Shown here: positions 1 through 64,000 of the stretch, piece by piece
How positions within the stretch are numbered: the first letter of the stretch is position 1
How the letters are laid out: the number at the start of each line of letters is the position of its first letter
NCBI GenBank assembly: GCA_963674945.2
Contig: CAXXWQ010000004.1
Coordinates: forward strand, 832,001 to 896,000
DNA: 64,000 nt
Source of the DNA: an uncultured Desulfosarcina sp.
Lineage (GTDB): Bacteria; Desulfobacterota; Desulfobacteria; Desulfobacterales; Desulfosarcinaceae
Direction: 5' to 3'
Position numbers and translations under genes: made by a program
Notes under the pieces: generated by a model
Seen by the model: only the letters and a program-made list of their open reading frames with translations
The model's database searches: none
What the model was told of the DNA's origin: nothing

Positions 1-22
1 TAAATTATTTTTGCGCGAGCCC
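1..22 (-). mobile_element. Left terminal inverted repeat of a second ISAzo13-family copy lying outside the window, in inverted orientation
   Basis: 1-22 is the exact reverse complement of 5091-5112 (gggctcgcgcaaaaataattta) and is followed by TAA, the reverse complement of the TTA target seen for the internal copy. Confidence 0.85.
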
Positions 23-26
23 TAAG

Positions 27-153
27 ACGTAACCGTTGCGATCAGTTGCAATCAGTGATTCCTCTGGCTGTACGAGGATTTGATGACGTCCAATTTGTAG
101 CTGATTTCCAAAGGCACCCTGTCCTAGATGTCAACTGTTTTGCGTGGTTATGC
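27..153 (-). other. attC-like integron cassette recombination site
   Basis: Minus strand reads GCATAAC-5nt-AAAACAGT-TGAC...GCA-ACTGATC-6nt-GTTACGT, which is canonical R''/L''/L'/R' spacing, just downstream of the stop codon of 179..466. Confidence 0.55.
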
Positions 154-178
154 GGACGTTTTTTTAAAGTAAAAAACC

Positions 179-466
179 TTATTTTCCACAGCATTTTTTA
201 TACTTTTTACCGCTCCCACAAGGGCAAGGCTCATTACGTCCCACTTTTTTATCGGCGATCTCTGTTTTTAGTGGATTCAATAATATTTCCAAGTCTGTAA
301 TATCTTCAGGCTTATCTGGTTCCAATTTAATTGTGTATTTCCAACCCTTTTCTTCAAATACTGATTCTAATTCTTTTGCTCTTTCTTCTGTTTGCACATT
401 TACAGAAGCTGGATTGTTTTTAGTGCCTAATTTTGAGGTTTTTTTTCCATCAAATATTTTTTCCAT
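179..466 (-). CDS. SEC-C metal-binding motif protein (PBPRA1643-like family)
   Basis: C-terminal [24 protein letters not shown] motif; N-terminal KLGTKNNP typical of the family. Confidence 0.85.
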
Positions 467-496
467 CTTTTCACCATAAATATATTATTGGATTCA

Positions 497-558
497 TGCT
501 ACACAAAACCGCTTTGTTCGGTATGCTCCTCGCCGTCCCCAACAGCAGAAGGTTAGCC
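497..558 (-). other. Degenerate attC-like site
   Basis: Minus strand reads GGCTAAC-5nt-GCTGTTGG-GGAC...ACAAAGC-6nt-GT(G)TAGC; geometry fits but the GTT core is disrupted. Confidence 0.35.
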
Positions 559-575
559 CATGCCCTTCATTACTT

Positions 576-911
576 TCAACGGCCACTACAAACACGACAG
601 GTTTCTCTTTGTATATTGGTTGATGGATAGTCTCTACATATTATAGATCGCGCTTCATATACGCTGCATGAATAGGCACCATCTATAATCTTCAAAAAGA
701 TGCAATCTCCGTTATCTTGAAATTTCATAAAACGTCTCTCTCCGGTTTTATCAATATCGTTTGTAAATTCTTCCGAAGTCAGTCCCGTGAAACTTTCAAG
801 CGTCTTGATATCGTTTTGAGAAAGCTGAATGTAGGCGAATTTTCTGCAACATGATCCACAGCTGTTGCATACATGCATTGTTGACACTTTGGCTATTTTA
901 TCAAATTTCAA
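576..911 (-). CDS. YkgJ-family cysteine-cluster (Zn/Fe-chelating) protein
   Basis: CxxCGxCC...C.FL...CSVYEAR..CRDYP pattern. Confidence 0.85.
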   Translation of the reverse strand: MKFDKIAKVSTMHVCNSCGSCCRKFAYIQLSQNDIKTLESFTGLTSEEFTNDIDKTGERRFMKFQDNGDCIFLKIIDGAYSCSVYEARSIICRDYPSTNIQRETCRVCSGR

Positions 912-1313
912 TAGAATCTACTTCCTTTGAATTAACATTTGCTAATTTTGTGAAATTCTTCTTTTTGTCTCGGAATCGGCTTTTTAGTCATTCTATCTAA
1001 ATCCTGCTGTTTTTCAACAAAATTAAAATTGTATCGATATAATAAGCAAAACCGTATTTTCAGAACATTTCGATAAACTTCGAACGACCGCTTTTTGTTC
1101 CAATTCTCACACTTATGAGGAAAATCTCGATAATTCCGAAAATAATTATTATCCGTCTATATCTTGCACCAGACCATTTTTGCTGGCTATTGCAGGTTGG
1201 TCGATCTATCTCAAGTGTCGTCTGTTCCTACGCCGGTTACGATTACAATTCCGGTCAATAATTCAATAAAACTCAAACCGTTCTGATGTCATCAGTACTT
1301 CGCAGGAGCATGA

Positions 1314-1541
1314 TTACTCCATCCATAACGTCCATGCCACATCGTTCTTATTCGTACTGTGAGAGAACTTTGATTTACATGTTAGGCATAGATAATCCTG
1401 TTCCTTGTATCCGTAACGAGCTGCCCCGGCAAAAATGCGAGGTTCATCCACTTTTATTAAATTTTCATGAGGTCTACCACTACGGACTTTCTTTGATTGT
1501 TTCTCACACAAAGAACATATTTCCATTGTAAATCCCTCCAT
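1314..1541 (-). CDS. Small hypothetical protein with two CxxC pairs
   Basis: CSLC...CLTC; GGAGG-like RBS; start may be 1526. Confidence 0.6.
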   Translation of the reverse strand: MEGFTMEICSLCEKQSKKVRSGRPHENLIKVDEPRIFAGAARYGYKEQDYLCLTCKSKFSHSTNKNDVAWTLWME

Positions 1542-1731
1542 ATCTTTGAGCTTACTGCTTCAGCGCCGATTTTTGTAGAGCCATGAATGCTTCGAGCGGA
1601 TTATTCTGTGCCTTCCGATGAATCGTTCTACCGACCTAAATCGCCTCCGCTTTCGAATTCTTATCATAAAACGTGGCCGGTTTATAACGCCATCCTCGGA
1701 CAAGCACTGTTAGAAAATCCCAGGGAAGTGG

Positions 1732-1795
1732 TGACCTGACCCCGAAAATTGATCCAAATACTAACGTAAAAAGTGGTACAAATGCTGGAGGCAAG
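1732..1795 (+). mobile_element. Possible IS3-family left-end remnant
   Basis: TGACCTGACCCCGAAAATTGATCCA resembles IS3-family TG-starting ends; followed by GGAGG but no transposase. Confidence 0.3.
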
Positions 1796-1848
1796 ACAAA
1801 GCCATCCAAAAAGTGACCGTCGGCACTCGCATTTCAGTCGACAGCAAC

Positions 1849-2190
1849 TTAGTATTCTCTTCTACCGCGCCCCTGGCCTCCCCGGCCACTTCCGCGCCCT
1901 CCGCCGCGATTAGGGCCACCGTAGCCTCCTCTGCCGCGCCGGTTATCGGATTTGGGACGGGCTTCGTTAACTTTTAGCGTTCTTCCTTTGAGTTCCTTGC
2001 CATTCAAGCCCTCGATGGCGGCCTGAGCCTCATCTCGAGACGCCATTTCCGCAAATCCAAAACCTTTGGATCGACCGCTGAATTTATCGTTGATGATATT
2101 GACAGATTCGACCTGCCCAAATTCCTGCAGGGCCGATTTCAGGTCCTCTTCCGTAGTCTCGTAGGATAGATTGCCAAGATAGAGCTTCAA
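1849..2190 (-). CDS. RRM RNA-binding protein with Gly/Arg-rich tail
   Basis: RNP2 LYLGNL, RNP1 KGFGFAEM, RGG tail; TTG start at 2190 after an AGGAAAGGGG RBS. Confidence 0.93.
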   Translation of the reverse strand: MKLYLGNLSYETTEEDLKSALQEFGQVESVNIINDKFSGRSKGFGFAEMASRDEAQAAIEGLNGKELKGRTLKVNEARPKSDNRRGRGGYGGPNRGGGRGSGRGGQGRGRREY

Positions 2191-2373
2191 TTTAATATCC
2201 CCTTTCCTGGATGTTAAAGTAATCGATGAATTATCGTATACAGCTTTTTCCAGCCTATTTCTATCTGGTTTTTTCTCCTGTCTTGCCTCCATTGCGTGCA
2301 GCGATATTTTATTGCATTGCCCGTTCCCGCAATGATGCCTATCGCAGCTTTTTGGTGCATGTAGGCTCATTGG

Positions 2374-3861
2374 TCAGGCCGTTTTCCGATAGGCGGCGGG
2401 GTTTCTATCGCATTGTGCATCGGCCAATAGCCATTCCACCGCATCTGCAGCGGAATATGAGCGCTTGTTCCGCAGCAGCCGGAAAATGGAAAGGATGGCG
2501 TTTCCTGTGGTGATCAATGCATTTTCAACATAACCGTCCTTGCGACGTTGTCCCAATCCGATATTTGAAAGCAGCGCATTGCACAGGCACTTTTTTTGAT
2601 CGGTGTCACCCGGTTTTCCTCCCTTTTTTAAATAGGCGTCGACCGGTTCCGCCGGGCAGCGGTATCCGATACGCCCATCCTCCCTGGCATAAATCTCCCG
2701 CAAATACCCTAAGTCGCATATACGGGTTCTGCTTAGATATTGGAACGGTTCGGACAGGCTGTTTTTCAAACGTAGCACTTTGAATGGGAAATACGTCGGA
2801 GAGGCTTTGGCATCTGTAAAGACAGATGCTTCTCCGAGCAGGATGCTTTCGATGACCTTCCGCTTCAACGGTTCCGTCAACCCCGACTCCTTGCAGAAAG
2901 CGAAGACGGTACCCGCCTGGATGCCTTTGGCACCTGTGGACAATGCCTGGATCAGCTTTTCGGGAGTGCCCCAGGCACCGGCGAGCCAGAAAGGAAGGCC
3001 CAGAGCCTTTATTTCCGAGATATCGATATCATCCCGCTCACCGTAAACCGGCTCGCCTTCCTGGGTCAAAATCAGCTTTCCTCGAGGTGGCGCGTTGTGC
3101 CCGCCTGCCTGGGAAGATTCCACGACAAACCCGTCAATGCCCCCCTCCATCTTTTTGAACATCCTTCTGGCCAGGGTTGAAGACGAGATAATGGGGAAAA
3201 ACCTGGGACGTTTTAATTCCGGCGCCTTTTTCTGCAGAAAGGCGCGCGGGCTGAAGTTCAGCCGACATCCGTCCGACTCCTTTTTGCCTTGAACGTCTAT
3301 TTTGAGCGAGACATCCTGATGCCTGGACAGGCGATTGATCACCGAGGGTATTTCATTCGGAATGCCCGCCCCCATCAGCACGAAATCGACATCGGCCAGC
3401 ATAGCGCCATAAATGGCGAAAATATTCGGCAACTGAATTTTTTTAAGAAGGTTGATGCCGACAGCCCGATCATGCCCCTCCTTGGCTAAATACACCTCGC
3501 TGAAAGCTGCAACGACGGATAGCTCTTCAAGCAATCGGGGCATCTTAAGGGAAAACATCGGTGTCGCTTTGAAATGCCCGCCGCTGGGTTTTCCCATTGG
3601 TAAGAAGAAAGCCTCCTCGATTCTTTGGATCATTTCCAAATCGGGGAAAAAACTCATCGCCCGTCTGAGATGGCCGCCCGGATCCCCCAACTGTAGTTTT
3701 CGTACTAGTATTTGCTCCAGGGCAGTCCCTGAAACGACGCCCAACTGACCTGTCAGGGAGACGGCCCTAGCCAGCTTCCAACCGGATACGCCTGCTCCCA
3801 TCCCGCCTTGAATAATTGTTGGATAAACACCTTTGTTTGGCGCCTGCATCGTTTGGGTCAT
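2374..3861 (-). CDS. Nitronate monooxygenase / 2-nitropropane dioxygenase-family flavoprotein
   Basis: IIQGGMGAGVS, MGAGIP, AGGHNAPPRG, GIQAGTVF motifs; C-terminal CDLGYLR...CLCN. Confidence 0.85.
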   Translation of the reverse strand: MTQTMQAPNKGVYPTIIQGGMGAGVSGWKLARAVSLTGQLGVVSGTALEQILVRKLQLGDPGGHLRRAMSFFPDLEMIQRIEEAFFLPMGKPSGGHFKATPMFSLKMPRLLEELSVVAAFSEVYLAKEGHDRAVGINLLKKIQLPNIFAIYGAMLADVDFVLMGAGIPNEIPSVINRLSRHQDVSLKIDVQGKKESDGCRLNFSPRAFLQKKAPELKRPRFFPIISSSTLARRMFKKMEGGIDGFVVESSQAGGHNAPPRGKLILTQEGEPVYGERDDIDISEIKALGLPFWLAGAWGTPEKLIQALSTGAKGIQAGTVFAFCKESGLTEPLKRKVIESILLGEASVFTDAKASPTYFPFKVLRLKNSLSEPFQYLSRTRICDLGYLREIYAREDGRIGYRCPAEPVDAYLKKGGKPGDTDQKKCLCNALLSNIGLGQRRKDGYVENALITTGNAILSIFRLLRNKRSYSAADAVEWLLADAQCDRNPAAYRKTA

Positions 3862-3995
3862 TGGATATTCTCTTGTCAGTAAGGGATACATTCACGGGGC
3901 CTTGCCGGACACGGTCCAGGTCTCGAGGGCGTCGAAGACGCGAGTCAATATTAGGAAAAGAGCGACAGAGGCGGTTTGACCGGCTATGCTGATCT

Positions 3996-4280
3996 TCAAT
4001 AATTTCTTCTGCGAAAAGATCGCTTTTTAGGCCGCTTTCCGCCGGGATCCGCCGGTTTGACCTTGATATTGTTGCCATCGAAGAGGTTTCCATTCAAAGC
4101 TTTGATTGCCTGGTCTGCCTCCGAATTACTCGGCATTTCAATGAAGCCGAATCCTTTGGATCGACCGGAAAAGCGGTCTTTGATGACTTTAACGCTTTCG
4201 ATATCGCCATACTCGACAAATAAGGACATCAAACTGGCTTCCGTAGTGTTGTATGATAAATTTCCGATGTATATATTCAT
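3996..4280 (-). CDS. RRM RNA-binding protein
   Basis: MNIYIGNLSY...[12 protein letters not shown]. Confidence 0.93.
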   Translation of the reverse strand: MNIYIGNLSYNTTEASLMSLFVEYGDIESVKVIKDRFSGRSKGFGFIEMPSNSEADQAIKALNGNLFDGNNIKVKPADPGGKRPKKRSFRRRNY

Positions 4281-4548
4281 TAATTCAAATCCCTTGCATC
4301 TGAAATAATTCCTCAAATTTCTGCGTGTTGTGGTTTTCCCAGATAATCGTCTGCTTCATAATCGGCGGCAGATGCATTTCCCATGTTCATTATATCCTTT
4401 CTGAATAGCATGCACATTCTTTTCTTAAGGATTAACAGCGGTCGAGGTGATACTATACGATGCAAACCGAAAAGCGATGCCGACCGTTATGGCATAGAAT
4501 ACGCTTCACCTATCAATTGAAATTGCTGGCAAGAATTCTTGGCGCCAA

Positions 4549-4902
4549 TCAATCAACGTCTTGTTCGACAGAAATTAAATCACGATCATCAAAAAAAAGT
4601 TCCGTAGTGAAATCTTCGGACAAAGTGTATCGTTCTCTGATCTTTTCAGCTATTTTAAAGGCGTACGTGCTAATTGGAAATATATTATGAGTACGAAGGG
4701 TTTCAACCAAATCAGTACCCCCTCTGGCTATGGAATCAAGGATAGCCTCACTCTTATATGTTTCTTCGCCGACTAATGAGAAATTATCCTTGCGCAGATT
4801 ATCCGATGACACTTTTTTCAAGTCTTTGTCAATAACGGCATATTCCATTATCCTTAATTCTTTTCTTTCTAAATTTCGAGAAATCAAAAATTTTTGACGC
4901 AT
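4549..4902 (-). CDS. Hypothetical protein
   Basis: 117-aa ORF with GAAAGAGAG RBS, co-oriented with neighbours; no motif recognised. Confidence 0.7.
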   Translation of the reverse strand: MRQKFLISRNLERKELRIMEYAVIDKDLKKVSSDNLRKDNFSLVGEETYKSEAILDSIARGGTDLVETLRTHNIFPISTYAFKIAEKIRERYTLSEDFTTELFFDDRDLISVEQDVD

Positions 4903-4929
4903 AATGTCTCTCTTTCAGGGTTGTTATTT

Positions 4930-5078
4930 TTATATTCTCGCTCCTTCATCCTTAGCCTGATCTATAATTTCTCCCTCTGTGGTGTTACCCTTTTCCATTT
5001 TTCGTTTTCTCTTCTCTTCTTCTTTTTCCTCTCAAGTTCTTTTTGACTTTTCGCAAATGTATAATTTGATCTTGCCAA
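4930..5078 (-). pseudogene. Small Lys/Arg-rich protein (MARSNYTFAKSQKELERKKK...), probably frameshifted
   Basis: TTG start after AAGGGGG RBS; current frame stops at 4962 (38 aa); one extra base in the A/G-rich run would extend it to TAA at 4930; IS inserted immediately upstream of the RBS. Confidence 0.55.
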
Positions 5079-5090
5079 ATTGCCCCCTTA

Positions 5091-6999
5091 GGGCTCGCGC
5101 AAAAATAATTTAACATATTATGAGGCTAATAGTCTCATTAACTATCCTATGGTTGTTTGCAACAAATCCGTATAATTGGCTAAATAGCAATATATTGTCC
5201 TGTTGCTCATAATGAGATCATTGGCCTTGACAGAATCGACCTGTAGGGCTAATTGTATCATTATGAATAAGACAAAATACCATCTCCAAGACATAAAGGA
5301 TTTCTTTGGTGTTCACAAAATCGCCACTTTTAATCAACTTCAAGAGGCGCTTGGAAATCCGGCTCGAGCAACGCTGTTTCGAAAATTGGCGCAGCTGAAG
5401 TATCTGAGCAGTTATTCGCATCGAGGTAAATTTTATACTCTTTTATGCATTGCGCGATTTTCTAAACTTGGCCTTTGGTCTTGCAAATATGTTTGGTTTT
5501 CACGTTTCGGTAATTTGCTTCAAACAGCCGAGACCCTTGTTGCCCGATCAGAGGCGGGGTACAGCGCCGCCGAACTAAAAGATATTTTGCACGTCAAGAC
5601 CAAACATGCGTTGACCCAACTGGTACGCGACAACCGGCTTCAGCGTAAAAAATTCGAGGCTGTCTACATTTATCTGTCTCCTGAAAACGTTGTTGCTCGC
5701 AGACAGGAGAAAGTTCGCAAATCCCGTTTAAAAAAGTCCTTGGCTTCTGTTATCGTAACCAATCCCGACTTGGCCGCAGAAGAGGCCAAGGCCATAATTG
5801 TTCTTTTTTGCAGTATGCTCGATGAACGCCAACGCCGGCTATACGCCGGGCTTGAATCGTTAAAGTTGGGCCACGGCGGTGACGCCTACATCGCATCGCT
5901 GCTTGGCATGGATCCTCATACCGTAGCACGTGGTCGACAAGAACTGATCAGCGGCGATTTGAGTACCCAAAAAGTTCGGGCAGCAGGAGGCGGGCGCCTT
6001 CTGCAAGAAAAAAAACGCCCGAAATCATAGACGCCATCGCCGTCATCATGGAGCACGAGACCGCTGGTGATCCGGTAAGTGGGTGTAAGTGGACACGCAA
6101 GACCACAGGAAAAATCGCCCAACAATTGAAACGTGCCGGCATCCGGGTATCGGCCAAAACAGTGGGTAGATTGTTAAAGCAAATGAACTATTCCCTACGC
6201 TTGAATCTTAAATGTCTTGAATCCGGGCAGAGTAAACCACCCGATCCCCACCAGCGTGATTTACAGTTTCGCTATCTTCGCAGCCAGATACGCTGCTATA
6301 AAGCCGACGGAATGCCCGTGATCAGTGTTGATACCAAAAGCCGAGAACTAATAGGACCGTTCCATCAGGCCGGGCGTCGATGGAGCCAAGCACCGATAAA
6401 AGTCTTGGATCATGATTTCCCCTCTGACGCCAATGGTGTTGCGATCCCATACGGTATCTATGACATTATTCAAAACAAGGGCTTTGTATGTGTTGGCACC
6501 AGTCGCGATACTTCCGAGTTTGCCGTAGATTCTATCCGTACATGGTGGCAAAAAGTTGGTTCTCGCCACTATCCTGATGCCGATCGTCTGCTCATTCTGG
6601 CCGATTGTGGTGGAAGCAATGGCTACAGAATCCGGCTTTGGAAACAGCAGCTGCAGATCCGTCTTTGCAGCCGCTTCGGCCTGAAGGTCAAAGTATGTCA
6701 TTATCCACCCGGTTCCTCCAAGTGGAATCCCATCGAACACCGTATGTTTTCTTTCATTAGCAACAACTGGGCAGCACAACCCTTGCTTGATTACGAAACT
6801 GTGTTGAAATTCATTCGTTCGACCAAAACCGCGACAGGGTTGAAAATCCGCGTTTTTCTTAACAACAAGAATTACCGTAAAGGTAAAAAGGTCTCCGACC
6901 AACAAATGCATCAAATAAACTTGAGACGATATACTCAACGGCCAAATTGGAACTATTCGATCTCACCATGAAAATGTGAATTTATTTTTGCGCGAGCCC
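5091..6999 (+). mobile_element. ISAzo13-family insertion sequence
   Basis: 18-bp perfect TIR gggctcgcgcaaaaataa at 5091 and 6982-6999; 3-bp TSD TTA at 5088-5090 and 7000-7002. Confidence 0.93.
5263..6971 (+). CDS. ISAzo13-family transposase, two ORFs joined by a -1 frameshift
   Basis: ORF1 5263-6030 (DERQRRLYAG...GHGG); ORF2 to 6971 (TAGDP, ISVDTK, DHDF, ADCGGSN, SKWNPIEHR); A8 run at 6008-6015 links the frames. Confidence 0.88.
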
Positions 7000-7020
7000 T
7001 TAGTAATTTTTACGCTTGGT

Positions 7021-7062
7021 AAAAAAAAGGGCATCCCCAATATCAGGAAGGATGCCCTTTTT
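7021..7062. terminator. Bidirectional intrinsic terminator
   Basis: aaaaagggcatcc...ggatgcccttttt hairpin downstream of csp (7075). Confidence 0.85.
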
Positions 7063-7074
7063 CATAAAAGAGAG

Positions 7075-7275
7075 TTAAATCACCGTGACATTTGAGGCAG
7101 AAGGACCTTTTGGTCCCTGTCCAATCTCAAAAGAAACCCGGTCACCTTCGTTGAGGGATTTGAAGCCTGTCGCATTGATCGCTGAATGATGAACAAAGAC
7201 GTCTTTGCCATCTTCCTGCTCAATGAATCCAAACCCTTTTGAGTCGTTGAACCACTTAACAATTCCTTCGGTCAT
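7075..7275 (-). CDS. cspA: Cold-shock protein (CspA family), copy 1
   Basis: [15 protein letters not shown]...DVFVHHSAI...[20 protein letters not shown]. Confidence 0.97.
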
Positions 7276-7406
7276 GATAGCATCCTCCTTTCTTAAAAAT
7301 TTTCAATGTCGCAAACTGGAGGGTGCCATTTTTTTGAATGGAGGTATTCCTTCAGAAAGGAGCTGTCCTGAAGACTAAATGAATAGAAGCAGGACTTGAT
7401 TGAATA
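7276..7406 (-). promoter_or_regulatory. Conserved structured 5' leader of csp copy 1
   Basis: Aligns in blocks with 10678-10807; conserved stems. Confidence 0.65.
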
Positions 7407-7494
7407 ATCATACAATAGTCTATCCAAGGTCGGATTGATAGGAAAATTTTTATTTTACAAAAATAATACAATTGGTGGGATATATGGAAACCGC

Positions 7495-7523
7495 TTGACA
7501 GCAATTTTTATTCACTGTATGGT
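7495..7523 (+). promoter_or_regulatory. Sigma-70 promoter of the DEAD-box helicase gene
   Basis: TTGACA-17bp-TATGGT. Confidence 0.7.
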
Positions 7524-7567
7524 CAACAGCAATTAATAGTGTTCCTGGTTGTAACTAAAAATCACGT

Positions 7568-7600
7568 AAGCCCCGGAATTTCTCCGGGGCTTTTTTATTT
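7568..7600 (+). terminator. Leader terminator/attenuator upstream of the helicase start
   Basis: aagccccgga-atttc-tccggggc-tttttt between promoter and TTG start at 7624. Confidence 0.75.
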
Positions 7601-8557
7601 GGAGCACAGAAAGAAGGAACTTATTGAACTTTGAAGCTTTTAACTTTCATCCTCTGATTTCTGCATGCATTGCCGCAGCAGGCTACAAAAATCCTACCCC
7701 TATTCAAGCACGAGTTATTCCGTATATACAAAACGGCTGTGATGTGATGGGGCTGGCACAAACCGGCACCGGCAAGACAGCAGCTTTTGTTCTGCCGATT
7801 CTCAACCGGTTAGTAAAAAGCAACCAAGGGCCCATTCGGACCCTGATTATCGCACCGACTCGTGAGTTGGCTGAACAAATACATCAAACAGTTGAAGTTC
7901 TTGGACGTCGGACACGTATTAGAAGCGTTGCTATCTACGGAGGCGTAGGAATCCATCAGCAGATTCAGAAAGTGAAACGGGCAGATGTTGTTGTTGCTTG
8001 TCCTGGTCGTCTTCTCGATCATATTCGACGCCAAAGCATCGACCTTTCACAACTGGAAACGTTGGTTTTGGATGAAGCCGACCATATGCTGGATATGGGG
8101 TTTTTACCGGATATAAGGCAAATTCTCAAACATATTCCCGAAAAACGTCAGACACTTGTCTTCTCAGCAACCATGCCACCCGAAATTCGACGATTGTCCG
8201 GAAGCATTCTGAATGATCCCGCCATCGCCCAAGTTGGTGCCACCGCCCCTGCAGATACGGTCAGCCATGCATTTTTCCCGGTAGCTCAGCATTTAAAAAC
8301 AGCACTGCTGCTAACTCTGCTTGAAAACACAGATACGAAATCGGTCCTTGTTTTTACCAGAACAAAACATCGTGCCAAAAACTTAGGCAAAAAGCTCTCA
8401 ACTGCAGGATACGCATCGGCAGCACTTCAGGGGAATCTCTCCCAGTCCCGCAGGCAGGCTTCACTTGATGGTTTTCGCGACGGGAAATTCAAGATCTTGG
8501 TAGCCACCGATATCGCAGCACGTGGTATAGATGTGACTAGGATTTCACATGTTATTA

Positions 8558-10308
8558 CCTGAATTTTGCACGCAATTAGCTTTAATTGGCCACGGTGGCC
8601 AATTTTTTCAAAATGACGAAGAGTTCGTTTTCTACTCTAACACATGATCGTTGCCTTTAGTGTGAAGTATACGGTTTGCACGTGTTTCGTTTAACTGCCC
8701 ATATACAAAGGAAATTGTCGTGAAAAAAAATTCTTGCATGATATTTTCCCGAGTTACGCAGACGTTCAACATGCCACTTGTCTCCACGGCTTCGGTTTCA
8801 ATCGCGCTTGATCCAGGAAGTCGAGAAAATGGATCATCGCGGGCGTTCTCGCATCGTGTACGGAGAACTTGACCTTGTCACGGTTTTGATCTTTGACAAC
8901 TTTTGCGGCAATGAAAAGCAGCTTCAACCTGGCGATCCGGATTGTATTGGATGCCACCGTTTTTAAATGCGGCATCTTTTTTCTGTCCTGGCTCATGGCG
9001 GCAAGCATCTTGATGTAACGCCAAATGTTATACGACAGCACTACAAGTTGAAAGAACGCATAATTGTTTTTGAACTTTGCTGATGGGATGGCCTCAAGCC
9101 CTTCACGTTTGGCCTCACCCACCAGGTTTTCAACGTCAGCGCGTTTATCATACTTGCTGACCACCTCATGGGCCGGCCCTGAAAGGTTCGTGCAGAATAT
9201 CCGGTATGTATAGTTGTCGTCTTCAAAGAGTAGGCATTGCACTTGCTGGTTTGAAGTTGATTTGGCTTTCGGTATACGCATGGCCACAAACCGGCACGGG
9301 GTATCCCAACCAAGGGGCTGATAGACGCAGCTGTTATACTCAACATCCTTGCGTTTCCAGGGCCGATACCAACCTCTCGGATCAAAGGGCGGGTCGCATC
9401 TCTTGTTGGCGATGATGAAGTCATAGCCGCAGTGTCTTGCAGTCTGGACACTTTCCCAGCTCAGGAACTCTCCATCGGCCCGCAGCAGGACTTGGCGAAC
9501 ACAACCGGGTAAATGGGATTTTGTCTGGAGGATAAAGGCAGCGGTCTGTTTGCCACTGAGTGTTTCACCTTTTCGAAGCTTTCCGATAAGACACTCCCGG
9601 GTCTGCTCAATGAAGCACAGCACCGGACGGTAACCTTTCTTTCCCCGGTTTTTGGTGTTATGGCCTTTCCTGCCTCCTTGCTGATTGCCGTACAGCGTCT
9701 CGACGGTGGTGTCGATATCGATGCATATCCGGTAATAATTGAAACCCAGTTGTTGCCACACCCGTTCTCGCAGAATGCTCATGAGCTTCTGAAGGGACTG
9801 GGCTTGGTTAATTCCCAAGCTGTCAAGGTATCGCCAGAAGGTGCTCGACACCGGCAACTTTGTCAGTCGGAAAAATCCACACAGCATGGCATCGAGTCGG
9901 ATGTAGGTAAAATGCCAGATTCTGTTAAAGCCTATAAACAGTAGCATCAGAAGTCCTGCCACCATCGAATAGTGGCCCAGCTTTGGCTGCCGGACAGGCG
10001 CATGATAGGTGGAGTTAAATATTTGTTTGAAATCGATCAAATCGAAAAATTTGATCATCGCTAAAAGCCCGCCAAATGGACTTAGTTGCTCGCTGCATGT
10101 CTCATGCGGCGTAGAAGCGTTGATTTTTCTGGCCTTGGCAGCGTTTTTCTTAAACCCTTTGTTCTTGCGGTTTTTACGGCTTTTTGATTTACTTGATTTT
10201 ACCATCTGGGTACCTCCTGTTTTTATTGTGGAAGCATGTCACCTCCCTTTATAACAGGATTCCCAGATGGTTTCTTCCTTATTTATGATTCGTCGTGCAA
10301 AATTTAGG
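8558..10308 (-). mobile_element. IS1380-family insertion sequence
   Basis: TIRs cctgaattttgcacg / cctaaattttgcacg (14/15); 5-bp TSD TATTA at 8553-8557 and 10309-10313. Confidence 0.93.
8766..10205 (-). CDS. IS1380-family DDE transposase
   Basis: DIDTT...GYRP...LLRADGEF...YDKRADVENLVGEAK. Confidence 0.92.
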   Translation of the reverse strand: MVKSSKSKSRKNRKNKGFKKNAAKARKINASTPHETCSEQLSPFGGLLAMIKFFDLIDFKQIFNSTYHAPVRQPKLGHYSMVAGLLMLLFIGFNRIWHFTYIRLDAMLCGFFRLTKLPVSSTFWRYLDSLGINQAQSLQKLMSILRERVWQQLGFNYYRICIDIDTTVETLYGNQQGGRKGHNTKNRGKKGYRPVLCFIEQTRECLIGKLRKGETLSGKQTAAFILQTKSHLPGCVRQVLLRADGEFLSWESVQTARHCGYDFIIANKRCDPPFDPRGWYRPWKRKDVEYNSCVYQPLGWDTPCRFVAMRIPKAKSTSNQQVQCLLFEDDNYTYRIFCTNLSGPAHEVVSKYDKRADVENLVGEAKREGLEAIPSAKFKNNYAFFQLVVLSYNIWRYIKMLAAMSQDRKKMPHLKTVASNTIRIARLKLLFIAAKVVKDQNRDKVKFSVHDARTPAMIHFLDFLDQARLKPKPWRQVAC

Positions 10309-10677
10309 TATTAACTATGACATCCCTTCCACACCAGATGCATATATCCACCGAATAGGACGAACAGGCCGCGCAACTTGCAGCGGCGAAGCGTTTACTT
10401 TCATTACCGATGAAGATAAAAAAATAGTTCATGCAATTCGTCGAGCAATTGGTTCTAAAATCGAGCAAAGAATTTTACCAACGATTAATTACGGTGGAGC
10501 ATCATCCAATTATGTTTGTTGCTCGCAGGAAAATAAAAAAACCGCATCGAAATTTTGTAATGGAAGAAAAAAACATAATAGAAGAATATCGGCGGCGAGA
10601 AAACTTGCATAGGCAGCAAATATTGCATCGATCAAATATTTAACTTGCTTAATATGCAAAACAGGTTATTATTGAGG

Positions 10678-10807
10678 TATTCAATCAAGTCCTGTCTATA
10701 TTTATTTCACTTCAGGGCGGCTCCTCTCTGCAGGTTAATACCATTTGCCAAAATGGAACCCTCCAGTCAGTGACATTGAAAATAGTATAAGAAAGGAGGA
10801 TGCTATC
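10678..10807 (+). promoter_or_regulatory. Conserved structured 5' leader of csp copy 2
   Basis: Homologous to 7276-7406 on the minus strand. Confidence 0.65.
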
Positions 10808-11008
10808 ATGGCCAATGGAACAGTTAAGTGGTTCAACGACTCTAAAGGATTCGGATTCATTGAGCAGGAAGATGGTGCCGATGTGTTTGTTCACCATTCA
10901 GCCATCAATGCGACAGGCTTCAAATCCCTCAACGAAGGTGACCGAGTAACCTTTGATGTAGAGCAAGGACCTAAGGGCCCTTCAGCCAAAAATGTTACCG
11001 CCGCATAG
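10808..11008 (+). CDS. cspA: Cold-shock protein (CspA family), copy 2
   Basis: [18 protein letters not shown]...[19 protein letters not shown]. Confidence 0.97.
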
Positions 11009-11031
11009 GCGCGATAGCTGTTATTCGATCC

Positions 11032-11060
11032 GGCATCCCCTTGTAGTCCGAGGGGATGCC
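11032..11060 (+). terminator. Hairpin after csp copy 2
   Basis: ggcatcccct...aggggatgcc; weak U tract. Confidence 0.55.
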
Positions 11061-11306
11061 ATCGGCTTTACACCGATCAATTATCCACACGTCCAAAAGT
11101 ATATTTGTGGTTAGCGGTCTCATCGTCGACGTACCTGCCTCGGTTTAAAATGAACTGCCCCGCCGTAATCGGACCGTGTATCAACGAATGATTGAGTTTA
11201 AACAATTTTATCGGCGCAAGCGGCGGGGTATTAGACCCAATGCTCCGCAATGAACACAAAATTCCCGTCGTTTAAAGATTGAAACGATACAGTATAATGG
11301 ATAGAC

Positions 11307-11669
11307 ATGAAAAAGGTCGTAGAAAAATTAAGGGCAGAAAAAGCGGTGATCAAATTGAAGAGATCTGAAATGCTGGATCGCCAATCCGAAGGTATCAATA
11401 AAGCTTATGAAACGGGGAAGCGGATTGCGGAAAAATGGGTTCGCAAGGCATCTTACCAGGAGCTCAAGGATGCTGTTAAGCGCCCCAACGCCAAGCATGA
11501 TGCGAACTATTTTTCTCATATGAGGAGTATTTATTTCACCTCACTTGAAAAGATATGTCCAGAAGAGTCAAAGCGATTCAAATGGGTCCACAATGACGCA
11601 TTCGTGAATGGTTGGCGTGAAGAAGTCAACAATATCTGGGAGTCAATTAGGGATGAAATCAATCGATAG
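11307..11669 (+). CDS. Hypothetical protein
   Basis: 120-aa ORF with ATG; no motif recognised. Confidence 0.65.
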   Translation: MKKVVEKLRAEKAVIKLKRSEMLDRQSEGINKAYETGKRIAEKWVRKASYQELKDAVKRPNAKHDANYFSHMRSIYFTSLEKICPEESKRFKWVHNDAFVNGWREEVNNIWESIRDEINR

Positions 11670-11800
11670 TTTTCTTTGAAAAACGATCAAAACGGACAGA
11701 CCACTACTATTTTCGATTCACACGAAAACAACAATCCGGCAGATTTCTTCCGCAATTATCTATGCCCGTCAGAAAGGCTTATCCAACTAAGAATAATTCT

Positions 11801-13207
11801 ATGAAATATATACCGTTTACACGGAAAAATTACAAAAAGATAGAGCAGGTAAGAAGACTGGAAAAAACTACTATCTCCGATATCGATGTCGTTTCTAGAG
11901 TATTACCCTTTAAGACCAACAATTATGTGGTTGATGAATTAATCGATTGGGACAATGTCGAGCATGATCCTTTGTTCATGATCAACTTTCCGCACAAAGA
12001 ACTGATTTCCCAAAGGAACTTCGATATCGTCTCCAGCGTTTTAAAAAACGATACGAACAAATCCCTCATCAATCGGACGATTAAAAGAATTCGGCTTGGG
12101 CTTAATCCGCACCCGGCCGGTCAACTTGAATGCAATATTCCTGAATTGGATGGGAATCGAGTCGATGGCATCCAGCATAAATACAGGGAAACCGTGTTGC
12201 TCTTTCCGGCCCAGGGGCAGACCTGCCATGCCTACTGCACATTCTGTTTCCGATGGCCGCAGTTTGTCGGAATGAATGATCATAAGATCGCATTGAAGCA
12301 AGCTGCATTATCTGCATTGTATCTCAGCAGGCATCGTGAAGTTACCGATGTGCTTCTTACCGGTGGAGATCCCATGGTAATGAAGGCTAAACTGCTGGAA
12401 ACATACATCGATGGCCTGCTGGATTCGGGATTGCCTAATCTAAAAACAATACGAATCGGGACAAAGTCCCTCTCTTTCTGGCCCTACAGATACCTGACTG
12501 ACGAAGATTCAGATAAGATTTTGGAACTTTTTAGAAAAGTGGTCGATTCTGGAATTCATCTTTCCATCATGGCGCATATCAATCATCATCGCGAGATGTC
12601 CACCGTTGCCTTTCGTGAGGCAGTGAAACGCATCAGGCAAACCGGCGCCGTAATCAGAGCGCAATCCCCGCTGCTCAATCATGTAAACGCCACACCAGCT
12701 GTCTGGAAAAAAATGTGGGAGGACCAGGTGAACATGGGCATCATTCCATATTATATGTTTGTACCCAGAAATACTGGTTCCCACAGGTTTTTTTCCATTC
12801 CTTTGGTTGATGCATATCATATATTTAGAAAGGCCTTTAGTCAGGTAAGCGGAATGGCAAGGACGGTCAGGGGACCGAGTATGTCAGCACGCCACGGGAA
12901 GATTAAAATCGATGGAATTCCTGAAATAAACGGAAGAAAGTATATCTCCATGTCTTTCATCCAAGGCCGATCCGTCGACTGGGTGAAAAAACCATTTTTC
13001 GCTGAATTTGATGAAAATGCACGTTGGATTGACGAATTGAGGCCTGCCTTCGGAGATAAAGCTTTCTTTTTTGATGAGAAGGAATCCGACTTCAGAATAA
13101 GTGACAATTTCGATGCTGCGACAACAAACGTTCCTGCTGTGGTGCGGCAGGCCTTTTTTGACAAGAAGCGTTTGGACGAACAAATGGCAGTTCACCTACG
13201 GCATTGA
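11801..13207 (+). CDS. KamA-family radical SAM protein (lysine 2,3-aminomutase-like)
   Basis: HKYRETVL, CHAYCTFC, VLLTGGDP, RIGTK, PYYMF, GKI; start 11762 or 11801. Confidence 0.88.
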   Translation: MKYIPFTRKNYKKIEQVRRLEKTTISDIDVVSRVLPFKTNNYVVDELIDWDNVEHDPLFMINFPHKELISQRNFDIVSSVLKNDTNKSLINRTIKRIRLGLNPHPAGQLECNIPELDGNRVDGIQHKYRETVLLFPAQGQTCHAYCTFCFRWPQFVGMNDHKIALKQAALSALYLSRHREVTDVLLTGGDPMVMKAKLLETYIDGLLDSGLPNLKTIRIGTKSLSFWPYRYLTDEDSDKILELFRKVVDSGIHLSIMAHINHHREMSTVAFREAVKRIRQTGAVIRAQSPLLNHVNATPAVWKKMWEDQVNMGIIPYYMFVPRNTGSHRFFSIPLVDAYHIFRKAFSQVSGMARTVRGPSMSARHGKIKIDGIPEINGRKYISMSFIQGRSVDWVKKPFFAEFDENARWIDELRPAFGDKAFFFDEKESDFRISDNFDAATTNVPAVVRQAFFDKKRLDEQMAVHLRH

Positions 13208-13224
13208 ATGGTCGTTGAATAAAA

Positions 13225-14292
13225 ATGAAGCTTGTTCCCTCCATAGAAAATAGCCTTTCCAAACTCAACCGTTTAAATCCCAATTTGGCAGATGAAGTGA
13301 AGAAGCTTCCAGAGATTAGGAAGTTCAGAACCGAATCTTCACGTATAGCCCTTAGCAACCTGCTCAAAATCTACCAGTTCGTCCCCAATAGATTTAATCG
13401 AATTTTTAAAAAAATGGATGAGATAGGCATGCCGGCGCAACGGAAATATTGTTCCCCTCTGCAAGCATTGTTCTGGCTGATCCAAGACGAAAAGATGGGT
13501 GCTTCCGGCAGACTCTTGGGCCTTAAAATTGAAAAAAGAACCGGCGAAAAGGGTGAATGCAGACCCCATCTAATCACAAAATTGGAATCCAGGAAGGAAC
13601 AAAGCGATTCGACCAGGTACTACCAGCATTATACTATAGAAAAAATCCTTAATGCGGCATGGAATGAGGAGAGCCTGTTGATGCAACGCTCAAACATCCA
13701 CCTGATTATTAACAGAATTCAGACTCAATCAGAGACAGAAGAATATGCGCTTCTCGTAAAACGGCATGATGACCTGCACCTCCAGAGCTACATCATGGAT
13801 GATTTCATGAGGAAGCGAAAGATTTTCAACGCGAATGATTGGCCACAAATCGAAACTGCTATTGATCAATCCCGCTGGAAGGTATTTCGTACGGTTGCCG
13901 ATCGGTTGAACTCCCCGGAACTTGTCAGCTATTACATTAACAAGTATTTTTCTTTTCGCAAAACCCCAGCCAGCGGAGTCTACGTTACCTTCTTCGACAA
14001 GAAGGCTCAGTGCACGGACGCGGCATATTTCGCACAGTTCATGCTAAAGCGTTCCGGTTATAAAACTTTTATGAGAAGTGTAAAATGGGATGATGATCCC
14101 TGGGATGGGCTTCATACCGGTGCAGGTATCATCCTCGAAGATGGACGATACCTCCTGGTTTCAAGCTATACTGGAATCAATTCGATGTCGGGCCCCTTCG
14201 CAAGCCTCGAAAGCTTGGACCAAAAGCTTTCATGTGGCAGGAAAATTATTGGTAGTAAATGGGGAGCATATTATCCACCACGATACTATTAA
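13225..14292 (+). CDS. Hypothetical protein with possible C-terminal transglutaminase-like domain
   Basis: AQCTDAAYF..FML..SGY...GLHTG resembles a Cys/His TG-like core; catalytic Asp not evident. Confidence 0.6.
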   Translation: MKLVPSIENSLSKLNRLNPNLADEVKKLPEIRKFRTESSRIALSNLLKIYQFVPNRFNRIFKKMDEIGMPAQRKYCSPLQALFWLIQDEKMGASGRLLGLKIEKRTGEKGECRPHLITKLESRKEQSDSTRYYQHYTIEKILNAAWNEESLLMQRSNIHLIINRIQTQSETEEYALLVKRHDDLHLQSYIMDDFMRKRKIFNANDWPQIETAIDQSRWKVFRTVADRLNSPELVSYYINKYFSFRKTPASGVYVTFFDKKAQCTDAAYFAQFMLKRSGYKTFMRSVKWDDDPWDGLHTGAGIILEDGRYLLVSSYTGINSMSGPFASLESLDQKLSCGRKIIGSKWGAYYPPRYY

Positions 14293-14585
14293 GAGATAGC
14301 CAGATCGTAACACACGATTCCCTGAACGCCGGGTTACTGATATCGCAAGGTTCGCCATAATTCGGGATTTGCTGATATCCAATAGATACTTTTCTACAAC
14401 TCAAAATGATGAATCCCATACCAAGCAACATAACGACCATTAATGCTTGGTCATGGAAAGATAAAAAGGGTGAGGATTACCTAAAGCAATCCTCGCCCTT
14501 TCCATTGGTTATCCGGACACCTTCGATACGTTCTGTTGTTCATCAACATATGGTAAGGATAAATGAGCTCCTTAATACTTTTTAT

Positions 14586-14984
14586 GGCTGTAAACTATTC
14601 TCAGTCTGTTTCCGGTATGATAAATGAAATCAAATTGTTAATGGAGGATTTCATTATGAAAACACCCCAAATAAGTTTACTTGAATGGCAACGGCGATAT
14701 GGCACGGAAGAAGCTTGCGCCAAAACGCTATTCAAGCATCGGTGGCCCAATGGCTTCATCTGTCCAAAATGTGGCCATGATTCTGCATGGTTCATAACCA
14801 CTCGAAGAGTTTATCAATGCTCTGGATGCAGGCATCAAGTCTCTGTTACGGCCGGGACCCTGCTTCATTCCACAAATCTTCCTCTGGTTAAATGGTTCTG
14901 GGCAATCTACTTTGTTTCCTCTGACAAAGACGGTATTTCCGCTCTTCGTCTCTCTAAGCATATCGGAGTATCGTGGCCAACCGC
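14586..14984 (+). mobile_element. Truncated IS1595-family element (left end plus N-terminal transposase from 14656)
   Basis: RWPNGFICPKCG...YQCSGCRHQVSVTAGT...LPLVKWF Zn-ribbon/HTH; DDE domain missing; putative end ggctgtaaacta at 14586. Confidence 0.82.
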
Positions 14985-15374
14985 CGCGCAACCGCTATTG
15001 GCGCGAAAGGTGCGGTAATTGCCCTTTCGGTCCAATTGAATCAGGCCAAATTTTTCTGCGCCGATGTTCAGGATAGACCGGGCCTGGGGATAATAGCGTC
15101 GGGCAGCGGCCATGATGGCGACCCGATTGTCATAGCGATGGAGAACCTTGACGGTGGATGGGGTGGAGGTTGTGGCCGCGATCCTTTTGATACGGGGTAA
15201 GTCGAATTGGTTCAGCACCCGTTTCAGGTGATCATCAACCTGGCCGTGGTGAGAGCAATAAGTGGATTTAACACATTCGCCGTTCGGGTTGATCTCTGCT
15301 ACGGAAATGGCGGAAGAACCGATATCGATGCCTACTATATTATCACAGGAAACGTTCACAGGCTTATCATTCAT
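14982..15374 (-). pseudogene. N-terminal fragment of an acyl-CoA dehydratase activase (BadF/BadG/BcrA/BcrD ATPase)
   Basis: VGIDIGSSAIS...ILNIGAEKF...NSGCAA, broken where CAAGTG is expected. Confidence 0.8.
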
Positions 15375-15381
15375 TGGATCC

Positions 15382-16185
15382 CTAAACGTTGATGGCGCCA
15401 AATCCCACAAGCCGGTTTTGTTTTTCATCCCAAAGCTTGAGTCGGAGCGACCAGTAAACCCCCTCGAACTGATGCTGGACGTAAAATAACCAAACACCGC
15501 CAGCGCCGGCGACAACAAGTATGGGCAGTTGGATCAACAAGTAGGTCTGCCATCCGACAAACCAGGCGGCGATGATAAAGGTGAGTGCAATGCTTGCGTT
15601 GGTGATATGCAGGCTCTTGATCTGCCTGCGCCGATCACCCTTTCCAGGAAATCGATAGTCGACTAAAAAGAGATAGACCGGCCCGAAAATGAACATGATC
15701 AGCGGATTTCGATAAAGCCGGTAACGAATGCGTTTGAACAAGGACGCCTCCATATACTCTTCCACCGTTAGCGTCCACACATCGCCATGGCCTCGGCGGT
15801 CCAGATCACTGACCGTGTTGTGATGTATTCCGTGAGACCGGCGCCAACTCTCGTAAGGCGTAAAGGTCAGCACGCCGCAGATGTGCCCCAAAATCGTGTT
15901 TGCTCGACGTGATGCGAAAAAGCTCTGATGACAACAGTCGTGAAAAAAAATAAAGATTCTCACATACACACCAGCGGCGACCATCAGCAACCCCAGGTGA
16001 ATCCAAACACTATGAACCAAGCGAAGATTCAAGACCATCAGGCACCATAAAAGGCCATATAAAGAAAATGTATTGAATATCTGCCAAAGGGCTTTTCTGC
16101 GGTCCGGTCGTTGGAATACCAACAAGGTTTGGTACCATTGTGGTTTGCCTTTATTTTGGACGTTGGCGTTTGTATTTTCAGCCAT
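15382..16185 (-). pseudogene. 3'-truncated membrane fatty-acid desaturase
   Basis: His boxes HDCCH and HGIHH, FYVQHQFE; similarity ends near 15447 and the third His box is absent. Confidence 0.82.
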
Positions 16186-16355
16186 ACCGGCCTCCTTTCG
16201 CATTCAAGCCGGGTTCTGGGTTGTTTTTTGTTTCCAACCATAAAGATGTGGCGAAATCGGCTAAACTGGAGCCTTCAAAATGTGAGAATGTGGCTGATGG
16301 GTAGATGAGCATCAGCAGAGTGGTAGGTGTCGGATCGCGCTATTTTATGTGGACT

Positions 16356-16384
16356 AGTTTAGTTGATAGTCGATCGGGTGTCAA
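16356..16384 (-). promoter_or_regulatory. Sigma-70 promoter of the desaturase
   Basis: TTGACA-17bp-TAAACT on the minus strand. Confidence 0.6.
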
Positions 16385-16758
16385 AGTTTTATATTCGCAT
16401 GGCTGTGTTAGGGCATGCGACGCGCATCCTAAGATAGGTGTTCGACCAGAAAGTACAGATTTTAAAAAGTAGTAGTGCCTCAGAAGAGAATAATCTCAAA
16501 GTGTCTCAGGTCGTCTTACTTAGAGGATGTGTTCCGGTTCTTAAAATTGCCAAAAGCACTTGCCGTGACATCATTATTCCAGCAATTAGGTTTCAGATGA
16601 TTTATCCCAGCATTTGACAAGGATTATTTGCCCAAGATATTATGAAGATATCACGAATTGAAGCCCAGTTTAATTCGCCGGGGGAATATGTAAATCTATA
16701 ATGTGGGCCACACAATTAGAATAGGGCTCCACCCCCATTCCTAATAACTCAAATTTTA

Positions 16759-16995
16759 ATGGAGCATGGGATGGTACACCAAACAAAAAATATGGATACC
16801 AATGACATTAATAAACAAAAATGCCCAAAATGCAAAAAGCAGGAAGGATTAGAAATCATCTATAGTGCATCAACAAGAGAAGAAACCGAACGCATTAAGA
16901 AAGGGATGGCAATACCTGGTGGCTTGCGGCCTGAAAGTGGTCCTGTGTTTAAATGGAACTGCAGCAACTGTGGATATGTTTGGGGCAAAGCATAA
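16759..16995 (+). CDS. Small zinc-ribbon hypothetical protein
   Basis: CPKC...IIY...GG...WNCSNCGYVW; start uncertain (16792 possible). Confidence 0.65.
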   Translation: MEHGMVHQTKNMDTNDINKQKCPKCKKQEGLEIIYSASTREETERIKKGMAIPGGLRPESGPVFKWNCSNCGYVWGKA

Positions 16996-17503
16996 AAATT
17001 AAATTAAAAGAACGCTCCTATCGCTCCTGAATCATAAGATCTTTTTTAAAGATCAAAATTGTGGATTATCTCTATTGTAGATATAATTTCACTAAAATTC
17101 ATATGTTTGGATGTATCGCAAGTTGTACTGCATCCAAAACGACTATTTTGATGAGATACACGCATGTAAGCTTCACTGGGGGCACCTTGAGATTTTAGGC
17201 AGCGTTGAATTCTTCATTTCTAATACTTCCGTAAGCGTAGCCAACCTCCATTATTATACGAAAAACCAGTTTTTGCTTTAATTTCAATTTTTGCTATTGG
17301 GGATATTGATATCACTATGCAAACTGCATCTGCTACCTCCCGTTATCTATTGAACCATCACTGGCGATGATCCATAATTGAACGCACAAATTAATCGAAA
17401 AGGGGGAAGTCCCTTTACCCAATTTGATAGCAATCTGAATTCCGAGATTAGCTTGTCGGCCTTGATGCCAGGAATCAATTTGAGGATACCTAAAGGAATT
17501 GTC

Positions 17504-18160
17504 GTGTGTCCGATTCGTTCAAACCTCAAGCGTGAGCAGTCGCAGGGGGAAGAAATCGCCAATAGCATCAGCCATGGCATCGGTCTGATCGCCGCGCTGG
17601 CCGGGACACCTTTTCTCATCGTACATGCAGTTCAGCTCGGCGATGCGGGGTTCATCGTCGGCACAAGTCTCTTCTGTGCAACCATGATGCTTCTATATTT
17701 TGCCTCTACCCTCTACCATGCGTTGCCATCCGGTAAGGCCAAGCGCAGTTCACGGATTATAGAGCATTGCGCAATCTTCTTTCTTATCGCCGGCACATAC
17801 ACACCGCTGACACTGGGGGTGCTTCATGGTGCATTCGGTTGGACAGTTTTTGGTATTATTTGGGGGCTTGCCATCGCTGGCGTGGTTCTGAAGGCCTTTT
17901 TTAAAACCGGTCATCCCATTCTATCCACCGCCCTGTATTTGCTGATGGGGTGGCTTATCCTCATTGCGGTCAAACCGTTGTTTGACCGGATGCCAACTGC
18001 GGGCCTTTACTGGCTGATTGCAGGAGGCTTGTCCTACACCGCCGGCGTGGCCTTTTTTGCCACCGATTCGCGGATACCCTATGGCCATCTGATATGGCAT
18101 CTATTCGTTATCGCCGGAACCACATGTCACTACTTCCTAATCTTATGGTATGCGGCCTGA
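17504..18160 (+). CDS. Hemolysin III / PAQR-family (TrhA-like) membrane protein
   Basis: EEIANSISHG, STLYH, AGTYTP, HLIWHLFV; GTG start after AAGGA. Confidence 0.9.
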   Translation: MCPIRSNLKREQSQGEEIANSISHGIGLIAALAGTPFLIVHAVQLGDAGFIVGTSLFCATMMLLYFASTLYHALPSGKAKRSSRIIEHCAIFFLIAGTYTPLTLGVLHGAFGWTVFGIIWGLAIAGVVLKAFFKTGHPILSTALYLLMGWLILIAVKPLFDRMPTAGLYWLIAGGLSYTAGVAFFATDSRIPYGHLIWHLFVIAGTTCHYFLILWYAA

Positions 18161-18402
18161 CAAACGATAGCTACTTTTTCCGATTCCAAATGTAGCCCAT
18201 TTCAATATCATCTGCGTGTAAGTGGCGGATCACCTCCCTAATCTCTTCCTTGAAATCGAGGGTAATATGCCTGTTTTTTCGGGCACCTCGATCTCGACCA
18301 AATTTCCCTGTTTCTGGATAGACGCTATTTAACATTGAGCGTTGTGATTTTTTAAACCTGACTATGGGCACTTGTGATTTAAACGCCATGAAACACATGG
18401 GC

Positions 18403-18547
18403 GGTCATATGCAACCATTGGTGAAATATGACCTTTTTGATGCATGCAACTATCTTATCAAAATTTGCAAAGCTATTAAATGAACACAATAAATCAACAT
18501 GTTGTGTGACGATTTCTCACATTTGGGTAACTGGCACAAGGATTGTA
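18403..18547 (+). promoter_or_regulatory. Sigma-54 promoter 1 with upstream tandem palindrome and IHF site
   Basis: GGTCAtatgCAACC-att-GGTGAaataTGACC at 18403-18433; perfect IHF consensus AATCAAcatgTTG at 18492-18504; TGGCAC-N5-TTGTA at 18532-18547. Confidence 0.75.
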
Positions 18548-18704
18548 TAGACATTGTTTATTAAAAACAGTGTCAACAGGCTCAAAGGCAAGTATCCTCT
18601 GCAAGCCTCACACCGTTGCCTACAAGTAGGTTCCATTCGTATCGTAAAAACGGAAATGAAGCAGAATAATTAGTCCCACCAATGTGTATTAAGGAGAAAG
18701 CGAA

Positions 18705-19202
18705 ATGAATAACCCTATTTTTAACCGCGCATCGATAATTCTCGTAATGGCAATAGTATTCATATTTATTTCGAATGCCAATGGCCAGGACAGTGGTCCA
18801 GACAATTACCGAGACGGGTATGGTTCTTCCGGGGCGATGGGCCAGAACCCCGATGACCTTATAAACTACGGCCACGGCATGATGAGATACGGTTTCCATG
18901 AAACGGGAATGCCGGGGGGAACCAACAAGTATCCTGGGTATTACTACAACTTGAGCGATGCTACCAAAAAGAAACTGATTGCCGAGCAGGAATCTTTCAT
19001 CAAGGAAACTGAAGATCTAAGGCAGACGATATACGAAAAAGAACTTTACCTGAAAGCCGAACTATCCAAGAAAGCGCCGGATAACGCCATCTCATTAAGT
19101 CTTCAGAAAAATATCTCTGAGGCCATGGGACAGTTCGAGCAACAGATGATCGTACATATCATCCGGATGAAAAACATAAGTCAGGAGGCCGAAAAAAAAT
19201 AA
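18705..19202 (+). CDS. Periplasmic Spy/CpxP/ZraP-like protein
   Basis: Signal peptide, G/M/Y-rich segment, F.KET.DLRQ.IY.K.L.L.AEL...PD. Confidence 0.75.
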   Translation: MNNPIFNRASIILVMAIVFIFISNANGQDSGPDNYRDGYGSSGAMGQNPDDLINYGHGMMRYGFHETGMPGGTNKYPGYYYNLSDATKKKLIAEQESFIKETEDLRQTIYEKELYLKAELSKKAPDNAISLSLQKNISEAMGQFEQQMIVHIIRMKNISQEAEKK

Positions 19203-19204
19203 AG

Positions 19205-20683
19205 ATGAATATTCTCCTCATTTACCCCCAGTTTCCCGATACGTTTTGGTCTTTTTCGCATGCATTGCGTTTCATCGGTAAGAAGGCGGCTTTTCCGCCA
19301 CTTGGCCTGCTCACCGTTGCGGCCCTTCTTCCGGCAACATGGTCTTTGCGCCTTGTGGACATGAACGTGAACGATATAACCGATGATGATCTTGCCTGGG
19401 CCGATATGGCTTTTCTCAGCGCCATGGCGGTCCAGCGAAAATCGACTGCCGGTATCATCGCGCGATGCCAAGGCAGGGGATTGACGATCGTAGCCGGCGG
19501 ACCGCTTTTTACGGCGGAGCCGGATGCCTTCGGGCAGGTGGACCACCTGGTTTTAGACGAGGCCGAAATGACTCTGCCGGTTTTTGTTGCAGAACTAGAA
19601 AATGGCTGTCCTCAAAAAATTTACCGGGCAAACGGCTATCCCGACGTCCACCAGACCCCCATTCCACTATGGCGCTTGATTCACATGAATCGCTATGCAT
19701 CCTTGAACATTCAGTATTCCAGAGGGTGCCCGTTCAACTGCGATTTTTGCAATATCACAAGTCTTTTCGGCAGCACGCCGCGAACAAAAGCGCCGCCTCA
19801 GGTCCTTGCGGAGTTGGATGTCATTTATCAGACCGGCTGGCGCGGCAATATCTTTTTTGTGGACGACAATTTTATCGGCAATAAAGGCTCGCTGAAGAAG
19901 CAGTTGCTCCCGGCCCTGATCGAATGGCGCAAGGACAAAAAAGGATGCGTTTTTTTTACGGAATCTTCCATCAACCTGGCCGATGACCCGGATTTGATGA
20001 CCCTGATGGCCGATGCCGGATTCGATTCCGTATTTATCGGCATCGAATCGCCGGATGAGAACAGCCTCAAGGAGTGTCACAAGGATCACAATAAAAACCG
20101 TGATATGCTGCTGGATGTAAAAAAGATACACCGCTCCGGTATGCAGGTCATGGGTGGGTTCATTGTCGGCTTCGACAGCGATACGCCCTCGATTTTTCAA
20201 CGACAGATTGATTTTATCCAGCAAAGCGGCATTGTGACGGCCATGGTCGGTATGCTTCAGGCGGCGCCCGGAACCCGTCTGTTCAATCGTCTTTTGGATG
20301 AGCGGCGTGTATGCGAAGACTTCTCCGGGGATAATGTAGACGGCCGGACCAATATTATCCCTGCCATGGGGTTGGACAACCTGATCGATGGGTACCGGGC
20401 GATTATGCGGCAGATCTATTCTCCCCGCAAATACTACCAGCGGATCAGATCCATTTTAAAAGAACTCACGGTGCCGGCGGTGACCGTTCCTATAGATTGG
20501 CAGCGATTTCTGGCGTTTTTCCGTGCCTGCCTGCGGCTGGGCGTATTGGGCAAAGAGAGATTCCAATACTGGTATCTGTTGATCTGGACCCTGGCGCGGA
20601 GGCCCAGGTTGTTACCGTTGGCAGTTACACTGTCCATCTACGGTTACCATTACCGGAGGATTTGCGAGTTGCATATCCTTTAA
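19205..20683 (+). CDS. B12-binding radical SAM protein (DUF4070, HpnP-like)
   Basis: YPQFPDTFWSF, PPLGLLTVAA, RGCPFNCDFC, FVDDNFIGN, GFIVGFDSD. Confidence 0.9.
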   Translation: MNILLIYPQFPDTFWSFSHALRFIGKKAAFPPLGLLTVAALLPATWSLRLVDMNVNDITDDDLAWADMAFLSAMAVQRKSTAGIIARCQGRGLTIVAGGPLFTAEPDAFGQVDHLVLDEAEMTLPVFVAELENGCPQKIYRANGYPDVHQTPIPLWRLIHMNRYASLNIQYSRGCPFNCDFCNITSLFGSTPRTKAPPQVLAELDVIYQTGWRGNIFFVDDNFIGNKGSLKKQLLPALIEWRKDKKGCVFFTESSINLADDPDLMTLMADAGFDSVFIGIESPDENSLKECHKDHNKNRDMLLDVKKIHRSGMQVMGGFIVGFDSDTPSIFQRQIDFIQQSGIVTAMVGMLQAAPGTRLFNRLLDERRVCEDFSGDNVDGRTNIIPAMGLDNLIDGYRAIMRQIYSPRKYYQRIRSILKELTVPAVTVPIDWQRFLAFFRACLRLGVLGKERFQYWYLLIWTLARRPRLLPLAVTLSIYGYHYRRICELHIL

Positions 20684-20779
20684 GCAAGGGAAGCAAGAAT
20701 CCGTATAGATTAAATGGTATCCGCTCTGAACGAACAAGCAACAATGAAGCTGATCGGTTCATTAATTAGGAGAAAAGTT

Positions 20780-21829
20780 ATGACTGAAGAGAATCAATCC
20801 CGGGGGGAATCCATACCGACGTTGGATGAGGTGCTGAATAAAATTCTACAGCAGTTTAAAAGATTCAAAGACGGTCCGATATACATTCTTGTTGCTGGTT
20901 TGGTAGTGGTTGTCTTATGGACCGCATGGTTCACCGTCCAACCGGAGGAGACGGGGATTGTACAGCGCTTCGGCAAGGTCATGCGCACGGCCGGTCCGGG
21001 TCTGCATTTCAAATTACCATATGGTATCGAAAAGGTCCGTCTGCTGCCCACGGCTCGGGTGCTTAAAGAAGAGTTCGGGTTTCGGACAGTCTCGGTTTCC
21101 ACCGTTCCCGGTGAAAAAACCCGCTATGATACGCGCGGTGAATATAAAGACGAGTCGCTGATGCTTACCGGCGACTTAAATGTCATCGATGTCCAGTGGA
21201 TCATCCAATATCGCATCGAAGATCCGATACGCTACCTGTTTCAGGTCCGCGACACATCGAAAACAATCCGTGACACTACCGAGGCGGTCATGCGCCGTGC
21301 GGTCGGCAACCGTCTGGGCAGCGATGTATTGACCACCGGACGGGTGGCGGTGGCCAGTGAGGCCAAAACCGAAATCCAGAAAATCCTGACAACCTATGAG
21401 TCCGGAGTGCGTCTGGTGACCGTTGAACTTCAGGACGTAACGCCGCCGGATACCGTAAAACCTGCCTTTAATGAAGTCAACGAATCGCGCCAGGACAGAG
21501 AGCGAACGATCAATAAAGCCCAGGAACAGGCCAACCGGGAAATCCCCAAAGCCCGAGGGGTGGCTACGCAAAGCATCAGCGAGGCCGAAGGTTACGCACT
21601 GGAACGCGTAAACCGGGCCCAAGGAGAGGCCACCCGTTTTGAGGCCATTTTAGGGCAATACGAACAGGCTCCGCAGGTCACGCGCCGGCGGCTGTATCTG
21701 GAGGCCATGACCGGCTTCCTGTCAGACATGAAAGGGCTCTATATTGTGGATAAGGACCAAAAGGCAATGGTGCCCTGGCTCCCATTGGAATCCGGTGCAC
21801 AACCATCAACAGAAGGGAGGCAGCCATGA
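20780..21829 (+). CDS. hflK: FtsH modulator HflK
   Basis: SPFH domain, MLTGDLN, V.PAFNEV, AEGYA. Confidence 0.9.
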   Translation: MTEENQSRGESIPTLDEVLNKILQQFKRFKDGPIYILVAGLVVVVLWTAWFTVQPEETGIVQRFGKVMRTAGPGLHFKLPYGIEKVRLLPTARVLKEEFGFRTVSVSTVPGEKTRYDTRGEYKDESLMLTGDLNVIDVQWIIQYRIEDPIRYLFQVRDTSKTIRDTTEAVMRRAVGNRLGSDVLTTGRVAVASEAKTEIQKILTTYESGVRLVTVELQDVTPPDTVKPAFNEVNESRQDRERTINKAQEQANREIPKARGVATQSISEAEGYALERVNRAQGEATRFEAILGQYEQAPQVTRRRLYLEAMTGFLSDMKGLYIVDKDQKAMVPWLPLESGAQPSTEGRQP

Positions 21830-22812
21830 AGTTTACCTTGAGAGCAGTAATCATCACGATAACGGTGGTGATCGTTATTGTACTTTATGGCGGTCTATAT
21901 ACATTGGAAGAGGGGCTGCAGGCCATTGTCGTGCAGTTTGGCCGACCAGTTGGGGAACCGGTAACCGAGGCGGGGCTGCACATGAAACTGCCCTTTGTGC
22001 AGGAGGTCCGACGATTCGAAAAGCGTCTGCTGGTCTGGGACGGTGATCCGAACCAGGTTCCCACCAAGGGGCGCGAGTTCATCTGGGTGGATACAACCGC
22101 CCGATGGCGGATTGCCGACGCGAAGAAATTTCTGGAGAATGTAGCCAGCGAAGAAGGGGCCCAGTCGCGTTTGAACGATATTCTCGATTCGGTGGTGCGC
22201 GACCAAGTGTCGAGCAGCGAACTTGTGGAACTCGTGCGTAGCGCATCGTGGGAAGTACCTGAGGGCGAGGCCCTGAAGGAGATCCCAAAGGAGCGCGAAG
22301 AGGAGCTTAAAAGGGAGATTGCCCGTGGCAGGGAGGAGATCACCCGAACGATACTGACTGAAGCACGAAAGATCATCCCGCAATACGGCATCGAACTGGT
22401 GGATGTGCGTATCAAGCGCCTGGATTACGTCGAAAGTGTCCGCGAAAAGGTCTATGAGCGCATGATCTCCGAGCGTAAACGGATCGCCGCGCAGTTTCGC
22501 TCCGAAGGTGAAGGACGCAGCGCCGAGATCCTCGGTACAATGGAAAAAGAGCTTCGCCAAATCCGCTCAACAGCCTACCGCCGGGTGCAGGAGGTCCAAG
22601 GCGAAGCCGACGCTGAGGCTACGCAAATCTATGGCCAAGCTTTCAATAAAAATCCAGAATTCTATGCTTTTTTGCGCACCCTTGAAAGCTACAAGGAGAA
22701 AACCAATATGAACTCCGTTTTGATTCTCACGACGGACAGTGATTTTTATCAATACATTAAAAACGCCGATCCAAGCAAGGTGAGGATCCCATCGGACCCT
22801 ATTCACGAGTAG
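21826..22812 (+). CDS. hflC: FtsH modulator HflC
   Basis: GIELVDVRIKR, VYERMISER..IA..FRSEG, PEFYAFLRTLESY. Confidence 0.92.
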   Translation: MKFTLRAVIITITVVIVIVLYGGLYTLEEGLQAIVVQFGRPVGEPVTEAGLHMKLPFVQEVRRFEKRLLVWDGDPNQVPTKGREFIWVDTTARWRIADAKKFLENVASEEGAQSRLNDILDSVVRDQVSSSELVELVRSASWEVPEGEALKEIPKEREEELKREIARGREEITRTILTEARKIIPQYGIELVDVRIKRLDYVESVREKVYERMISERKRIAAQFRSEGEGRSAEILGTMEKELRQIRSTAYRRVQEVQGEADAEATQIYGQAFNKNPEFYAFLRTLESYKEKTNMNSVLILTTDSDFYQYIKNADPSKVRIPSDPIHE

Positions 22813-22955
22813 ATTCGCCGCCAGCAGGAAACGTCTGGGAGTAAAACGATCTGCGGTGCGGCATTGCCGATGGCGATTACGAGGGCAAGCCCGGTTGGCT
22901 GGGTGACCGGTATTTTCATACCGGAGCGGGCAAAAACCCGTCGAAAGGAAACATC

Positions 22956-23258
22956 ATGTCAGAATACTTAGAATCCAAGGATATCAAACAATTAATGGCC
23001 GAGGCCGATGAACTGATGAAACGGATTGATGCCGATGCCATTAAAAACTTGAAAGAGGAGCATCGCCTGAAAGTTGAAACAAATGCGCAACACCTGAAAA
23101 AGATCAAATCAGCAGTTCAGGACAAGATCGAAAAGAAAAGTACCTCCAAAGAAGACAACGGTGCCGAGGGCATGCACGAAGCGTTTCAAGAGATTTCGAA
23201 GGCCATGGGTGAATTGAAAAAATATCTCTCCGGAGATCGAGCGGGCGCCGTTAAATAA
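22956..23258 (+). CDS. Hypothetical helical protein
   Basis: AAGGA RBS; lies in the operon between hflC and ftsH. Confidence 0.7.
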   Translation: MSEYLESKDIKQLMAEADELMKRIDADAIKNLKEEHRLKVETNAQHLKKIKSAVQDKIEKKSTSKEDNGAEGMHEAFQEISKAMGELKKYLSGDRAGAVK

Positions 23259-23277
23259 AAGACGGAGAAATAAATAA

Positions 23278-25236
23278 ATGCCATCCAATGGAAATAAAGA
23301 TCCGCTCGGCAACCTGACCGACAAGCTGCAATCGTTTTTCGGCTTCAAGAATCAAATGAAAAACAAGAACACGTTGCCGCCGAAGAGGCGTTTCACCATC
23401 TGGCATTTTCTCTTGGCCATGCTTTTTTTTTCCTATGTACAGCAGTTTTTCTTTTCCGCAAACGTGGAGACGATCCCGTACAGTCAGTTCAAACAGGCCA
23501 TCGCCGACGGTACCGCGGTCAAATTGATCATCGGACCGGATATTATTACTGGAACACTGAAAGGTTCCACCGATCAAGCGTTCAAGACCGTTCGAGTCGA
23601 CGATCCCGGCCTGGCGAAGGAGCTGGATGAGCGCAACATCGGTTATTCGGGACAATACGAAAATAAATTTCTGGGCGGCCTTCTCTCCTGGGTTATCCCC
23701 TTGGGCTTTTTTTTCCTAATCTGGCGATTTGCCATGAAAAAGATGGGAACGGGGATGGGGGTGATGTCTTTCAGCAAAAGCAAGGCCAAGATTTTCGCCG
23801 AGAGCGAGACCAAGGTCACGTTCGAAGACGCCGCCGGCATCGACGAAGCCAAGGAAGAACTCCATGAGGTGGTTGAATTTTTGAGCACCCCGGAAAAATC
23901 CCAGAAACTGGGAGGGCGTATACCCAAAGGGGTGCTTCTGGTTGGCCCGCCGGGAACCGGCAAAACCCTTCTTGCCAGGGCGGTGGCCGGGGAAGCCAAA
24001 GTGCCTTTCTTCAGCATCAGCGGGTCCGAGTTTGTGGAAATGTTTGTCGGTGTGGGTGCGGCCCGTGTTCGCGATCTTTTCTCCCAGGCCGCGGCGCAAG
24101 CGCCCTGTATTATCTTCATCGACGAGTTGGACGCTTTAGGCAAGGCGCGGGGCATGAATGTGATGGGCGGCCATGACGAACGCGAGCAGACGCTTAACCA
24201 GCTCCTTGTGGAGATGGATGGATTCGAAACAAATAAAGGGGTCATCATCATGGCCGCTACCAACCGGCCGGAAATTCTCGATCCGGCGTTGCTTCGGCCG
24301 GGGCGGTTCGATCGGCAGGTCCTGGTGGACCGGCCGGACATCAATGGCCGGGAAGCCATCTTGAAAATCCATTCCAAAAATGTGGTCTTGGGTCCCGAAG
24401 TCGACCTGCGCCTGATCGCCGGCCGCACCCCGGGTTTTGTGGGCGCGGACCTGGCCAACATCATCAATGAAGCCGCGCTACTGGCTGCCCGGAACAACAA
24501 GGAAATGGTCGAGCTGACGGATTTCGACGAGGCCATCGATCGGGTGGTGGCGGGGCTTCAGAAAAAGAACAGGGTAATGAGTCCCAAGGAGAAGGAAATT
24601 GTCGCCTTCCATGAGTCCGGACACGCGATCGTGGCCGAGTCTGTCGAGCATGCCGACCCGGTGCATAAGATTTCGATCATTCCCAGAGGGATAGCGGCGC
24701 TCGGCTACACCCAGCAGCAGCCGACCGAGGACCGTTATTTGATGACCCGTGCGGAGTTGCTGGATCGGTTGGCCGTCCTTTTGGGCGGTCGCGTGGCCGA
24801 AGAACTGGTATTTAACGAAATTTCCACCGGGGCACAGAATGACCTGCAACGGGCGACGGACATCGCCCGTTCCATGGTCGCGGAATATGGTATGAGCGAT
24901 CGTTTGGGCCTGGTGAGTTATGAGCGCCCGCGCCAGGCGATGTTTCTTCCGGAAGGTTTTTCTCCCGCGAAACTGTATAGTGAAGCCAAAGCCGCACAGA
25001 TCGATGAAGAGGTCACACGGTTTATCGATGAGGCTCATCAGCGTGTGCGAAAAATCCTCTCGGAACTCCGACCCGTTCTCGATGATCTGGCCCGTCTCCT
25101 TTCGCAGAATGAAAGTGTGCAGGGAGATGAACTCAGGCAAATGCTTTCAGCCGCCACACCCGGAACGGAATCTTCATTGCCCGTTGAGCCGCCTCGAGAC
25201 ATCGCCGGAAAAACGCATGAAGAAAAAAGCGATTAG
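23278..25236 (+). CDS. ftsH: ATP-dependent zinc metalloprotease FtsH
   Basis: [29 protein letters not shown]; two N-terminal TM segments. Confidence 0.97.
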
Positions 25237-25373
25237 CAGAATCCGCTTTACCCCTTCCACGGCCTCTTTCAGGTCAGATAAGGTGGTGCTACGGTCAGAA
25301 CAACCAACAACCCTGATGGCCAGAATGCGGAACTCTCCATTGGGGCAAACCAAATCCCGCAAAAACGAGGTGT

Positions 25374-25817
25374 ATGATGGCACTAATAAGATGGAATCCC
25401 TGGCGAGAAATCGAAGAAATGGCTGATCGCTATACAAAAGCGGTCGGGCAAGCTCAGACCGGCGGCCAAGAGGTCGTCGCCACAGGCGACTGGGCACCTC
25501 GGGTAGACATCGCAGAGACCGACAACGCCTTCGAGATCAAGGTGGAGCTTCCTGAAGTCAAGAAGGAGGACGTCAAAGTAACTGTTTACAATGGTGTCCT
25601 TACGCTTCGGGGGGAAAGAAAACAGGAAAAAGAAGAGCATGGGAAAAAATTCCACCGCATCGAGCGAAAATACGGGAGTTTCACCCGTAGCTTCACCTTG
25701 CCCGACAACGTCGATGAGACCGACATTAAGGCTGCGTTCAAGGATGGCATATTGAATCTCCAGATTAAAAAAACCGAGGAGTCAAAACCCAAAGCCATCG
25801 AAGTCAATGTGCAGTAA
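25374..25817 (+). CDS. Small heat-shock protein Hsp20
   Basis: WAPRVDI.E, ER.YGSF.RSF.LP, C-terminal IEV motif. Confidence 0.95.
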   Translation: MMALIRWNPWREIEEMADRYTKAVGQAQTGGQEVVATGDWAPRVDIAETDNAFEIKVELPEVKKEDVKVTVYNGVLTLRGERKQEKEEHGKKFHRIERKYGSFTRSFTLPDNVDETDIKAAFKDGILNLQIKKTEESKPKAIEVNVQ

Positions 25818-25847
25818 AAAAACGGAGGTTCCAACCACCGACTGAAT

Positions 25848-25873
25848 CTGGGAGAAGCGATCGCTTTTCCCAG
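25848..25873 (+). terminator. Palindromic hairpin after hsp20
   Basis: ctgggagaagcgatcgcttttcccag. Confidence 0.4.
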
Positions 25874-25977
25874 GCAGTTGGCCGTTCATCCGTTTTTATA
25901 GAAAATGCAGGTTTCATCCAGGGTCCGGCAAGCGATACCGGAACGCTGAGAGAAAGGGCAGTCCTGCTCGGACGTGA

Positions 25978-27153
25978 ATGATTCCAAACAATCAGATTAC
26001 CTTGCTGCAAAACGGAGAAACTTATTTTCCGGCGCTCGAGGCAGCCATCGATCGGGCGAAGCATGAAATCTATCTGGAGACCTATATCTTCGAGAATGAC
26101 ACTACCGGCCGCCGCATCGCCGAAACACTCAAACAGGCGGCCTTGCGTGGTGTAAAAACCCATGTGCTGATGGATGGATTCGGTTCAATCGGTTTTCCTA
26201 AAACCATGATCGATAGCCTCGAGGCGGCCGGCGTAAGGGTGCTGAAATTCCGGCCCAAGACATCCCCATGGACGCTGCGGCGGCGACGGTTGCGTCGATT
26301 GCATCGCAAAATTGTGGTCGTGGACCGGATGATCGCATTTGTCGGAGGCATCAATATTATCGATTATATGGACATTCATGGTCAAACATCGACGCGCTTC
26401 GATTACGCGGTAAGCGTGGAAGGGCCGCTGGTAGAACAAATACATGAATCCGCTCGCCGGGTTTGGTCGCGCGTGGCCTGGACCCGCCTGCCTCCGGGTT
26501 GGGATGAGGACAATGACAGACATGTTCCTTCATCTGGACCCAAGGGCCGGATGCGCTCGGCTTTTCTGGTGCGCAACAACATCCGCCACCGACGCGATAT
26601 CGAAGATGCCTATCTTCAGGCGATCGATCAGGCGCGATACGAAATTATTCTTGCCAATGCCTATTTTTTGCCCGGATTGAATTTCCGGCATGCGCTTTTG
26701 GATGCGGCCGGGCGGGGTGTCCGGGTGGTTCTTCTGTTGCAGGGAAGGATGGATCACCCATTGCTGCATTCTGCCTCGCATGCCTTATATGGCAGTTTTC
26801 TCGACGCCGGCATCGAGATCCATGAATACCACAAAAGCCTGATGCACGCCAAAGTCGCCGTGATCGATGAGCATTGGGCCACGGTGGGATCTTCAAATCT
26901 CGACCCTTTCAGCCTGCTGCTTTCACTTGAAGCAAATGTTGTCGTTGACGATGAAAGTTTTGCTACCAAATTAAAACATAGCCTGGAACAGGCCATCAAG
27001 ATGGGTGCGCGGCGGATAAGTGAGGGTTGCTGGAGAACGAAATCCATCAAACTGCGTCTGGTGAGTTGGCTAAGTTATGGCGTGGTGCGATTCATGATCG
27101 GAATCGCCGGGTACGCCCCGGGGAAAAAACCGGGGCAAGTAAGGCGGAGATAA
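25978..27153 (+). CDS. clsB: Cardiolipin synthase ClsB-like phospholipase D
   Basis: Two HKD motifs (HRKIVVVD, HAKVAVID); no N-terminal TM anchor. Confidence 0.9.
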   Translation: MIPNNQITLLQNGETYFPALEAAIDRAKHEIYLETYIFENDTTGRRIAETLKQAALRGVKTHVLMDGFGSIGFPKTMIDSLEAAGVRVLKFRPKTSPWTLRRRRLRRLHRKIVVVDRMIAFVGGINIIDYMDIHGQTSTRFDYAVSVEGPLVEQIHESARRVWSRVAWTRLPPGWDEDNDRHVPSSGPKGRMRSAFLVRNNIRHRRDIEDAYLQAIDQARYEIILANAYFLPGLNFRHALLDAAGRGVRVVLLLQGRMDHPLLHSASHALYGSFLDAGIEIHEYHKSLMHAKVAVIDEHWATVGSSNLDPFSLLLSLEANVVVDDESFATKLKHSLEQAIKMGARRISEGCWRTKSIKLRLVSWLSYGVVRFMIGIAGYAPGKKPGQVRRR

Positions 27154-27178
27154 ACGACATTATGCTGACTCCGGAAAC

Positions 27179-28462
27179 ATGATGAAAACCTACAAAGATA
27201 TAAAATCGGCAGCGACCATCGATGCCATCATCGACTATGTTGAACCACTGCTTGATATTCGTTTCAAGCGTGTTAAAAAAAATCGGTATAATGCCCCATG
27301 CCCGTTCCACGCCGACACCAAAGAGAATTTCATGGTGTACGTCAATAAAGAGGATGAGGTCCGTTTCCATTGTTTCGGTGCCTGTAAGGGCGATTGGGAC
27401 ATTACCGACCTGATCATGCTGCGGAATAAATATCCGTTCCAAAGGGCGCAGCAGGTTTGGGCCGAGCATCTGGGGTTCGTGGATTTCACGTTTGATGATG
27501 GCCGCAGCCCTTCTATTCCTGAACCTGATGAAACACCGGAGCCCGATGAACCGATTTGTTTTGTCGAACCGAAAAAACTTGACCAACAGATGGTTGCCAC
27601 CCTGGACGATGCCGCCACCTTCTACCATAAACTGTTGATGTCAAATGAGGAGCGGTTCAGGACTGTTTGGGATTATCTTGCCCGCCGGGGTGTCGGAAAA
27701 GAGACCATCCGCGCGTTCAACATCGGCTACGCTCCGCCATACAGCGATGAAAAGCACCATGGCCGGTCACTCATCACCGATATCTTGCCACGGGTTGAAA
27801 CGGATCCTGGTATTTTCAATGCATTCTCGGATGCTGGATTGGTCAGATTCTTGAACGATGGATCTGTGAAGGGATACGGATACTATTGCCGGCAGATCGA
27901 TTTCAGACGGAAAGATCCGTTCTCAAGAAATTACGGTGATTATTTCGCCGGAAAAATTGTGTTTCCTATATATGATGCAGCCGCCGATGTGAGCGGAATG
28001 GTCGGTAGGTGCCTGGAAGATAGGGGCGTTCGCTGGCTCAAGCACCAGGCCAGAGAAGTTCCGCTGTCTGCCAAAAGCCGGCTTTACGGCATCGAAAAGG
28101 CCGCGCCGTATATCCGGAAGTACCGGACGATCATCCTGGTGGAGGGCCTTTTTGATTACTTTGACTTTTACAATCTGCTCCAAGGCCAGGACAAACTGGT
28201 GGTGGTATCGACATTGGGTTCCTATCTCACTCCCCAAGCGGCGACCATTCTCAAAAGCCTTGAGATCGAGAACTATATTGCCGCCTACGACTGGGACGAA
28301 CTCGGCAGAAACGGCATCGAACGGACGGCGGTCCAATCAGGCGGGTGGGTCTATTACCTTGGCGGTCCGGCAGACGGTCAGGACCCCTACGACAAACTGG
28401 AGCCGGTGGTCAGCGCCATCAGCGGATTTCCCCTGAAACAGATTCGGACTGAAGCGCCATGA
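27179..28462 (+). CDS. DnaG-like primase (CHC2 zinc finger plus TOPRIM), lacking the helicase-binding C-terminus
   Basis: CPFH...FHCFGAC, YL..RG, F.IGYAP, VEGLFD, YDWD, DP.D. Confidence 0.82.
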   Translation: MMKTYKDIKSAATIDAIIDYVEPLLDIRFKRVKKNRYNAPCPFHADTKENFMVYVNKEDEVRFHCFGACKGDWDITDLIMLRNKYPFQRAQQVWAEHLGFVDFTFDDGRSPSIPEPDETPEPDEPICFVEPKKLDQQMVATLDDAATFYHKLLMSNEERFRTVWDYLARRGVGKETIRAFNIGYAPPYSDEKHHGRSLITDILPRVETDPGIFNAFSDAGLVRFLNDGSVKGYGYYCRQIDFRRKDPFSRNYGDYFAGKIVFPIYDAAADVSGMVGRCLEDRGVRWLKHQAREVPLSAKSRLYGIEKAAPYIRKYRTIILVEGLFDYFDFYNLLQGQDKLVVVSTLGSYLTPQAATILKSLEIENYIAAYDWDELGRNGIERTAVQSGGWVYYLGGPADGQDPYDKLEPVVSAISGFPLKQIRTEAP

Positions 28463-28693
28463 AAAAAGACATCTTTCGGCCGGCACCGGAAATAAATACG
28501 GGTGATCATCGCAATGGGCAACGACGACCCATGTGCATTCATAAATGGAAGAATAGATTGAAACTCAAGGAAATTGAGAGGATTTATGTGGTTTATCATT
28601 GTAATTCTCGTTAGCCTTGCGATTTATCTTATGCTTCAGTAGTCAACATCAACAGCGATGATAGCGATGTCATTGTCTATGAGGACATAAATT

Positions 28694-30841
28694 ATGGGCA
28701 ACACACAACCTGCACAACCATTGTTCCCCCATTTGCCGGAACGCCTTGCAGGCCTGGAAGAACTGGCGGAAAATCTCTGGTGGAGCTGGAATCCGGGCGC
28801 CCGGGTGCTCTTCAAGGCACTAGACCGTCAGGCCTGGAAGGAGAGCGGTCACAACCCGGACAAGATGCTCAGGGAGTTACCCCGGGAACTTCTGGAAAAA
28901 GCCAGGGCCGATGCCGATTATCTCCGTAGGTTTGATGATGTGATGGCTGTGTTCGGTCGCACCATGCAAAAAAAAGCGTGCGACTTGCTATCGCCTTTTT
29001 CACTGGACCACAAGCTTGCCGTGGCCTACTTTTCCGCTGAATACGGTCTGCATCGATCCTTACCCTTCTATGCCGGCGGATTGGGTTTTCTGGCTGGCGA
29101 TTACCTGAAAGAATGCAGTGATTTAAATGTGCCGCTGGTGGCGGTGGGCTTCATGTACCCGGACGGCTATCTACGGCAACAGGTCCGGGATGACGGCTGG
29201 CAGGCGGATCTGGTGGAGCCCCTCGACCGTGAGGCCGCCCCGATTTCCAGGGTGAGGGACAAGAATGGACGGCAACTCGTCGTAACGGTCCCGCTGACCG
29301 ATCCGCCGATCCATGTCGCGGTGTGGAAGGTCGCCGTCGGGCGTGTTTCCCTTTACCTGATGGACACGGATGTCGAAACCAATGATCCCTGGAGCAGAGG
29401 GATCACCGCCCGGCTCTACATCGGCGATCTCGAGCAGCGCCTACGCCAGGAAATTGTCCTGGGGATCGGGGGGCCGGCGGTACTCAAGACGTTGGGCATC
29501 GACCATTACCTCCTGCACCTGAACGAAGGTCATGCAGCATTCGCGATTCTTGAACGTATCCGGGAATATATGCAAACCGGCAGTGACTTTGCCGCCGCTC
29601 GCCGAAATGTCATCGATTCCACCATCTTTACCACGCACACCCCGGTGCCGGCCGGTCACGATGTGTTTCCCTTTCAATTGATCGGCAAGTATTTTGATTC
29701 CTACTGGCCCGCCTTAGGCCTCGATCGCGACGCGTTTATCAACATGGGGATTCATCCGGAAAAGCCGGCTGCCGGATTCAATATGACGGCTTTCGCCCTG
29801 CGTCTGTCCGGCTGCCGGAACGCGGTGAGCAAACGACACGCCGAGGTCTCACGGAAGATGTGGCGAAGCCTCTGGCCCGACCTGCCGGAGGATCAGGTCC
29901 CCATCGATTTCGTTACCAACGGTGTCCATGTGCCCACCTGGATCGAACCGAAAATCAAGCTTCTTCTGGACACACACCTCGGTGTCGATTGGCTGGACAA
30001 GCATGACGATCCGGCCATATGGCAGCGCATCGACACCATCCCCGACAGCGAGCTGTGGAAAACGCATTACTGGCTCAAGGTGAAACTGATCGATGCCGTT
30101 CGGGAGCGCGCCCGTCTTCGCTGGGCCGATGGCGGGGGCAGCTCATCCGTCATGCTTGCCGGAGGCGCTTTCCTCGATCCATCGGTCCTGACGATTGGCT
30201 TTGCACGACGGTTCGCCACCTACAAGAGAGCCTTGCTGATCTTTCAGGATCTGGAGCGCCTGAAAAAACATTTCAAGGACCGCTGGCGCCCCATCCAGAT
30301 CATCTTCGCCGGCAAAGCCCATCCAGCCGACGACCCCGGGAAGGTTGTTCTGCAAAACCTTATAAACCTGTCGCGCGATCCCCGGATTGGAGGCCGGGTC
30401 GCTTTTGTGGAGGATTACGGCGAGCAGCTGGCCCAGTACCTGGTGCATGGGGTGGATGTATGGCTGAACACGCCGTTGCCTCCGTTTGAAGCTTGCGGGA
30501 CGAGCGGCATGAAGGCGGGCCTGAACGGCGTGCCCCATCTAAGCCTGCTGGACGGCTGGTGGGAAGAAGGGTTTAACGGGAAAAATGGCTGGGCCGTGGA
30601 GCACGATGCAAATGCCGAGAATCCGGATGGCCATGATGCCGAAAAGATCTACCGCCTTCTGGAAGAACAAATCATCCCGCTCTATTACAAGGTGTCGGAT
30701 AACGGAATTCCCCTTGAATGGGTCCGGCTGATGAAGGAAACCGTTAAAAGTGCGGCTTCCGGTTTCTCTGCACGCCGGATGGTCAAGCAATACATTGAAA
30801 AGTTTTATTCCAGCAGTATTCAACATGCGCTGGAGGATTAG
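28694..30841 (+). CDS. glgP: Alpha-glucan phosphorylase
   Basis: NLWWSW, YAGGLGFLAGD, HLNEGH, FARRFATYKR, EACGTSGMKA. Confidence 0.95.
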   Translation: MGNTQPAQPLFPHLPERLAGLEELAENLWWSWNPGARVLFKALDRQAWKESGHNPDKMLRELPRELLEKARADADYLRRFDDVMAVFGRTMQKKACDLLSPFSLDHKLAVAYFSAEYGLHRSLPFYAGGLGFLAGDYLKECSDLNVPLVAVGFMYPDGYLRQQVRDDGWQADLVEPLDREAAPISRVRDKNGRQLVVTVPLTDPPIHVAVWKVAVGRVSLYLMDTDVETNDPWSRGITARLYIGDLEQRLRQEIVLGIGGPAVLKTLGIDHYLLHLNEGHAAFAILERIREYMQTGSDFAAARRNVIDSTIFTTHTPVPAGHDVFPFQLIGKYFDSYWPALGLDRDAFINMGIHPEKPAAGFNMTAFALRLSGCRNAVSKRHAEVSRKMWRSLWPDLPEDQVPIDFVTNGVHVPTWIEPKIKLLLDTHLGVDWLDKHDDPAIWQRIDTIPDSELWKTHYWLKVKLIDAVRERARLRWADGGGSSSVMLAGGAFLDPSVLTIGFARRFATYKRALLIFQDLERLKKHFKDRWRPIQIIFAGKAHPADDPGKVVLQNLINLSRDPRIGGRVAFVEDYGEQLAQYLVHGVDVWLNTPLPPFEACGTSGMKAGLNGVPHLSLLDGWWEEGFNGKNGWAVEHDANAENPDGHDAEKIYRLLEEQIIPLYYKVSDNGIPLEWVRLMKETVKSAASGFSARRMVKQYIEKFYSSSIQHALED

Positions 30842-31078
30842 ACCGTGTCCGCTTAGCAAAGATAGAAAAACCATGCCCGCTGAATAAGAAATCGATGTCT
30901 TGAAATTGGATAACGCCTGTTGTTATGATCAACGTGGGTGACATCAGGCGTAACAAAAAACGGTAGCGCTTCTTTCATCATCGTTTCAGCGGCAAGGATA
31001 GTGTCTATCCAGAAATGGCCAATTTCTTGAACAACGGCTACGGGCAGCTACTTCAGACACCATCCACGAGGACGCGGC

Positions 31079-34072
31079 ATGCCAACGAAGAAAAACAGCA
31101 CTATCCCAATAAAAGCCGCAGCAAAGGCAAAAACCGGCCGGGCAAAACGTGCACCGAATAGTCCGGCTGTAAACAAACGGTTTCCGGTGGTCGGCCTGGG
31201 TGCATCCGCCGGCGGGCTGGACGCGCTGAGATCTTTTTTTCACGAGGTGACGGCGAACAGCGGCATGGCCTTTATCGTGGTGGTCCATATGGCCCCCAAA
31301 CAGCCAAGCCTGATGCCCGAGCTTTTGCAGAAAGTCACCCCGGTGCCGGTTTCCGTCGCCCAGGACGGGCAGATCCTTGCACCGGATCATATCTACGTCA
31401 TCGCACCGGACAAGGAGATCAGTGTATTCAAAGGCAAGATCCAGCTACTGGATATTTTAGATAAACGCGCGACCCTGCCCATCGATGCCTTCCTCAAATC
31501 GCTGGCCAATGACCAGGGGGCCCACGCGGCGGCGGTCATTTTATCGGGCACCGGCACGGACGGCACCCTCGGCGCAAAGGCGATTCAAGCCAACGGCGGC
31601 CTGGTCCTGGTTCAATCGGAAGCGTCGGCCGGTTATGACGGCATGCCCCGCAGCGCCATCGGCAGCGGCGCGGCGGATATCATCGCGCCTCCCGAACAGA
31701 TGCCCCAAAAGCTCAGCCACTATTTTACGCACGCCAAGAAGGCGTTCGTCAAACAGCCTGCCGCCCCCGCTGCCATAAAGGATCAACTGGAGTGGCTGGA
31801 CAAGATCTTTGCCATTTTGCGATCCCGGATCGGACATGATTTTTCCCAATACAAGGTTAATACGTTGCTGCGCCGCATCGATCGCCGCATGGGACTGAAT
31901 CAGATCATGAGCCATGAGCAATATGTGCGCTATCTGCGCGAAAATCCCGCCGAGGTGGAGGCGTTGTTCCGGGAGCTGTTGATCGGGGTGACCCAATTTT
32001 TCCGCGACGCCGACTCGTTCAATCTTCTTAAAACCAACATCCTGCCTGAACTGTTGGGCCGCTTGAAAGAAAACGACACGCTGCGGGCCTGGATTCCGGG
32101 CTGCTCCACAGGCGAAGAGGTCTATTCTCTGGCCATGGTGATCCGCGAGACCCTGGACACAACCCCCAAACCGATCAACCTGCAACTGTTCGGCACGGAC
32201 ATTGACGACGCGGCCATCGACAAAGCCCGCCAAGGGCTTTATCCGGCCAGTATCGCCGCGGATGTCGGTGGCCATCGCCTGAAACGGTTTTTCACCAAAG
32301 AGGGTGATTATTTTCGCATCCGCAAAGAGATCAGAGACATTGCCGTTTTCTCGGTCCAAAACCTGATCAAGGATCCGCCTTTTTCACGACTCAACCTGCT
32401 GTGCTGCCGCAACCTGTTGATCTATCTGGACAGTGATGCCCAACGAAAAATTTTGCCCTTGTTCCATTACACCCTGGCGAGCGAAGGCATCCTCGTATTG
32501 GGATCTTCCGAAACCATCGGTGGGTTTTCCAATCTTTTCAAGACGCTGGATAAGAAATGGAAGATTTTTCAACGGCGCGAGGTGCCCCTGGCCCTGCGTC
32601 TGCAGGTTGATTTCCCCAGCGGCCCGACCACAGTTGGCTCAGGTGTGGGCGTGGGGCCGGCGTCCGCGCCGGAGACGCCCAAAATCAATGTCGCCCAGAT
32701 CACCCAAAAGGCCATTCTGGAACAGTTTGCCCCCACGGCCATTCTCATCGATGCCGAAGGTAATATTTTGCATGTCCAGGGCCGCACCGGAAAATATCTG
32801 GAAACCCCCAGCGGGCCGCCCACGCGCAACATCCTGGATATGACCCGCCAGGGGCTGCGCATCGAACTCTCCTCGGCCATCCGGGCCGCCCAATCGTCCA
32901 GCCAACCGGTGATCCGAAAAAAAATAGCCGTGAAAACCAACGGCGACGTTCAATGGGTCGATCTGCATGTCTGTCCCCAAAATGCATCAAAGGCCCTTGC
33001 CGGGGCGTTGCTGGTGGTGTTCGAGGATGTCGTGACCGCCACAGACGCCGATGGTCCACATGACGATCGAAACAACTTGCACCAAGAGACCCACCGCATC
33101 GTGGAACTGGAGAGAGAACTGCAGAGCACCCGCGAAAGCCATCAGACCACCGTCGAGGAATTGGAGTCTACCAACGAGGAGCTCAAATCCATTAACGAAG
33201 AGATGCAGTCTTCCAATGAAGAGTTCCAATCCACCAATGAGGAGCTGGAATCTTCCAGAGAGGAACTCCAGTCATTGAACGAGGAGCTGCAGACGGTCAA
33301 CGCCGAGCTGCAAAGCAAGGTGGAAGAGCTGTCGGCGGTCCACGACGACATACGCAATTTGCTCAACAGCACGGAGATCGCCACCATTTTCGTGGACAAC
33401 AGCATGCGGGTCAAGCGATTCACACCCGGAGCGACGGCCATCATCAATCTGATTCAGACCGACGTTGGGCGCCCGCTAGGGCACGTGGCCACCAATTTGT
33501 CCTATAAGGGGCTGATGGACGATCTGGGTGATGTGATAAAGAATCTCACCCCCAGGGAGGCCGAGGTGCGGACCATGGAAGGCGCATGGTATAAGATGCA
33601 CATTCTCCCCTATCGCACCATGGACAATCGCATCGACGGCGCGGTGCTCACCTTTACCGCCATCAATGAGCAGAAACAGGCCCAACAGGTGCTGAGTTCC
33701 GCCAAAATAGAAATGGAGCAGGCCTGGCTTTTGATACGCAAAATTTTCGATATGAATTCCGATCCACTGGTCGTGCTTGACCGTGACGGCAAAATGGTCA
33801 TGGCCAATTCGGCGTTTGCGAATTTGATGAAAATTCGACCTGAAACAGTTAAAAACATGGATATCTTCACCATCGACAACCGCCCGCTGGATCGGACCGA
33901 CCAGAAGGCCGAATTGAAAGCGGCTCTGGAAAAAGGAGAAAATTTCCAAATCGACCCGGGCAAGATACCCCCATCGGAGGAAACAGATGCATACCGAATG
34001 ATAGGCCAGGTCATTCGTGCGGACGATGATTCGCCCTACAGTATTCTTCTGCGGTTTGCAAAGGAACGCTGA
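31079..34072 (+). CDS. CheB-CheR fusion with coiled coil and PAS domains (CheBR)
   Basis: CheB GASAGG/H/GTGTDG; CheR VTQFFRD, GCSTGEEVYS, CRNLLIY; repeated NEE heptads; PAS domains. Confidence 0.93.
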   Translation: MPTKKNSTIPIKAAAKAKTGRAKRAPNSPAVNKRFPVVGLGASAGGLDALRSFFHEVTANSGMAFIVVVHMAPKQPSLMPELLQKVTPVPVSVAQDGQILAPDHIYVIAPDKEISVFKGKIQLLDILDKRATLPIDAFLKSLANDQGAHAAAVILSGTGTDGTLGAKAIQANGGLVLVQSEASAGYDGMPRSAIGSGAADIIAPPEQMPQKLSHYFTHAKKAFVKQPAAPAAIKDQLEWLDKIFAILRSRIGHDFSQYKVNTLLRRIDRRMGLNQIMSHEQYVRYLRENPAEVEALFRELLIGVTQFFRDADSFNLLKTNILPELLGRLKENDTLRAWIPGCSTGEEVYSLAMVIRETLDTTPKPINLQLFGTDIDDAAIDKARQGLYPASIAADVGGHRLKRFFTKEGDYFRIRKEIRDIAVFSVQNLIKDPPFSRLNLLCCRNLLIYLDSDAQRKILPLFHYTLASEGILVLGSSETIGGFSNLFKTLDKKWKIFQRREVPLALRLQVDFPSGPTTVGSGVGVGPASAPETPKINVAQITQKAILEQFAPTAILIDAEGNILHVQGRTGKYLETPSGPPTRNILDMTRQGLRIELSSAIRAAQSSSQPVIRKKIAVKTNGDVQWVDLHVCPQNASKALAGALLVVFEDVVTATDADGPHDDRNNLHQETHRIVELERELQSTRESHQTTVEELESTNEELKSINEEMQSSNEEFQSTNEELESSREELQSLNEELQTVNAELQSKVEELSAVHDDIRNLLNSTEIATIFVDNSMRVKRFTPGATAIINLIQTDVGRPLGHVATNLSYKGLMDDLGDVIKNLTPREAEVRTMEGAWYKMHILPYRTMDNRIDGAVLTFTAINEQKQAQQVLSSAKIEMEQAWLLIRKIFDMNSDPLVVLDRDGKMVMANSAFANLMKIRPETVKNMDIFTIDNRPLDRTDQKAELKAALEKGENFQIDPGKIPPSEETDAYRMIGQVIRADDDSPYSILLRFAKER

Positions 34073-34085
34073 AAGGAAGTAAAAA

Positions 34086-35609
34086 ATGACTGCATCACGA
34101 GACCCACATACCAAATTTGACCGGCTTCGCCGGCAAGCCGAAGGATTGATCGACCAACGATCCGATCCCACCTTTGGGGCATCCACCGATATCCTTGAGC
34201 TGATCCATGAACTCAAAATCCATCAAACGGAACTGGAGATCCAGAACGAAGAGCTTAAACGGGCCCAACTGGAGCTGATCGACCTGTATCGGCAATTTGA
34301 AGATTTATATGAATTCGCGCCGTGCGGTTATCTCAACCTCGATCCAAAGGGATTGGTTTCCCGCATCAACCTGGCCGGAGTGATCCTTTTAAATGGTTTG
34401 CGCGAAAAAATCCTGCACACCGGTTTCAGCCGGTTCGTTGCCCCGAACCGGCAAGATGCCTACCTTAACGCCCTGAAAAATGCAGGCCTCACCGGTGAAA
34501 AGCAAAGCCTGGAATTGCGGCTCAATAGCGCCAAGGAAGCGCGATCCTGGGTCTGGGCGCAGATTCAGGCGGAGCGGGCCGAAACCGGCGCGGTGCTTCA
34601 GTGGCGAATGACGCTGGTGGACGTCTCCGCGAAAAAAGAAGTTGAAATCGCCTTGCAGGGCAGTGAGAAGAAATTCCGGCAGTTGTTCAATGAAATGGTC
34701 GGCGGGGCCGTGTTGCTGGAAATCACGGATCTTGATCAGCGGGGCCGTCCCACAGTTGCCCAAATCGTGGAGGCCAACACGGCTTTCGAGCACCTGACCG
34801 GCATCCCGCGCGACCAGGCCATCGGACGAACCATCCGCGAGATCTGGCCGCAGACGGGACCCTTCTGGTTCGAACTGTTCAGCCGGGCCCTGAGCACCGG
34901 CAAACCCTTTCAGATGGAACAAATTCATCTGGAATTGGGCCGGCATTTCCTGGTATCGGCGTTTATCGTGGAGGACCGACGCATCGGCGCCACCTTCATT
35001 GACATCACCGCCCAAAAAAAAATCGAGGCCACGCTCGAAAATGCCAAGCGGAATCTGGAAACCCAAGTAAAAAACCGCACGGCGGAACTGCAGCGGTCCA
35101 ATCAGGATCTGCAAAAACAAATTGAATCGCGAAAGCTGGCTCAAAGGGCGTTGCTGCAAAAATCAACTGAGCTGGAAGACCGCACAGTGGCATTGGAAGA
35201 GGCCAACATCGCCTTAAAGGTGCTGCTCAAAGAGCGTGAAAATGAGCGCCACGCCCTTGAAGAAAAAGTGGTCTGCAACATTAACGAGCTGATCCGGCCG
35301 TTTCTTGAAAAACTGGCGGCCGGGAACCCAAGACCACGACAACGGGAGCTGGTTGATGCCATCAAAAGCAGCCTGGACGACATCACCTCACCGCTGAGCA
35401 GACGGTTCATCATTGAGAGCAGTCAGTTAACACCGGCCGAAACCCAGGTGGCCAACTTTATCCGCCAAGGCAAAACCACCAAACAGATCGCCGATCTGCT
35501 GGGCGTGGCCACCAGCACCATCGATTTTCACCGGGGTAACCTTCGTCAAAAGCTCGGGCTGACCAACAAAGAGATCAATCTGCAATCGCATCTCAAATCT
35601 CTATTATAA
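34086..35609 (+). CDS. PAS-PAS-LuxR transcriptional regulator
   Basis: [17 protein letters not shown] coiled coil, two PAS domains, C-terminal LTPAE...GKTTKQIA...[13 protein letters not shown]. Confidence 0.9.
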
Positions 35610-35820
35610 TAAGAGGATTTCCCCCGCATTCCCCTCCTGTTTGTCCCGCCTTGCGGTATTGCCGCCGCTCGATTATATTGTATTTACTGAAAAAGACATC
35701 CAACATTCTCACATTGTATGCCTACGCACAACGCTGACCTTCAGATTGCCTGAAAACCGAAGTAAGTGACACATCCATCTGAATTTCACCCCCATGACTG
35801 GACGACGTGAAGGGAAACCG

Positions 35821-36021
35821 ATGATATCTTCGCCTTGTAGAAACTGTGATAAGCGCCATATGCCCAAAGACATGTGCATAAAAGACTGCGAGAAAATCGC
35901 GGCGATTCAACAATCTCAGAATATCATGCGCACACCGCCATATTCGTGCAACGACAGTTCCGATACATTTGACGGTCTGCATGAATTGTCTTTTGGTGTA
36001 ACTTCCGGCGAGGTCGGTTAA
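35821..36021 (+). CDS. Small Cys-rich hypothetical protein
   Basis: SPCRNC...C...C; AAGGGA RBS. Confidence 0.6.
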   Translation: MISSPCRNCDKRHMPKDMCIKDCEKIAAIQQSQNIMRTPPYSCNDSSDTFDGLHELSFGVTSGEVG

Positions 36022-36053
36022 ATGAAATTTAGGGCTATGAGAGGAACAATAGA

Positions 36054-36518
36054 ATGACTTTTACTGCTCGTGCCGTTGAAAGCAAACCGTCTCCTTTGGT
36101 TGTTGATGACATTGAGACATATCCGCGGAAGCAAAAAAAACAATACGGACATCCTTTCCGCAGCCTGGTGGTCGATGATGACCACACGATTCTTGACATC
36201 GTGGCCCAAATGCTCGCCCGGCTCGGTTTCCAGGTCGAAACGGCCCAGGAGAAACCTGACGTGATGAATAAGGTGACCACCGGCACCTACGATCTTTTGG
36301 TCACGGATCTGGAGATGCCGGAACTGAATGGCTACCATCTGACCCAAAGGATCAAGAAGGAAGTGGATGACACCAAGGTGATTATCATGACAGGCGTTCA
36401 TGAGGACGATTGTCTTGAAATGATGGCCACGCGGTGGGTGGACGGATGGCTTTTCAAGCCGTTCGGATTGAATGAACTGCGCGCCATGCTCCAGCGGTTG
36501 GGGTTGCTCAAGCATTGA
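36054..36518 (+). CDS. Stand-alone response regulator receiver protein
   Basis: LVVDDD, TDLEMP, IMTG, KPF. Confidence 0.9.
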   Translation: MTFTARAVESKPSPLVVDDIETYPRKQKKQYGHPFRSLVVDDDHTILDIVAQMLARLGFQVETAQEKPDVMNKVTTGTYDLLVTDLEMPELNGYHLTQRIKKEVDDTKVIIMTGVHEDDCLEMMATRWVDGWLFKPFGLNELRAMLQRLGLLKH

Positions 36519-36596
36519 CACCGCGCACCCCTGTGCACATCCGGCGGCTATGAATGAATAGATCCGTCGAAATCAACGATTCACAGAGAATGGAAA

Positions 36597-36848
36597 ATGA
36601 ACCCCATCGCGACTCAAATGGATGAACTGGTCACCCGGATTGTACAAGCCCTCGTAGACAGCCCCCAGGAAGTTCGGGTCAATACAATTCAAGGCGGCCA
36701 CACCATGGTGTTGGAACTGCGTGTGGCCAAGGAAGACATCGGCAAGGTGATCGGCAAACAGGGCCGGACCGCCCAGGCCATGCGGACCCTTCTTGGAGCC
36801 TTCTCCGCCAAAAACAAAAAACGCGCGATGCTGGAAATTGTTGAATAG
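36597..36848 (+). CDS. khpA: KH-domain RNA-binding protein (KhpA/UPF0109 paralog)
   Basis: LVDSP..V, EDIGKVIGKQGRTA.AMRT. Confidence 0.9.
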   Translation: MNPIATQMDELVTRIVQALVDSPQEVRVNTIQGGHTMVLELRVAKEDIGKVIGKQGRTAQAMRTLLGAFSAKNKKRAMLEIVE

Positions 36849-36879
36849 AGAACGCCTGAATTGATCGATCACGGAGGGT

Positions 36880-37101
36880 ATGTACGATATGGAAAACCAC
36901 GACCCAAATATGAATGAAGAGAGAAGGCGCGCCAGGTCGAAAGCTGACTTTATCAGACGAAGCGGCATTGGACCGGACCTTGCCAAGTTCTTGACTGATT
37001 TTACCGAAAGGCCCGAAATCCTCTTCTCACTGTCTTTGGATAGGTATCGTGAAATTGAATATCAGATGGATGCTATTTTATCTTCGTTTGAGAAACGATA
37101 A
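36880..37101 (+). CDS. Hypothetical protein
   Basis: GGAGG RBS; 73 aa. Confidence 0.55.
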   Translation: MYDMENHDPNMNEERRRARSKADFIRRSGIGPDLAKFLTDFTERPEILFSLSLDRYREIEYQMDAILSSFEKR

Positions 37102-37233
37102 ACCATCCCCATGCATAAGCATAAGAACACCGGTAGTGTGGAATTAAAAGGCGATCGACAGAAAAGACAGTCGGTCTTTATACAGGGAGCGAAAAATCGC
37201 CCCTAAACAGCAAAACAAAAGGAAGGTCCCAAA

Positions 37234-37608
37234 ATGAAAACCTCAAGAATGACGATGTTGATCCTGGCGGTGTTGGCTGTAACGGTATTTGTAGTGGTGC
37301 CGACGGTGGGGGCAGCCGAAAAGATGGCGAAACCAGCGGCATCGGCGGTGCCGGAGGCAAGTATGTCCAAAATGGCCCAGCAGGAAGTCACGGCCACGGG
37401 AACGATTGTCGAGACGAAGAACGCGGAGGGTAAAGTCAGCGGATGCATGCTCGAGCAGGCAGACGGCCAAAGCATGATGCTCTCCGAAGGCGGAAAGGGT
37501 ATGGAGCTGGGCAAAATGGTTGGGAAAAAGGTCAAAGTGGTTGGCACCCTGGAGGAGGTCAAGGGAGTTAAAACCATTACGCCGATCGAATTCGAGGAAA
37601 TTAAGTAG
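37234..37608 (+). CDS. Exported hypothetical protein, possibly OB-fold
   Basis: Signal peptide; T.TG.I...GKKVKVVGT beta pattern. Confidence 0.75.
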   Translation: MKTSRMTMLILAVLAVTVFVVVPTVGAAEKMAKPAASAVPEASMSKMAQQEVTATGTIVETKNAEGKVSGCMLEQADGQSMMLSEGGKGMELGKMVGKKVKVVGTLEEVKGVKTITPIEFEEIK

Positions 37609-37635
37609 CGTTCAGCCGATCGGGCGGGCGCTATC

Positions 37636-37748
37636 GGGCAGGATGGAGGGTTCGCGCCCACCATCCTGCCCCACCACCGTTGTGACCAACCATTTTTCCA
37701 GTCGGTGCTGTCCATCCCCCTGGTGGGCGGCACCGGCTGTTTTTTTTC
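37636..37748 (+). terminator. Two tandem hairpins, the second with a T run (intrinsic terminator)
   Basis: gggcaggatgg...ccatcctgccc and cagtcggtgctgtcc...gggcggcaccggctg followed by T8. Confidence 0.7.
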
Positions 37749-37775
37749 TGGGATCAACGAGGCGCCTCCCGAATA

Positions 37776-37920
37776 GGTCATATGTGACCACCGGTTGAAT
37801 ATGACCCTTTTTTGATGACGGTCAAAGCCGGCTCGCAATCCATGGTTGAATCAATTTTACTTAAATATCGCAATGATGGGGTATTGCCGTTGGTTTTTGA
37901 AACCTGGCACAAAGATTGAA
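37776..37920 (+). promoter_or_regulatory. Sigma-54 promoter 2 with upstream tandem palindrome
   Basis: GGTCAtatgTGACC-acc-GGTTGaataTGACC at 37776-37806; TGGCAC-N5-TTGAA at 37905-37920. Confidence 0.75.
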
Positions 37921-38197
37921 AATCCATCAATTAGAAAATATCAGCACGACGATTTCCGTTAGCGTTATTTTTCATCTTCCGATACGCGATGGCGCTTTTC
38001 TTGAACCATTGCCGACCGAGGCATCACCGCCGTCTGACGTTCGCGATGCCTTCATTCTCAAATTCATTTCCTCGTTGGCCCGACAATAGAGCCGTCAATC
38101 TTTAACCGGTGGAGAGTTTAAATAAGTTCAGAAAAAAGCCCAATTGGTCTTTTACAAGAGAACTTCATCACAACAGTTATTCAACAGGAGGTCTACC

Positions 38198-38377
38198 ATG
38201 AAATCAAGCACCCAGGACAAGGCAGAAGGCAAGTGGCACAAAGTGAAGGGTAAGATCAAGCAGGTCGCCGGAAAAGCACTCGGGAACCGTGACCTGGAAG
38301 CCGAAGGCAAGGCCGAAAATGTTGACGGGAAGGTTCGGGAAAAGATCGGCGAGATAAAGGACGTCGTAGATAAGTAA
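38198..38377 (+). CDS. CsbD-family stress protein
   Basis: DKAEGK..KVKGKIK..AG...N.DLEAEG...GK...KIG; AGGAGG RBS. Confidence 0.9.
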   Translation: MKSSTQDKAEGKWHKVKGKIKQVAGKALGNRDLEAEGKAENVDGKVREKIGEIKDVVDK

Positions 38378-38427
38378 ACATGGACGCCTGTCAGAAGAAT
38401 CTGATGGCGTTAAGAAAGGAGGCCGCC

Positions 38428-38577
38428 ATGCTTTGGACCATATTTGTGATTCTTTTAGTACTTTGGGGGTTGGGATTGATGACCGGGACCACGTTGGGGG
38501 GCGCGATCCATGCCCTGCTGGTCATCGCCATTATAGTAATACTGATCCAGGTGCTTCAAGGACGAAGACGGGCGTAA
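38428..38577 (+). CDS. lmo0937-family small membrane protein
   Basis: MLWTIFVILLVLW.LG......GG.IH.LLVIAII. Confidence 0.88.
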   Translation: MLWTIFVILLVLWGLGLMTGTTLGGAIHALLVIAIIVILIQVLQGRRRA

Positions 38578-38589
38578 CCCGTTTGACCT

Positions 38590-38684
38590 TCGCCAGACAA
38601 GGCGAGCTATTTAAAATAGCGGTCGAAATCACTCGCACTGTCAAGGGGGTCGAATCCGTCAAGAATGATCTAATCGTCAAGTAG
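38590..38684 (+). pseudogene. C-terminal remnant of a BON-domain gene
   Basis: AVEITRTVKGVESVKNDLIVK* closely parallels the end of 38735..39148; no start or N-terminus. Confidence 0.65.
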
Positions 38685-38734
38685 TTGACCATTATTCTTA
38701 CTTTACTCAATTATGCATCGTTCGCAAAAGGAGA

Positions 38735-39148
38735 TTGAAAATGAGTTTATCGCACAGAGGTTTCATCATCGTTGTTCTATTATCCTTTTTTCTCGCATTA
38801 GCCGGTTGTGAACAGAAGGGAACTGCCGAGAAGGCCGGGGAAAAAGTTGATCAAGCAGTTGAAAAAGTAAGCGAAAAAATTTCAGGCGCTAAGGAAGCGA
38901 TCAGCGACGAAGCGGAAAAAACTGGAGAATACATGAATGATTCCGCTATCACAGCCAAAATTAAGGCGGATATCTTGAGTGACCCTTTGCTTAAAGTCTT
39001 CCAGATCAACGTGACCACGACAAACGGCGTGGTTACGCTGAGCGGCGTCGTTGATTCCCGGCAAAGCATCGAAAGAGCAATGGAAATTACCCATAGTGTC
39101 AAGGATGTAAAATCGGTCGAAAACGACCTTGTCGTCAAGGGCTCCTGA
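38735..39148 (+). CDS. BON-domain (OsmY-like) lipoprotein
   Basis: LAGC lipobox; DSAITAKIKA...INVTTTNGVVTLSG. Confidence 0.92.
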   Translation: MKMSLSHRGFIIVVLLSFFLALAGCEQKGTAEKAGEKVDQAVEKVSEKISGAKEAISDEAEKTGEYMNDSAITAKIKADILSDPLLKVFQINVTTTNGVVTLSGVVDSRQSIERAMEITHSVKDVKSVENDLVVKGS

Positions 39149-39178
39149 ACCACGATTTTCGAGAAAGGAAGGAAAGCC

Positions 39179-39379
39179 ATGAACTGGGATCAAATCAAAG
39201 GAAACTGGAAGCAGGTCAAAGGAGTTGTCAGGGAGCGGTGGGGAAAACTCACCGACGACGACGCTGACGTCATTGCAGGAAAACGTGATATTCTCTTGGG
39301 AAAAATACAAGAAAAGCAGGGCGTCGCACGCGAAGAGGCTGAAAAAGAACTCAAGGCCTGGGAAGATTCGTTGAAGTAG
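39179..39379 (+). CDS. CsbD/YjbJ-family stress protein
   Basis: MNWDQIKGNWKQVKG...WGKLTDDD...GKIQEK.G. Confidence 0.95.
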   Translation: MNWDQIKGNWKQVKGVVRERWGKLTDDDADVIAGKRDILLGKIQEKQGVAREEAEKELKAWEDSLK

Positions 39380-39406
39380 TTAAACAAAATTATTCTGGAG
39401 GATGCC

Positions 39407-40858
39407 ATGAAGACAACAAACCATATTTTTCTATTATTTTCTGTTTTTTGTATCGTTAGCGCATGCGCTTCGGCGCAAACGGCGAGTAACCCAACAAATA
39501 ATCCGGAACAATGGGTGAAACAACTGGACGCAAATCTGGCCGAAGCTCGGTCCCAAGACGTCAATGTACTTTCACCAGGATTGTACGAACAAGCACAGTC
39601 TTCTCTATTAGAAGCAAAACAAGCTTTGGAGAGAGGTGGCAAGCTGTCCGCAATAGAAAAATATGTTGCAGAGGGAAACGACAGCCTTCAAAAAGCTGAA
39701 GAGATTGCCCAGGTCTCCCGGACGATTATAGGAGAAACCAACAACGCCAGAACCAAGGCTCGCAATGTGGGGGCCGATAGGTTGGGTGAGCCATACATGG
39801 ATGTGGAAAGACAATATTTGAAACTTACCAAGTCAATTGAGAACGACAACTTGAGTTATGCACAAGAGAACGCCCCTGAAGTTCAAGGCGCATTTAAAAA
39901 ATTGGAAATCATGGCCATTAAAAAAAGCGCCCTGGGCAATGCGCGAAAGATGATGGCCGATGCCGACAAGGCAAAGCTCCAGAAGATCGCGCCGTCGGCT
40001 TATGGTGTTGCGGAGAAGGCCTTGAACGAGGCGGAAATTTATGCCGGACAAAATCCCTATGAGGCGGAAATGATCAGCCAGAAAAATCTTCACGCGGAGT
40101 TCATGGCCCGACGGTTGATGGCAATCAGCGAGAGCAGCAAAAAGTTTCAACCGATGACCCCGGAATCATCCGCCATTTATGTGGAGGACCTGCTCGCACA
40201 ACTTGGCAATAGCCTCAACACCGGTGATATGCGGGACAAGAATGTTGACGCCCAACTTGGCACATTGGCCGCGGCGGCCGGAACCATGGAACGGAAGAAT
40301 CAAGACCTTGAAAAGAAAAAGACGAACTTCCAGCATGAAATAACGTCGTTGGAACAGCAGCTTGCGGGTGTTCAGGGAGTCTCACGAGAGCAGGCGGTTG
40401 CCCAAAGCAGACTTTCTGAAGAAAGCGCGTTCAATGAACAATTTAATACCGTTCAACGCTATTTTAATTCTGACGAGGCAGAGGTGTACAAACAGGGTGG
40501 CAATTTGGTCATTCGGCTGCGGGGTATAAAGTTTCCTGTGGGCCAAGCCACCCTTACCCCGGAAAACTATACGTTGCTCGGCAAAGTTCAGCGGGCCATT
40601 AAGACCTTTGACCAGCCGAAAGTGACAATCGAGGGTCATACCGACAGCACAGGCTCTACCCAAATAAACCAGGATCTGTCTCAAAATCGTGCCGAGGCCG
40701 TTAAAACTTATCTGGTGGCCAACAAGACGCTCCCGGAAAATCATATTCAGGCGGCAGGATTTGGGCCGGATCGACCGTTGGCTCCGAACACAACACCTGA
40801 AGGCCGTGCCAATAACCGACGGATCGATGTCTTGATTACACCAACCCAAGTACCGTAG
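39407..40858 (+). CDS. OmpA-domain lipoprotein with long helical N-terminus
   Basis: IEGHTDSTG...N..LS..RA.AV...GFG..RP...N...GRA.NRR. Confidence 0.9.
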   Translation: MKTTNHIFLLFSVFCIVSACASAQTASNPTNNPEQWVKQLDANLAEARSQDVNVLSPGLYEQAQSSLLEAKQALERGGKLSAIEKYVAEGNDSLQKAEEIAQVSRTIIGETNNARTKARNVGADRLGEPYMDVERQYLKLTKSIENDNLSYAQENAPEVQGAFKKLEIMAIKKSALGNARKMMADADKAKLQKIAPSAYGVAEKALNEAEIYAGQNPYEAEMISQKNLHAEFMARRLMAISESSKKFQPMTPESSAIYVEDLLAQLGNSLNTGDMRDKNVDAQLGTLAAAAGTMERKNQDLEKKKTNFQHEITSLEQQLAGVQGVSREQAVAQSRLSEESAFNEQFNTVQRYFNSDEAEVYKQGGNLVIRLRGIKFPVGQATLTPENYTLLGKVQRAIKTFDQPKVTIEGHTDSTGSTQINQDLSQNRAEAVKTYLVANKTLPENHIQAAGFGPDRPLAPNTTPEGRANNRRIDVLITPTQVP

Positions 40859-40908
40859 GCCTATCCAGGAAGAAGAAATGTTGCCGATTATCGGCCCATA
40901 AACAGAGT

Positions 40909-40938
40909 CCGACCAAGCTCTTCATGAACTTGGTCGGC
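40909..40938 (+). terminator. Hairpin after the OmpA-family gene
   Basis: ccgaccaag...cttggtcgg. Confidence 0.5.
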
Positions 40939-41086
40939 TTATAGATTGTGGATGTTCCGAAAGAAAGAGTATGGAAAATACAATTTTGCCCTTCTCAATC
41001 GGTGATGTTCTCGGAAATGAACTTCAACATTGCAGGTGTGTTTTCCTGTGCAACCTGAAAATCAACTTCGAAAAAGGAGCACGGCC

Positions 41087-41227
41087 ATGGGAGACAAGGG
41101 CGGTAAAAAAGACAGGCAAAAAAGTCAAAAACAAAACAGCGACAAACGGCAGCGGAAGGCAAAAGACAAGCTTGAAAAACAACAGAAAGGACAACCAGAG
41201 CTGGTTTTGCCGAAACAAAAATCGTGA
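41087..41227 (+). CDS. Small basic protein (MGDKGGKKD...)
   Basis: AAGGAG RBS; 46 aa, K/Q-rich. Confidence 0.65.
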   Translation: MGDKGGKKDRQKSQKQNSDKRQRKAKDKLEKQQKGQPELVLPKQKS

Positions 41228-41285
41228 TTCAGCCATCTGAATTCATTGGCAGTGATCATTCGAACCAAGAATCAGGAGACATGGG

Positions 41286-42197
41286 ATGGACAGGGAGAAA
41301 ATCAAGACAAAATCCCTGGAATACGCCGAGAGCATCATCGATACCGTGCGTGAACCATTAATCGTCCTGGATCAAGATTTAAGGGTCGTCTCTGTCAGCC
41401 GTTCATTCTATGAGGTCTTTAAGGTGAAGCCCGAAGAGACCGTGGGCCGGCTTATCTATGACCTGGGCGATAAACAGTGGAATATCCCCAAACTGCGGGA
41501 ACTGCTGGAAACCATCCTTCCCCAAAAGTCCTTCTTTGACAACTTTGAGGTTGAACACGATTTTGCCTCCATCGGCAGACGAATAATGCTTCTGAATGCC
41601 AGGCAGATTGAACGGAGGATGGGAAAGGCGCGGATTATTCTTCTGGCTATGGAGGACATCACGACACGGAAGGAAATGGAGCAGGAGATCAAGCGGCTCG
41701 CCTATCATGACCCCCTGACGGGTCTGCCGAACAGAGTGCTTCTCACCGATCGTTTGAACATGGCCAAGATCTACTCCGATAGAAACCGGAAGAAGGTGGC
41801 TATAATGATGCTTGACATAGACAGGTTCAAAGAGATCAATGATACCCTCGGCCACCATGTCGGAGATCTGCTGCTGCAGATGGTTGCGAAAAAATTAACA
41901 GAAATCCTCCGGAAAGAAGACACCGTTGCCCGATTTGGCGGCGATGAATTCGTGCTTGTGCTTCCTGGACAAAAAGACATCCAGACAGCTCTGAGGATTG
42001 CCCGCAAGATCATCAATGATTTCCGGTACGCAGTTGTTCTTGATGGGCACGCATTAATCGTCACCTGCAGTATCGGTATCTCCATCTATCCCGATCATGG
42101 CGAGAATATCGACATCATCCTGAAGAACGCCGACTGTGCCATGTATCAAGCCAAACAGGCAGGGCGAAACCAGTATCATCTCTATAATGCGGTCTGA
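41286..42197 (+). CDS. PAS-GGDEF diguanylate cyclase
   Basis: HDPLTGLPNR, DRFKEINDTLGH, RKED I-site, GGDEF. Confidence 0.95.
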   Translation: MDREKIKTKSLEYAESIIDTVREPLIVLDQDLRVVSVSRSFYEVFKVKPEETVGRLIYDLGDKQWNIPKLRELLETILPQKSFFDNFEVEHDFASIGRRIMLLNARQIERRMGKARIILLAMEDITTRKEMEQEIKRLAYHDPLTGLPNRVLLTDRLNMAKIYSDRNRKKVAIMMLDIDRFKEINDTLGHHVGDLLLQMVAKKLTEILRKEDTVARFGGDEFVLVLPGQKDIQTALRIARKIINDFRYAVVLDGHALIVTCSIGISIYPDHGENIDIILKNADCAMYQAKQAGRNQYHLYNAV

Positions 42198-42431
42198 AGA
42201 TGTGGCACCAAGCGCATCTTTCTGTTCGAAGGATTGAGTGTCTTCGGGGCCATGGGTTCGTTTTGGGGACCTCGTGTCGGATAGAACGTTGTGGCCCGAA
42301 TCAATTTTCCAACGATTCCCGCCATCCTCTGCCGACCCGACACCCGATCAAAACTTTCCATTTGATTGAAGAACAGAAAACCAGTTTGTTCCTTAACTTT
42401 CTTATTTTGAATTGAAAAAGCGAGGCTTTGG

Positions 42432-45110
42432 ATGAGCCAATACAATCTGAACCGCATCTTTACACCACGGCAGGTTGCCGTGGTGGGCGCCAGCGAAAAA
42501 GCCGGCACCATCGGCAACGCGTTGATGAGAAATCTCGTTGACGGCGGGTTTGCCGGAACCGTGCTGCCGGTGAATCCCAAATACCAAACCCTTCACGGGC
42601 AGGCGTGCCTCGAATCGGTTTCCGCTCTGGAGGCGGGCGTGGACCTGGCGATTATCGCCACGCCGATGCACAGCGTTGCCGATATCGTCGGCGAATGCGT
42701 CGGGAAAAAGGTTGGCGGTACCGTTATCATTTCGGCCGGAGGCAAGGAGGTCGGTGAAGCGGGCCGGGAGATCGAGGAAAAGATTCGGCGAATCGCCGAT
42801 GGCGGCGGGCTTCGTATCGTGGGACCGAACTGCATGGGCATCATTCGGCCCGCAGTGACCCTCAACGCCAGCTTTGCCTCTGAGATGCCCATCGCCGGAA
42901 ATCTGGCCTTTGTATCCCAAAGCGGCGCCATCTGTACGGCGATTCTCGATCTGGCGTTGAAGGAACGTATCGGCTTCAGCCATTTTGTCAGCATCGGCTC
43001 CATGCTGGATATCGATTTTGGAGACATGATCGATTATCTCGGCAATGATTCATCGGCCAAAAGCATTCTGTTGTATATCGAAAACCTGACGAATTTCCGC
43101 AAATTCATGAGCGCCGCGCGTTCCGTGTCCCGGATCAAACCCATCATCGTTCTCAAATCCGGCAGAAGTCCCGCCGGTGCGAGGGCCGCCGCCTCTCACA
43201 CGGGCGCCATGGCCGGAGAGGATGCCGTCTATGACGCCGCTTTCAAGCGCGCCGGCATCGTACGCGTGGACACCATTGAAGAACTCTTCGACTGTGCGGA
43301 ACTGATGGCCAAGCAACCGCGACCGCGCGGCCCCCGGCTTGCGGTTCTCACCAATGGCGGCGGACCGGGTGTGATGGCGACGGACACGCTCGCCCGGTAT
43401 GGCCAGGAGCCCGCGCCCCTTGACCCCGAAACGTTGCAGGCCTTCGATGCCTTCCTGCCGGACTTCTGGAGCCGGGGCAACCCCATCGACATCCTCGGCG
43501 ACGCCTCCGCGGAAAGGTTCGGCCGCGCCCTTACGATCTGTTTTAACTCGAAAAACCTTGACGGGGTGCTGGTTATCCTTGCGCCCCAGGCCCTTACCGA
43601 TCCGCTTTCCATAGCCGAGACACTGGCCGCCGCGATCCAAGAACGCCGGTTTCCGGTATTTGCTTGCTGGATGGGCGGCAAACGCATCGCCACGGCTGTC
43701 GACGTGTTGAATGCCGCGGGAATCCCGACCTATGACACGCCGGAACGAGCGGTCCGGGCGTTTCTGTATATGGTCGAATATTCCAGGAACCTCGAAATGC
43801 TGTTGGAAGTCCCACCGAAAATAGCCGGGGACATGGAGTTCGATCAGGAAAGAGCCCGCAAGTTGATCACCGGTGCGCCGGGCCAGGGATTTGTGTCGGA
43901 ATCGGATTCCAACGAAATCCTCACGGCCTACGGCCTGCCCATGATCAGGACAAAAATCGCCACGACCGAGGCGCAAGCCGTACGGATCGCCCGGGAAATG
44001 GGATACCCGGTGGTCATGAAACTGCACTCACCGGACATCAGCCATAAAACCGATGCCGGAGGCGTTCGTCTGGACCTTCGTTGCGATGAGGATGTTGACG
44101 AGGCCTACCGTCAGATCGTATCATCGGCCCGGCAATACAAACCCGATGCCCGCATTGACGGCGTGACCCTTCAGCCCTATTTCTCAAACCCGGATTATGA
44201 AATTCTGCTTGGCGCCAAGCGGGATCCCAATTTCGGCCCGGTAATTCTTTTCGGCATGGGCGGAATTTACACGGAAGTATTGAAAGACCGGTCCCTCGGG
44301 CTTCCGCCCATGAACCGGCTGCTGGCCCGGCGGCTGATGCAGGAGACCAAAGCCTATTCCCTGTTGAAAGGGTACCGCAACCGCCCCGCCGCCGACATGC
44401 AGCGGCTGGAAGAGATGATCATCCGGCTTTCGCAACTGTTGATCGATTTTCCCGACATCGCCGAACTGGACATGAATCCCGTTCTGATCAAGGACGGCAA
44501 ACCCGTCGCGGTGGATGCCCGCATCCTTGTTTCACCGCTTGCGTTGCCCTCCTCCCTGCATTTGGTGATTGGTCCCTATCCGGAGGAGGATGAATCCCAT
44601 ATGGTCAGCGTCGACGGGCGCCGCATTTTTGTCCGGCCCGTCAAACCCGAGGACGCCCCCCTTTTTACGGCCTTGTTCAAGACTCTTTCACCCACAACGA
44701 TTTACTATCGTTTCTTCGGTGCGTTGAAAGAGCTGAATCCCGAAATGCTGGCGCGGTTCACCCAGATCGATTACGACCGGGAGATTGCCCTGGTGGCCGT
44801 CGACGAAGAAGCGCAAACCGACAACATACTGGGGGTTGCCCGAATCATCGGTGACGCGGATGGCAAGACAGGTGAATTCGCCGTTCTGGTGGGTGACGCC
44901 TGGCAAGGCAAGGGGATCGGGGGAAAACTGTTGGAAAAATGCCTCTCCATTGCCGAAAAGCAAGGCTTTAAAACGGTTCATGGCATCGTTTTAAAAGAAA
45001 ATAAGAACATGCTCGCGCTTGGAAAAAAGCTGGGGTTTTCCATCGAAAGAGACGCCGGCGACGGAGATAAAGAACTGGTGATCCATTTTATCTCATCAAC
45101 CAAGTATTAA
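42432..45110 (+). CDS. Acyl-CoA synthetase (NDP-forming)-GNAT protein lysine acetyltransferase (Pat/PatZ-like)
   Basis: GPNCMG, SQSGA, ASHTGA, ATP-grasp HKTDAGGV, C-terminal GNAT WQGKGIG. Confidence 0.92.
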   Translation: MSQYNLNRIFTPRQVAVVGASEKAGTIGNALMRNLVDGGFAGTVLPVNPKYQTLHGQACLESVSALEAGVDLAIIATPMHSVADIVGECVGKKVGGTVIISAGGKEVGEAGREIEEKIRRIADGGGLRIVGPNCMGIIRPAVTLNASFASEMPIAGNLAFVSQSGAICTAILDLALKERIGFSHFVSIGSMLDIDFGDMIDYLGNDSSAKSILLYIENLTNFRKFMSAARSVSRIKPIIVLKSGRSPAGARAAASHTGAMAGEDAVYDAAFKRAGIVRVDTIEELFDCAELMAKQPRPRGPRLAVLTNGGGPGVMATDTLARYGQEPAPLDPETLQAFDAFLPDFWSRGNPIDILGDASAERFGRALTICFNSKNLDGVLVILAPQALTDPLSIAETLAAAIQERRFPVFACWMGGKRIATAVDVLNAAGIPTYDTPERAVRAFLYMVEYSRNLEMLLEVPPKIAGDMEFDQERARKLITGAPGQGFVSESDSNEILTAYGLPMIRTKIATTEAQAVRIAREMGYPVVMKLHSPDISHKTDAGGVRLDLRCDEDVDEAYRQIVSSARQYKPDARIDGVTLQPYFSNPDYEILLGAKRDPNFGPVILFGMGGIYTEVLKDRSLGLPPMNRLLARRLMQETKAYSLLKGYRNRPAADMQRLEEMIIRLSQLLIDFPDIAELDMNPVLIKDGKPVAVDARILVSPLALPSSLHLVIGPYPEEDESHMVSVDGRRIFVRPVKPEDAPLFTALFKTLSPTTIYYRFFGALKELNPEMLARFTQIDYDREIALVAVDEEAQTDNILGVARIIGDADGKTGEFAVLVGDAWQGKGIGGKLLEKCLSIAEKQGFKTVHGIVLKENKNMLALGKKLGFSIERDAGDGDKELVIHFISSTKY

Positions 45111-45158
45111 AATAAGGAGAACGGCCATGATCGACAAAAGGGTGAAGGAGGTATTCGA

Positions 45159-45272
45159 ATGACAGTAGATATCAGTGTTTTGATCGGCGGAGAAGATGGC
45201 CAGGGCATTCAGACCGTCGGTCTGCTGATGGCCCGAACCTGTCCGGGGACGGATTACCGGTATCGCCCGTAA
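45159..45272 (+). pseudogene. N-terminal remnant of a 2-oxoacid:acceptor oxidoreductase alpha subunit
   Basis: AAGGAGG RBS; MTVDISVLIGGEDGQGIQTVG resembles the GGEAGQG(I/V) N-terminus; stops after 37 codons. Confidence 0.65.
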
Positions 45273-45432
45273 CCCCTGAACGCGTTGCTGGCAGAGGGAT
45301 ACCCATAGTCTGAACGATACTGCACGCCGGTTGCCTCTCCCCAGCACCGGCGATAAAAAATCAGAATTCTCGGACTTGAAAAAAGATGACAGGGAGAAAT
45401 TCCCATAGTGGGTCATGACAAAAGAGGTCCAT

Positions 45433-46086
45433 ATGAAAATGGGAATCTGCAAGGCGACAACCCTGACGGTGCTTCTGATCTGTGTGTATACGGTGGTGAT
45501 GTCCGGCTGCCGGCCCGAACCGGAAACCGATGGGCCAAATGGGTCATCGGATGGCGTTGTCGTCGTCCCCCATGGGTACATGGCCCGCCTGGAGCAGGTT
45601 TTTGACGGCCAGATGATCGGGTTCGGTCCCTTCGTGGGCTATTATTTTCGGCCGGAATCCCCCGGGGACCCGAGCCGGTTGCGAATCGTCTGTTTCAACG
45701 AAACCCGTTTCTACAGTTCGGACATGCCCGACGGTGCCAAACTCTATGAAGGAACCGCGGTGCGGACGACGCTTCCCCGGGCCGATGTGGTCATCCCGGC
45801 CCAGGACAGGATCAATCCGGTATTCTTTGAACAAGCGCCCGAGACCTGGCGCGGCACAAGGCCGGAACCCCGAAACGAGTTCGTTCATTTTCACTCCTGT
45901 TACAACGGTGCGGGACCGGTACTTACCGGATACTGGATCCGCCATGTGGCGGTCTCTGATTTTACCTATGACATGGGGGGACGGGTGGGGAATGAAAGTC
46001 CGCTGTATCATCGGGTCCACAAAGGTCCGGACCTGGACTTTGCCAGGATCGTCGAATTCGATAGGGGGCCAAAAAAGGACGATTGA
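45433..46086 (+). CDS. Hypothetical lipoprotein
   Basis: Signal peptide with MSGC lipobox-like motif; first gene of the sulfurtransferase module. Confidence 0.75.
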   Translation: MKMGICKATTLTVLLICVYTVVMSGCRPEPETDGPNGSSDGVVVVPHGYMARLEQVFDGQMIGFGPFVGYYFRPESPGDPSRLRIVCFNETRFYSSDMPDGAKLYEGTAVRTTLPRADVVIPAQDRINPVFFEQAPETWRGTRPEPRNEFVHFHSCYNGAGPVLTGYWIRHVAVSDFTYDMGGRVGNESPLYHRVHKGPDLDFARIVEFDRGPKKDD

Positions 46087-46154
46087 ACGGTATCTTTTTG
46101 AACCGACTCGAAATCATTGAAGACGACATCGTAAATGGGAAGGAGATAAATTAC

Positions 46155-47264
46155 ATGAAAAACGACAAACGAATTCGGTATGCGGCGATCGCCGCAATTT
46201 TGCTGCTCGGTATTTACTGGTCGGCCTCCTCGGCGACCGGTAGCGCAGCCGGTGAAGATTATCCCAACGCCGGTTTCCTGGCTACCGCCCAGTGGCTGAA
46301 ATCACACCAGGCGGACGCCTCCCTGGTGATCGTGGACGTCCGAATGGACAAAGACGTTGAGGGGAAAATGATCCCCGGCGCCATCCACATGCCCTGGCGG
46401 CAGTTCCAGTACGACGACACCGCCGGCAACATGGGCGGGCTGTTCGTGGGCATCGAGCTGGCGCAGCGACTGCTGGGCGAACACGGCATCGCCCGGAACG
46501 ATACCGTGGTGCTTTATGATTCGGTGAAACGGGACGGCGGCGCCACCAGTTCCTACATCTTCTGGGTCCTCGACCTGCTGGGCCACAAGAATATCAAGGT
46601 CCTGGGGCGCGGTATCGACGGATGGATCGATGCCGGTGGGGAAACGGTATCCACACACCGCAAGGCCGAGGCAGTCCTCTACCAGGCCCCATCAAGCGAG
46701 ATCAACCTGCGCAAATGGGTCAAAGCCGAGTATATAATGCCGAGGCTCGGTGATCCCTATTATCAAATCCTGGATGTTCGGTCCCGGGCGGAATATATCG
46801 GCGAAAAGCCCAATACCGGGCTGGACGGCACGGAGCTCAAGCCGGGGCATGTCCCGACCGCAACCAACATCGACTACACCCTCAACTGGAATACGCCCGA
46901 TATCAAGGCGATCAAGCCATACGCGGCGTTGCGTGAACTTTACGGAGGCCTCGACCCCGGCAGGGCCGTGATCCTCTATTGCCATACGGCCCGTCGGGGA
47001 TCATTTGGATATTTCGTCCTCAGGCTCATGGGCTTCGAGGACGTAATTCTCTATGAGCCGTCCTGGATGGAATGGGGCAACAAACGCTATTACTTCCCTG
47101 TTGAAACCGCGGAAAACGTCCTCACCGACAAAACCCTTGCAAACACGACGTCCTCTTCCGCAGCCCCCAACCGTCGAGGAACGACAACCCCAACTAGCGG
47201 CGTGGCCGCACCATCCGGAAGCGACCGCAATTCTAAAAGCGGGTACGTCTCCTGCGGAGGATAA
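46155..47264 (+). CDS. Exported tandem-domain rhodanese/sulfurtransferase
   Basis: IVDVR, IPGA, ILDVRS.AEY, GHVPTA, active-site CHTARR, YEPSWMEW; C-terminal SCGG tail. Confidence 0.9.
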   Translation: MKNDKRIRYAAIAAILLLGIYWSASSATGSAAGEDYPNAGFLATAQWLKSHQADASLVIVDVRMDKDVEGKMIPGAIHMPWRQFQYDDTAGNMGGLFVGIELAQRLLGEHGIARNDTVVLYDSVKRDGGATSSYIFWVLDLLGHKNIKVLGRGIDGWIDAGGETVSTHRKAEAVLYQAPSSEINLRKWVKAEYIMPRLGDPYYQILDVRSRAEYIGEKPNTGLDGTELKPGHVPTATNIDYTLNWNTPDIKAIKPYAALRELYGGLDPGRAVILYCHTARRGSFGYFVLRLMGFEDVILYEPSWMEWGNKRYYFPVETAENVLTDKTLANTTSSSAAPNRRGTTTPTSGVAAPSGSDRNSKSGYVSCGG

Positions 47265-47269
47265 GCCCA

Positions 47270-47812
47270 ATGGAAAATACGAATAAAGAACCCATCCCCT
47301 ATTGGAATTGGATCCCGGCCGCCTTTGCCCTGGCGGGCGTCATCGTCTTTATTTTCGCCACCTACGGGCCCCCGGCCTCGTCCAGCGGGTTCGTCAGCAC
47401 CCTCAAGGGCTTTTTTGTGTGGGCAGCTCCGGAATACGTCGCGACCAAGGTCCACTACAAGGCCATTCCCGGCCCCGGCTCGTGGCTCTTCACCTTTGTA
47501 CTGGGCATGGCCATGGGTGGCTTCATCGCCGGACGGACATCCAAAAATATTCCGGTGCGCGATATGCCGCCCATCTGGAAGAAGCGATTCGGCGATAGCC
47601 GGGCAAAGCGCTACGCTGCCACTTTTTTCGGCGGATTCCTGATCCTTTTCGGATCCCGGCTGGCCGGCGGCTGCACCCTGGGATTGTTCATATCCGGATC
47701 GACGCAACTGGCCGTCAGCGGTCTTTATTTCGGCGTCGTCATTTTTGCCGTGGCCATGCTTACCGCCCGGCTGATCTTCGGAAAGATCGCGGAAAAGGAG
47801 GAGATACAATGA
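47270..47812 (+). CDS. YeeE/YedE-family sulfur transporter subunit
   Basis: GGFLILFGSRLAGGCTLG. Confidence 0.88.
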   Translation: MENTNKEPIPYWNWIPAAFALAGVIVFIFATYGPPASSSGFVSTLKGFFVWAAPEYVATKVHYKAIPGPGSWLFTFVLGMAMGGFIAGRTSKNIPVRDMPPIWKKRFGDSRAKRYAATFFGGFLILFGSRLAGGCTLGLFISGSTQLAVSGLYFGVVIFAVAMLTARLIFGKIAEKEEIQ

Positions 47813-48411
47813 CAAATATCTGGCTGGGACTTTTTTCGGGCATCGCCTTCGGATTCGTCATCCAGCGCATCGGCGCCACCGACGCCCATCGGATGGCCCG
47901 ATCGCACCTGATGCTCGACGCGGATATCCCCCGGTTCATGGTCCTGACGGTGGCCTTGTCCGCCGTGGGCCTCTTCGGGCTCCAAACGGTCGGCGTGGGG
48001 CGCACCCTGCCCCTGCCCACCAGCATTGTGGCCACGGGGCTGGCCGCCGTGATCTTCGGCATCGGGTGGGGGCTGACCGGGTATTGCCCCGGCACCACCT
48101 GGGCGGCAGCCGGCGAGGGGCGCATGGATGCAGTCTTCGCCCTGCTGGGCGGACTGGCCGGCACGGCTCTTTTCGCCCAGTTGCACGAGACGCTGATCCC
48201 CGTTTTATACGATCCCACCAACGTGGGGCAGATCACCTTGACGGATCTGTTCGGCAATCATGCCGCAGCCGTCGCGGTGTTGGCCATCGGTTTCGGCTAT
48301 TGTACCTGGGGCATCGGAAAACTTTGGGGAGCGGGCGAACGGAGCGTTGCTTTCGAAGGGAAAACCGATTCGGAAACATCACCGGGCAACGCCGGAAAAA
48401 CGGATGAGTAA
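47809..48411 (+). CDS. YeeE/YedE-family sulfur transporter subunit
   Basis: G..FGFV.QR, IFGIGWGLTGYCPGT. Confidence 0.88.
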   Translation: MTNIWLGLFSGIAFGFVIQRIGATDAHRMARSHLMLDADIPRFMVLTVALSAVGLFGLQTVGVGRTLPLPTSIVATGLAAVIFGIGWGLTGYCPGTTWAAAGEGRMDAVFALLGGLAGTALFAQLHETLIPVLYDPTNVGQITLTDLFGNHAAAVAVLAIGFGYCTWGIGKLWGAGERSVAFEGKTDSETSPGNAGKTDE

Positions 48412-48422
48412 AGGAAGGCTGA

Positions 48423-50075
48423 ATGGACTGGAAGACATTAACGAGTTTGGGTCGTTTCAAAGATATCGTCATGGTCCTACTCAGATACGGATTTGACGAT
48501 TTGGTCGATCGTCTCAACATTCCAGGAACCAAGTTCATGCGGAAAAAAAGTCCCATCGACCATCCGCTGAACACCTTTGAAAGAATCCGATATGCCTGCG
48601 AAGAACTGGGACCGACCTTTGTCAAGTTCGGGCAGATGGCGAGTCTGCGGCCGGATCTGGTGCCGCCGCCGTTGATCGATGAACTCAGCAAACTACAGGA
48701 TGACGTTGCGCCCGTGGATATATCGCAGATCAGCGAAGTGATTGAACAAAGTTCCGGCAAACCGCTCAAGGAAACGTTCAGCGTTTTTGATGTGGCGCCG
48801 GTGGCGGCGGCTTCCATCTCCCAAGTCCATCGCGGCGTTTTGGCGGCGGATGGGCGTATCGCATCTGTCAAAGTTCAACGCCCGGACATTCGGACCAAGA
48901 TGCGAACCGACCTCGACATCCTGGCGATCCTGGCGGAACAACTACACGAGCGCATCGAAGAACTCAAGAGTTTCAACCTTCCCAATCTCGTTCGCTTGAT
49001 TAAAAAAACCCTGCTCCGTGAGCTCGATTTTAGAAGAGAAGCACGCTACATGAAAATTGCACGCGCCTATGCGGGCGAAGCGGCCGATGTCTATATTCCA
49101 GAGGTTTTTGAAGCGTATTGCTCGGAACACCTACTCGTGATGGAATTCATCCAGGGCACGAAATTGAAAGATTTCAAGCGCGAATCCATCGCCGATCCCG
49201 AATTGCTGGCAAGGCAGGGCATTGTCGCCGTCATCGATCAAATCCTCAAACACGGTTTTTTTCATGCCGATCCGCACCCCGGAAATATTCTGATCACCCA
49301 AGACGGTCACATGTGTTTGATCGATTGGGGAATGACGGGGCGGCTATCGGAACGCGACCGCCACCAGCTCATCGGCTTGTTGCAAGCGGTGTTGGAAAAA
49401 GACGGCGAAGCCATAGTTTACACCCTTTTGCGTATCGGCCGTGCCGAAGCGGCCATCGACCAAAGGGGTCTTGAGCGGGACCTGCTGGATATCCTGGACC
49501 TTCACTACGCGGTTCCCATCCAGGACCTGAATATCGGTCAGTTGCTCATGGCGATTACGGATCTTTTGCGGACCTATCGCCTCCGGTTGCCCGCAGACTT
49601 GGTGATCATGATCAAGGCGCTGGTCGCCGCCGAAGGAACAGCCCGGCTCATCTATCCCGAACTGGATGTGGTATCCGAGGCCAAGGCGCATATTTCCAAG
49701 CTGGCAGCCCAGCGGTACACACCCGAATCGGTGTTGCGCCGCCTCCGCTTCGCCGTGTCCCAGTTGTTCAGTTTGCAAAAGGAGATTCCGAGTCGCTTGG
49801 AGAGCCTGCTGGGTAAGGCCGATCGCAATGAACTGACACTGGGATTCCGGCACGAAAACCTTTCCGGCCTTATCGACACTCTTGAAAGCGTGGCCAGCCG
49901 TGTGACCTTCGGCATCATCATCGCGGCCATGATCATCGGATCCTCGATGATCATCATCACCGGTGTCAGGCCGCTTTTGTTTGGTTTCCCCGTCTTGGGC
50001 GTCATCGGGTATCTGTTTTCCGGACTGATAGGCATCTGGCTGCTGATCAACATCATTCGCAAACGAAAGTATTGA
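48423..50075 (+). CDS. ABC1/UbiB-family atypical kinase
   Basis: ELGPTFVKFGQ, AAASISQVH, VKVQRP, FFHADPHPGN, DWGM. Confidence 0.93.
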   Translation: MDWKTLTSLGRFKDIVMVLLRYGFDDLVDRLNIPGTKFMRKKSPIDHPLNTFERIRYACEELGPTFVKFGQMASLRPDLVPPPLIDELSKLQDDVAPVDISQISEVIEQSSGKPLKETFSVFDVAPVAAASISQVHRGVLAADGRIASVKVQRPDIRTKMRTDLDILAILAEQLHERIEELKSFNLPNLVRLIKKTLLRELDFRREARYMKIARAYAGEAADVYIPEVFEAYCSEHLLVMEFIQGTKLKDFKRESIADPELLARQGIVAVIDQILKHGFFHADPHPGNILITQDGHMCLIDWGMTGRLSERDRHQLIGLLQAVLEKDGEAIVYTLLRIGRAEAAIDQRGLERDLLDILDLHYAVPIQDLNIGQLLMAITDLLRTYRLRLPADLVIMIKALVAAEGTARLIYPELDVVSEAKAHISKLAAQRYTPESVLRRLRFAVSQLFSLQKEIPSRLESLLGKADRNELTLGFRHENLSGLIDTLESVASRVTFGIIIAAMIIGSSMIIITGVRPLLFGFPVLGVIGYLFSGLIGIWLLINIIRKRKY

Positions 50076-50271
50076 TCCGCCATTTGGTTCTAACTTTTCT
50101 TAAAATGCAAGGCTATAAAGGGGCAGTAAAGGTATCTCCAACTTAGCTGCAAATCTTCATGGCCTTTGGAGCGCATAATAGGTTCGCTACAGGAAAGCTT
50201 GTCACAGCGTTGGCTTTGAACGGGGATCCGATTCGGGGGCGTCGTCGGGTTACCTTAGGAAAAGCGGCTGA

Positions 50272-52238
<1,967 letters not shown>

Positions 52239-52246
<8 letters not shown>

Positions 52247-52577
52247 AAACTTGAAAATCAAAAGCGCGAAAGATCGAACGGCGTTCAGTCAGGAGATCGG
52301 CGCCAAGACGGCGCGCAAACTCCGTGCGCAACGTCACGTCACCCGAACCGTCTGGTTTGGCCTGGGCATGATGGGACTGATCGGCTGGTCGGTGGCGGTT
52401 CCGACGCTGCTCGGCGCGGCGCTGGGTATCTGGTTGGACCAACGCTATCCGGGAGGTCACGCCTGGACGCTGGCTTTGCTGGTTGTGGGCCTCGCGATCG
52501 GGTGTTTGAATGCGTGGCACTGGGTGGCCAAGGAAGACAAGGCCATACGGGAGGAACAGGAGGATAATGATGAATGA
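52239..52577 (+). CDS. atpQ: N-ATPase AtpQ (AtpZ/AtpI-like) subunit
   Basis: GLIGWSVAVPTLLGAALG.WLD...GCLNAWHW. Confidence 0.85.
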
Positions 52578-52884
52578 AGCTTTGAGTCTGGCACCGGCCA
52601 TGGTAACGGGCGTTTTGCTCGGTGTGATGTTCTTTGGCGGTCTTTGGTGGACGGTTCGCAAGGGCTTTTCGTCCAAACAGCCGGCGCTTTGGTTCTTCGG
52701 CAGCCTTCTGCTGCGAATAAGCATTGCCCTGGCTGGATTTTACTTTGTTTCCGACGGTCATTGGGAGCGTCTGCTGGTGTGTCTCCTTGGATTTGTCCTG
52801 GCACGCCTTATCGTGACGCGGCTCACCGGCCCGCAGGTCGAACACCACAACCCCCCATCGAAGGAGGCCGGTCATGCGTCTTAG
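52567..52884 (+). CDS. atpR: N-ATPase AtpR subunit
   Basis: G..LG..FFGGLWWTV...S.LLR. Confidence 0.85.
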   Translation: MMNEALSLAPAMVTGVLLGVMFFGGLWWTVRKGFSSKQPALWFFGSLLLRISIALAGFYFVSDGHWERLLVCLLGFVLARLIVTRLTGPQVEHHNPPSKEAGHAS

Positions 52885-53569
52885 TCCTGACGCGATTATC
52901 TTCTGGCAACACGGGTTTTTCAAACTCAACGCCACTATCGTATTCACGTGGGGACTGATGCTCGTGCTGGCCGTAGGCGCGAAGCTGATCACGCGTAAAC
53001 TTTCCATCGACCTGAAACGTTCCCGCTGGCAGAACCTTCTGGAAATCGTTGTCACCGGCATCGAGAAACAAATTGAAGAGGTCGGCCTGAATCAGCCGCA
53101 TAAATATATAGGCTTTCTGGGCACGCTCTTTCTGTTTGTCGCCGCAGCCGCCCTCTGCACCGTCATACCCGGCTACGAACCGCCGACCGGCTCGCTCTCG
53201 ACCACGGCGGCCCTGGCGCTGTGCGTGTTTGTCGCCGTGCCGTTCTTCGGCATCGAAGAACAAGGGGTGGGCAACTACCTCAACTCCTATGTGAAGCCGA
53301 CGTTCATCATGCTGCCGTTTAATATCATCAGCGAACTTTCGCGCACGCTGGCCCTGGCTGTTCGTCTGTTCGGCAACATGATGAGCGGCGCGATGATTAT
53401 CGGTATCCTGCTCACGATTATGCCCTTCATCTTTCCGATCATCATGACGGCGCTCGGCCTGCTCACCGGCATGGTGCAGGCCTATATCTTCAGTATCCTG
53501 GCAGCGGTTTACATCGCGGCCGCCACGCGTGTCCGTAAACCCAAGCCTGAACCCGAGGCCAAACCATGA
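52874..53569 (+). CDS. atpB: N-ATPase a subunit
   Basis: LALAVRLFGN, VQAYIF. Confidence 0.95.
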   Translation: MRLSPDAIIFWQHGFFKLNATIVFTWGLMLVLAVGAKLITRKLSIDLKRSRWQNLLEIVVTGIEKQIEEVGLNQPHKYIGFLGTLFLFVAAAALCTVIPGYEPPTGSLSTTAALALCVFVAVPFFGIEEQGVGNYLNSYVKPTFIMLPFNIISELSRTLALAVRLFGNMMSGAMIIGILLTIMPFIFPIIMTALGLLTGMVQAYIFSILAAVYIAAATRVRKPKPEPEAKP

Positions 53570-53600
53570 GACTTGAACTGTTACAACAAAAGGAGAACCT

Positions 53601-53882
53601 ATGGATAACATGACAATTATCGCGGTGGCATCAATTGTCATCGCCGGTATCACCACCGGTTTCGGCACGATGGGGCCTGCGCTGGCGGAAGGCAGGGCGG
53701 TCGCAACGGCGCTGAGTTCGCTGGCCCAGCAGCCCGATGCATCCGCAACGATTACCCGGACCTTGTTCGTGGGATTGGCGATGATCGAATCCACGGCAAT
53801 TTATTGCTTTGTGGTCTCGATGATTCTGATCTTCGCCAATCCGTTCTGGAACCATGTCATCGCCCAAGCCACAGGAAAGTAA
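53601..53882 (+). CDS. atpE: N-ATPase c subunit, Na+-binding type
   Basis: LAEG (inner-helix Glu), QQP loop, ESTAIY. Confidence 0.95.
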   Translation: MDNMTIIAVASIVIAGITTGFGTMGPALAEGRAVATALSSLAQQPDASATITRTLFVGLAMIESTAIYCFVVSMILIFANPFWNHVIAQATGK

Positions 53883-53886
53883 AGCT

Positions 53887-54741
53887 ATGTTAATCGATTG
53901 GTTCACGGTCGGAGCACAGACGCTCAACTTTCTCATTCTGGTGTGGTTGATGAAGCGCTTTCTTTACAAACCGATTCTCCATGCCATTGATGAGCGCGAG
54001 AAGCGAATAGCCGAGGAACTCGCGAACGCCGATAAGAAAAAGGCCGAAGCCCAAAAGGAGAGAGATGCATTCAGGCACAAAAACGAAACGTTCGACCAGC
54101 AACGGGCGGCGCTCTTGAGCAAAGCGACGGACGAGGCCAAAGCCGAAGGTCAGCGACTCCTCGACGAAGCGCGCCAGGCCGCTGACGCCTTGAGCGCCAA
54201 GAGAATGGAAACGTTGCGAAACGACGCAGGCAACTTACGTCAGGCCATCAGCCGGCGCACCCAGCAGGAAGTATTTGCCATCGCGCGAAAGGCGCTGACG
54301 GGTCTTGCCACGGCAAGTTTGGAAGAACGCCTGGGCGAGGTGTTTACTCGTCGCTTGAGAGAGATGGACGGCCAGGCCAAAGCGGGCCTCGCCGAGGACC
54401 TTAAGACCGCAACCGACCCCGCGTGCGTGCGCAGTGCGTTTGACCTGCCTGAGGAGCAACGCGCGGCGATACAAAATGCGCTCAACGAAACCTTCTCGGC
54501 TGAAATCCATGTCCGGTTCGAGACCGCGCCGGACCTGATCAGCGGCATTGAACTCAGCACCAATGGACAAAAAGTGGCGTGGAGCATCGCTGATTATCTG
54601 GCATCCCTGGAAAAGGGAGTCGACGAACTTTTGAAGGAGAAGGACAAAGCTGAGATCAAAGCCGATCCTGAGCCTGAAGCCACGGCTGAATCTAAGCCTG
54701 AGGCAAAAGCCGAGCCTGAGCCCGAAATGGAAAGCCAATGA
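53887..54741 (+). CDS. atpF: N-ATPase b subunit (long, delta-fused type)
   Basis: [27 protein letters not shown]. Confidence 0.92.
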
Positions 54742-56276
54742 ATATGGAACCCGAGAGCCTCCAAAACATTTTTAACAGCGCATTTGCCGAAATAAGCCAG
54801 GTGCGGGAAGCATTCACACCGCAACTGACCCCACGGGAGGTGGGCACGATTACTAGTGTCGCCACCGGCATCGCCAAGGTATCGGGTCTTCCCGGCGTGG
54901 GTTTTGATGAATTGGTGAGGTTTCCGGGCGATGTGCTCGGCATTGCGTTCAACCTGGACGCGGACGAAATCGGCGTCGTTCTGCTCGGTGAATACTGGCA
55001 TCTGCACGCGGGCGATGAGGTTCAGCGCACGGGCCGGGTCATGGACGTGGCCGTGGGCGATGGATTGCTGGGGCGCGTCGTCGACCCCCTCGGTCGGTCA
55101 CTTGATGGCAACGGGCCGGTGGCCGCAAACAAGCGCCTGCCCGTCGAACGCCCCGCCGCGCCCATCATGGACCGCGCACCCGTCACGGTGCCGCTCCAGA
55201 CCGGCATCAAAGTCATCGATGCGCTCATTCCCGTTGGGCGCGGCCAACGCGAGTTGATTCTCGGCGACCGCCAGACGGGCAAGACCGCCATTGCGATCGA
55301 CACCATCCTGAATCAGCGCGGTAAGGATGTCCTGTGCGTTTATTGCGCCATCGGTCAGCGCGCGTCCGCCGTCGCCAAGGCCGTGGCAACCTTGCGGGAA
55401 AAGGGAGCCATGGATTACACCGTCCTCGTCGTAACCGAGGGCAACGACCCGCCGGGTCTGGCTTACATCGCGCCCTACGTTGCCACCAGCATCGCGGAGG
55501 CTTTCACGGAAGCGGGCCGGGATGTGCTGATCGTCTATGACGACCTCACCCATCACGCGCGCGCCTACCGCGAACTGTCTCTCTTGCTGCGCCGTCCACC
55601 CGGTCGCGAAGCGTTTCCCGGCGACATCTTTTATATCCACTCGCGGCTGCTCGAACGTGCGACGCACTTGCGCCGGGAGCGCGCGGGGGGATCGCTAACC
55701 GCCCTGCCCATCATCGAGACCGAAGCACAGAACATTTCCGCCTATATTCCGACCAACCTGATCTCCATCACGGACGGACAGATCTACCTCTCGCCGTCGC
55801 TGTTCGAATTGGGCGTGCTGCCCGCAGTTGATGTCGGCAAATCCGTTTCGCGGGTCGGCGGCAAGGCCCAGCGCGCGGCCTACCGCGCGGTGGCCGGCGA
55901 CCTCAAGCTCGGCTACGCCCAGTTCGAGGAACTCGAAACCTTTTCCCGGTTCGGCGCCCGTCTGGATGAAGAGACCCGCAAGATTATCGAGCACGGACGG
56001 CGAATTCGCGCCTGCCTCAAACAGCCGGAATTCTCCCCGGTGGCCGTGCCTGCGCAAATCGCCGTGCTGCTGGCATTGACCGCCGAACTCTTCGACCGCG
56101 TGCCGCTTGACCGGATGCCGGACGCCGAGGAGGCCCTGCGCGCAGCGGCGGCGGATATACCGCCGAAGGTGTGCGAGCGATTGGACACCGCCGATAAATT
56201 GAGCGACGAGGATCGTGAAACGATTATCCAAATCGCCCGCCAATCGCTCGCGCGCTTCCAGCCCAAGGCAGACTGA
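54738..56276 (+). CDS. atpA: N-ATPase alpha subunit; native last 7 codons displaced by an insertion
   Basis: [28 protein letters not shown]. Confidence 0.97.
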
Positions 56277-56317
56277 CCTCGATAGCATTGGCACGATATT
56301 TGAGAAGACAGAAAAAT

Positions 56318-56465
56318 GATCATATAAGACCAATGATTAAATATGACACTTTTTATGTGGCGGTTAATGACAGCCCTATATATGTTATTTTAACTGATTA
56401 TTCATATAAATCAAAATGGTGGGGGACGAGACGCTAAATGTTGGGAACCTGGCACAAAAATTGAG
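56318..56465 (+). promoter_or_regulatory. Sigma-54 promoter 3 with upstream tandem palindrome and IHF-like site
   Basis: GATCAtataAGACC-aat-GATTAaataTGACA at 56318-56348; AATCAAaatgGTG at 56409; TGGCAC-N5-TTGAG at 56450-56465. Confidence 0.7.
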
Positions 56466-56561
56466 TATATAAGAAGCATAAAAAGCAGTAAAAATGACTC
56501 GCCTGGAAAAAGTATTCCGGGAACTACCAAAAAAACAACAAATTAAAGGGAGGAAATTACC

Positions 56562-56651
56562 ATGAGTACGACAGGTCTCATCATTCTAATCGTAGTGTTG
56601 CTTTTAGTGTTCGGCGGGGGAGGCGGTTACTATTGGAGCAGACGACGGTAG
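56562..56651 (+). CDS. 29-aa single-pass membrane microprotein (MSTTGLIILIVVLLLVFGGGGGYYWSRRR)
   Basis: GGGAGG RBS, ATG...TAG; first ORF after promoter 3; not in the ORF track. Confidence 0.8.
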   Translation: MSTTGLIILIVVLLLVFGGGGGYYWSRRR

Positions 56652-56698
56652 GTGCTTCGGTGCTGTTTCTCACATTTTGACACTTTATATTGGCGACT

Positions 56699-56720
56699 GG
56701 CGGCCGGGAGGCCGCCTTTT
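56699..56720 (+). terminator. Intrinsic terminator
   Basis: ggcggcc-ggga-ggccgcc-tttt. Confidence 0.65.
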
Positions 56721-56870
56721 GCGTGGATAAACGACTACAAGGGGGCCGACTGATACCGCGGTCCAAGAACTTTATCTTGAGGATGGTAGAAAAGTTTTGT
56801 GAACTATCGAAATATAACAGAGGGGGAACAAACCATGTTGATGAAAATGATCAACGTAGGAGGATACATC

Positions 56871-57233
56871 ATGATTTTGAATGAATTGGCCAATCAAGTA
56901 AAAAAAGCCAGGAGTTCTCGAGCAAATGATATGCGGCGAAACAGGAACAAAAATATGGTCATAGGGGTCGGCATCGGCTCGGCAGTGGGGGTTGCGACCG
57001 GAATCCTGCTCGCCCCCAAATCAGGCAAAGAAACCCGGCAAATCATTGCCGAAAAAACCAGCGAAACCGCGAAGAATATTAAAGATAAGGTATCCGCAAC
57101 CAAAGCCAAAATATCCGCCTCGGCCGCGGAAAAAGGCTCTCGTTTGCGCGAAGCCGGTCAAAAAGGCGTTGAGGCCGTAAAAGAAGATTGGAAAAAATCA
57201 GGCGAAGATAAGAAGAAAGAATCCAATAAATAG
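56871..57233 (+). CDS. YtxH-domain protein
   Basis: G..IG.AVG...GILLAPKSGKETR; AGGAGG RBS. Confidence 0.88.
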   Translation: MILNELANQVKKARSSRANDMRRNRNKNMVIGVGIGSAVGVATGILLAPKSGKETRQIIAEKTSETAKNIKDKVSATKAKISASAAEKGSRLREAGQKGVEAVKEDWKKSGEDKKKESNK

Positions 57234-57280
57234 AGTCTGATAGTAATTACTTTTCAAAATGCAAAAAAAAGGATGGCCTT

Positions 57281-57612
57281 ATGCAAGGATCCATTACTTT
57301 GAATGAATTGGGCATATTCATCGTTTTAGTAAAATGGCTTCAGCCACGCTGCAAAGAAACCAAGATCATTTAAATCAAATCATTCCCAACATTAATGAGA
57401 TTTCAGAGAATACCGTAAGAATCAGCGAGGAGGTCAAAAGAAGCGTTGATGAGGCGGGTGAGGCCGTCAGAACCATTTCTCATGAAACCACTGATACGGT
57501 ATTGACGATCAATGAGACGGCTGAATATCTGGCAAAGTATGCCCTGGTGATTGGCGAAATTGTCAAGACGATGGTCAATATGTTTTCATCGAATGAGAAA
57601 GCCTCGAAATAG
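57281..57612 (+). pseudogene. Membrane-anchored coiled-coil (DUF948-like) gene, frameshifted or internally deleted
   Basis: ATG at 57281 (MQGSITLNELGIFIV) is out of frame with the coiled-coil ORF 57334-57612; YtxH neighbour. Confidence 0.5.
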
Positions 57613-57703
57613 GAGTTTTTGAGTAAAAAAACGGGGAATAATCTTATGGATTGTTCAACCTGCGCGGTCGTCTGGCGATAGGATAACAACGGGAAAAAAT
57701 ACC

Positions 57704-58906
57704 ATGCCAAACCATCCAAAAACAGGCGAAAGGCCGCGCTCGTTCCTTTCCTATTTGATACTGGGAGTGGCGCTATTTGCGTTCATCCAAACGTTCTCGC
57801 TGCTGTCTCCTATTCTGTTTTCGTTTCTGATGGTTCTGTTGATCTCGCTCGCAGTCAATCCCGTGATCTCACGGATGCGGGCTTTGAAGGCTGGAAGAAA
57901 AAGCGCGACGGGACTGATCGTGTCGGCATTGGTTGTTTTAATTGCCTTGACGGGCTGGGCTTTCTTCGGACCGATGAATGACGCGATCACCAAGCTCTCG
58001 GAACGGTTGCCCTCTTACTGGGAACGTCTCCAAAAGCCCCTGATCAAAATGGAGCAACAAGCAGTGCTTTCCGAGGAAAAACTCCAGACGGAAGTCACCA
58101 CTGAAATTGCCCGGATCGCGACAGATGAGGTCAAACACGAAGCCGCGCGACAAACCTCTAAACCGGCTTCGCCAAAAACTGCGAAAGAATCGGAATCTAT
58201 TCGTTCCAGGCTGAGCCAGATGATTCAGGGTGTGATCGGCAGTTTCACAGCGGTTGCGTTCAACGCGGCTCAGATGCTGGTCGTACTGGTGACGGTCTTC
58301 TTCGGCGTAATCTTTACGCTAATGAATCCACGCCCGATTTTCAGCGCGTTTTTTTTGATTGTACCCGAGCGCCACCATGAACAGACATTGATCATCCTGC
58401 AACGGGTTGGAAGATTTGTTCCCACCTGGGCATTTGCGACACTGCTGGCGATGCTGACAGTCGGCGTGTTGGTGTTTCTCCTCATGTGTCTCTTCTTCGG
58501 ATTTTTGGATGCCTTGGTGCTGGGGGTGATCGCGGGACTCTTCGAAGCGATTCCCTACCTGGGGCCCATCCTGAGCGCTGTGCCGGCCCTCTTGTTCGCC
58601 ATGGGCGAAGGCGGCATGACGCCGTTCTGGGTTTTGCTCTCCTACCTCGCCGTGCAGGTCTTAGAAAACAATATAATCTGCCCCCTGATCATGGCGCGCA
58701 GCATGAAGCTACATTCGGTGGCGGTGGTCTTTTCCATGCTTTTATGTGTCGCCGCCTTCGGGGTGCTGGGTGTTTTGATCGCCGCACCCCTGGTTGCCGT
58801 TGTAAAAATCGTGCACGACGAGCTTTATCGAAAGCGCTTTCTTCCAACGGTAACGGACGCAGACCTGGATCGTCTATCACAAATGGCCCTGCGCGAAAAG
58901 CATTGA
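57704..58906 (+). CDS. AI-2E (PerM/TqsA)-family transporter
   Basis: IPYLGP, Q.LENN...P.IM, G.LG.LIA.PL. Confidence 0.9.
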   Translation: MPNHPKTGERPRSFLSYLILGVALFAFIQTFSLLSPILFSFLMVLLISLAVNPVISRMRALKAGRKSATGLIVSALVVLIALTGWAFFGPMNDAITKLSERLPSYWERLQKPLIKMEQQAVLSEEKLQTEVTTEIARIATDEVKHEAARQTSKPASPKTAKESESIRSRLSQMIQGVIGSFTAVAFNAAQMLVVLVTVFFGVIFTLMNPRPIFSAFFLIVPERHHEQTLIILQRVGRFVPTWAFATLLAMLTVGVLVFLLMCLFFGFLDALVLGVIAGLFEAIPYLGPILSAVPALLFAMGEGGMTPFWVLLSYLAVQVLENNIICPLIMARSMKLHSVAVVFSMLLCVAAFGVLGVLIAAPLVAVVKIVHDELYRKRFLPTVTDADLDRLSQMALREKH

Positions 58907-59014
58907 TATCTTTTGATATTAACCGTTGAATGGTGACTGACAAACCGGGTGTTCTACACCCGGCGGCAAGTTCAACGCATAAGGCGCTGATAAGCCTGAA
59001 CCCGAGGAGAAGTC

Positions 59015-59911
59015 ATGAGCGAGACTACGGCGAGTTTGCGTCGCAAGATCAGCGGAGCCGGGGATCTCCAATCCGTCGTGCGCACGATGAAGGCCGTGGC
59101 CGCTTCGAGCATCGGACAATACGAAAAATCGGTGCGCGCGCTGGCCGACTACTATCGCACGGTGGCCCTGGGGTTGGGCGCATGCCTGCGGGAAAGCGGG
59201 CCGGCGCCCTTGACGGCGGAACGTAAAAGACAAACCGTTGCCAATGCGATTGGCGCGGTCGTGTTCGGTTCAGACCAGGGACTGGTGGGCCAGTTTAACG
59301 ATGTGGTAGCCGATTATGCGGTCAAGACGCTGACGGCTTTGGCGGCCAAACCCGCGATCTGGGCCGTTGGTGAGCGCGTTCATGCGCGTTTGGCGGACGC
59401 TGGCCTGCCGCTTTTGGGGCGCTTTTCCGTGCCGAACTCCGTCAAGGCCATCACCCCGCTCGTGGGGCAGATTCTCATGGAGAGCGAGACGCGCCGCAGT
59501 CAGGGTGAAGTCGCCGAACTTTACCTCTTCTACAACCGCCCCACGTCCGGGCCGGTTTATGCGCCCGTCAGTCAGCGACTGCTGCCGCTGGACGCAAGCT
59601 GGCGACGCAAACTGGCCGAACTCTCATGGCCGACGGGAAACTTACCCGAGGTCATGGGTGGCGGCACCGCGACCTTGGGGGCGCTCATCCGCGAATATCT
59701 TTTCGTCTCGCTCTTCCGGGCGTGCGCCGAATCCCTTGCCAGTGAGAACGCGAGTCGTCTGGCGGCCATGCAACGCGCCGACAAAAACATCGATGAATTG
59801 CTGGATGAGCTTAACCGGACATTCCATCGTTTGCGCCAGAGCGGCATCGACGAGGAACTGTTCGACGTCATCTCCGGTTTCGAAGCACTGACCGCAGAGG
59901 AGAAACAGTAA
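59015..59911 (+). CDS. atpG: N-ATPase gamma subunit
   Basis: SVVRTMKAVAA, GSDQGLVGQFN, SENASRLAAMQRA.KN, RQSGIDEEL. Confidence 0.95.
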   Translation: MSETTASLRRKISGAGDLQSVVRTMKAVAASSIGQYEKSVRALADYYRTVALGLGACLRESGPAPLTAERKRQTVANAIGAVVFGSDQGLVGQFNDVVADYAVKTLTALAAKPAIWAVGERVHARLADAGLPLLGRFSVPNSVKAITPLVGQILMESETRRSQGEVAELYLFYNRPTSGPVYAPVSQRLLPLDASWRRKLAELSWPTGNLPEVMGGGTATLGALIREYLFVSLFRACAESLASENASRLAAMQRADKNIDELLDELNRTFHRLRQSGIDEELFDVISGFEALTAEEKQ

Positions 59912-59938
59912 TGAAGAACTTGAAACGGGATCTGACCC

Positions 59939-61294
59939 ATGAATAAACTCAAGCAAATTTGGAGCCATCTGCGGTCAAGCTTTTGGTTTGTACCTTCGCT
60001 GATTGTTGCCGTGAGCATCGCCCTCGCGGTGGCTTTGGTTAAAGCGGGTTCCACCGGGAGTTACAGTGACCAATGGCTGGCCCGTTGGCCGCGCCTGTTT
60101 GGGGGCGGCGCGGAGGGTGCGCGCGGGATGTTGTCCACCATTGCCGGCTCAATGATGACCGTGGTGGGGGTCACGTTTTCGATGACCTTGGTAACGCTGG
60201 CGCTGGCTTCGAGTCAATACACCTCGCGCATTCTGCGAAACTTCATGCGTGACCGCGTCACGCAGGTCGTGCTCGGAATCTTCACGGGTATTTTCACCTA
60301 TTGCCTGATTGTATTGCGCACCATCCGCGGCAGCGACGAGATCGGATTTGTTCCGAACCTGGCAGTCTCTTTCGGTGTCGTCCTGGCCATCGGCGGCATC
60401 AGCGTCCTTATTTTTTTCATCCATCACATCGCCTCTTCGATCCAGGCTTCGACCATTATAGCCTCGGTTGCCGTTGAAACCATGGAGGCCATTGATCGGC
60501 TTTTCCCGGAGAAACTTGGACACTGGCCGGTTGACGGCGATGCGGATCAGCGACCGCTCCCTCTGTCGGAACAGCGCTGGCAGGTAGTCTCAGCTATGCG
60601 GAATGGATATATCCAAAGGGTGGATCACACAACGCTCCTGCGTTTGGCGCGGGAGCACCAGACCATCGTGCGGATGGAACGAGGCATCGGCGAGTTCGTG
60701 GTGCAGAACACAGCGCTGGCCTCGCTCGCTCTGGAGGACCCACCGGAAAAAGAGATCATCGCCGACCTGCAGGCGGCATATAGCATCAACCGTTTCCGCA
60801 CGGTGGAACACGATTCCGCCTTCGGCATCCGACAGATCGTGGATATGGCGATGAAAGCGCTCTCGCCCGGCATCAACGACACTACGACGGCCGTGATGAG
60901 CGTGGATTATCTGACGGCGATTCTGGCGCGGTTGGCCTCCCGGAACATCCCTTCATCACGCCGCTATGAGGAAGGGGAACTGAGGGTGCTCACCATCGGG
61001 CCGACCTTTGAAGAGTTGCTGGCCGAATCGTTCGATCAAATTCGAAGCAGCGCCACAGGCAATGTCGCCATCATGTTGCGAATGCTTGGCGCGCTTCAAA
61101 CCATCGCCGGTCTGACGGCCAAGCCGAGACGACGGCGGGCGCTTGGCGATCAAATGCTATGGATCGCCGAACTGGCCGAACGCACCCTGGCGTCCGCGCA
61201 TGACCGTGCCAGGATCGAAACGCGGCTGGCGTGCGTGCGCGAAGCGCTCGAAGCTGAACCTGCTATGAACGCAGGAGAAGAGAAGACAAACTAA
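59939..61294 (+). CDS. DUF2254-family membrane protein
   Basis: SFWFVP, LASSQY..R.LRNF..D, ALSPGINDTTTA. Confidence 0.88.
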   Translation: MNKLKQIWSHLRSSFWFVPSLIVAVSIALAVALVKAGSTGSYSDQWLARWPRLFGGGAEGARGMLSTIAGSMMTVVGVTFSMTLVTLALASSQYTSRILRNFMRDRVTQVVLGIFTGIFTYCLIVLRTIRGSDEIGFVPNLAVSFGVVLAIGGISVLIFFIHHIASSIQASTIIASVAVETMEAIDRLFPEKLGHWPVDGDADQRPLPLSEQRWQVVSAMRNGYIQRVDHTTLLRLAREHQTIVRMERGIGEFVVQNTALASLALEDPPEKEIIADLQAAYSINRFRTVEHDSAFGIRQIVDMAMKALSPGINDTTTAVMSVDYLTAILARLASRNIPSSRRYEEGELRVLTIGPTFEELLAESFDQIRSSATGNVAIMLRMLGALQTIAGLTAKPRRRRALGDQMLWIAELAERTLASAHDRARIETRLACVREALEAEPAMNAGEEKTN

Positions 61295-61370
61295 AAATGG
61301 ATCAGCGGGAGCGTTGGACGGACCATGCCCGGAAGTGCTCTCGTAAAAAGATAGAGGAAAGGGGAAACGT

Positions 61371-61772
61371 ATGAAAACAAACATGGGGTTATGGATAGAT
61401 CATCGCAAGGCTGTGATTGTGACAGTTTCGGGCAAGGCGGAGGAAACAAGCGTTATCGAATCAAAGGCAGAAAAACAGCCCGGACGGTTTGACGGGGTAC
61501 GTTCGACTACCCCCTATGAATCTCAGAAGGTTCAAGCAGATGCCAGACAAGATATAAAATTTGCCGACAAACTCAACGTCTACTACGATGAGGTCATTTC
61601 GGTTCTTCGTGACGCCGAGTCCATTTTTCTTTTTGGTCCTGGAGAGGCAAAAGGTGAGCTGAAAAAACGTTTAGAAGAGGACCATCTCGATCACCACATC
61701 CAAGTGGTGGAAACAGTTGATCAGATGACGGATCGCCAGATTGCAGCTAAAGTTCGGGAGCATTTTAACTAA
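61371..61772 (+). CDS. Host-attachment / eRF1-like small protein
   Basis: GLWIDHRKAVIV...FGPGEAKGEL...MTDRQIAAKVR. Confidence 0.7.
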   Translation: MKTNMGLWIDHRKAVIVTVSGKAEETSVIESKAEKQPGRFDGVRSTTPYESQKVQADARQDIKFADKLNVYYDEVISVLRDAESIFLFGPGEAKGELKKRLEEDHLDHHIQVVETVDQMTDRQIAAKVREHFN

Positions 61773-61865
61773 TCCTCCCATCAGCTAAAAAAGTATTTTT
61801 GAAGCAGCGCTATGCAAGTGATGAAATCGACACGGAGAAATTTGACCGGGAAAAAAGGACTTGAA

Positions 61866-63803
61866 ATGACCAACCCCAATGAAGGGGCCGAAAAACCGGT
61901 CCCCGAAAAACCCAAAAGTGAGAGCACACCACACGAGAAAAAAAGCCGTCTGGCGCAGCTTTCGCTTGCCGCTTTGGGCGTGGTTTTTGGAGATATCAGT
62001 ACCAGCCCGATATACGCCATTCGGGAGTGCTTCCACGGCGAATACGGCATCGATGTTAGTCATGCCAACGTTTTGGGAATCCTTTCCCTGATGTTTTGGG
62101 CGCTGGTAATGATCGTGGGTTTGAAATACTTGATCTTCGTTTTTCGCGCTAACAACCATGGGGAAGGCGGTGAGATTGCTCTAATCGCCTTGATTCGCGG
62201 TAAAAAGGGGCCTTCCGATAACCGGCGAAGGTTAGGCGTCATCGCCCTGGGGCTTTTTGCGGCCTGCCTGCTGTATGGGGACGGCATGATCACCCCGGCG
62301 ATTTCCGTTCTAAGCGCCGTGGAAGGGCTCGCCATTATCACCCCCCTATTCGCGCGCTTCGTGATCCCCGTCACCATTGCCATTCTCATTGGCCTGTTTA
62401 TGATCCAGCGACAGGGCACGGCGCGGTTGGGCGGTCTTTTCGGACCGGTAATTCTGGTTTGGCTCGGTTTTCTGGCTGTAACCGGGGCCGTGCAAGTGGC
62501 CCATACGCCGCAAGTGTTGTCGGCAGTTTTTCCGTGGCATGCGATCCGCTTCCTGGTTTTCAATAAACTGCACGGTTTTGTGGTGTTGGGCGCCGTATTT
62601 CTGGTAGTCACCGGCACCGAGGCGTTATATGCAGACATGGGGCATTTCGGCACCCGGCCAATTCGTTTGACCTGGTTTGCCATTGTTTTTCCCGCCCTGG
62701 TGTTGAATTATTTCGGGCAAGGAGCGCTCCTTTTGGTCAACCCGGAAGCAGCGGGTCATCCTTTTTACGCCATGGTGCCCGCTTGGGCAATGATTCCGAC
62801 GGTGTTGTTGGCCACCCTGGCCACCATCATTGCCTCCCAGGCGGTCATCAGCGGCGCTTTTTCCATGACCCGACAGGCAATCCAACTGGGATACCTCCCG
62901 CGTTTGAACATCCGGCATACCGCCGCAACGCAAATCGGCCAAATATATGTGGCCCCGGTCAATTGGATGCTCATGATCTGCACGATCTCCCTTGTGGCCG
63001 GCTTTCAATCCTCCAGCAAACTTGCGGCTGCATACGGGTTAGCCGTCACCTCCACGATGATTATCAACACGGTATTGTTTTTTGTGGTGACCCGCAGACA
63101 GTGGCATTGGCCGTTGATATGGGCCGTACCGCTCGCAGGCCTCTTTTTGCTGGTGGACGTGCCGTTTTTTGCAGCCAACGTCAGCAAAATTTTCCATGGT
63201 GCCTGGTTCCCGCTGGTTATCGGAGCTGTATTCTTTACATTGATGCTCACCTGGGCCAAGGGACGCCGAATCATGGCCGAAAAAATACGCAAGAATATGC
63301 CGCCGTTGCATCAATTTATCGTCGATCTGGCCAGCCATCCGCCAAACAAAATCGAAGGGGACGCGATTTATTTAACGGGAAATAAAAATGTCGTGCCCGT
63401 GGCCCTGGCAAAGAACGTCAAGCACAACAAAGTCATTCACAACCGGACAATATTGCTGAATTTTCAGGTGGAAGACATCCCTCGTGTTCCAAGTCTGAAA
63501 AAGATCCAAACCGAAAAATTAGGCGGCGGATTTCATCGCATTGTGGCCCGCTATGGGTTTATGGAAGATCCCAGGCTGGACACCTTGTTTTCATTGACGC
63601 GCGACCAGGGTTTGGATCTGGATCCGGAAACAACGAGTTTTTACATCGGTCGTGAAAACCTGGCCATCGCTGAAATATCCGTGATGGCGCGTTGGCGTAG
63701 GAACCTTTTTATTTTTATGTCCCGCAACGCAGCCGATGCCACTTCGTTTTTTAAGCTTCCAGCGAACGAAACGATTGAAGTCGGCCTTCGCCTGGAAATT
63801 TGA
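61866..63803 (+). CDS. kup: Kup (KUP/HAK/KT) potassium transporter
   Basis: GVVFGDISTSP.Y, GEGG, DGMITPAISVLSA.EG, EALYADMGHF, YGFME. Confidence 0.96.
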   Translation: MTNPNEGAEKPVPEKPKSESTPHEKKSRLAQLSLAALGVVFGDISTSPIYAIRECFHGEYGIDVSHANVLGILSLMFWALVMIVGLKYLIFVFRANNHGEGGEIALIALIRGKKGPSDNRRRLGVIALGLFAACLLYGDGMITPAISVLSAVEGLAIITPLFARFVIPVTIAILIGLFMIQRQGTARLGGLFGPVILVWLGFLAVTGAVQVAHTPQVLSAVFPWHAIRFLVFNKLHGFVVLGAVFLVVTGTEALYADMGHFGTRPIRLTWFAIVFPALVLNYFGQGALLLVNPEAAGHPFYAMVPAWAMIPTVLLATLATIIASQAVISGAFSMTRQAIQLGYLPRLNIRHTAATQIGQIYVAPVNWMLMICTISLVAGFQSSSKLAAAYGLAVTSTMIINTVLFFVVTRRQWHWPLIWAVPLAGLFLLVDVPFFAANVSKIFHGAWFPLVIGAVFFTLMLTWAKGRRIMAEKIRKNMPPLHQFIVDLASHPPNKIEGDAIYLTGNKNVVPVALAKNVKHNKVIHNRTILLNFQVEDIPRVPSLKKIQTEKLGGGFHRIVARYGFMEDPRLDTLFSLTRDQGLDLDPETTSFYIGRENLAIAEISVMARWRRNLFIFMSRNAADATSFFKLPANETIEVGLRLEI

Positions 63804-63878
63804 CACGCCTGCTTATTGTCTGCTCATTTTTAAAAAAGGAGTAGTTCTTCTTGTAATTATTTTTGAAGGGACCAAGCC

Positions 63879-64000
63879 ATGACGTTACTGAAAAATATCC
63901 AACACATATTTCCACAGGCGACCGAAATACCCGAAACCCTTCTAAAGGATATTCCCTGCATTCAGAACGGCTATCTCGTAAACGGTGAGATTCGGATCTG
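63879..64000 (+). CDS. Start of an NADP-dependent GAPDH / aldehyde dehydrogenase-like gene, running off the window
   Basis: IFP...EIPE...Q..YLVNGEIR.W resembles GapN-type N-termini; only about 40 codons visible. Confidence 0.55.
   Translation, partial: MTLLKNIQHIFPQATEIPETLLKDIPCIQNGYLVNGEIRI

Follow-up and report, generated by a model that had tools for sequence, protein, structure and literature searches.

IHF-assisted sigma-54 promoters with a paired UAS are exemplified by XylR/Pu, DmpR/Po and PspF/pspA, which, as outlined in one report and its reference list, combine an AAA+ activator with a -24/-12 box, a pair of activator sites roughly 100 bp upstream of it and an IHF site in the space between (PMC5095919). 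Two systems of sulfate reducers, as far as the available parts of the reports describe them, come close in other respects. OrpR of Desulfovibrio vulgaris is a one-component PAS–AAA+–HTH protein that works with IHF and sigma-54 and adjoins its targets (PMC8359166), and DVU3305, which depends on sigma-54 and has been placed in the general stress response, is an activator with UspA-type targets (PMC3333781, PMC4641369). A SigB promoter has been described for csbD in part of another source (PMC8066629). The DNA analysed here, a stretch of 64,000 nucleotides from an uncultured Desulfosarcina sp. (the window), carries three promoter modules of this kind, and three more lie beyond its end. All six are probably switched on, as a stress-survival programme, by a PAS-domain enhancer-binding protein encoded on the same genomic island. 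The features of IHF-assisted sigma-54 promoters are present: a box, a palindromic UAS at a conserved upstream distance within the usual 80-150 bp or so, an IHF site between, and rpoN together with a candidate activator that has an AAA+ loop of the GAFTGA type and an HTH.

Each module consists of tandem 14-bp palindromes, an IHF-like site and a sigma-54 -24/-12 box, in a fixed order (Table 1). The centres of the two 14-bp units are 17 bp apart, and the repeat is best taken as a single 31-bp inverted repeat, GGTCATATnTGACC-n3-GGTCAnATATGACC, in which the outer ATAT is conserved too. The first-pass annotation had reported tandem motifs at 18403, 37776 and 56318, and their letters are exactly as quoted there. 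Its boxes, which read CTGGCACAA-n3-TTG at all three sites, begin with TGGCAC at 18532, 37905 and 56450, at the reported 99, 99 and 102 bp past the motif end, and its description of the IHF sites as perfect, degenerate and one letter off agrees with 0, 3 and 1 mismatches. Transcription from sigma-54 promoters usually starts some 12 nt past the -12 box; the predicted +1 positions follow from this spacing. The TGGCAC-N5-TTG spacing is kept at six of six genome sites, two of which have a TGGCAC variant, and an IHF site with at most one mismatch lies between UAS and box at five of the six. The base after TTG is A or T at these sites, where the consensus is C; over all the boxes counted, the -12 element is mostly TTGA (A66, C13, T3) instead of the consensus TTGC.

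Table 1. Coordinates of the promoter modules, their downstream genes and the candidate activator. Positions are those of the window, or of contig C4 where so prefixed.
Feature	Position	Strand	Remarks
Site 1 tandem UAS, 31-bp inverted repeat	18403..18433	+	matrix score 45.5 bits
Site 1 IHF consensus	18492..18504	+	0 mismatches, -40 from TGG
Site 1 sigma-54 -24/-12 box	18531..18547	+	predicted +1 near 18558
Genes after site 1	18705..35609	+	profile matches; putative transcript length
Strong intrinsic-terminator-like hairpin	37699..37739	+	18 pairs, T tract; upstream of site 2
Site 2 tandem UAS	37776..37806	+	45.6 bits
Site 2 degenerate IHF position	37866..37878	+	3 mismatches, -39 from TGG
Site 2 sigma-54 box	37904..37920	+	predicted +1 near 37931
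Genes after site 2	38198..40858	+	profile matches
CsbD	38198-38377	+	after site 2
lmo0937-family	38428-38577	+	after site 2, then BON remnant
BON/OsmY-like	38741-39148	+	after site 2
CsbD/YjbJ	39179-39379	+	after site 2; OmpA-domain protein also in group
Site 3 tandem UAS	56318..56348	+	34.1 bits
Site 3 IHF consensus	56409..56421	+	1 mismatch, -41 from TGG
Site 3 sigma-54 box	56449..56465	+	predicted +1 near 56476
Genes after site 3	56562..63803	+
Site 4	C4:905771		beyond window end
Site 5	C4:917979		beyond window end
Site 6	C4:923346		beyond window end, 7 bp past activator gene stop
P0001, PAS–AAA+(GAFTNA)–HTH enhancer-binding protein	C4:921858-923339		26 kb outside window; PF00158, HTH_8

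A matrix trained on the three window sites alone was used to scan the 7.08-Mb genome. Five matches of at least 20 bits were obtained, the three training sites and two new ones 10 and 22 kb past the window end. Ten matrices with shuffled columns gave 0-1 matches apiece, so the window motif is not due to chance. A refined 27-site matrix has exactly six genome matches of at least 12 bits, each with a box about 98-102 bp downstream; the chance of a sigma-54-type box at the required position is about 0.0007 per site. All six modules are confined to 73 kb (C4:850-924 kb) of an 85-kb island, which is flanked by transposases and integrases and contains duplicated genes. The modules thus belong to the regulon of an accessory island, narrower than a lineage-wide general stress system.

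As previously noted, the window itself lacks an activator gene: it contains no PF00158 match. The genome has 67 such matches and roughly 60 enhancer-binding proteins (EBPs), among which P0001 is the likely candidate activator of the six promoters. Its best NCBIfam match, over the AAA+ and HTH parts, is the FhlA model, yet at 388 bits it stays far below the cut-off of 830. FhlA carries GAF domains at its N terminus. By Pfam, P0001 has a PAS and no GAF domain; the FhlA operator also differs from that of the island, and an identity with FhlA was rejected. A fold search with the predicted structure returned a generic PAS fold, in which the PAS of Rv1364c (Z 14.0, rmsd 3.7, 136 aligned) stood within 1 Z of CPS_1291, NifL and LOV domains; no sequence relative was found in the PDB. 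The AAA+ part of the predicted model is of low confidence (mean pLDDT 59). A PAS partner of the CheB-CheR fusion was also considered and is not supported, at only 26% identity over 68 residues. KaiB had no match in the genome, and a Kai-linked PAS/sigma-54 activator was rejected.

The motif and the activator are inherited together. A midpoint-rooted FastTree phylogeny was built from 191 AAA-HTH sequences that cover the query, with duplicates excluded. All 46 motif-adjacent EBPs fall into a single clade of 54 members (support 0.985), and 45 of them have a [DEN]RSTLRAR helix, which among the EBPs listed for this genome occurs only in P0001. The remaining eight clade members have no site in the 2.2 kb scanned. 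Of the 24 close orthologues, 22 (7 of which belong to the training set) are followed by a motif within 750 bp, and no motif is near any of 86 more distant EBPs; among the 28 top class orthologues, 7 have a locus without one. Orthologues carry GAFTGA, GAFTDA or GAFTNA loops. The N-terminal sensor varies between cytoplasmic PAS, membrane-linked PAS and receiver domain, so that no single signal can be assumed. P0001 is the putative cognate of the motif by co-occurrence only.

The motif pattern is present in 22 of 40 relatives, and a reversed control in none; 21 of the 24 matches have a box at 96-102 bp. At class level it was seen in 56 of 200 genomes, at phylum level in 5 of 300. Over the 200 class genomes, 44 have both motif and activator, 12 the motif only, 10 the activator only and 134 neither, an odds ratio of 49 that overstates independence because the genomes are related. 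Within single families the corresponding counts are 14/6/3/16 and 4/1/1/15. Metagenome contigs chosen by the motif alone gave 125 sites, of which 82 have a strict box at 98-103 bp compared with 6 of 2108 control windows; many of the other 43 have a near-match at the right position. In 61 of 77 metagenome promoters, an IHF site with at most one mismatch has its start at -40 to -42. Among 205 loci with some overlap, retrieved either via a protein or via a region, the palindrome spacer is 3 nt in 83 and 4 nt in 5, with no other length from 0-15. The proposal of sigma-54 promoters served by one enhancer-binding protein through IHF looping thus has strong comparative support, and its candidate activator can now be named.

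The genome has one copy of rpoN and seven sigma-70 (Sigma70_r2) matches: one 658-aa RpoD-sized protein, an RpoH-like protein, FliA and four ECF factors. RpoS and SigB are absent among these seven, which offer neither as a dedicated stress sigma to drive the regulon; an EcfG-like member is possible among the four ECFs. The gene calls reported earlier hold up: two CsbD, lmo0937-family, BON/OsmY-like, YtxH, two SPFH (HflK/C-like), FtsH, Hsp20 and ClsB proteins are encoded in the window. Site 1 precedes genes for a Spy/CpxP-like protein (weak Metal_resist match), a B12-radical SAM protein, HflK/HflC-like proteins, a 100-aa protein, FtsH and Hsp20, followed by ClsB, a DnaG-like protein, glycogen phosphorylase, CheB-CheR-PAS and PAS-LuxR (34086-35609). 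HflKC-FtsH and Hsp20 lie 2-7 kb from site 1, so they would belong to the regulon by sharing its operon. The genome's only CsbD (two) and BON matches are all behind site 2, which the hairpin upstream would insulate from transcription arriving from that side. After site 3 come a 29-aa membrane peptide, YtxH, a 92-aa protein, an AI-2E transporter, ATP synthase gamma, DUF2254, a 133-aa protein and Kup; read-through may be reduced by a weak hairpin at 56699-56716. Scans for sigma-70 promoters and for terminators scored close to shuffled sequence, and the operon ends are therefore left loose. When window positions 37000-42000 and the activator region were compared with a salt-marsh metatranscriptome (assembled contigs only; share of words 0.06), contigs of relatives were found over csbD, lmo0937, BON, ABM and GT4; as contigs reveal neither start nor strand nor level of transcripts, no conclusion on expression was drawn from them.

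CsbD/YjbJ, OsmY-like BON, lmo0937-family, YtxH, ClsB, Transgly_assoc and Usp proteins are markers of SigB, RpoS or EcfG regulons, and the island shares them. HflKC-FtsH and Hsp20 are more typically heat-shock genes than SigB or RpoS ones. The view that the downstream genes are of the SigB, RpoS or EcfG type stands for CsbD, OsmY/BON, YtxH, lmo0937 and ClsB and fits HflKC-FtsH and Hsp20 less well. The further claim of a general-stress regulon run by this lineage goes too far given the island confinement and the class and phylum counts. Two single-contig genomes of the genus have neither motif nor activator, 14 genomes have CsbD yet not the system, and the genes behind three of the six promoters are pyk-groEL, Fe-S ATPases and glycosyltransferases.

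The fixed geometry of the modules, their confinement to the island, the position of the activator gene right next to site 6 and the joint inheritance of clade and motif make it likely that the island activator switches these promoters. By analogy with established sigma-54 biology, two activator dimers would occupy the two 14-bp units, IHF would introduce a bend at about -41, and the AAA+ ring would contact and open the sigma-54 polymerase waiting at -24/-12. More speculatively, the PAS domain may keep the activator inactive in the absence of an intracellular signal, most probably energy or redox stress or the onset of stationary phase. The result would be a survival programme made up of small stress proteins of membrane and periplasm, quality control by FtsH/Hsp20/GroEL, cardiolipin, and an energy supply from glycogen and glycolysis, and it would do the job of RpoS or SigB in strains that carry the island.

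The same activator and promoters could instead serve a specific metabolic switch, in which glycogen is mobilised and glycolysis and the N-ATPase run when sulfate respiration fails or oxygen enters, while the stress genes ride along. The island does encode glycogen phosphorylase, two PfkB, a class I aldolase, two GapN-like dehydrogenases, Pgm, two Pyk, PtsP/PtsI, an N-ATPase, GT4 and GH130, and site 5 leads to pyk; moreover, an ABM protein is the commonest first gene in metagenome loci, ahead of CsbD, for which 39 of 66 system-positive genomes have no match. However, system-positive genomes have CsbD four times as often as negative ones (27 of 66 compared with 14 of 134); it is enriched in the system rather than tied to it, and the motif lies within 1.5 kb upstream of it in 6 of 18 positive loci and in none of 11 negative ones, where neither a matrix match for a sister motif nor, by eye, a convincing promoter was found. 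When six islands are compared, FtsH, ABM, GT4 and GH130 genes are broadly common, but the glycolytic genes are not in all, and we consider a purely metabolic role unlikely.

It is considerably less probable that P0001 is a mere neighbour and that another EBP, the PAS-LuxR protein or a Crp/Fnr-type factor binds the repeat. The many PF00158 matches would allow for it, as would five draft genomes (four of them among the 40 relatives) in which the motif is present and the activator was not found, and the 5-4-5 geometry resembles that of FNR sites. Against this, motif and P0001 clade co-vary across genomes and inside families, and the site follows the activator gene even after a sensor-domain swap. 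A PAS-LuxR homologue was not found (blast clusters) in the fetched regions of three other genomes, and since this protein does not track the motif across islands it was rejected as the binder. LuxR and Crp/Fnr factors are not known to activate sigma-54. Least probable of all is that the repeats are remnants of a duplicated promoter cassette or small mobile element without separate selection: the sites do occur on a single island with mobile-element flanks and duplicated genes, but among the six sites the linkers have diverged to 32-61% alignment while UAS, IHF site and box are retained, the geometry is constant over many families, and in three loci one UAS feeds two divergent boxes, each about 100 bp off.

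Control of a stress programme by the island activator rests on a textbook mechanism, which limits the surprise; neither motif nor regulon was found described in full-text literature searches, whose scope included a minority of subscription papers. The analysis names a candidate activator, defines its putative operator precisely, predicts six start sites and yields a rule for genome scanning. One of the roughly 60 uncharacterised EBPs of such genomes thereby gains a candidate motif and regulon. It bears on how abundant sediment sulfate reducers that lack RpoS or SigB coordinate stress survival.

Compared with XylR/Pu, DmpR/Po and PspF/pspA as outlined above, the island has a new 31-bp operator, six promoters, a mostly TTGA -12 element and other targets and sensor. 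The PAS of OrpR has three conserved cysteines for a [4Fe-4S] cluster and its operator, GGGCGYRTTTTGCGCCC, serves two operons, according to the available part of the report (PMC8359166); P0001 has no cysteine in residues 1-125 and a different motif, and an identity with OrpR was rejected. DVU3305, as far as the sources describe it, is a response regulator that has a kinase and a Lon-RR protein as partners and serves two operons, unlike the P0001 system (PMC3333781, PMC4641369). The palindrome does not appear in the available portion of the D. vulgaris EBP site table, where GGTCA occurs only twice, both in DVU2394 rows, and the predicted six-promoter regulon is larger than the one to four operons given there as typical (PMC4641369). 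The tLST island is likewise accessory, and both islands encode FtsH, cardiolipin synthase, a diguanylate cyclase and a heat-shock protein of the small type. Since no ClpG-sized disaggregase, HdeD, thioredoxin or KefB was found among the annotated island ORFs, identity with tLST was rejected; in the portion of the source available, tLST is constitutively expressed and no sigma-54 activator is mentioned, unlike the control proposed here. In contrast to the SigB, RpoS and EcfG regulons, the island has no dedicated stress sigma, would use an ATP-driven sigma-54 activator, and is patchy and island-local instead of a genome-wide core. We tentatively suggest, with somewhat less than even confidence, that island carriers among the Desulfobacterales without RpoS or SigB possess a portable general stress response, built from one activator clade with a fixed DNA-reading helix, the 31-bp operator, a TTGA-type promoter subclass and grafted sensors. 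If true, this would be a fourth general stress architecture beside RpoS, SigB and EcfG, one that moves as an island.

All the elements described in the first-pass annotation are present in the sequence at the positions claimed: three tandem palindromes, each with its T tract, IHF-like site and CTGGCACAA-n3-TTG box. The UAS, as the tandem palindrome is called here, is a 31-bp inverted repeat of the form GGTCATATnTGACC-n3-GGTCAnATATGACC. A position weight matrix trained on the three sites of the window (C4:832001-896000) revealed two more strong sites and a weaker one in the host genome (7.08 Mb on four contigs). At 20 bits or more there were five matches, three of them the training sites, against none or one for each of ten shuffled matrices. 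With 27 sites in the matrix, the whole genome yields exactly six matches at 12 bits or more, all within C4:850403-923346. A sigma-54-type box lies 98-101 bp 3' of the UAS at all six sites, and an IHF consensus with at most one mismatch is found at -40 or -41, counted from TGG, in five of them. The modules exceed chance expectation. Among the six sites, 18-27 of 31 UAS bases and 9-17 of 17 box bases are kept, and the linkers align at 32-61%. Because the elements were kept while the linkers diverged, the comparison points to selection acting on the UAS and the box.

Coordinates of the modules, the candidate activator and further features (C4, the contig carrying the window; G009, a comparison genome)
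Feature	Window	C4 or other contig	Predicted start (window)	Description
Site 1	18403		near 18558	
Site 2	37776		near 37931	
Site 3	56318		near 56476	
Site 4		905771		leads into two MinD/4Fe-4S ATPases; start predicted near C4:905928
Site 5		917979		leads into pyruvate kinase and GroEL; start predicted near C4:918136
Site 6		923346		weaker match; leads into ABM, Transgly_assoc, two GT4 and two GH130 genes; start predicted near C4:923502
Second sigma-54-type box	56288-56304			full TGGCAC-N5-TTGA, just past atpA, 29 bp before site 3
Split N-ATPase operon	50287-59911			atpA end at 56276, site 3, four genes, gamma subunit at 59015
Short DnaG-like protein	27179-28462			zinc ribbon and Toprim; between clsB and glycogen phosphorylase
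CheB-CheR-PAS fusion, then PAS-LuxR regulator	31079-35609			fusion lacks an output domain
Truncated BON-domain remnant	38580-38684			between lmo0937 and the intact BON gene
PAS-GGDEF protein	41286-42197			PAS 54% identical to that of P0001
P0001, candidate activator		921858-923339		493 aa
Island		848-933 kb		about 85 kb
Flanks	1-15500	933-960 kb		many transposases or integrases
Genes present twice		895879-919908		loci L001 and L002
Tandem double		G009:C1:6426703-6472089		about 29 kb of island, including four sites and the activator

The same geometry recurs in other genomes. A strict pattern search matched 22 of 40 relatives (control, none), with a box at 96-102 bp in 21 of the 24 matches. The metagenome scan yielded at least 123 stretches with at least 125 sites; among the matches listed, a strict box at 98-103 bp accompanies 82 of 125 sites, compared with 6 of 2108 control windows, and IHF lies at -40 to -42 in 61 of 77 distinct promoters. 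A 3-nt spacer was counted 83 times and a 4-nt spacer 5 times. Three loci (L341, L343 and L345, position 1501) have a single UAS with a box about 100 bp off on either side, suggesting that a single enhancer serves a pair of divergent promoters. The pattern is rare beyond the order, with 3 of 291 phylum genomes carrying it, and two of these are real by matrix and box. Among the metagenome matches listed, TTG is followed by A 66 times, by C 13 times and by T 3 times; at the six own sites C never follows, whereas it does in 47 of 97 intergenic boxes of the host genome. The D. vulgaris consensus at -12 is given as tTGCt (PMC4641369). Carrying mostly TTGA, not TTGC, at -12 (all six sites; loci L139-L261), the modules represent a predicted promoter subclass. 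The second box near site 3 has no matrix match at the usual upstream distance; it may be vestigial or an orphan promoter.

None of the genome's 67 PF00158 matches falls inside the window, in line with the first-pass annotation, which saw no GAFTGA-type activator gene there. One of them is on the island, P0001, which consists of a PAS domain, a coiled coil, an AAA+ domain with GAFTNA and a Fis-type HTH, and whose stop codon is 7 bp from the start of site 6. Its closest named relative is a Desulfosarcina MAG protein (86% identity), and the host probably belongs to that group. Across 110 loci of enhancer-binding proteins (EBPs), the motif lies at most 750 bp downstream in 22 of 24 close P0001 orthologues (seven of the 22 sites had been in the training set, and one of the two misses lacks flanking sequence) versus 0 of 86 more distant EBPs. 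A further 28 orthologues from the class have a site within the locus in 21 cases. Of 191 AAA-HTH sequences placed in a tree, the 46 that adjoin a motif all group in one clade of 54 (support 0.985), four of whose loci had been chosen by motif, and 53 of the 54 share the recognition helix [DEN]RST[LF]RAR. Among the same-clade activators, those of L126, L127, L325, L329 and L314 differ in their N-terminal sensors and retain the adjacent site; the L314 protein does so despite an altered recognition helix.

Of 200 genomes of the class, 56 contain the pattern (reversed control, 6) and 54 the C-terminal part of the activator; 44 have both, 12 the motif only, 10 the activator only and 134 neither, counts from related and hence not independent genomes. 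Within two families the corresponding numbers are 14/6/3/16 and 4/1/1/15. Several of the motif-only matches checked are chance by matrix, and the strict pattern overlooked a site in at least three activator-only genomes. In five draft genomes with the motif, the activator was looked for and not found. Taken together, the sequence comparisons strongly indicate P0001 as the activator of the six modules.

IHF looping is a feature of sigma-54 promoters. In the mechanism proposed here, which draws on sigma-54 activation biology (PMC5095919), sigma-54 polymerase would wait closed on the -24/-12 element, two activator dimers, one per 14-bp unit, would nucleate the AAA+ ring, and with the DNA bent by IHF the promoter would be opened via ATP hydrolysis. 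By analogy with OrpR (PMC8359166), the PAS domain may keep the activator off. The PAS of P0001, however, contains no cysteine and its fold match is generic, and in some orthologues a different PAS, a membrane-linked one or a receiver-like N terminus takes its place, so that no single signal is indicated; judged by its targets, the activator may respond to energy stress, redox stress or stationary phase. The PAS of the PAS-GGDEF protein is one of only two other copies of the P0001 PAS in the genome, and this protein may synthesize c-di-GMP in response to the activator's signal.

All six sites lie inside the island, where 51 of 53 ORFs of at least 150 aa are oriented alike. Transposases and tyrosine recombinases occur on its flanks, and GC is 0.46-0.47 in the flanking DNA versus 0.52. 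The left flank also carries RRM, cold-shock-like and DEAD-box genes and a KamA-like radical SAM gene. In five relatives there are corresponding blocks, each with 2-10 sites and a rearranged gene order; motif and activator are both absent from two single-contig genomes of the genus. GapN-like, Pyk, PfkB, HlyIII/TrhA and 133-aa protein genes are each present twice, which suggests that parts of the island were duplicated internally or that two islands merged. The tandem double in G009 is possibly an assembly feature.

The island encodes proteins largely of stress type (two CsbD, lmo0937 family, BON, YtxH, Transgly_assoc, Usp, ABM), quality control (HflK/C-like, FtsH, Hsp20, GroEL, CbpA/CbpM-like), the lipid enzyme ClsB, carbon metabolism (glycogen phosphorylase, two PfkB, aldolase, two GapN-like, Pgm, two Pyk, PtsP/PtsI), ion and energy functions (N-ATPase, NhaA, Kup) and glycan enzymes (two GT4, two GH130). 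No CsbD or BON match occurs in the genome other than those behind site 2. Metabolic or envelope genes lie behind half of the promoters, operon ends being left unfixed by the scans. Expression of the N-ATPase gamma subunit may require transcription from site 3. Two comparison genomes, G010 and G023, have a 104-aa BON-cluster gene at the place of the truncated remnant and the DnaG-like gene in the same position; a homologue of the latter is found in the G009 island, and the CheB-CheR-PAS fusion recurs in the G009 and G023 islands.

The first-pass annotation had proposed a sigma-54 general-stress regulon of the lineage. Its stress-type gene content stands, and in this respect the set appears to work like such a regulon: csbD is under SigB in Listeria (PMC8066629), and CsbD is present in 27 of 66 genomes with the motif and/or activator versus 14 of 134 without. 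No RpoS or SigB was found among the genome's seven sigma-70 matches, of which a 658-aa, RpoD-sized one was left out of the NCBIfam scan. The predicted regulon departs from the general stress type in three ways: no such stress sigma stands among those matches, the sites are not spread over the genome, and the system is not part of the lineage core. A lineage-wide general stress system was rejected, the sites being confined to the island and patchy among relatives. The modules are real and conserved and the mechanism is classical; judged by sequence, they are an accessory-island sigma-54 regulon of the stress-survival type, found in part of a Desulfobacterales-like order.

No description of the motif was found in the literature searched, nor was the palindrome found in the D. 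vulgaris EBP site table, the supplements being searched by keyword. In the text consulted of a pan-bacterial sigma-54 survey, Desulfosarcina is named for its EBP count only, and CsbD and FtsH were not found; its supplements may list such promoters (PMC12316311). DVU3305 of D. vulgaris is a sigma-54 regulator tied to general stress, but it is a separate system (PMC3333781). The tLST island has FtsH, sHsp and Cls in common with the present island, whereas control by a sigma-54 module is not shared (PMC8290217).
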